DNA of 17,752 nucleotides from contig JABLTI010000051.1 in the NCBI GenBank assembly GCA_013166835.1, positions 1 through 17,752 on the forward strand, in the 5' to 3' direction. This DNA comes from Promethearchaeati archaeon (GTDB lineage: Archaea > Asgardarchaeota > Heimdallarchaeia > JABLTI01). Below the pieces are notes generated by a model that worked only from the letters and a program-made list of their open reading frames with translations, searched no databases and was not told where the DNA came from. Positions within the stretch are counted from its first letter, which is position 1; the number at the start of each line of letters is the position of its first letter. Below are positions 1 through 17,752 of this stretch, piece by piece. The position numbers and the translations under genes are program-made.

Positions 1-126
1 ACTACAACTCAGAATCAAACTATTACAATAACTACTGAAGCAGGATTAATTTTATCATCTGTTATAATTACAGCAGTTCTAGGTGTAACATTTGTTGTGC
101 TTATCCTCAGAAAGCGTAAAAAATAG
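1..126 (+). CDS. 3' end of a membrane-anchored surface protein (partial)
   Basis: Frame 1 reads TTTQNQTITITTEAGLILSSVIITAVLGVTFVVLILRKRKK*: Thr-rich linker, hydrophobic helix, basic tail. Not in the ORF track because it starts outside the window. Confidence 0.8.
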   Translation, partial: TTTQNQTITITTEAGLILSSVIITAVLGVTFVVLILRKRKK

Positions 127-138
127 GTTAGTTAGTTC

Positions 139-177
139 TGAAAGCTTTTCAAGCTTTCACCTATTTTCATTTTTTTT
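139..177 (+). terminator. Putative terminator: 9-bp hairpin followed by a T-tract
   Basis: TGAAAGCTT-TTC-AAGCTTTCA (139-159) 12 nt after the stop at 126, then TTTTCATTTTTTTT. Confidence 0.5.
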
Positions 178-189
178 AATTTGAAAAGA

Positions 190-213
190 GATGCTCAGGA
201 CTCACACTTCTTT
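190..213 (+). repeat. Junction repeat R1 (short, core only)
   Basis: GATGCTCAGGACTCACACTTCTTT. Confidence 0.9.
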
Positions 214-229
214 TAGAGGAGTAAAATCA

Positions 230-1066
230 TCAAGAATTTCTTTTTTTTCTTTTAAAAGCTTTCGAGAAATCAATTTCTTCTGGAAGATGTAAAACTCGAC
301 CTTCCATGCCACCTGCAATGGTAATGATCTCACCAGAAATATGACCTGATAATTTGTCTGATGCCAATACTGCAATCATATTTGCAATATCTTCTGATTC
401 GGCAATCTTTTTCAAGGGAACAGTTTTCAAAATATGTTTTATACCTTCTTCGTCGTCAAGATATTTTTCTGACATTGGAGAGACAGTCCACCCGGGACAA
501 ACGGCATTAACTCGCCCTAATCTTGCCACATTGATAATCTCATTTTTTAGGCTTCTAGTTAAGCCATAACTTATGGCAGCTTTTGCTGCAGCATAATCAG
601 CATGACCTGCCGCTCCAAAAACAGCAGAAGTAGAGCCTACAATAATAATACTAGCAGACTCACCATCATATTTTCGAAGTTGTTGTATAAAAGAACGACA
701 ACATAGGAAGACACTATCAAGGTCTATTGCCATGGTATGTTTCCATCTCTCCAAAGTCATTTTTTCAATTTCACTGTAGTCTTCCGGCCAGATGGCTGCA
801 TTACAAATAAGGATATCAATTCGACCTTTTTTCTTCTCAATTTCCTTAAACATTTCAAGAACTTGAGATTCACTCGAGAGATCAGCTTTAATACTAAAAG
901 TCTTCTTGCCTAATTCATTAGTTAATTTCTTAGCTCTAGTTTCACTACTATTGTAATGAACTATAACATCAACACCTTCTGCAGCAAGTAACCGAGCGGT
1001 AGCTGCACCAATACCACCTGAAGCACCAGTTATGAGTGCCACTTTTCCTTCAAGTTCTAAATCCAT
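230..1066 (-). CDS. Short-chain dehydrogenase/reductase (SDR, FabG-like)
   Basis: TGASGGIG Rossmann motif, YAAAK catalytic YxxxK, RVNAVCPG; 278 aa. Confidence 0.93.
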   Translation of the reverse strand: MDLELEGKVALITGASGGIGAATARLLAAEGVDVIVHYNSSETRAKKLTNELGKKTFSIKADLSSESQVLEMFKEIEKKKGRIDILICNAAIWPEDYSEIEKMTLERWKHTMAIDLDSVFLCCRSFIQQLRKYDGESASIIIVGSTSAVFGAAGHADYAAAKAAISYGLTRSLKNEIINVARLGRVNAVCPGWTVSPMSEKYLDDEEGIKHILKTVPLKKIAESEDIANMIAVLASDKLSGHISGEIITIAGGMEGRVLHLPEEIDFSKAFKRKKRNS

Positions 1067-1152
1067 CTCTATCGATTTTTATATGATTTAACCGAGTAAT
1101 TAGTTTTGGCATTGATTGTTTTAGTTAAAGAAATTTAAAAACGATAAATTAG

Positions 1153-1258
1153 TTGATGCTCAGGACTCACACTTCTTCTTGCCGGGTTAGCAGTCCGGTT
1201 CGGGAAGGACACGCGGAAGTGGGAAGAACCTGCTAGCTGAGCATCCCGCTGAAGACTC
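1153..1258 (+). repeat. Junction repeat R2 (full length, structured)
   Basis: TTGATGCTCAGGACTCACACTTCTTCTTGCCGGGTTAGCAGTCCGGTTCGGGAAGGACACGCGGAAGTGGGAAGAACCTGCTAGCTGAGCATCCCGCTGAAGACTC; perfect inverted repeat GATGCTCAG (1155-1163) / CTGAGCATC (1237-1245). Confidence 0.95.
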
Positions 1259-1384
1259 AACGAGCATACCACATACATTTTAACTGATCATACAAGAGAA
1301 CAGTTCTTTTACTAATTAAAATTTATATTAAGAAAACTCAACTAAAATTATATGAACTCTAGAAAAAATAAGGAAAGATAAGCT

Positions 1385-2167
1385 TTATCTACGTTTTATG
1401 ATTATTCTTATCCCTCCGATGACTACACCAGCAAATATCACAGCTCCAATTACTATGAGAACTATGACAAATAGTTTAATGGGGGGACTAGTTGCCAATG
1501 TTAAAGTTCCATATGTTTCTACGAATCCAGGAGCACCATCTTGGGGTACTTCCCAGCCACAAAGGTAAGTTGCTGCGCTAAACATTACTCTGATAGCACT
1601 GTTTTCTGTACCCACTGGAAGGGTGTTATTTAATTCTGTTGCGGTCGAGCTTCCATCATAGGAGTCATCAAAGGTTATACTAATGACTACTTCTATTATG
1701 GTGTGATGTGTTTCTTTATGAGGAGATGCACCAAATCCAATAGCCCATTCTGCAAAATCATTTCCTGGATTTGTATTACCAGGATCATGATCGCGGTCTA
1801 AAAACATAGTTAGGTTTTCATCAATAACTTCATCCCAATTAGCATCAAAGAACACCCAAAGATGGTCATCTACTTCTGAAGTGTTGTCGGGGAGATCATC
1901 AAATAGGAGGAAAAGTTTGCTATCAGTGTTTTTAATGTATATGTGGATAAAATCTGGGTCATGTCCGGGTGAGGGATCAGTATGGTTAAAAGATATATGT
2001 CTGGCATCTGCCCACTCATCCTCAGTAAAGGTGCCATCGATATCTGGTATAACCTTAGCCCAACGACTATCCATATAAGTAATTTGAGATTGAGTTGTGG
2101 TAGCTTCTAAAGCTCCCATTATAAAGAATAATAATAAAAACAGTGAAATTAACCTTCTTAGTTTCAA
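1385..2167 (-). CDS. Secreted, C-terminally anchored protein with a DOMON/CBM9-like domain
   Basis: TTG start after GTGGTG; N-terminal signal peptide; PDIDG...DEWADA motif; acidic body; C-terminal TM helix plus IIKRR. Confidence 0.65.
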   Translation of the reverse strand: MKLRRLISLFLLLFFIMGALEATTTQSQITYMDSRWAKVIPDIDGTFTEDEWADARHISFNHTDPSPGHDPDFIHIYIKNTDSKLFLLFDDLPDNTSEVDDHLWVFFDANWDEVIDENLTMFLDRDHDPGNTNPGNDFAEWAIGFGASPHKETHHTIIEVVISITFDDSYDGSSTATELNNTLPVGTENSAIRVMFSAATYLCGWEVPQDGAPGFVETYGTLTLATSPPIKLFVIVLIVIGAVIFAGVVIGGIRIIIKRR

Positions 2168-2301
2168 ATGAACACCACAATTTTTACTTTTAAGATATGA
2201 AAGATTCTTACTATATTATCAATGAAAAGGATTTATTTAAACTAGCTCCAACAAAAGTTTCGAATAGGTCAATTTTATATTTAATTTTTCATTTAAAATA
2301 A

Positions 2302-2349
2302 TTGATGCTTAGAACTCACAATTCATCTTTACAGCTAGTAGTTCGGTTC
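2302..2349 (+). repeat. Junction repeat R3 (degenerate, truncated)
   Basis: TTGATGCTTAGAACTCACAATTCATCTTTACAGCTAGTAGTTCGGTTC aligns to the first ~49 nt of the consensus. Confidence 0.8.
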
Positions 2350-2425
2350 AGTATGGAGTTAGTTCTTTAATTTAAAAGGAAAATTAGATTTTTCAGAATG
2401 AAAATAAATGACTTATTGATTATTT

Positions 2426-2887
2426 CTAAATCAAAACCCTAAGCTTGCATCTACTATTTCCCTTTGTTACAGTTTCCTCAAGAATAACTTCAACAGGTTT
2501 TTCTATTGCTGTTTCAAGAAGTTCTTTCACCCAACCTCGAGAGCAATTACAGAATGTAGGTGAAATCTTACCTGCGGGGATTTTGTTAATTACTGGGCAG
2601 TAACATTTATCCCATATAAATGCAACCTCTTCCTTTGTTATCTGTAAGCTGTCATATATTTTGCTTAATTTTCCAAGAAATTCTTTCATATCATTCGAAT
2701 TCTTATATAGGCTTTTAGCATCCTGGATGAGTTTCTTGTGTCTATCATGTATACACTTTCGTCCACATTCTTCTAGTAAGAGTATCTTTTTCTCAGGATC
2801 CAGGTGTTTATCAAATCCATCCATTAAATTAATCATCATTTTTTCGCATCGTTCCAAGAATTTAACACCTAAGAGTTTTTTATTCAT
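2426..2887 (-). CDS. Cys-rich DUF6144-like protein (V4R-like, probably metal-binding)
   Basis: CGRKC, CYCP, FCNCSRGW and a terminal Cys; 153 aa. Confidence 0.65.
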   Translation of the reverse strand: MNKKLLGVKFLERCEKMMINLMDGFDKHLDPEKKILLLEECGRKCIHDRHKKLIQDAKSLYKNSNDMKEFLGKLSKIYDSLQITKEEVAFIWDKCYCPVINKIPAGKISPTFCNCSRGWVKELLETAIEKPVEVILEETVTKGNSRCKLRVLI

Positions 2888-2953
2888 GTAATCAATACAG
2901 AGAAATAACTTATTTCCTATCTTACTACAATATTCTTGTTGAAATTAATATGA

Positions 2954-4120
2954 TTATCGCTGAAAATTGATGCATTCGCCCACACTTCTTCTTGAAGGTC
3001 TAGCAGTCCGTTTCTTTAAAGATAAAATGACTATGAAAATAAATGAGAAAAACACCAAGGAATAATTAAATCCTGGAATAGTTCTTGTAGTAGTTTCTAT
3101 TTGAAGTATTTCTAAACCATCTTCTCGATCTGCAACAAATAGAAGGTTATCCTTTACAAAGATTTTTTTTGCATGTCCACCATCAAAGTAACGGCCAATT
3201 TTATCTGGAATGACAGGATCGGAAAGATCAAGAGCTATTACCCCCCTATTGTAATCAGCAATGAAGGCAAAACTACTATTGAAGCTAATAGAATGCATAT
3301 TCCCGCCATCATCGAACTCACCAACTTTCACAATATTAGTTGGATCAGTTATGTTTAGTATTTGTATTTCTCCTCCATTCAAATAGTGATTTCCTACAAA
3401 AATATAATTTTCATAGATTTTCGGATCCCAGAAATCAGTTTCAGCAACTATGTGTGTTGATAATTGTTGAGGTGAGCTCGGATTTGAGATGTTAAGAAGT
3501 CTTATACTAGTATAATCATTTCTATGATCAGTTACACATGCTAAATCTCCCTTAATATCGAGTTGCATACAATTAAGGTAATTATAATTATATCGTACTA
3601 GCTTAACAGGACTCTCCGGATTTGTAACATTAAAAATCTCTAATCCATAATCCCAATTAGCAACAAATAATAAATCATCTTTAATCTCAACATCACTAGA
3701 ATAGGTATTTACCGGATATTGGTAGATTTCTTCAGGATGCGCTAAATCTGAAACGTTTATGATTTCCAAACCATCAGGACCATCTGCAACAAAAGCTAAG
3801 TCATCTTTAACCACAAGCTCCATAGCAGAACCACCATCAAATAAAGAAGCTAATTTAACAGGATTTGTAGGATCAGAAACATCTATGATAACCAACCCCC
3901 CAGGATTATTATCAGTAGTATCTAATACAAAAGCTATATCTCCCTGTAAAAAAACATTCATAGTTTCTCCATTGGTATCTATAGAACCTATTTCTGTGAA
4001 ATCTATCTGTATGTTTATCCTAGAACCATTAATTGCAGGAATGTTAAGGGAAAAGAAAATTATTATTACAACGATCATTTGACTAGTATTCTTCATAATG
4101 TTAGCTCTCAAATAACTCAA
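2954..4120 (-). CDS. LVIVD-repeat beta-propeller surface protein with a PGF-like C-terminal anchor; start may be ATG 4096
   Basis: Repeats GLVIIDVSDP, GLEIINVSD, GLEIFNVTNP, IQILNITDP, GVIALDLSDP; N-terminal signal; TTTRTIPGF-TM-KKR tail. Confidence 0.88.
   Translation of the reverse strand: MSYLRANIMKNTSQMIVVIIIFFSLNIPAINGSRINIQIDFTEIGSIDTNGETMNVFLQGDIAFVLDTTDNNPGGLVIIDVSDPTNPVKLASLFDGGSAMELVVKDDLAFVADGPDGLEIINVSDLAHPEEIYQYPVNTYSSDVEIKDDLLFVANWDYGLEIFNVTNPESPVKLVRYNYNYLNCMQLDIKGDLACVTDHRNDYTSIRLLNISNPSSPQQLSTHIVAETDFWDPKIYENYIFVGNHYLNGGEIQILNITDPTNIVKVGEFDDGGNMHSISFNSSFAFIADYNRGVIALDLSDPVIPDKIGRYFDGGHAKKIFVKDNLLFVADREDGLEILQIETTTRTIPGFNYSLVFFSFIFIVILSLKKRTARPSRRSVGECINFQR
2967..3014 (+). 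repeat. Junction repeat R4 (truncated; lies inside the 3' end of the LVIVD ORF)
   Basis: TTGATGCATTCGCCCACACTTCTTCTTGAAGGTCTAGCAGTCCGTTTC. Confidence 0.9.
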
Positions 4121-4238
4121 CCTCTAATTCAATAATTATAAGGTGTACTTTATGCAACCAATTGTTCAAGTAAAGTGATAATTAATCCCAATAAAATACT
4201 TCTTTTAGGTCTTGTTTTTCAATGAAAGATGATATTAC

Positions 4239-4268
4239 TTGATGCTCAGGACTCACACATCTTCTTTT
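4239..4268 (+). repeat. Junction repeat R5 (core only)
   Basis: TTGATGCTCAGGACTCACACATCTTCTTTT. Confidence 0.92.
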
Positions 4269-4330
4269 ACTTATCACTGAAAATCCTTTAATTCATCTAT
4301 TTCCATTATCAAATATCCTGAGGTTTAGAT

Positions 4331-5467
4331 ATGAAAGTTGTTGTTTTAGGAGCAGGATATACAGGAAATGTTATTGCAAGAGATCTAGTAGAAGATCCCT
4401 CTACTGAGGTTTCAATAGTTGATATTAACCAAGAAGTTTTAGATAAACTAACACAGGATTATGATCTTCAAGGAATATGTGCAGATTTATCCAATCCCAA
4501 TATCATCAAAGATATTGTGAAGGATTTTGATTTAGTAATTGGAGCTCTTCCTAGTTTTATGGGTTATAAGTCTCTTGAAGCAGTAATTGAAGCAGGAAAG
4601 AACATGGTAGATATCTCATATTACGAGGGAGATGCGTTAAGCTTAGATGAAATAGCAAAGGAGAAAGGAGTTACAGCTGTTGTTGACTGTGGAGTAGCTC
4701 CTGGTTCAAGTAACATCATACTTGGGTATATTGATTCAATTTTAGATAAAACAGAAAGTTTCCTATGTTATGTTGGGGGATTACCGGTAGAAAGGAACTG
4801 GCTTTTTGATTATAAATCACCTTATCCACCTATTGAGGTAATCGAGGAATACATCCTATTAGCGAGATATATTGAGAATAATGAAGTAGTCGTTAAACCA
4901 GCATTATCTGAACTTGAACTATTAGATTTTCCAGAAGTAGGAACTCTTGTAGCCATCAATACCGATGGTCTTAGAACTCTCATCAAGACAATGGATATCC
5001 CTTTCATGAAAGAAAAAACACTAAGATATCCTGATCATATAGAAAAGATGCGAATGCTAATAGAAGCAGGATTCCTTATTACAGAGGAAATTGATGTAAA
5101 AGGAAAAATGATCAAACCAATTGAGTTAACATCTAGACTTCTATTTGATCATTGGATGTTTGAAGAAGGAGATGAAGATCATACTATTATGAAGATAGTT
5201 ATTGAAGGAATGAAAGATGACAAGAAACTACGTTATACCTATGATATGTATGATAAGTACGATAGAGAGAAGGGTATATTATCTATAGCAAGAACAACCG
5301 GATATACTTGTACAGCTGTTGCACAAATTATTCTTGAAGGAAAATTCAAAGAAAAAGGAATTATTCCTCCGGAACTATTAGGAAAACATTCAGAAGTCTA
5401 TCACCAAGTTATTGAATACTTACGGAAGAGAAATGTGATATTTAAGGAGACTATCGAAGAACTGTAA
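4331..5467 (+). CDS. Saccharopine dehydrogenase / lysine 6-dehydrogenase family oxidoreductase
   Basis: VVVLGAGYTG NAD-binding motif, MVDISY, DCGVAPG, YVGGLP, EKTLRYP, ARTTGY; GAGG RBS. Confidence 0.9.
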   Translation: MKVVVLGAGYTGNVIARDLVEDPSTEVSIVDINQEVLDKLTQDYDLQGICADLSNPNIIKDIVKDFDLVIGALPSFMGYKSLEAVIEAGKNMVDISYYEGDALSLDEIAKEKGVTAVVDCGVAPGSSNIILGYIDSILDKTESFLCYVGGLPVERNWLFDYKSPYPPIEVIEEYILLARYIENNEVVVKPALSELELLDFPEVGTLVAINTDGLRTLIKTMDIPFMKEKTLRYPDHIEKMRMLIEAGFLITEEIDVKGKMIKPIELTSRLLFDHWMFEEGDEDHTIMKIVIEGMKDDKKLRYTYDMYDKYDREKGILSIARTTGYTCTAVAQIILEGKFKEKGIIPPELLGKHSEVYHQVIEYLRKRNVIFKETIEEL

Positions 5468-5589
5468 GAACAAAACAATATATAGTAATTTTTAATGTTT
5501 ATGAATAGAAATTCTGTTCATTATAATGCAATTTTTCTCAATCGGTCTTTTTAGTTTGTCGTCAGAAACAGATGAAACTAAAAAAGATA

Positions 5590-5687
5590 ATGATTAGACC
5601 CACACTTCTTCTTTCCGGGCTAGCAGTCCGTTTCGGGAAGGACACGCTGAAGTGGGAAGTACCTGCTAGCTGAGCAACTCACCCGAA
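5590..5687 (+). repeat. Junction repeat R6 (near full length, left arm diverged)
   Basis: ...GACCCACACTTCTTCTTTCCGGGCTAGCAGTCCGTTTCGGGAAGGACACGCTGAAGTGGGAAGTACCTGCTAGCTGAGCAACTCACCCGAAG. Confidence 0.95.
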
Positions 5688-5709
5688 GGAATTAAAATAG
5701 CTTATGAAA

Positions 5710-7383
5710 CTATAATCCAGATGTATTTACAATGAAAATTGCATAGCCAATAAAACAAACAAGAATAGAAAATAACACAATTATTAACCTAAAAACTATA
5801 ATGAAATAATCCCTTTTAGCCCATAATTGCTTTTCTAATTTTCTTAATTCCTTTCTTTTGCCTATTTTCTCTTCTAATTCATCTCTAGATTCTACATACA
5901 AATTAATCTGTGTAAGTACTCCTTTACGTGTAGTACAAATTTCTGTTAGAAAGATTGCAGCAAATGCTAATCCTACAAGAGGTGCAAGAATTCGATAAAA
6001 CCACATTAGATTAGATTCTTGATTATCTAACACATAACCAAGAACAGTTACTGCTGTAGAACCAATTGATGTTAAAAATGATTTTGTAATTTCTTGAGTT
6101 ACTTTGGTAGTTGCTTTTGTGACATCAGTTACAATTGTTCTAAGAGATTTTTCAATAAATTCAGTTGATTTTTTCAGATCTGCTATTTTTCCTTCTATCA
6201 AATTTCTCTTGAATACACTATATTGGGTAATTAATTCTTCATAAAAATCGTATAGTTTATTTAGATGACGAAATTCTGTTTTCTGGAGTTTTTCTATACT
6301 GTAATTTCTTATTTCTCTTTCAGTTCCTATTCCAGAAAAATAACCCATATTAACGAATCTAGTTACTATTTCGATAATTTTCTCTTTTGTGTATTCATAT
6401 GAATTATCCTCTTTTTTTAGATCACCAACGATTAAACTACCAGATATTTCATTATGTATGAAGTTTAATCTTTGTTTTGGATTATAAACAAAAGAGAGTT
6501 CAAATTCATTTTTATCTTCTGATATTATTGACACCTTTTCTGAGATTATGGAATATATTGTATACATGATTATTCTTGAATATGAAAGCCAATATTTTTC
6601 GGTAAGTTCATCTATCTTAATATTCTCAAAAGCAATAGGAAATATTGGTGTATTTTCAACAAATTCAGTTTCAATTTTATAGTTACTTAATAAATCCTTT
6701 ACTAAATCAACTTTTATCTTATTTTTATTTAGATCTTTAGTATTTTCTGCTATTTTATCCAATGAGATAATTTCAAAGAAATTAGAAAAATATATGTTAT
6801 TATTTGGAACTATTATAGCTACAATTTTACCTTTTTCAATCAGATTTTCGCTTAAGTCTAATAAGTTAGCACTTTTCATATAACCATTAAATTTATCAAG
6901 ACTACTCCAAAAACATAATTTATAAGCTTCAGACAAATCGTATTGATCGTGAATATAATTACTAATTCTTATTTTCCTGATTATAAGGAATAAATTTGTT
7001 AAACTATGTGTTTTAGAATTTAGGATTTCTTTCTTTATTTCTTCTTGAAGTTTTTTAAAAATTTCTTTTTTTGAAATATCAACATCTTTTACACTCATTA
7101 GTTTTGGAATTTTAGATGCAAATAATTTAATATCTTCAGTACGTGTTATTTCAAAGTTCTCTTTTACTTGAAGTGTAAATTCATTTTTAGTTTCTTTGTT
7201 CTTTAAACTGATTCCTAATGTGAATTCTAAATAGTCGATCTTTTCATTAAGATTAACCCAAAAATCATGTTTCAAAAGGAGCTCTTTATTCTCGGTTAAA
7301 TCTAAATCTATTGATCTGAAAGTCTCCTCATACTTCAACTTTTGTTTTTCAATAAACGAAAGTATTTTTGGAATTTCAACCAA
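5710..7383 (-). CDS. Hypothetical protein, large soluble region plus ~3 C-terminal TM helices and coiled coil
   Basis: 557-aa ORF; TTG start after GAGGTG; hydrophobic segments only in the last ~125 aa; 37 nt downstream of the co-oriented 302-aa gene. Confidence 0.8.
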   Translation of the reverse strand: MVEIPKILSFIEKQKLKYEETFRSIDLDLTENKELLLKHDFWVNLNEKIDYLEFTLGISLKNKETKNEFTLQVKENFEITRTEDIKLFASKIPKLMSVKDVDISKKEIFKKLQEEIKKEILNSKTHSLTNLFLIIRKIRISNYIHDQYDLSEAYKLCFWSSLDKFNGYMKSANLLDLSENLIEKGKIVAIIVPNNNIYFSNFFEIISLDKIAENTKDLNKNKIKVDLVKDLLSNYKIETEFVENTPIFPIAFENIKIDELTEKYWLSYSRIIMYTIYSIISEKVSIISEDKNEFELSFVYNPKQRLNFIHNEISGSLIVGDLKKEDNSYEYTKEKIIEIVTRFVNMGYFSGIGTEREIRNYSIEKLQKTEFRHLNKLYDFYEELITQYSVFKRNLIEGKIADLKKSTEFIEKSLRTIVTDVTKATTKVTQEITKSFLTSIGSTAVTVLGYVLDNQESNLMWFYRILAPLVGLAFAAIFLTEICTTRKGVLTQINLYVESRDELEEKIGKRKELRKLEKQLWAKRDYFIIVFRLIIVLFSILVCFIGYAIFIVNTSGL

Positions 7384-7420
7384 ATCTACACCTCATCTTT
7401 ATATTAATTAAATATGAAAT

Positions 7421-8329
7421 CTAGGAAAATACAAATTCCTCATTGTAATATTTTACAATTATTTTCTCATTCTCAATTCTTATTGAACAATTATCATTTA
7501 CATCTATTGCTCCTGATTTATCAATGTACTTAATTTCTGTATTCAATTGAGCTGCATCAGAAGTTAATCGAATACTCTTTTTTATATCAACACCAGGAAA
7601 TTCCTTTTCTTTCTGTTTTATTATCCTAATTAATTCAGATAAAAATTGAGTTAATGTCAACTTTTCTGCATATTTTACTGACAATTCCTCATCAATTTCA
7701 CTTTCAAGACCAGTAGTTTTAGTACCTAATCCTAGTGCTTTTACAAAATACTTTGCAGGAGGATATTTTTGATATACTTTTACAAAATTACTATTAAATA
7801 CTAGAAAAGCGTTTATTGATGGATAGAGTGCAGATTTTGTGCTATCACTTCCCAAAATTTGTTTTGCTGATTCTATATCTCTTGCACCAAGTTTTATTCT
7901 ATCATCTAAATTATATCTTAACAACAGTGAACATTTAGTACCGTTTAATTCAAAACAAATCATAATTAAAGCAGCTTTTCTTGCTGATGTAACTTCAGCA
8001 TATTCATCTGCAAAATTCTCGCTAAAAACATCCCATTCAGACAAATTATTATGTTTCAATCCATCTATGAAGAAAAACTTTGTCTCTTTTTTCTTTTCAT
8101 CAAATTTAGGAATTCTTTCGACTTTAATATTCATAGCACTCTTATTTGTTATGTCTTTATTAATTTCAGAAAAGATTGCTTTAACAACGAGACTATAGAT
8201 TTCCTTTGGAATCTTTTCTTTTGTTATCAAGTGTCTAGTTCTATCTTCTTTCTTTTCTTCTCTTGGTAAGCTAATTAACACAGAATAAAATTTGATATCC
8301 AATTCATCCTCTAATTTCCTTTCAGGCAA
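7421..8329 (-). CDS. Hypothetical protein, possibly NdpA/YejK nucleoid-associated-protein-like
   Basis: 302-aa ORF; TTG start after GGAGGG; KSALYP...VKVYQ...AKYFVKALG resembles the YFxxFLG motif of that family (weak, by eye). Confidence 0.6.
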   Translation of the reverse strand: MPERKLEDELDIKFYSVLISLPREEKKEDRTRHLITKEKIPKEIYSLVVKAIFSEINKDITNKSAMNIKVERIPKFDEKKKETKFFFIDGLKHNNLSEWDVFSENFADEYAEVTSARKAALIMICFELNGTKCSLLLRYNLDDRIKLGARDIESAKQILGSDSTKSALYPSINAFLVFNSNFVKVYQKYPPAKYFVKALGLGTKTTGLESEIDEELSVKYAEKLTLTQFLSELIRIIKQKEKEFPGVDIKKSIRLTSDAAQLNTEIKYIDKSGAIDVNDNCSIRIENEKIIVKYYNEEFVFS

Positions 8330-8418
8330 ATAATTCCCTCCTGAATCCCTGTTATATATAATAATTTAACAAAATAAAACTTTTTTCCATAAGAGGAAAG
8401 AAAAAACAGCTATTATAA

Positions 8419-8459
8419 TTGATGCGTCGAACCCACACTTCTTCTTGAAGGGCTAGTAG
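8419..8459 (+). repeat. Junction repeat R7 (truncated)
   Basis: TTGATGCGTCGAACCCACACTTCTTCTTGAAGGGCTAGTAG. Confidence 0.88.
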
Positions 8460-8495
8460 ATATCTAATCTGAATAAAAAAATAAGAAAACAATAA

Positions 8496-8537
8496 TTGAT
8501 GCTCGGACTCACACTTCCTCTTTAAGATTAGAAAGTC
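8496..8537 (+). repeat. Junction repeat R8 (truncated)
   Basis: TTGATGCTCGGACTCACACTTCCTCTTTAAGATTAGAAAGTC. Confidence 0.88.
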
Positions 8538-8671
8538 AGATTAGAGGTTAAAAATGTTATAATCTTCAGATACAATGTCACAATAACCTTTTAGTAAAAC
8601 ATGAATACTTTTAGCTATCTCTCTAATCAATTGTATTAAAAAATGTTATTTATAGCAATTTAACAATTGAG

Positions 8672-9037
8672 ATGAAATATATGACAACAAAAAACAAGAT
8701 TGCTAGGTATTGTGGTTCAATTTGTGATAATTGCAAATTTTTCAAAGGTGTAAAAGAACCCAAATGTCTTGGTTGCTTAAGTTGCGCTGGAAAACCGTTT
8801 TGGGGCAAATGTAATGTCGCTGAATGTGCAATAAATAAGAAGATAGAACATTGTGGACTTTGTGCTGATTTTCCATGTGAGTTGTTACCAAAGCAATTTG
8901 ATCCAAATAATCCTCGAGGAAAAGAAGAAGCTATATTTCGAATTGGACATCTTGCAATAAGAGCAAAAATTGGTACAGAACAATGGTTAGAAAAATTAGC
9001 TAATGGTTATTTAGTGAGTTTTATTTCTGAAGACTAA
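8672..9037 (+). CDS. DUF3795 Cys-rich protein
   Basis: CGSICDNC, CLGC, CNVAECA, HCGLCADFPCELL; 121 aa. Confidence 0.85.
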   Translation: MKYMTTKNKIARYCGSICDNCKFFKGVKEPKCLGCLSCAGKPFWGKCNVAECAINKKIEHCGLCADFPCELLPKQFDPNNPRGKEEAIFRIGHLAIRAKIGTEQWLEKLANGYLVSFISED

Positions 9038-9146
9038 AGAAAGATAGCTAAATCTCTATTATTTTTTAGATTCTAATAATCAAATGTTGATAATAATTAG
9101 TTAATGATTAACAATTGTTTGTTTAAAAAACATTCAGTAGAAAAAA

Positions 9147-9186
9147 GATGCTTAAGTCTTACACTTCCTCTTTAAGGTCTAGAAGT
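9147..9186 (+). repeat. Junction repeat R9 (degenerate, truncated)
   Basis: GATGCTTAAGTCTTACACTTCCTCTTTAAGGTCTAGAAGT. Confidence 0.82.
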
Positions 9187-9289
9187 ATATTAAGGTGTAT
9201 TTTCAAGTATCTGTTAGAAAAAAGGAAATGTTAAGAAGAGGTAAGTTTAGTATTTAGATATTCATTGAAAATACATTGATTGATCTTTT

Positions 9290-10627
9290 CTATATTTTCT
9301 CTACTTTAGAGATTTCCATACGAGTAAATAATAGGAAGGAAGCTAATAAGGATACACCATAAATTAGCTGACTAAGAATGTTTACACTAGGGTGGATATT
9401 ATTAAAGTTGGTAGTCATAAAAGGCAAAAATAAGATAAGAATCATTCCAAGTAAGAAACAAGCAATTACTATTTGTAAAATTAATTCATATTTTTGTAAT
9501 TTTTGTTTTTTTATAGCAAATTTATATCCTAACACAATGGTCATACTACCTAAGGGGGCAATAATAAATTCAGCTAATCCGATTGGTATAAGTAGATATT
9601 TCCCAATAGTCTGTATAATTTCCCAATAATGTCTTTCCAAATCTTCAAATTGATCGTTAATGATACCTCTGAAATTCCTTGTAACTCTTTTTTTCCACCA
9701 ATCAGATAGTTTTCTTCTTTTTCCTTTGAAATCTTTAGGTGCAAGATTCACCTCAGGATTGCGGATTTTCTTTACAGAAGGTATTATATAGAAAGATAGA
9801 ACGCTAATTACTGACATGACACCTTTATAGTATTTATTAGCTATGATACGCTCAAAAGTATCTAAAACTAGATAAAAAGTATTAGTCTCAACTCCACTTC
9901 CTAGGTTAATGATAAGTATTGCTTTTACGATAACCGCGATGGTTAATAAAACTCCAACAATAGTCATTAGATAAATAGGGATTATCATTATTAACTTAAA
10001 TCGCTGGGGGTATATTTCTTCCTGGGTATCAATTATTCTTTCTTCAAATTTACTTCGATGTTTATCTATTTCTTTCTGCAGATCTTCTTTCTTGTTTTGG
10101 ATCTCTTGTTGAAATTCCTTCTTCTCTTTTAGTAATTTCTCTTTTTCATTGGCATTTTTTCTTAACTCTATTTCTTTCTGTTCAGAGGATAAGGAAGATT
10201 TCTCGTCATTCAAAAGCTGATGGTTATCTTCAAGTTTACTTTCTTTTTCTTCGAAAATCCTCTTTTGTTTCTCTTCCTTTAATTTTAATTTTTCCAATTC
10301 CTTTTCAATAGCTTTTATCTTTTTTTGACTATAGGGTTTTTTCTTTGAAGTCTTTGTAAGCCAGTTAATGATTTTTTGAGCAATAGGTATATAGCCTATT
10401 ATAAAACCAAATCCACTCATAATTTGAGTGAAGAATGAAAATATTAGCATTGGATAAAAGATTAACCCTAAGAAATTACCATCAAAAACTGATACAAAAA
10501 CAATTGTTACAACTAGAATCAATGTACCAACTGCAAATGCAAAATAGTATTTTTTATCAATTAAAGCTAATGGGTGTTTGTTTTTATTTTGCATCTCTTT
10601 TACCCCTTTTACATAATGATATTTCAT
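9290..10627 (-). CDS. Hypothetical multi-pass membrane protein with a ~100-aa coiled-coil insert; start may be ATG 10594
   Basis: Two N-terminal TM segments, K/E/Q-rich helical stretch, then ~5 more hydrophobic segments. Confidence 0.75.
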   Translation of the reverse strand: MKYHYVKGVKEMQNKNKHPLALIDKKYYFAFAVGTLILVVTIVFVSVFDGNFLGLIFYPMLIFSFFTQIMSGFGFIIGYIPIAQKIINWLTKTSKKKPYSQKKIKAIEKELEKLKLKEEKQKRIFEEKESKLEDNHQLLNDEKSSLSSEQKEIELRKNANEKEKLLKEKKEFQQEIQNKKEDLQKEIDKHRSKFEERIIDTQEEIYPQRFKLIMIIPIYLMTIVGVLLTIAVIVKAILIINLGSGVETNTFYLVLDTFERIIANKYYKGVMSVISVLSFYIIPSVKKIRNPEVNLAPKDFKGKRRKLSDWWKKRVTRNFRGIINDQFEDLERHYWEIIQTIGKYLLIPIGLAEFIIAPLGSMTIVLGYKFAIKKQKLQKYELILQIVIACFLLGMILILFLPFMTTNFNNIHPSVNILSQLIYGVSLLASFLLFTRMEISKVEKI

Positions 10628-10688
10628 TTATCTGTTTTCTTGTTAAGAAAAGGACATCTTTAATGCCAAAAAATCAACTACAATTAAG

Positions 10689-10795
10689 TTTATACTCAGG
10701 TCTCACACTTCCTCTTTAAGGGCTAGAAGTCCATTTTGGTAATAACACGCTTAAGTGGTAAGTATCTGCTGGCTGAGCATCTCGCCCGAAAACTC
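10689..10795 (+). repeat. Junction repeat R10 (full length, diverged)
   Basis: TTTATACTCAGGTCTCACACTTCCTCTTTAAGGGCTAGAAGTCCATTTTGGTAATAACACGCTTAAGTGGTAAGTATCTGCTGGCTGAGCATCTCGCCCGAAAACTC. Confidence 0.92.
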
Positions 10796-10958
10796 GTTAA
10801 AACTATTACTTACTATCAATAAAGGTTTAAATCAGAAAAGACAAAATTGTTTATTTGCCATGATTATTGGATTAGAAACTAGAAGCTCTTAACAAAAGCA
10901 TTTACATAGATGATAATCTCAATTACACTAAGAATTAATAAAATACACGAGGAATTAC

Positions 10959-12221
10959 ATGGTAATCACAATTTTAACAGGTGGTACAAGAGGAGACACT
11001 CAACCATACATTGCTCTCGGGTTGGCCTTGAAAAAAGAAGGATATAAGATCCGTATTGCGACATTTGAAAATTATGAATCCTTTGTGAAAAACTATGGTT
11101 TGGATTTTTATCCAATAAAAGGAGATGTCAAAGAGGTTGCTACAAGCAATATCATGGATAGTGCTATGCAAGCTGATAATCCTCTCAAGTTTATTTTCAG
11201 TTTTAGAAAGCTAAGATCACTTGTTTTTAATTTACAAGATGATTTTTACAATGCGTGTCAAGGCTCAGAAGCAATTGTTTATCATCCAGGAGTTACAATG
11301 GGATTTTTCGCTGCGCAACAACTTAGAATTCCAAGTATTTTAGCGATTCCTTTTCCAATGACTCCAACAACAGAATTTCCATCAATAATCTTTTATAATA
11401 GACCAAGTTTAGGAAAACAATACAATCGATTAACACATGAATTAATCGAAAGAACAATGTGGTTTGGTTCTAAAGCAGCAGTTAGGCGATTCTGGAAAAA
11501 GAAATTTGGCAGACGACCAAAAAACTTTCGAAATCCATTCAAAAAACAAACCACAAAGGATTTCCCAACAATAGTTTCTTGTAGTCAACATGTTTTTCCA
11601 AAACCAAAAGATTGGTCAGAACATGTCCATAATACCGGATATTGGTTTTTAGATGAAGAAAAAGATTGGAAAGCATCTAAGGAATTACAAGCATTCTTAA
11701 AAGCAGGTAATCCTCCCATTTACGTTGGATTTGGTAGTGTTAAAGATGCAAAAACAGCTGTAAAAACATCGAATATAGTAATAGACGCTTTAAAACGCAA
11801 TAACATGCGAGGAATTTTAGCAACTGGCTGGAAGAGTATGATGATGGATAATGATAATCAAGAAGATTTTTTCATTCTAGAGAGTGTTCCACATTCATGG
11901 TTATTCCCTCAAATGGCTGCGGTAGTTCATCATGGAGGTGCAGGAACAACAGGAGCAACTCTAAGAGCAGGAATTCCCAATATTATTATCCCATATAGTA
12001 ATGATCAATTTGGTTGGGGTCGACGGATATTTGAACTTGGTGTGGGGCCAAAACTAATTCCTAGAAAGAAACTTACGACAGAGAAATTGGCAAAAGCAAT
12101 TAAGCTTTCTCAGTCTAAAGAAATAATAGATGCAGCTAATCAATTAGGAATAAAAATAGATAAAGAGAATGGAGCTAAGAAAGCTGCAAAAATAATAAGC
12201 AGTACATTAAACAATAATTGA
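10959..12221 (+). CDS. GT1 glycosyltransferase (sterol 3-beta-glucosyltransferase-like)
   Basis: GTRGDTQPYIALG, YVGFGS, VPHSWLFPQMAAVVHHGGAGTT, DQFGWG; GAGG RBS. Confidence 0.92.
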   Translation: MVITILTGGTRGDTQPYIALGLALKKEGYKIRIATFENYESFVKNYGLDFYPIKGDVKEVATSNIMDSAMQADNPLKFIFSFRKLRSLVFNLQDDFYNACQGSEAIVYHPGVTMGFFAAQQLRIPSILAIPFPMTPTTEFPSIIFYNRPSLGKQYNRLTHELIERTMWFGSKAAVRRFWKKKFGRRPKNFRNPFKKQTTKDFPTIVSCSQHVFPKPKDWSEHVHNTGYWFLDEEKDWKASKELQAFLKAGNPPIYVGFGSVKDAKTAVKTSNIVIDALKRNNMRGILATGWKSMMMDNDNQEDFFILESVPHSWLFPQMAAVVHHGGAGTTGATLRAGIPNIIIPYSNDQFGWGRRIFELGVGPKLIPRKKLTTEKLAKAIKLSQSKEIIDAANQLGIKIDKENGAKKAAKIISSTLNNN

Positions 12222-12247
12222 TGCTCATGACTCACACTTCTTCTTTT
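12218..12247 (+). repeat. Junction repeat R11 (core only; supplies the glycosyltransferase stop codon)
   Basis: TTGATGCTCATGACTCACACTTCTTCTTTT; TGA at 12219-12221. Confidence 0.92.
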
Positions 12248-12377
12248 ATCACAATTTCTTCAACTCCACAGTCAAAATGAATCCATAAAATGAGCTTGTT
12301 CTAAAAAAATCTTTAAACAGTGAAATTTACTAAAGAGTTACTTTGAATAATTGAGAATGTAATTGCATAACTAATAC

Positions 12378-13712
12378 GTGAATCTGCTGAAAAACATAAA
12401 TTTGGTGCAATATTTGGAACAAACAAGGCTAGAAAATAACACTAGAATAAATAATGAAAAGAGAATTGAAGAATTGGGTGAAAGTAAAGGGAAAACCATT
12501 TTTTCGATAATTTTTGTTGGATTTTTAACACTGCTAACTATTACTGCCGTAACACTATTACATTCAAATCAACAAGAATTTATTTTAGATCGATTTGTAG
12601 GGATTAGTAAATTTGAGTTTTCGTTATTTGATTCTACTGTATATGTTGCTTATTTCTTAACTGGAATCGTAATTAGTGTTTTATCTGGCAAACTTGCTAA
12701 AAGAAAAATCTTCATTGTTATTGGTAGTATTGGTGCAGCTTTATTTTTCTACTTAATGACTTTAACAGTAAATTATTTCTTGTTATTATTCTTGAGGTTT
12801 CTTCAAGGATGCTTTTCAATTATAGTTTGGCAAACTCTCATGACCATTGTCCTGGATTTATCAACTCCAAATGATCGTGGTAGAAATATGGGCATATTTG
12901 GCATTCTACTGGCATTAGGTATGGGATCGGGACCATTTTTAGGGGGATTTATAGCAGATGTCGGAGTTTTTATTCCTTATTATGTTGCTTCTGGATTAAT
13001 GATTCTTGTTTTGTTTTTGTCACTCTTTCTAAAAGAACCTACTAGTCTTAAAGGAGGAGTAACTGTAAAAGAAAGCCTAAACATTTTGAAAAGTGACCCA
13101 AAAATTATAGTTCCAAGTTTGTTCAATTTCATTGATCGATTGCATATGGGATTCATTATTTTTGCTTTGCCATTAATTATCGGGTTAGATACTTCTGAAG
13201 GAGGATTAGCATTAGAACCAAGATTTAGAGGAATGGCATTTGGTATCTTTGCCTTACCTTACATTTTATTGCAATATCCTTTTGGAAAACTCTCAGATAA
13301 AATAGGTCGATACCCTCAATTGCTAATTGGGAGTATTTGTTATGGGATAGTGTTAAGCTTTGTAGGATATTTCGGAGGAGAATCATTTGGAGTACTATTA
13401 ACAATACTAGTATTCTTAGGACTATTTTCAGGGGTGACCTCTCCACCATCTATGGCTTTAGTGGGAGATAGTTTAAATGATACAAAGAAAAATAGCGCAG
13501 CAATGGGCATTTTCACACTTTTAGGGAATATCGGAATAGCATTAGGACCAGTTATTGCTGGTTCAATGTTACAACTTGGTTTTGGATTAACTTTCTTAGT
13601 GGCAGGAATAATAGAAGTTTTCTTTTTGATAGTAAATATAATTCTGATTCGATTTGTTTTCAAAGAGAAATTATTTAGAAAAAATGACTTAAAACCCACA
13701 CTTCTTCTTTAA
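12378..13712 (+). CDS. MFS transporter; true start probably downstream (e.g. TTG 12474)
   Basis: ~12 TM helices; motif A variants SGKLAKRK and GKLSDKIGR; RFLQG; GPFLGG. Confidence 0.9.
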   Translation: MNLLKNINLVQYLEQTRLENNTRINNEKRIEELGESKGKTIFSIIFVGFLTLLTITAVTLLHSNQQEFILDRFVGISKFEFSLFDSTVYVAYFLTGIVISVLSGKLAKRKIFIVIGSIGAALFFYLMTLTVNYFLLLFLRFLQGCFSIIVWQTLMTIVLDLSTPNDRGRNMGIFGILLALGMGSGPFLGGFIADVGVFIPYYVASGLMILVLFLSLFLKEPTSLKGGVTVKESLNILKSDPKIIVPSLFNFIDRLHMGFIIFALPLIIGLDTSEGGLALEPRFRGMAFGIFALPYILLQYPFGKLSDKIGRYPQLLIGSICYGIVLSFVGYFGGESFGVLLTILVFLGLFSGVTSPPSMALVGDSLNDTKKNSAAMGIFTLLGNIGIALGPVIAGSMLQLGFGLTFLVAGIIEVFFLIVNIILIRFVFKEKLFRKNDLKPTLLL

Positions 13713-13760
13713 GGGCTAGCAGTCCGGGGCGGGAAGGACACGCATAAGATTGGGTAGAAC
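13684..13760 (+). repeat. Junction repeat R12 (overlaps the MFS 3' end and supplies its stop)
   Basis: ACCCACACTTCTTCTTTAAGGGCTAGCAGTCCGGGGCGGGAAGGACACGC to 13743, then a degenerate match to ~13760. Confidence 0.92.
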
Positions 13761-13823
13761 AGATTTTAGAGTGGGAATTTAGTTTAAATACTAATAAAGT
13801 ATAATAAATAATGAGGATACAAT

Positions 13824-14060
13824 ATGACAATTGAAAAGAAAAAAATAACCATCTTAATTGAAAAGGATCAAGATGGTATCCTTATTGCATCTGCTCCAGA
13901 GTTACCTGGATGTTATACTCAAGCAAAAAGCTTGAATGAATTAATGAAGCGAATAGAAGAAGCAGTAGATTTGTATTTAAAAAGTGTTGATAAGGAATTT
14001 AGTGAAAATCTTCTGAAGGATTTTGTTGGGATACAATTTCTAGAGGTTCCTATCGGATGA
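13824..14060 (+). CDS. hicB: HicB-family antitoxin (short UPF0150 type)
   Basis: IEKDQDG...APELPGCYTQAKSLNELMKRIEEAVDLYL; ATGA overlap with the next gene. Confidence 0.9.
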   Translation: MTIEKKKITILIEKDQDGILIASAPELPGCYTQAKSLNELMKRIEEAVDLYLKSVDKEFSENLLKDFVGIQFLEVPIG

Positions 14061-14284
14061 AACTCAGACCTCTTGCAGCTCGAAAAGTAATCAAAGTATT
14101 AACTAAAGTTGGTTTTGTAATTGTTAGAAAGAAAGGCAGTCATGTTATCTTGAAACATCAAGATGGACGATTAATTGTGGTGCCAGATCATAAAGGAGAA
14201 GAGATAAGCAAAGGTCTTTTATTAAAAATAATCAAAGATTCCAAATTATCCAAAGATGAATTCTATAAGTTGGCAGAAAAATAG
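14057..14284 (+). CDS. hicA: HicA-family mRNA interferase toxin
   Basis: GFVIVRKKGSHVILKH...VVPDH...GLLLKIIK; basic 75-aa protein. Confidence 0.93.
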   Translation: MKLRPLAARKVIKVLTKVGFVIVRKKGSHVILKHQDGRLIVVPDHKGEEISKGLLLKIIKDSKLSKDEFYKLAEK

Positions 14285-14328
14285 ACGCATTAGTTTTGTA
14301 ATCAATTTAGTAAGTTCTAACAACAAAA

Positions 14329-14368
14329 ATGCTCAGGACTCACACTTCTTCTTTAAGGGTTAGAAGTC
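14329..14368 (+). repeat. Junction repeat R13 (truncated)
   Basis: ATGCTCAGGACTCACACTTCTTCTTTAAGGGTTAGAAGTC. Confidence 0.93.
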
Positions 14369-14585
14369 ATTATTTATTTTAGAATTAATTTGAAAATAAT
14401 TTCTTGGAATTAGAAACAGCTATTGGCTTAAGCTCCAATTCCACATTTTTATTTTTGTAATATTTTTAACTCTAAATTTTCATTGGGAAAAAGTGATAGG
14501 TGTGATTTTTTAGCAAGAAAAAATGCATTTTAACAAAATTGTTATTACAAGTGATTTTGTTAATTGTTAATAAGAGAGGAATAAA

Positions 14586-16535
14586 TTGAATAAAAAATCA
14601 ATATTCTTCTTACTCTTCCTCATAATTATTGTTGGATTAGTAATAGCTACTCCTATTATCCTTTTTAATATTAAATTTAAGACAAGTATTTCCTTGCCAT
14701 CTCCTGATATTAATGGAGAAATGCTATTAGAAGATGCTCTTTTGATCGTTAATCAAACACCGTCTTTCCTACCTATTGAACAGTTATCACTACAAACACT
14801 CAGCCAATTATTATGGTCTATGCAAGGGATTACTCATGGACAGAAACGAACTACTCCATCTGCAGGAGCATTGTATCCGTTAGAATTGTACATTTATGCT
14901 TTTGACATAGAAAATTTGCCTGTTGCTCTTTACCACTATACACCAAAAGGGCATGGCATCAATCTCATTCAAGAAAAGAATATCTCGAGAAGCTATGTAG
15001 CTGATTCATTGCTTCCAATTAATAATGACCTTAATCAGGCTCAAGCTTTGGTTTTCATATCAATTGTTCCAGAACGCACAACAACAAAATATGGATCGAG
15101 GGGGATACAGTACATACAACTCGAGATTGGGCATGTTCTAGGCAATCTATACCTTCAAGCTGTAACAACTGATGTTCATGTTGAACCTATTTTTCAATAC
15201 AATCAAACAAAAATTCAGGAGGAATTTGAAATAGAGGAAGAGATCGCAGTTATTATTCCATTAATTAAGTGTGCTTCATATGAATCGACAATCATGCCAG
15301 AATTGCTTCAAGAAAACCTGTTAGAGAATAATATCGAAACAAATGGTTTAACTGTAGAACAGGCTATTTACATAAGACAATCAATTCGAAACTACGAACA
15401 GCAAGACATTACCTTATCAGCATTGAAACGATTATTTTGGTTTACTTTTGCCAATAAAACAAGATGGTTATCAAGTGCAACAAAACCAATTACTTTCACT
15501 GCAGTTTCAGCAGTTTACCTGTTTTTGGTTACTAGTGATAAAACAGAAGACCTAGAAAAAGGGATTTATGAGCTTTCTAGTGAGGAATTCAATATCACAT
15601 CATTCAAGTTAGGAGAATATATTTCAGATCTTTATGAAGCTGGTTTATCTCAAAGCATGATTAATACAGCAGCATTTAATACCATATTTTTGTTAAACAC
15701 GACTTTACTTCGAGAACATCTTATCGAAGACTACATACCCCTTGGTATGTATGAAGTTGGTATGATATCTCAATTTCTATATTTGGAATCAAGAAATCTT
15801 AACCTTGGAATGGTTGTAGTGGGAGCATTTTATGATTTTCAAGTAACAAAACTTTTAGATGATATTATTTCCCAACCTGTTTATATTATCCCTATTGGCG
15901 TATCAGAATTAGGAGATATTGATTTCAGACTATATACTATAAGTAAATATTCTCTAAGTAAAACTTTTGGCATTTTAACTTTGGTTCTATTCTATTTTTC
16001 ATGCTTTATGGCAACTAATACAATAAAAAACAGGTTTAGGAAGAATTGGTTAAGGATACACCACATTTTCTCCTCGGGATTTTCAATATTATTTCTTTTA
16101 ACTCATTTCATTCTAATAATCGATGTATTATCTTTCTTTCAAAGCTCCCAGACCGGATATGCATTTCTTGAAATGCTAAAGAAAATAATAGGCTATAATT
16201 TAGCTCCTATTGATTCTCTCTACAAAGTTGGCCTTTTAACGTCAATAATTGCTTTATGGCTGATAATTCTATTGAATGTTCTCCCATATGTTCTGCTTAA
16301 GATCAAGAAAATCTCAATAAAAACAAGGAGAGTAATTCATCAAGTTTTAATTGGTGTAATATTGTTATGCAGCTACATTCATGTTTATGCTAATTGTTTA
16401 AGCAGTTCATTGTATTATTGGTTATTTTTCACAGGAAACCTAGGCATTATTCTTTTATACTTAGGTTTGCACTACCATCGATCATTTACTAGTTTATGGA
16501 AAAATAAAGGTGTAGAAAACATAACTACTGAATAA
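14586..16535 (+). CDS. Membrane protein: tandem SagB/ThcOx-type nitroreductase domains plus a ferric-reductase-like (cytochrome b) TM domain
   Basis: N-terminal TM; RTTPSAGALYPLELY, KYGSRG, EIGHVLGNLYLQA; second domain RQSIRNY...LNLGMVVVGAF...YIIPIG; C-terminal TMs with two H-x13-H pairs. Confidence 0.8.
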   Translation: MNKKSIFFLLFLIIIVGLVIATPIILFNIKFKTSISLPSPDINGEMLLEDALLIVNQTPSFLPIEQLSLQTLSQLLWSMQGITHGQKRTTPSAGALYPLELYIYAFDIENLPVALYHYTPKGHGINLIQEKNISRSYVADSLLPINNDLNQAQALVFISIVPERTTTKYGSRGIQYIQLEIGHVLGNLYLQAVTTDVHVEPIFQYNQTKIQEEFEIEEEIAVIIPLIKCASYESTIMPELLQENLLENNIETNGLTVEQAIYIRQSIRNYEQQDITLSALKRLFWFTFANKTRWLSSATKPITFTAVSAVYLFLVTSDKTEDLEKGIYELSSEEFNITSFKLGEYISDLYEAGLSQSMINTAAFNTIFLLNTTLLREHLIEDYIPLGMYEVGMISQFLYLESRNLNLGMVVVGAFYDFQVTKLLDDIISQPVYIIPIGVSELGDIDFRLYTISKYSLSKTFGILTLVLFYFSCFMATNTIKNRFRKNWLRIHHIFSSGFSILFLLTHFILIIDVLSFFQSSQTGYAFLEMLKKIIGYNLAPIDSLYKVGLLTSIIALWLIILLNVLPYVLLKIKKISIKTRRVIHQVLIGVILLCSYIHVYANCLSSSLYYWLFFTGNLGIILLYLGLHYHRSFTSLWKNKGVENITTE

Positions 16536-16557
16536 TTCCCAACTAGAAAAACATGCA

Positions 16558-16590
16558 GCTCAGGACTCACACTGCTTCTTTACGGACCAG
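16558..16590 (+). repeat. Junction repeat R14 (short)
   Basis: GCTCAGGACTCACACTGCTTCTTTACGGACCAG. Confidence 0.88.
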
Positions 16591-16684
16591 TTACTTTCAC
16601 CTAGAGTTAAAAGAAAACTAATAGATATGGATACCATGACTGACATTGATGTCAACAGTTGAGAAATAAAGAGAAGGAATACAT

Positions 16685-17752
16685 ATGCATTATAGGATTC
16701 TAGGAAAAACAGGCTTGAAAGTATCAATACTAGGATTTGGTTGTATGAGATTACCAATAAAAGATATTGGTAAAGCAAAAGTGGATGAAGAAGAAGCTAT
16801 AAGATTAATAAGAATGGGAATTGATGGGGGAATAAATTATGTTGATTCGGCATATAGATATCATAAATCAAGAAGCGAGATTATTCTAGGAAAAGCATTG
16901 AAGGATGGATATCGAGAAAAAGTTATTCTTGAAACAAAATTGTACACTCCAAAACTAAAGGTAGCTGAAGATTTCGATAAATTACTGGATGAGCAACTAA
17001 AAAAACTAGATGTTGATTGTATTGATATCTATCTTGTTCATAGTTTAAGTTTTAAAAGGTATGAAGATATAATTGTTAAATTAAACATTCTCGAAAAAGC
17101 ACGAGAGGCAAAAAAACTAGGCAAAATCAAGCATTTTGGTTTTTCTTCACATGACGAACCTGAAAATATTCGAAAATTAATAGACACGAATCATTTTGAA
17201 GTAATGCTAGTTCAGTTCAATTTTCTTCACAGGGATAATGAAGAAGTAATAAAATATGCAGCAGAAAAAGGGATGGGTGTGGTTCTAATGGGACCAAATG
17301 CTGGTGGAAGACTTGGTGTAGAGCCACCTGAAAGAATGAGAGAACTGCTAACGCCTACAAGAAAGAACTTCATCGATCTGGGATTAAAATACGTTTGGAG
17401 TAATCCAGGAGTTACGGTGGCATTATCTGGCATGAGCTCAGAAGAAATGGTTAATGATAATCTTGAATTAGCTTCACAAAAAGATATTCTACTGTCTGCA
17501 GAAGAACGCATAAGAGTCGATAAAATAACTCTCGGATATAAGGAAATTACTGAAATAAATTGTACACAGTGCGGGTATTGTGAACCTTGCGATCAGGGAG
17601 TGAATATCAGGCTCATTCTTGAACTGCTAATGATATCTGTTGGGCGTGCTGGTGATTGGGAAGATGCAAAAAACAAATACAAATTAATAGGTAAGCACAA
17701 AAAATTCCCAGGTAAACAAGCTGATGCATGTATAGAATGCCAAGATTGTGAA
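16685..17752 (+). CDS. Aldo/keto reductase with a C-terminal Fe-S-binding domain (partial, runs off the window)
   Basis: MHYRILGKTGLKVSILGFGCMRLP, GINYVDSAYRYH, GKIKHFGFSSH, CTQCGYCEPC and CIECQDCE. Not in the ORF track because it has no stop in the window. Confidence 0.93.
   Translation, partial: MHYRILGKTGLKVSILGFGCMRLPIKDIGKAKVDEEEAIRLIRMGIDGGINYVDSAYRYHKSRSEIILGKALKDGYREKVILETKLYTPKLKVAEDFDKLLDEQLKKLDVDCIDIYLVHSLSFKRYEDIIVKLNILEKAREAKKLGKIKHFGFSSHDEPENIRKLIDTNHFEVMLVQFNFLHRDNEEVIKYAAEKGMGVVLMGPNAGGRLGVEPPERMRELLTPTRKNFIDLGLKYVWSNPGVTVALSGMSSEEMVNDNLELASQKDILLSAEERIRVDKITLGYKEITEINCTQCGYCEPCDQGVNIRLILELLMISVGRAGDWEDAKNKYKLIGKHKKFPGKQADACIECQDCE

What the first reader, a model, noticed from the sequence alone, without database searches (positions are those of the whole stretch)
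190..16590. Integron-like gene-cassette array delimited by a non-attC repeat
Seen: 14 copies of one repeat family (starts 190, 1153, 2302, 2967, 4239, 5590, 8419, 8496, 9147, 10689, 12218, 13684, 14329, 16558), all on the + strand; I noticed no reverse copy. All 13 junctions between transcription units carry a copy. The only two gene junctions without one are inside gene pairs (302 aa/557 aa and hicB/hicA). Each interval holds one gene, one pair, or nothing, and neighbours are functionally unrelated. Known: integron arrays and CALINs have this one-site-per-gene layout, but their attC sites run RYYYAAC...GTTRRRY, which this repeat does not. Inference: an undescribed gene capture/shuffling platform whose recombinase lies outside the window.
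Basis: partly seen in the sequence, partly recalled or inferred. Interest (0 to 1): 0.92.

Follow-up and report, generated by a model that had tools for sequence, protein, structure and literature searches.

The report
Gene cassettes separated by 23S rRNA tails
In this Asgard archaeon, unrelated genes are strung together like integron cassettes, and every separator is a partial copy of the tail end of the large ribosomal RNA gene, which points to a so far undescribed way of capturing and shuffling genes.

Summary
The window has 14 copies of one repeat, all on the + strand, at every junction between transcription units.

The repeat has a clear origin. It is the reverse complement of the last 70 nt or less of the 23S rRNA gene plus about 45 nt of its 3' trailer, the strand of the pre-23S processing stem.

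In three independent contigs of the same genus, a 23S gene runs straight into such an array, co-oriented with it. In the own draft genome the repeat sits on only 6 of 260 contigs. It was found in 10 of 10 genomes of the genus and 0 of 30 from other genera.

A second family of the same class has arrays built from its own, different 23S tail.

Cassettes are shuffled between species: neighbours were conserved in 3 comparisons and different in 101. One public metagenome holds two window cassettes in the opposite order, joined inside the shared core CCCACACTTCTTCTT.

No canonical attC and no IntI were found. No tyrosine recombinase lay on any array contig checked. No Y1 or Cas1 association was seen.

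Best reading: serial Campbell-type insertion of circular cassettes at the 23S trailer core, by an unidentified enzyme or by short homology. This is a new variant of integron-like and RNA-gene-island platforms.

The parts
190..214 (+). Repeat copy R1. Minimal: arm plus core only (profile positions 3-27).
   Evidence: nhmmer, (E 2e-3); the repeat finder family D1. A homologous SDR cassette in C141 has the same junction.
230..1066 (-). Cassette gene: short-chain dehydrogenase (278 aa).
   Evidence: Pfam adh_short_C2, 2.6e-50. Homologous cassettes occur in C141, G005 and G003 with different neighbours.
1154..1260 (+). Repeat copy R2. Full length: antisense of the 23S 3' end plus trailer.
   Evidence: nhmmer E 6.4e-29. 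79.5% identical over 122 nt to the antisense of the 23S 3' end of G005.
1385..2167 (-). Cassette gene, 260 aa, no Pfam family.
2303..2357 (+). Repeat copy R3 (positions 2-57).
2426..2887 (-). Cassette gene: DUF6144 (153 aa).
   Evidence: Homologous cassettes in G005 and G002 lie in other contexts.
2969..3022 (+). Repeat copy R4 (positions 3-57). Its inner part travels with the LVIVD cassette in run X19.
2954..4120 (-). Cassette gene: LVIVD-repeat protein (388 aa). The open frame runs on through R4.
4240..4267 (+). Repeat copy R5. Minimal: arm plus core.
   Evidence: In X19 a different inner part follows this core (loose end behind 4266).
4331..5467 (+). Cassette gene: saccharopine dehydrogenase-like (378 aa).
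5596..5688 (+). Repeat copy R6. Diverged arm, long inner part. It forms the left half of the X19 hybrid junction.
   Evidence: The shared 15-mer CCCACACTTCTTCTT lies at 5599-5613 and at 2979-2993.
5710..8329 (-). Two-gene cassette (557 aa and 302 aa, no Pfam family).
8420..8459 (+). Repeat copy R7.
8497..8538 (+). Repeat copy R8. The interval between R7 and R8 is empty.
8672..9037 (+). Cassette gene: DUF3795 (121 aa).
9147..9187 (+). Repeat copy R9.
9290..10627 (-). Cassette gene: membrane protein (445 aa) with a weak Mem_trans match below the cut-off.
10692..10796 (+). Repeat copy R10. Full length and closest to a real 23S end.
   Evidence: 88.9% identical over 108 nt to the G005 23S antisense. 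In run X5 a contig runs on from here into 23S-like sequence (loose end behind 10796).
10959..12221 (+). Cassette gene: glycosyltransferase (420 aa).
12219..12246 (+). Repeat copy R11. Minimal.
12378..13712 (+). Cassette gene: MFS transporter (444 aa).
13688..13761 (+). Repeat copy R12. Diverged arm.
13824..14284 (+). Two-gene cassette: hicB-like antitoxin and hicA toxin.
14329..14368 (+). Repeat copy R13.
14586..16535 (+). Cassette gene: nitroreductase-domain protein (649 aa).
16558..16590 (+). Repeat copy R14.
16685..17752 (+). Cassette gene: aldo/keto reductase with a Fer4 domain. It runs off the contig end.

Best explanation
What it is. The window is one piece of a cassette array of at least 60 kb in a Heimdallarchaeota (Asgard) genome. 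The array is spread over contigs C133, C141+C215, C217 and C112.

The separators are partial copies, 25-125 nt long, of the end of the 23S rRNA locus, read antisense on the window's + strand. Each has three parts:
- An 'arm' of about 15 nt, TTGATGCTCAGGACT. This is the far end of the 3' trailer, which in real 23S loci can pair with TTGATGC in the 5' leader.
- A core, CACACTTCTTCTT. This is the trailer strand of the processing-stem helix, and the leader carries CACACTTCTTC.
- An inner part of variable length, 0 to about 95 nt. It comprises the rest of the trailer and then the last nucleotides of the 23S itself.

Proposed mechanism (inferred). A circular cassette carries its own copy of this region and recombines with the chromosomal 23S trailer inside the invariant core, Campbell fashion. 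The 23S gene receives the cassette's trailer end. The previous trailer copy is pushed outward. Repeated rounds build a co-oriented array that starts at the 23S gene. Recombination between any two cores excises or reorders cassettes.

Shown: the origin of the repeat, the position and polarity of arrays, the modular linkage of the inner part to one neighbouring cassette, the shuffling between species, and one population-level reordering with its junction in the core.

Inferred: the circular intermediate, the direction of growth, and the catalyst. The catalyst would be an unidentified trans-acting site-specific enzyme or short-homology recombination.
For: 1. Identity of the repeat.
- In G005:C98 the archaeal LSU rRNA model matches L007:13489-17770 (+). 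The terminal repeat copy, 17711 to about 17820 (-), overlaps its 3' end.
- Leader and trailer of three 23S loci pair through CACACTTCTTC/GAAGAAGTGTG and TTGATGC/GCATCAA.

2. Arrays start at the 23S gene.
- A 23S gene runs straight into an array in G005:C98 and in metagenome contigs L103 and L098. These were the only 2 of 12 loci scanned with an LSU match.
- In G006 the contig ends exactly at the core.

3. Clustering and polarity.
- 34 of 34 genome-wide nhmmer hits lie on 6 of 260 contigs.
- 167 copies in 39 loci show no locus with mixed strands.
- 112 copies in 35 metagenome loci show one inverted copy.

4. Distribution.
- The repeat was found in 10 of 10 genomes of the genus and 0 of 30 other genomes of the class.
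- A second family has arrays of its own 23S tail. G021 has 21 co-oriented hits over 84 kb. G033, G019 and G017 have 7, 4 and 2 extra copies.

5. Mobility.
- For homologous cassettes in different genomes, neighbours were conserved in 3 comparisons, different in 101 and not scorable in 14.
- Homology between shared cassettes begins at about profile position 12-15 of the left repeat and stops before the next repeat.
- The inner end of the left repeat agrees within 10 positions in 26 of 33 pairs, against 8 of 33 for the right repeat.
- Identity over 14 nt of the inner part is 0.69 on the left against 0.53 on the right, Wilcoxon p = 0.008.

6. Population variant. Run X19, from another study, has a 1473-nt contig at depth 181. 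It joins window 5432-5614 to 2995-4266, with 183 nt on the shorter side. This puts the saccharopine dehydrogenase cassette before the LVIVD cassette, with the switch inside the shared 15-mer.

7. Arms are alleles of real trailer ends. The type GTAGAATCTACGNCC+CTCGCTTCTTCTT is the trailer next to the complete 23S gene of G008.

8. Cargo is typical accessory material: toxin-antitoxin pairs, transporters, enzymes, and a Piwi/SMODS block.
Against: - No recombinase is linked to any array. There are 0 PF00589 matches on array contigs in 11 genomes of the genus or on G021:C12. There are 0 serine recombinases on array contigs in the 5 genomes searched.
- IntI scores 20.6 bits against a cut-off of 265. 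Y1_Tnp was found in 0 of 6 g1 genomes and 1 of 15 g4 genomes. Cas1 was found in 2 of 5 (other than G000) and 1 of 15.
- The predicted linkage of the arm to the cassette on its other side is not seen. Arm class agrees in 22 of 33 pairs on the right and 20 of 33 on the left. Arm identity is 0.53 on both sides.
- The core shows no dyad symmetry typical of tyrosine-recombinase sites (my reading of the sequence).
- Not every 23S gene is followed by an array. G009 has none in the 6.1 kb up to its contig end.
- In G021 the array begins at a detached 23S 3' fragment, model positions 2831-2987 only, and not at a complete gene.
- No circular cassette was observed. Only assembled contigs of public runs could be laid, not raw reads.
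- The 23S gene of the window's own genome is not assembled.
Confidence: 0.62

Rival explanations
1. The same array architecture is built and reshuffled without a dedicated recombinase. Circular or linear DNA carrying a 23S-tail copy enters by the host's homologous or microhomology-mediated recombination. The 23S tail serves as a landing pad because it is conserved across the genus.
For: - No recombinase of five tested families is associated with arrays.
- The same architecture occurs in two families whose repeats have unrelated sequences. That fits a mechanism needing homology only, not a fixed sequence.
- Many copies share 60-110 nt of similarity.
- The two parents of the X19 junction also share imperfect homology beyond the core.
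Against: - Many copies keep only about 25-28 nt, for example profile positions 12-37 or 2-29. That is little homology for recombination.
- All copies share the same 13-nt core, at 76-98% conservation per position (90% or more at 11 of 13 positions). Coverage falls off on both sides of it.
- Armless and alternative-arm copies begin sharply at the core.
- This route does not explain how a gene first acquires a 23S-tail copy.
Confidence: 0.25
2. The copies are kept because they work as RNA or DNA signals for the cassettes, for instance processing, termination or decoy sites derived from the rRNA trailer. The array would then be shaped mainly by selection, not by a capture mechanism.
For: - In G021 the array copies carry two extra small hairpins that the adjacent 23S fragment lacks. 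One stem varies ACTAT/ATAGT to ACTCT/AGAGT on both sides.
- One arm type ends, in the rRNA sense, in a run of T. My own knowledge is that oligo-T tracts terminate archaeal transcription.
Against: - Cassette genes lie on both strands while all copies lie on one. Six cassettes are on the - strand and seven on the + strand in the window.
- R2 does not fold better than shuffled sequence, z = -0.84.
- Rfam finds no family in the window.
- This reading does not explain the shuffling or the hybrid junction.
Confidence: 0.05
3. A REP/MITE-like dispersed repeat that happens to be dense here.
For: - One solitary copy lies in a housekeeping intergenic region between SRP54 and Rpb7.
- A two-copy locus lies inside a 173-kb contig of G008.
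Against: - 34 of 34 genome-wide hits lie on 6 of 260 contigs.
- 278 of 279 copies are co-oriented within their locus.
- Gene order around them is not conserved.
- The sequence is the 23S tail.
Confidence: 0.03
4. A canonical integron or CALIN whose attC sites were not recognised, or an assembly or binning artefact.
For: Archaeal integrons, mostly CALINs, are reported as enriched in Asgard MAGs (PMC9668308; passages read). The window comes from a draft MAG with 6.8% estimated contamination.
Against: - No R''/R' motif pair is present, no hairpin signal and no IntI.
- The repeat equals the genus' own 23S tail, and arrays are found in 10 of 10 genomes of the genus.
- Arrays also occur in 35 JGI metagenome stretches. 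Contigs of the four laid runs, each from a different study, bridge many window junctions (table 8).
Confidence: 0.03

Closest known systems
Integrons and CALINs, including archaeal integrons (PMC9668308; passages read)
   Same: One recombination site per cassette, with all sites co-oriented. Cassettes of one or two genes are functionally unrelated and include toxin-antitoxin pairs. Cassette order is shuffled between relatives. Each cassette carries most of its own site. Exchange happens in a short conserved stretch near one end of the site.
   Different: - The site is not an attC: no RYYYAAC...GTTRRRY pair and no hairpin signal.
- No IntI is present, and no attI next to an integrase gene.
- The primary site is the trailer of the 23S rRNA gene.
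- Cassette genes face both ways.
Islands built by serial integration at tRNA or tmRNA genes, for example tycheposons of Prochlorococcus (bioRxiv 10.1101/2020.12.28.424599; passages read)
   Same: - The direct repeats are partial 3' ends of a stable RNA gene.
- The full gene sits at one end.
- New elements are thought to push older ones outward.
- The result is a hypervariable island.
   Different: - The target is the 23S rRNA tail and processing stem, not a tRNA.
- Elements are 0.3-7 kb cassettes without an integrase or replication genes.
- There are dozens of units per array, not one or two.
pdif modules and other elements that exploit the host Xer recombinase (recalled from my own knowledge; no paper read here)
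   Same: Gene modules without their own recombinase, bounded by short sites and reshuffled between replicons. The only tyrosine recombinase found in this genome is Xer-like.
   Different: The core shows no 11-6-11 inverted-repeat layout, and sites do not alternate in orientation. No link between the Xer-like protein and the site has been shown.
Hypervariable region beside rRNA genes in SAR11 (PMC2217521; seen only in the search listing, the rest recalled)
   Same: A hypervariable gene region attached to the rRNA locus.
   Different: As I recall it, that region is a replacement island between conserved rRNA genes. I recall no array of repeated rRNA-tail copies between single cassettes.

Membership tests
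Integron / CALIN | attC sites with R'' RYYYAAC and R' GTTRRRY boxes, 40-130 nt apart | tested here: not met
   0 motif pairs on both strands, against 3.2 expected from 200 shuffles.
Integron / CALIN | attC folds as an imperfect single-stranded hairpin | tested here: not met
   R2 folded as DNA gives -17.3 kcal/mol, z = -0.84, and 44 of 200 shuffles fold as well. The 9-bp pairing GATGCTCAG/CTGAGCATC is not kept in G009's 23S tail. Only one copy was folded.
Integron / CALIN | IntI-type integrase (not required for a CALIN) | tested here: not met
   TIGR02249 best match is 20.6 bits against a cut-off of 265 in the own genome, which is 84.75% complete.
Integron / CALIN | Co-oriented sites, one per cassette, with cassette order variable between relatives | tested here: met
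RNA-gene-targeting integrative islands (tycheposon-like) | Direct repeats are partial 3' ends of a stable RNA gene, with the complete gene at one end of the island | tested here: met
   The repeat is the antisense of the 23S 3' end plus trailer. A 23S gene adjoins the array in G005:C98 and L103 (complete gene in both) and in L098, where the gene is cut by the contig end.
RNA-gene-targeting integrative islands (tycheposon-like) | Each element, or at least some, encodes its integrase | tested here: not met
   0 PF00589 matches on array contigs in 11 genomes of the genus and on G021:C12. No PF00239 match on array contigs in 5 genomes.
REP / MITE | Copies dispersed genome-wide in both orientations in otherwise syntenic contexts | tested here: not met
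   The repeat is on 6 of 260 contigs, 278 of 279 copies are co-oriented within their locus, and neighbours are conserved in only 3 of 104 scorable comparisons.
Casposon-type or other target-duplicating insertion | Only the short target is duplicated, and a Cas1-family integrase is present | tested here: not met
   Internal copies carry arms and inner parts beyond the core. Cas1 was found in 2 of 5 g1 genomes and 1 of 15 g4 genomes, never on the array contigs listed.
IS200/IS605-like (HUH Y1) elements | Y1 transposase in the genome | tested here: not met
   PF01797 was found in 0 of 6 g1 genomes and 1 of 15 g4 genomes.
Xer-exploiting modules (pdif / IMEX) | The site is a dif-like 28-bp unit bound by the host Xer | not testable with these tools
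   A genus-specific Xer-like 352-aa tyrosine recombinase exists. Its site is unknown, and by eye the core has no dyad symmetry.

The most novel reading that the evidence does not exclude
Heimdallarchaeota carry a true functional analogue of the integron that evolved independently. Its primary insertion site is the processing stem of the 23S pre-rRNA, and its cassette sites are a self-propagating family derived from the 23S tail.

It would be served either by a recombinase of an unknown family or by machinery tied to rRNA-locus biology. The core is the trailer strand of the stem that the archaeal splicing endonuclease pathway acts on. That the pathway acts on this stem rests on my own knowledge of archaeal rRNA maturation and on the listing and abstract of PMC8339473 only.

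Because the core is essential and conserved, any cell of the genus would be a recipient. That would make the rRNA locus a universal dock for gene exchange in the archaeal lineage nearest to eukaryotes.
Probability: 0.3. Interest if true: 0.95.

Novelty: new variant of a known kind. Interest (0 to 1): 0.85.

Why it matters
If this is right, the tail of an rRNA gene serves as the docking site of a gene-capture array in Asgard archaea.

- It would give a concrete and testable route for the heavy accessory-gene traffic seen in these genomes. The cargo found here includes toxin-antitoxin pairs, transporters, enzymes and a Piwi/SMODS block.
- It would explain why assemblies of these organisms break at the 23S gene, and why 23S genes are often missing from MAGs.
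- It would add a third architecture beside integrons and tRNA-linked islands, one without a recognisable integrase. That makes the search for its enzyme a well-defined problem.
- The arms and inner parts of the copies look like a record of earlier trailer alleles. They could be used to trace cassette flow between species.

I found no description of this in seven full-text searches that ran, nor in the passages read from PMC8813620 and PMC9668308.

Tried and rejected
- Structured RNA or tRNA origin of the repeat. ARAGORN found no tRNA in the window or in five array loci. Rfam at E <= 1 found nothing in the window and only four chance-level matches in five loci.
- Hairpin or attC reading: rejected.
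- Recombinase next to the array. I examined the flanks of C141, C215 and C33, G005:C98, G008:C71, the regions upstream of three 23S genes and L103. None was found.
- Genes shared between G021's array and the g1 arrays. Of 17 best matches listed, 12 lie on the ABC ATPase gene of C141 or its counterparts; the other five were not annotated, and none was pursued as a recombinase lead.
- Synteny between G009's 23S-downstream flank and the far ends of arrays: none. The far ends of arrays still carry cassette genes.
- Viruses or plasmids carrying the site: 0 hits in viral contigs for two patterns.
- A real tRNA behind the tRNA-like empty site at the C33 locus: none among the 20 tRNAs that ARAGORN found.
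- Arm linkage to the cassette on the other side: not supported.
- Cover gaps. Run X4 has no cover over 12433-13616, and run X19 none over several cassettes. I list this here only, because missing cover in contigs proves nothing. Several X19 joints with short sides (21-75 nt) lie inside repeats and were not used.
- The G021-derived profile found few copies in other g4 genomes. I then used each genome's own tail as the query.

Full report
**Observation.** The window is the whole of contig C133 of a draft genome with 260 contigs, 3.56 Mb, 33.7% G+C and 84.75% completeness. The ORF map and Pfam confirm the layout. A copy stands at every junction between transcription units. The only junctions without a copy lie inside two gene pairs. 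One interval is empty, and neighbours are functionally unrelated. No canonical attC motif pair is present: 0 observed against 3.2 expected. The longest copy does not fold better than shuffled sequence.

**What the repeat is.** The organism is an archaeon. Contig C33 carries SRP54 and an Rpb7-type subunit. Record titles of matching contigs read 'Candidatus Heimdallarchaeota archaeon' in 10 of 14 stretches; the other four are single matches in bacterial MAGs.

In a genome of the same genus, G005 contig C98, the Rfam archaeal LSU rRNA model matches L007:13489-17770 on the + strand. The last repeat copy, 17711 to about 17820 on the - strand, overlaps its 3' end. Window copies R2, R6 and R10 align to the antisense of that 23S end over 92-122 nt at 79.5-88.9% identity.

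The 5' leader of three 23S loci carries CACACTTCTTC and, further upstream, TTGATGC. The trailer carries GAAGAAGTGTG and GCATCAA. The most conserved part of the repeat, the 'core' CACACTTCTTCTT, is therefore the trailer strand of the pre-23S processing stem. The sharp left edge of the repeat is the base of that stem. The variable right-hand part is the rest of the trailer and then the last nucleotides of the 23S itself.

**Where it occurs.**
- In the own genome, 34 of 34 nhmmer hits lie on 6 of 260 contigs. Matches to the 15-mer elsewhere have no flanking similarity.
- C141 and C215 overlap end to end, so they form one stretch.
- With a refined profile, 167 copies in 39 loci of ten genomes (nine of them array-bearing) show no locus with mixed strands.
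- 112 copies in 35 JGI metagenome stretches show a single inverted copy.
- The repeat was found in 10 of 10 genomes of the genus and 0 of 30 other genomes of the class.
- A 23S gene runs directly into an array in G005:C98 and in two metagenome contigs, L103 and L098. These two were the only LSU matches among 12 loci scanned. In G006 the contig stops exactly at the core.
- Against this, G009's 23S has no further copy in the 6.1 kb up to its contig end. G008 has only one further copy within 7 kb. G008 also has a two-copy locus elsewhere, in a 173-kb contig.

**A second lineage.** I took the region downstream of the 23S in 19 genomes of the class and searched each with its own 23S tail. Fifteen had no extra copy, three had one, and G021 (another family) had nine in 20 kb. 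Over 90 kb, G021 has 21 co-oriented hits with a sharp outer edge. Three more genomes of that genus have 7, 4 and 2 extra copies. There the array begins at a detached 23S 3' fragment and not at a complete gene. The sequences of the two lineages' repeats are unrelated. Only their origin in the 23S tail is shared.

**Mobility.** I cut all loci at the repeats into 187 intervals and compared them. For homologous internal intervals in different genomes, the neighbouring interval was homologous in 3 comparisons, different in 101 and not scorable in 14.

Nucleotide alignments of 12 pairs, chosen by hand from the best-scoring ones, show where homology starts and stops. It starts at about profile position 12-15 of the left repeat, runs through the inner part and the genes, and stops before the next repeat.

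I then took all 33 pairs that passed a score and length filter. Pairs with a score below 150 or a length ratio below 0.75 were dropped.
- The inner end of the left repeat agrees within 10 positions in 26 of 33 pairs. For the right repeat the figure is 8 of 33.
- In the 19 pairs where all four cores could be placed, the first 14 nt of the inner part are 0.69 identical on the left and 0.53 on the right, Wilcoxon p = 0.008.

These pairs are not independent, so the p-value is only indicative. The inner part of a copy thus belongs to the cassette on one side.

The expected linkage of the arm to the cassette on the other side is not seen. Arm class agrees in 22 of 33 pairs on the right and 20 of 33 on the left, and arm identity is 0.53 on both sides.

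**Arms.** Upstream of the core there are several recurrent arm types. One is TTGATGCTCAGGACT and its relatives. A second is (A/T)GTAGAATCACTGCA, present in at least 35 of 267 copies. A third is GTAGAATCTACGNCC, which always comes with the core variant CTCGCTTCTTCTT. This last type is the trailer next to G008's complete 23S gene. The arms are therefore alleles of real trailer ends. The first five core positions go with the arm, which places the exchange in CTTCTTCTT or just after it.

**Population evidence.** Twenty rows of public runs from 11 studies hold all or part of the first 10 kb of the window. All are sediment or subsurface metagenomes, and a few have no habitat on record. I laid four runs from four studies. 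All are assembled contigs, not raw reads.

In X19, a 1473-nt contig at depth 181 joins window 5432-5614 to 2995-4266. This puts the saccharopine dehydrogenase cassette before the LVIVD cassette, the reverse of the window order. The switch lies inside CCCACACTTCTTCTT, which the two parent copies share. Fifteen shared bases are shorter than the 31-letter words that the run index is built on (as stated in the tool description). I therefore take the join to be real and not a graph artefact; that is an inference. In the same run a different inner part follows the core of R5. Contigs of X4 and X5 bridge many junctions of the window as it stands (table 8), which argues against a chimeric contig.

**Mechanism.** The simplest model that fits is Campbell-type recombination. 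A circular cassette carries [inner part - core - arm] and recombines with the chromosomal 23S trailer. Insertion gives the 23S a new trailer end and displaces the old copy outward. Repetition builds a co-oriented array from the 23S gene. Core-by-core recombination excises or reorders units.

A pure target-duplication model is rejected, because internal copies carry arms and inner parts beyond the core.

The catalyst is unknown.
- No PF00589 match lies on an array contig in 11 genomes of the genus or on G021's array contig.
- Serine recombinases, IntI, Y1 transposases and Cas1 are absent or not associated.
- The only tyrosine recombinase found in the own genome is a genus-specific 352-aa protein. 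Its best solved relatives are archaeal XerA proteins. This is a lead, not evidence.
- Homology-driven exchange without a dedicated enzyme remains a serious rival. The occurrence of the same architecture with unrelated sequences in two families favours it. The many copies of only about 25 nt and the sharp start at the core argue against it.

**A secondary site.** The lone copy on C33 lies between SRP54 and Rpb7. G002 has the empty site, a tRNA-3'-end-like stretch ending in ...CTCACACACCACTTCTT. G000 has an imperfect duplication of about 28 nt around a 45-nt insert that carries an inner part. This looks like an insertion at a core-like secondary site.

**Comparison and novelty.** The layout and behaviour are integron-like, and the repeat origin is like islands at tRNA genes. 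The defining features of both are missing: attC and IntI for integrons, and an integrase in the elements for the islands.

Archaeal integrons reported so far have canonical attC sites, and that paper's main text has no occurrence of 'rRNA' (PMC9668308; passages read). The paper on circular Heimdallarchaeum genomes describes an element between the 16S gene and a tRNA, but no 23S-tail arrays (PMC8813620; passages read). Seven full-text searches that ran gave no description of such arrays. Supplements were closed.

I rate this a new variant of a known kind, with high interest. The main open point is the enzyme.

Noticed in passing
L005 (G000:C33) 3236-3330, - strand: A solitary repeat copy lies between SRP54 and an Rpb7-type gene. 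It is an imperfect duplication of about 28 nt around a 45-nt insert carrying a 23S-tail inner part. G002 has the empty site, which resembles the 3' end of a tRNA (T-loop to CCA). G007 has a different insert of about 130 nt at the same place.
   Followed up: partly
L007 (G005:C98) 15718-16275: A LAGLIDADG homing-endonuclease ORF lies inside the 23S rRNA gene, which spans 4.3 kb for a 2987-position model. This indicates an rRNA intron. The 23S is not linked to a 16S gene within the 20 kb scanned.
   Followed up: no
L103 (metagenome contig) 4514-11322: A 6.8-kb multi-gene cassette directly downstream of a 23S gene carries a short Piwi-domain protein, Hypoth_Ymh, a SMODS nucleotidyltransferase and unknown genes. 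This looks like a defence block. The next cassette is a DUF433/DUF5615 pair.
   Followed up: partly
L098 (metagenome contig) 130-201: This is the only copy found in the opposite orientation to its array, 1 of 279. It lies at the far end of a dense array of very small intervals (350-900 nt) next to a 23S gene.
   Followed up: no
L006 (G000:C61) 6200-7258: A tyrosine recombinase of 352-360 aa, conserved at 64-89% identity in five genomes of the genus. G009 holds only a 58-aa fragment. Other families of the class show only catalytic-domain matches of about 25% identity. Its best solved relatives are archaeal XerA proteins. It is the only PF00589 match in this genome.
   Followed up: partly
window 2954-3022, 12219-12221 and 13688-13712: Several cassette ORFs end inside a repeat copy. 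The LVIVD frame reads through all of R4, the glycosyltransferase stops at the start of R11, and the MFS frame stops inside R12.
   Followed up: no
G021:C12 (loci L055, L059-L062): Array copies in this second lineage carry two small extra hairpins that the adjacent 23S fragment lacks. One stem changes on both sides (ACTAT/ATAGT to ACTCT/AGAGT). Two copies also lie upstream of the 23S fragment.
   Followed up: partly
L010 (G008:C71) 10578-11480: A two-copy mini-array sits between a sulfotransferase and a glycosyltransferase inside a 173-kb contig, away from that genome's 23S gene on C95. Its left flank resembles the region upstream of the 23S in G006 and G005.
   Followed up: no
L001 (G000:C141) 15211-17692: An Imm5-like immunity protein gene lies beside a 656-aa HD-domain protein gene within the array. 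The HD-protein cassette recurs in G003 and G007.
   Followed up: no

Follow-up and report, generated by a model that had tools for sequence, protein, structure and literature searches.

A probable integron-like gene-cassette island anchored on displaced copies of the 23S rRNA tail in a Heimdallarchaeia genome

Gene blocks and repeats of the window

The window, meaning the whole 17,752-nucleotide stretch analysed here, is an entire contig of a 3.56-Mb, 260-contig genome (G000) and carries 15 mutually unrelated ORFs, seven on the minus strand and eight on the plus strand. The leftmost is a short-chain dehydrogenase (SDR) gene (230..1066, minus strand), followed on the same strand by three cassettes spanning 1385..4120, which encode an unknown 260-aa product (1385-2167), a DUF6144-like protein (2426-2887) and an LVIVD-repeat protein (2954-4120). 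A saccharopine-dehydrogenase-like gene lies on the plus strand (4331..5467); a two-gene cassette for unknown proteins of 557 and 302 aa lies on the minus strand (5710..8329); and three cassettes at 8672..12221 encode a DUF3795 protein (8672-9037, plus), a membrane-transport-like protein (9290-10627, minus) and a GT28-type glycosyltransferase (10959-12221, plus). The remainder (12378..17752) is read entirely from the plus strand, comprising an MFS transporter (12378-13712), a HicB/HicA toxin-antitoxin pair (13824-14284), a nitroreductase-domain protein (14586-16535) and an aldo/keto reductase running from 16685 to the window end.

The gaps separating these gene blocks hold one repeat each, irrespective of gene direction, with two in a single gap. 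Searching the window for the 13-nt core of the repeat (CACACTTCTTCTT, at most two mismatches) gives 14 matches, 14/14 on the plus strand, against 0.78 expected by chance, a count reached in none of 200 shuffles. A preliminary description of this DNA had presented 1153..1258 as a full-length repeat; the repeat family is real, but the element itself is longer, extending over about 1147-1289 in local alignment of this copy (R02) to the longest copy in the same genome. The GC-rich character of the element on an AT-rich background, noted in the same description, is evident from a GC content of 56.6% in 1153-1258 compared with 31.7% window-wide.

Read in the rRNA sense, which for every window copy is the minus strand, a complete repeat consists of a piece of 23S rRNA tail, a proximal trailer, the core and a distal end belonging to one of a few types. 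R02 (1147..1289) has all of these: ∼88 nt of 23S 3′ tail, ∼22 nt of proximal trailer, the core AAGAAGAAGTGTG and a type-a end (GAGTCCTGAGCATCAA). Near full length are also R06 (5583..5688; ∼53 nt of 23S tail, trailer, core) and R10 (10689..10796; ∼58 nt of 23S tail, trailer, core), the latter being the copy closest to the true 23S ends of relatives. These three are the only near-complete copies among the 14, with R12 (13673..13760) as a fourth that holds ∼27 nt of 23S tail, trailer and core; in the 11 copies other than R02, R06 and R10 the left 28-40 nt are present and the right side is lost at differing points. Thus, R04 (2966..3022) keeps core, trailer and ∼7 nt of 23S; R07 (8415..8460) and R13 (14329..14366) keep the core and a partial trailer; R08 (8491..8526), the second copy in the gap occupied by R07, keeps the core and a few trailer bases; R03 (2291..2349) and R09 (9129..9185) have a degenerate core and a partial trailer; and R14 (16558..16590) is a degenerate core. 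R01 (178..217), R05 (4239..4266, 28 nt) and R11 (12206..12245) consist of the core and a type-a end; R01 has no 23S part and abuts the 3′ end of the SDR gene, at a junction common to the copies of the SDR cassette on G005:C38 and on C141. The window copies inspected mostly have a type-a distal end, with that of R06 being different.

Three ORFs (2954-4120, 10959-12221 and 12378-13712) extend into a repeat for their last codons or stop codon, R04 overlapping the 3′ end of the first and R11 and R12 containing the stop codons of the second and third; ORFs of integrons often likewise draw their last codons or stop from attC. With an nhmmer profile built from four window copies (R02, R06 and R10 as full-length copies, plus R12), 29 matches are found in the genome as a whole, on six contigs and in a single direction on each.

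Origin of the repeat and retention of its core

DNA homology identifies the repeat as the 3′ end of the 23S rRNA gene, copied to another place together with its 3′ trailer and lying antisense on the plus strand of the window. In a genome of the same genus (G005, contig C98), the archaeal large-subunit rRNA model LSU_rRNA_archaea (RF02540) is covered over positions 1-2987 with 2339.8 bits, ending at L038:12769, and the first copy of the repeat array in this genome is the 23S tail itself with ∼50 nt of trailer; the 23S ends of G009, G008 and G006 likewise match the repeat profile. In BLAST comparisons with the 23S end and trailer of G005, R10 is 88.9% identical over 108 nt (E 3.8e-33) and R02, matched against the Rfam-defined end, is 79.5% identical over 122 nt (E 9.5e-22), while R10 has 83-90% identity to the 23S ends of G009, G008 and G006. 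The longest copy in the window's own genome extends 132 nt into the 23S gene, and only the last ≤132 nt of 23S and the trailer are repeated, with no other part of the 23S gene or of its leader.

Covariance-model scans of the repeat itself are silent: Rfam 15 returns nothing at E≤1 for the whole window, only a chance-level queA match (11.2 bits, E 8.6) for 1120-1320, and no match for 1185-1289 or for contigs C33, C215 and C112. Rfam gives no score to a fragment as short as R02, and the identification as 23S therefore rests on DNA homology. The own assembly (84.75% complete) gives no match to a 23S gene, so that adjacency of the array to 23S is shown in relatives only. The G005 23S gene spans 4.3 kb for a 2987-position model and therefore holds one or more introns; an ORF for a LAGLIDADG endonuclease lies inside it, at 100717-101274 of G005:C98 (L038 10717-11274). 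5S rRNA (RF00001) was found in none of five genomes of the genus (G000, G005, G008, G009, G010), compared with 13 of 14 control genomes, and the available text of the circular-Heimdallarchaeum paper likewise describes 5S as not predictable (PMC8813620).

The repeat is present in all 10 of the other same-genus genomes and in none of the 30 genomes searched from other genera of the class. The nhmmer search yields 153 matches in 41 sources (the window and 40 loci), in one orientation within each source, a count that refers to the pieces searched and not to the whole of contig G005:C98. In both G005 and G008, the 23S gene is immediately followed by the array. On the 130-kb G005 contig, 11 same-direction copies occupy the 26 kb behind 23S, beginning at 102.7 kb and continuing as far as the contig end; in G008 there are just two, both short, within 4.7 kb; and an equivalent position is likely for the array of G010, where 23S is cut off by the end of one contig and the array is on another. 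G009 has a 23S tail with no array detected behind it; a tblastx comparison of its downstream flank with the array loci and the own genome gave a single short match, in the distal flank of G010, and nothing in the own genome, evidence too slight for an empty site to be defined. In four genomes from other Heimdall genera, the 20 kb downstream of 23S contain no further copy of the genome's own 23S tail.

Solitary copies occur on G000:C33 and C215, and a pair on G008:C71 is found among housekeeping genes. The copy on G000:C33 (L003 3215-3351) is a mini-copy, also among housekeeping genes, ∼150-290 nt upstream of the SRP54 gene, in which two cores flank only 18 nt and a fragment of 23S end and trailer, resembling an empty cassette or a secondary site. 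A small second set of cores, in the opposite direction, is present at ∼54.4-60.7 kb of G005:C98 (L074, L080), ∼43 kb upstream of the rRNA gene, and includes an SDR cassette and the one next to it, paralogous to those on G005:C38.

Aligned in the rRNA sense, with the four true 23S ends among the 153 matches in 41 sources left out, 149 array copies can be compared. The core AAGAAGAAGTGTG is kept with three or fewer mismatches in 138 of these, and the 23S-derived part amounts to 0 nt in 29 copies, 1-25 nt in 52, 26-50 nt in 39 and more than 50 nt in 29. Beyond the core, the distal ends fall into a few discrete types (a in 44 copies, b in 19, c in 7), with the other 79 fitting none. In G005, G008 and G009, the trailer from the 23S end through the core pairs with the 23S leader at −67 to −68.5 kcal/mol (raw RNAduplex energies). 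Whole-genome searches of three genomes from other genera, with the G016 tail and trailer as query, gave strong extra matches only in antisense just upstream of the 23S 5′ end, and two weak ones (E 0.004 and 0.008). The core would thus correspond to the 3′, or trailer, strand of a predicted pre-23S processing stem. Complementarity to the leader is also seen in the distal ends: the type-a end (GAGCATCAATTAT) is complementary to a conserved leader motif, ATTATTGATGCGC, which lies ∼130 nt upstream of the proximal strand of the processing stem, at L038 8314-8326 and likewise in G008 and G009, and types b and c are complementary to the GTAGAAGGCC segment of the leader. Many copies are followed, in the rRNA sense, by T runs.

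Cassette exchange and competing explanations

Cassettes are exchanged and reordered between species and strains, with breakpoints in the 13-28-nt core. The SDR cassette recurs at 96% identity on G005:C38, 90% on G003:C215, 87% on C141 of the own genome and 84% at 55 kb of G005:C98; in the comparison with G005:C38, homology of the cassette (190-1180) spans core to core and stops at both, and the 23S-like sequence remaining on the right-hand side of R02 is part of the neighbouring cassette. G003:C103 carries the saccharopine-dehydrogenase gene in a coreless copy, whose homology begins ∼10 nt beyond R05. Across the 10 same-genus genomes, the sharing of cassettes is patchy. Strains were compared by placing the contigs, not the reads, of four public DNA runs on the window, and most contig joints, having sides of less than 30 nt inside repeats, were set aside. 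In run X8, from another study, a 1473-nt contig at a depth of 181 joins position 5614, where the R06 core ends, to 2995, immediately beyond the R04 core (short side 183 nt), giving another cassette order. The same run carries some window cassettes at 93-99% identity and lacks others, with a depth of 0-2.6 per bin over several cassettes compared with ∼150-190 over others; the island is polymorphic in nature, and a related strain is present in the X8 samples.

The repeat is therefore the mark of a site of gene capture, not a novel folded RNA. Toxin-antitoxin pairs are numerous in the arrays of G000, G005, G008 and G010, which also hold a restriction-modification unit, further defence-type genes, enzymes and transporters, a cargo typical of such islands. 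These observations are best accommodated by an integron-like additive gene-cassette island anchored on displaced copies of the 23S tail, a reading to which a probability of roughly 0.7 can be attached. The whole window would then be a part of such an island, which in relatives starts directly behind the 23S gene. Each repeat copy would comprise 0 to ∼130 nt of mature 23S tail and the 3′ trailer, and each cassette would carry one accessory gene or two, pointing either way; followed in the rRNA sense, it would open with the distal part of a trailer and close with the proximal trailer and the core AAGAAGAAGTGTG, preceded in some cassettes by a fragment of 23S tail. The core is the putative working recombination site, and the GC-rich 23S remainder, on which the stems of the preliminary description lie, may be a hitch-hiker lost by deletion, which would account for the trailer core being kept while the GC-rich part erodes. 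Counted against the cassette-island reading are the lack of an age gradient of copy length away from 23S in the G005 array, and copies lying away from 23S, such as the opposite-direction cassette at 55 kb on G005:C98.

Exchange at the core could be effected by a site-specific recombinase acting in trans or by general homologous recombination between repeats. Recombinase and transposase families match none of the 208 ORFs of the array contigs (15 + 26 + 40 + 127), and in five relatives none of 16 tyrosine-recombinase matches falls on a repeat-bearing contig. The own genome, at 84.75% completeness, has no Y1 transposase (PF01797; none among the array ORFs either) and no serine recombinase or resolvase, and IntI (TIGR02249) scores at best 20.6 bits when the genome is searched, or 33 bits for the ORF itself, where the cut-off is 265. 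Its single tyrosine recombinase, the only candidate enzyme, is XerA-like (L007 934-1992, on G000:C61), with 352 aa compared with a 263-position profile and a score of 117 bits against an equivalog cut-off of 220; a ∼355-aa form of it is also present in G005, G007 and G010. Inspection of the sequence shows that, compared as inverted repeats, the two 11-nt halves of the retained 28-mer agree at 4 of 11 positions. Lacking dyad symmetry such as dif sites or att cores have, the core gives no demonstration of site-specific recombination, and homologous recombination between repeats stays a live alternative.

Three described kinds of mobile site were considered and set aside. Integron attC sites and CALINs share with the arrays the tandem sites in one direction, but the R″/R′ boxes, a supported hairpin and, in the 84.75% of the genome available, IntI were not found; a regular-expression search of both strands for R″ (RYYYAAC) and R′ (GTTRRRY) pairs returned no candidate in the window and none of the 14 repeats bounded by them, where shuffled windows hold a mean of 4.2 candidate pairs. 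IS200/IS605 ends are disfavoured by the missing Y1 (HUH) TnpA, and a Xer/dif module by the missing 28-bp site with two inverted 11-bp arms and a 6-bp spacer.

A bolder form of the cassette-island reading, possible if on balance doubtful, is that of an Asgard gene-capture platform analogous to the integron, in which cassettes would be inserted, excised and shuffled at the 13-28-nt processing-stem core by a host factor in trans, with no dedicated integrase. The XerA-like recombinase might serve in this way or, more speculatively, machinery that recognises the processing stem.

It is less probable that the copies are passive scars, an explanation in which larger integrase-bearing elements (viruses, plasmids or islands) were serially integrated at the 23S end, much as happens at tRNA genes, and then decayed, leaving inert att remnants, with strain differences arising through ordinary deletion and homologous recombination. 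The want of a recombinase in or beside the arrays, the truncation of most copies, inter-copy gaps of up to 10 kb in G005 and the presence of other tyrosine recombinases elsewhere in the genomes of relatives are consistent with this unlikely history. However, the units are mostly of one or two genes, single cassettes are common to several species with breakpoints inside the core, and no integrase remnant is found among the 208 ORFs; the core, moreover, persists in 138 of the 149 copies despite an eroding 23S flank, where neutral decay predicts otherwise.

A regulatory role is improbable as a complete account. Copies might be kept for the processing-stem strand and a T-rich terminator region, insulating cassettes from read-through of the strong rRNA promoter or directing endonuclease processing, as would suit a core that forms the trailer strand of the predicted stem and the T runs behind many copies; but genes point both ways relative to the repeats (seven compared with eight in the window), the first copy alone would suffice to stop rRNA read-through, and cassette exchange at the cores is left unexplained. 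Such a role may be compatible with, and exist alongside, the cassette-island explanation.

The preliminary description had instead proposed that the repeat acts through its own fold, either as single-stranded DNA in the manner of attC or of an IS200/IS605 end, or as a pseudoknotted structured RNA. Its base complementarities exist. The outer-stem strands GATGCTCAG (1155-1163) and CTGAGCATC (1237-1245) are complementary, as are CACTTC and GAAGTG, the proposed pseudoknot partners; the mini-hairpin variants are present (CCG-GTT-CGG in R02, loops TTT in R06 and GGG in R12, and CCA-TTT-TGG in R10); and a second stem can be formed with CTGCTAG (1230-1236), with the correction that its left strand reads TTAGCAG in R02 (1187-1193) and CTAGCAG in R06. 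R02 nevertheless folds no better than shuffled sequence (z −0.9 to −1.8), with z of −1.00 for plus-strand DNA (31 of 200 shuffles as good), −1.45 for minus-strand DNA (20/200), −0.88 for plus-strand RNA (39/200) and −1.84 for minus-strand RNA (6/200).

Nor did the covariation reported for a few copies persist in a larger alignment of 39 full-length copies from eight genomes of the genus (the window, two other contigs of its genome and seven other genomes), in which the four proposed helices show nothing significant over shuffles: 66.9% of cells are paired, compared with 66.8 ± 0.5% after shuffling (243 of 500 shuffles as high), and the covariation score is 0.125 compared with 0.120 (119 of 500 as high). 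In the outer stem only 51.9% of cells are paired, and the CCA/TGG change of R10 is the sole A-U cell at its pair. The paired fraction does exceed the 26-44% obtained when partners are slid by one to three columns, as expected for a structure derived from a single sequence. Ten of the 14 copies in the window lack the right-hand strands, that is, the 3′ halves of the outer stem, second stem and pseudoknot; no outer-stem partner is present in the true 23S trailers of G008 and G009; and GATGCTCAG is, in the Rfam alignment, a part of the terminal hairpin of 23S in true rRNA. With the repeat continuous with LSU_rRNA_archaea (RF02540) in a same-genus genome and covariation absent, the structured-RNA interpretation was not borne out, and the single-stranded DNA mechanism likewise finds no support in attC R″/R′ motifs, IntI or a Y1 transposase, none of which was found. 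What survives of the likeness to attC is functional, namely one same-direction repeat per cassette and exchange breakpoints within the repeat; attC motifs, hairpin and IntI do not form part of it. Function through the element's own fold, the stems of R02 and R06 notwithstanding, is accordingly very improbable.

Relation to known systems

Integration hotspots at the ends of tRNA and tmRNA genes, and integrons, are the textbook routes by which prokaryotes stack accessory genes. The same outcome appears here to be built on the 23S tail and a processing arm, the most conserved kind of genome anchor, in an Asgard setting with no integrase in sight and with a cargo of defence and toxin-antitoxin genes. 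Should the core prove an active site, it would offer a tractable handle on gene exchange in these archaea, and displaced 23S tails would provide a simple metagenome marker for their flexible genome. Such arrays break assemblies and are consequently under-reported, and their GC-rich rRNA-tail copies can be mistaken for novel structured RNAs, as happened in the preliminary description.

Archaeal tRNA genes are said to capture integrative elements serially, and tycheposons reportedly form arrays in Prochlorococcus. Integration at the end of an RNA gene leaves tandem partial gene copies as att remnants, a likeness to the arrays described here; however, tRNA-captured elements and tycheposons are larger units with a tRNA target, and carry or are mobilised by identifiable integrases. 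A second parallel is provided by elements that exploit Xer/dif and by pdif modules, which are integrase-free gene modules bounded by short sites and served by the host recombinase in trans. Compatible with this model, the XerA-like enzyme is the only tyrosine recombinase in the own genome; unlike such modules, the core is not a 28-bp dyad and the site adjoins an rRNA gene, not the replication terminus.

A closer counterpart at the level of the island is found in Alteromonas, where additive flexible genomic islands at the 3′ ends of tRNA and tmRNA genes have a direct repeat, comprising part of the RNA gene, downstream of the inserted cassettes (PMC4898812). As far as the available text of that study goes, both systems feature a hotspot directly behind a stable-RNA gene, varied cassettes that differ between close strains, and identical cassettes shared across species; the present arrays differ in their anchor, which is the 23S tail and the pre-rRNA processing arm in place of a tRNA, in their Asgard host, in the abundance of repeats (14 in 17.7 kb and 29 nhmmer matches genome-wide), and in that the kept part is mostly trailer and not gene. 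The SAR11 hypervariable region HVR2 (bioRxiv 10.64898/2026.04.03.716430) offers a looser parallel, an accessory region that is hypervariable throughout the genus, is linked with the 16S-23S rRNA genes and is packed with genes gained horizontally; in the accessible portion of that report, tRNA genes serve as conserved anchors, and repeated 23S tails or cassette boundaries are not described.

A literature search, confined in part to partial texts, returned no paper on cassette arrays built on copies of the 23S tail, although the supplementary attC lists of a survey of archaeal integrons (Ghaly et al. 2022, PMC9668308) could overlap the arrays described here. Compared with integrons and CALINs as portrayed in the available text of that survey, the present arrays have a repeat derived from an rRNA gene, without R″/R′ motifs, IntI or a supported hairpin, and their genes point both ways, where integron ORFs generally share one orientation (PMC9668308). 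In common with integron arrays and CALINs, including those of archaea, as set out in the same text, they have tandem cassettes of one or two genes, repeats in one direction, frequent toxin-antitoxin cassettes, repeats that are more alike within a genome or genus, and an integrase that is often not nearby (PMC9668308).
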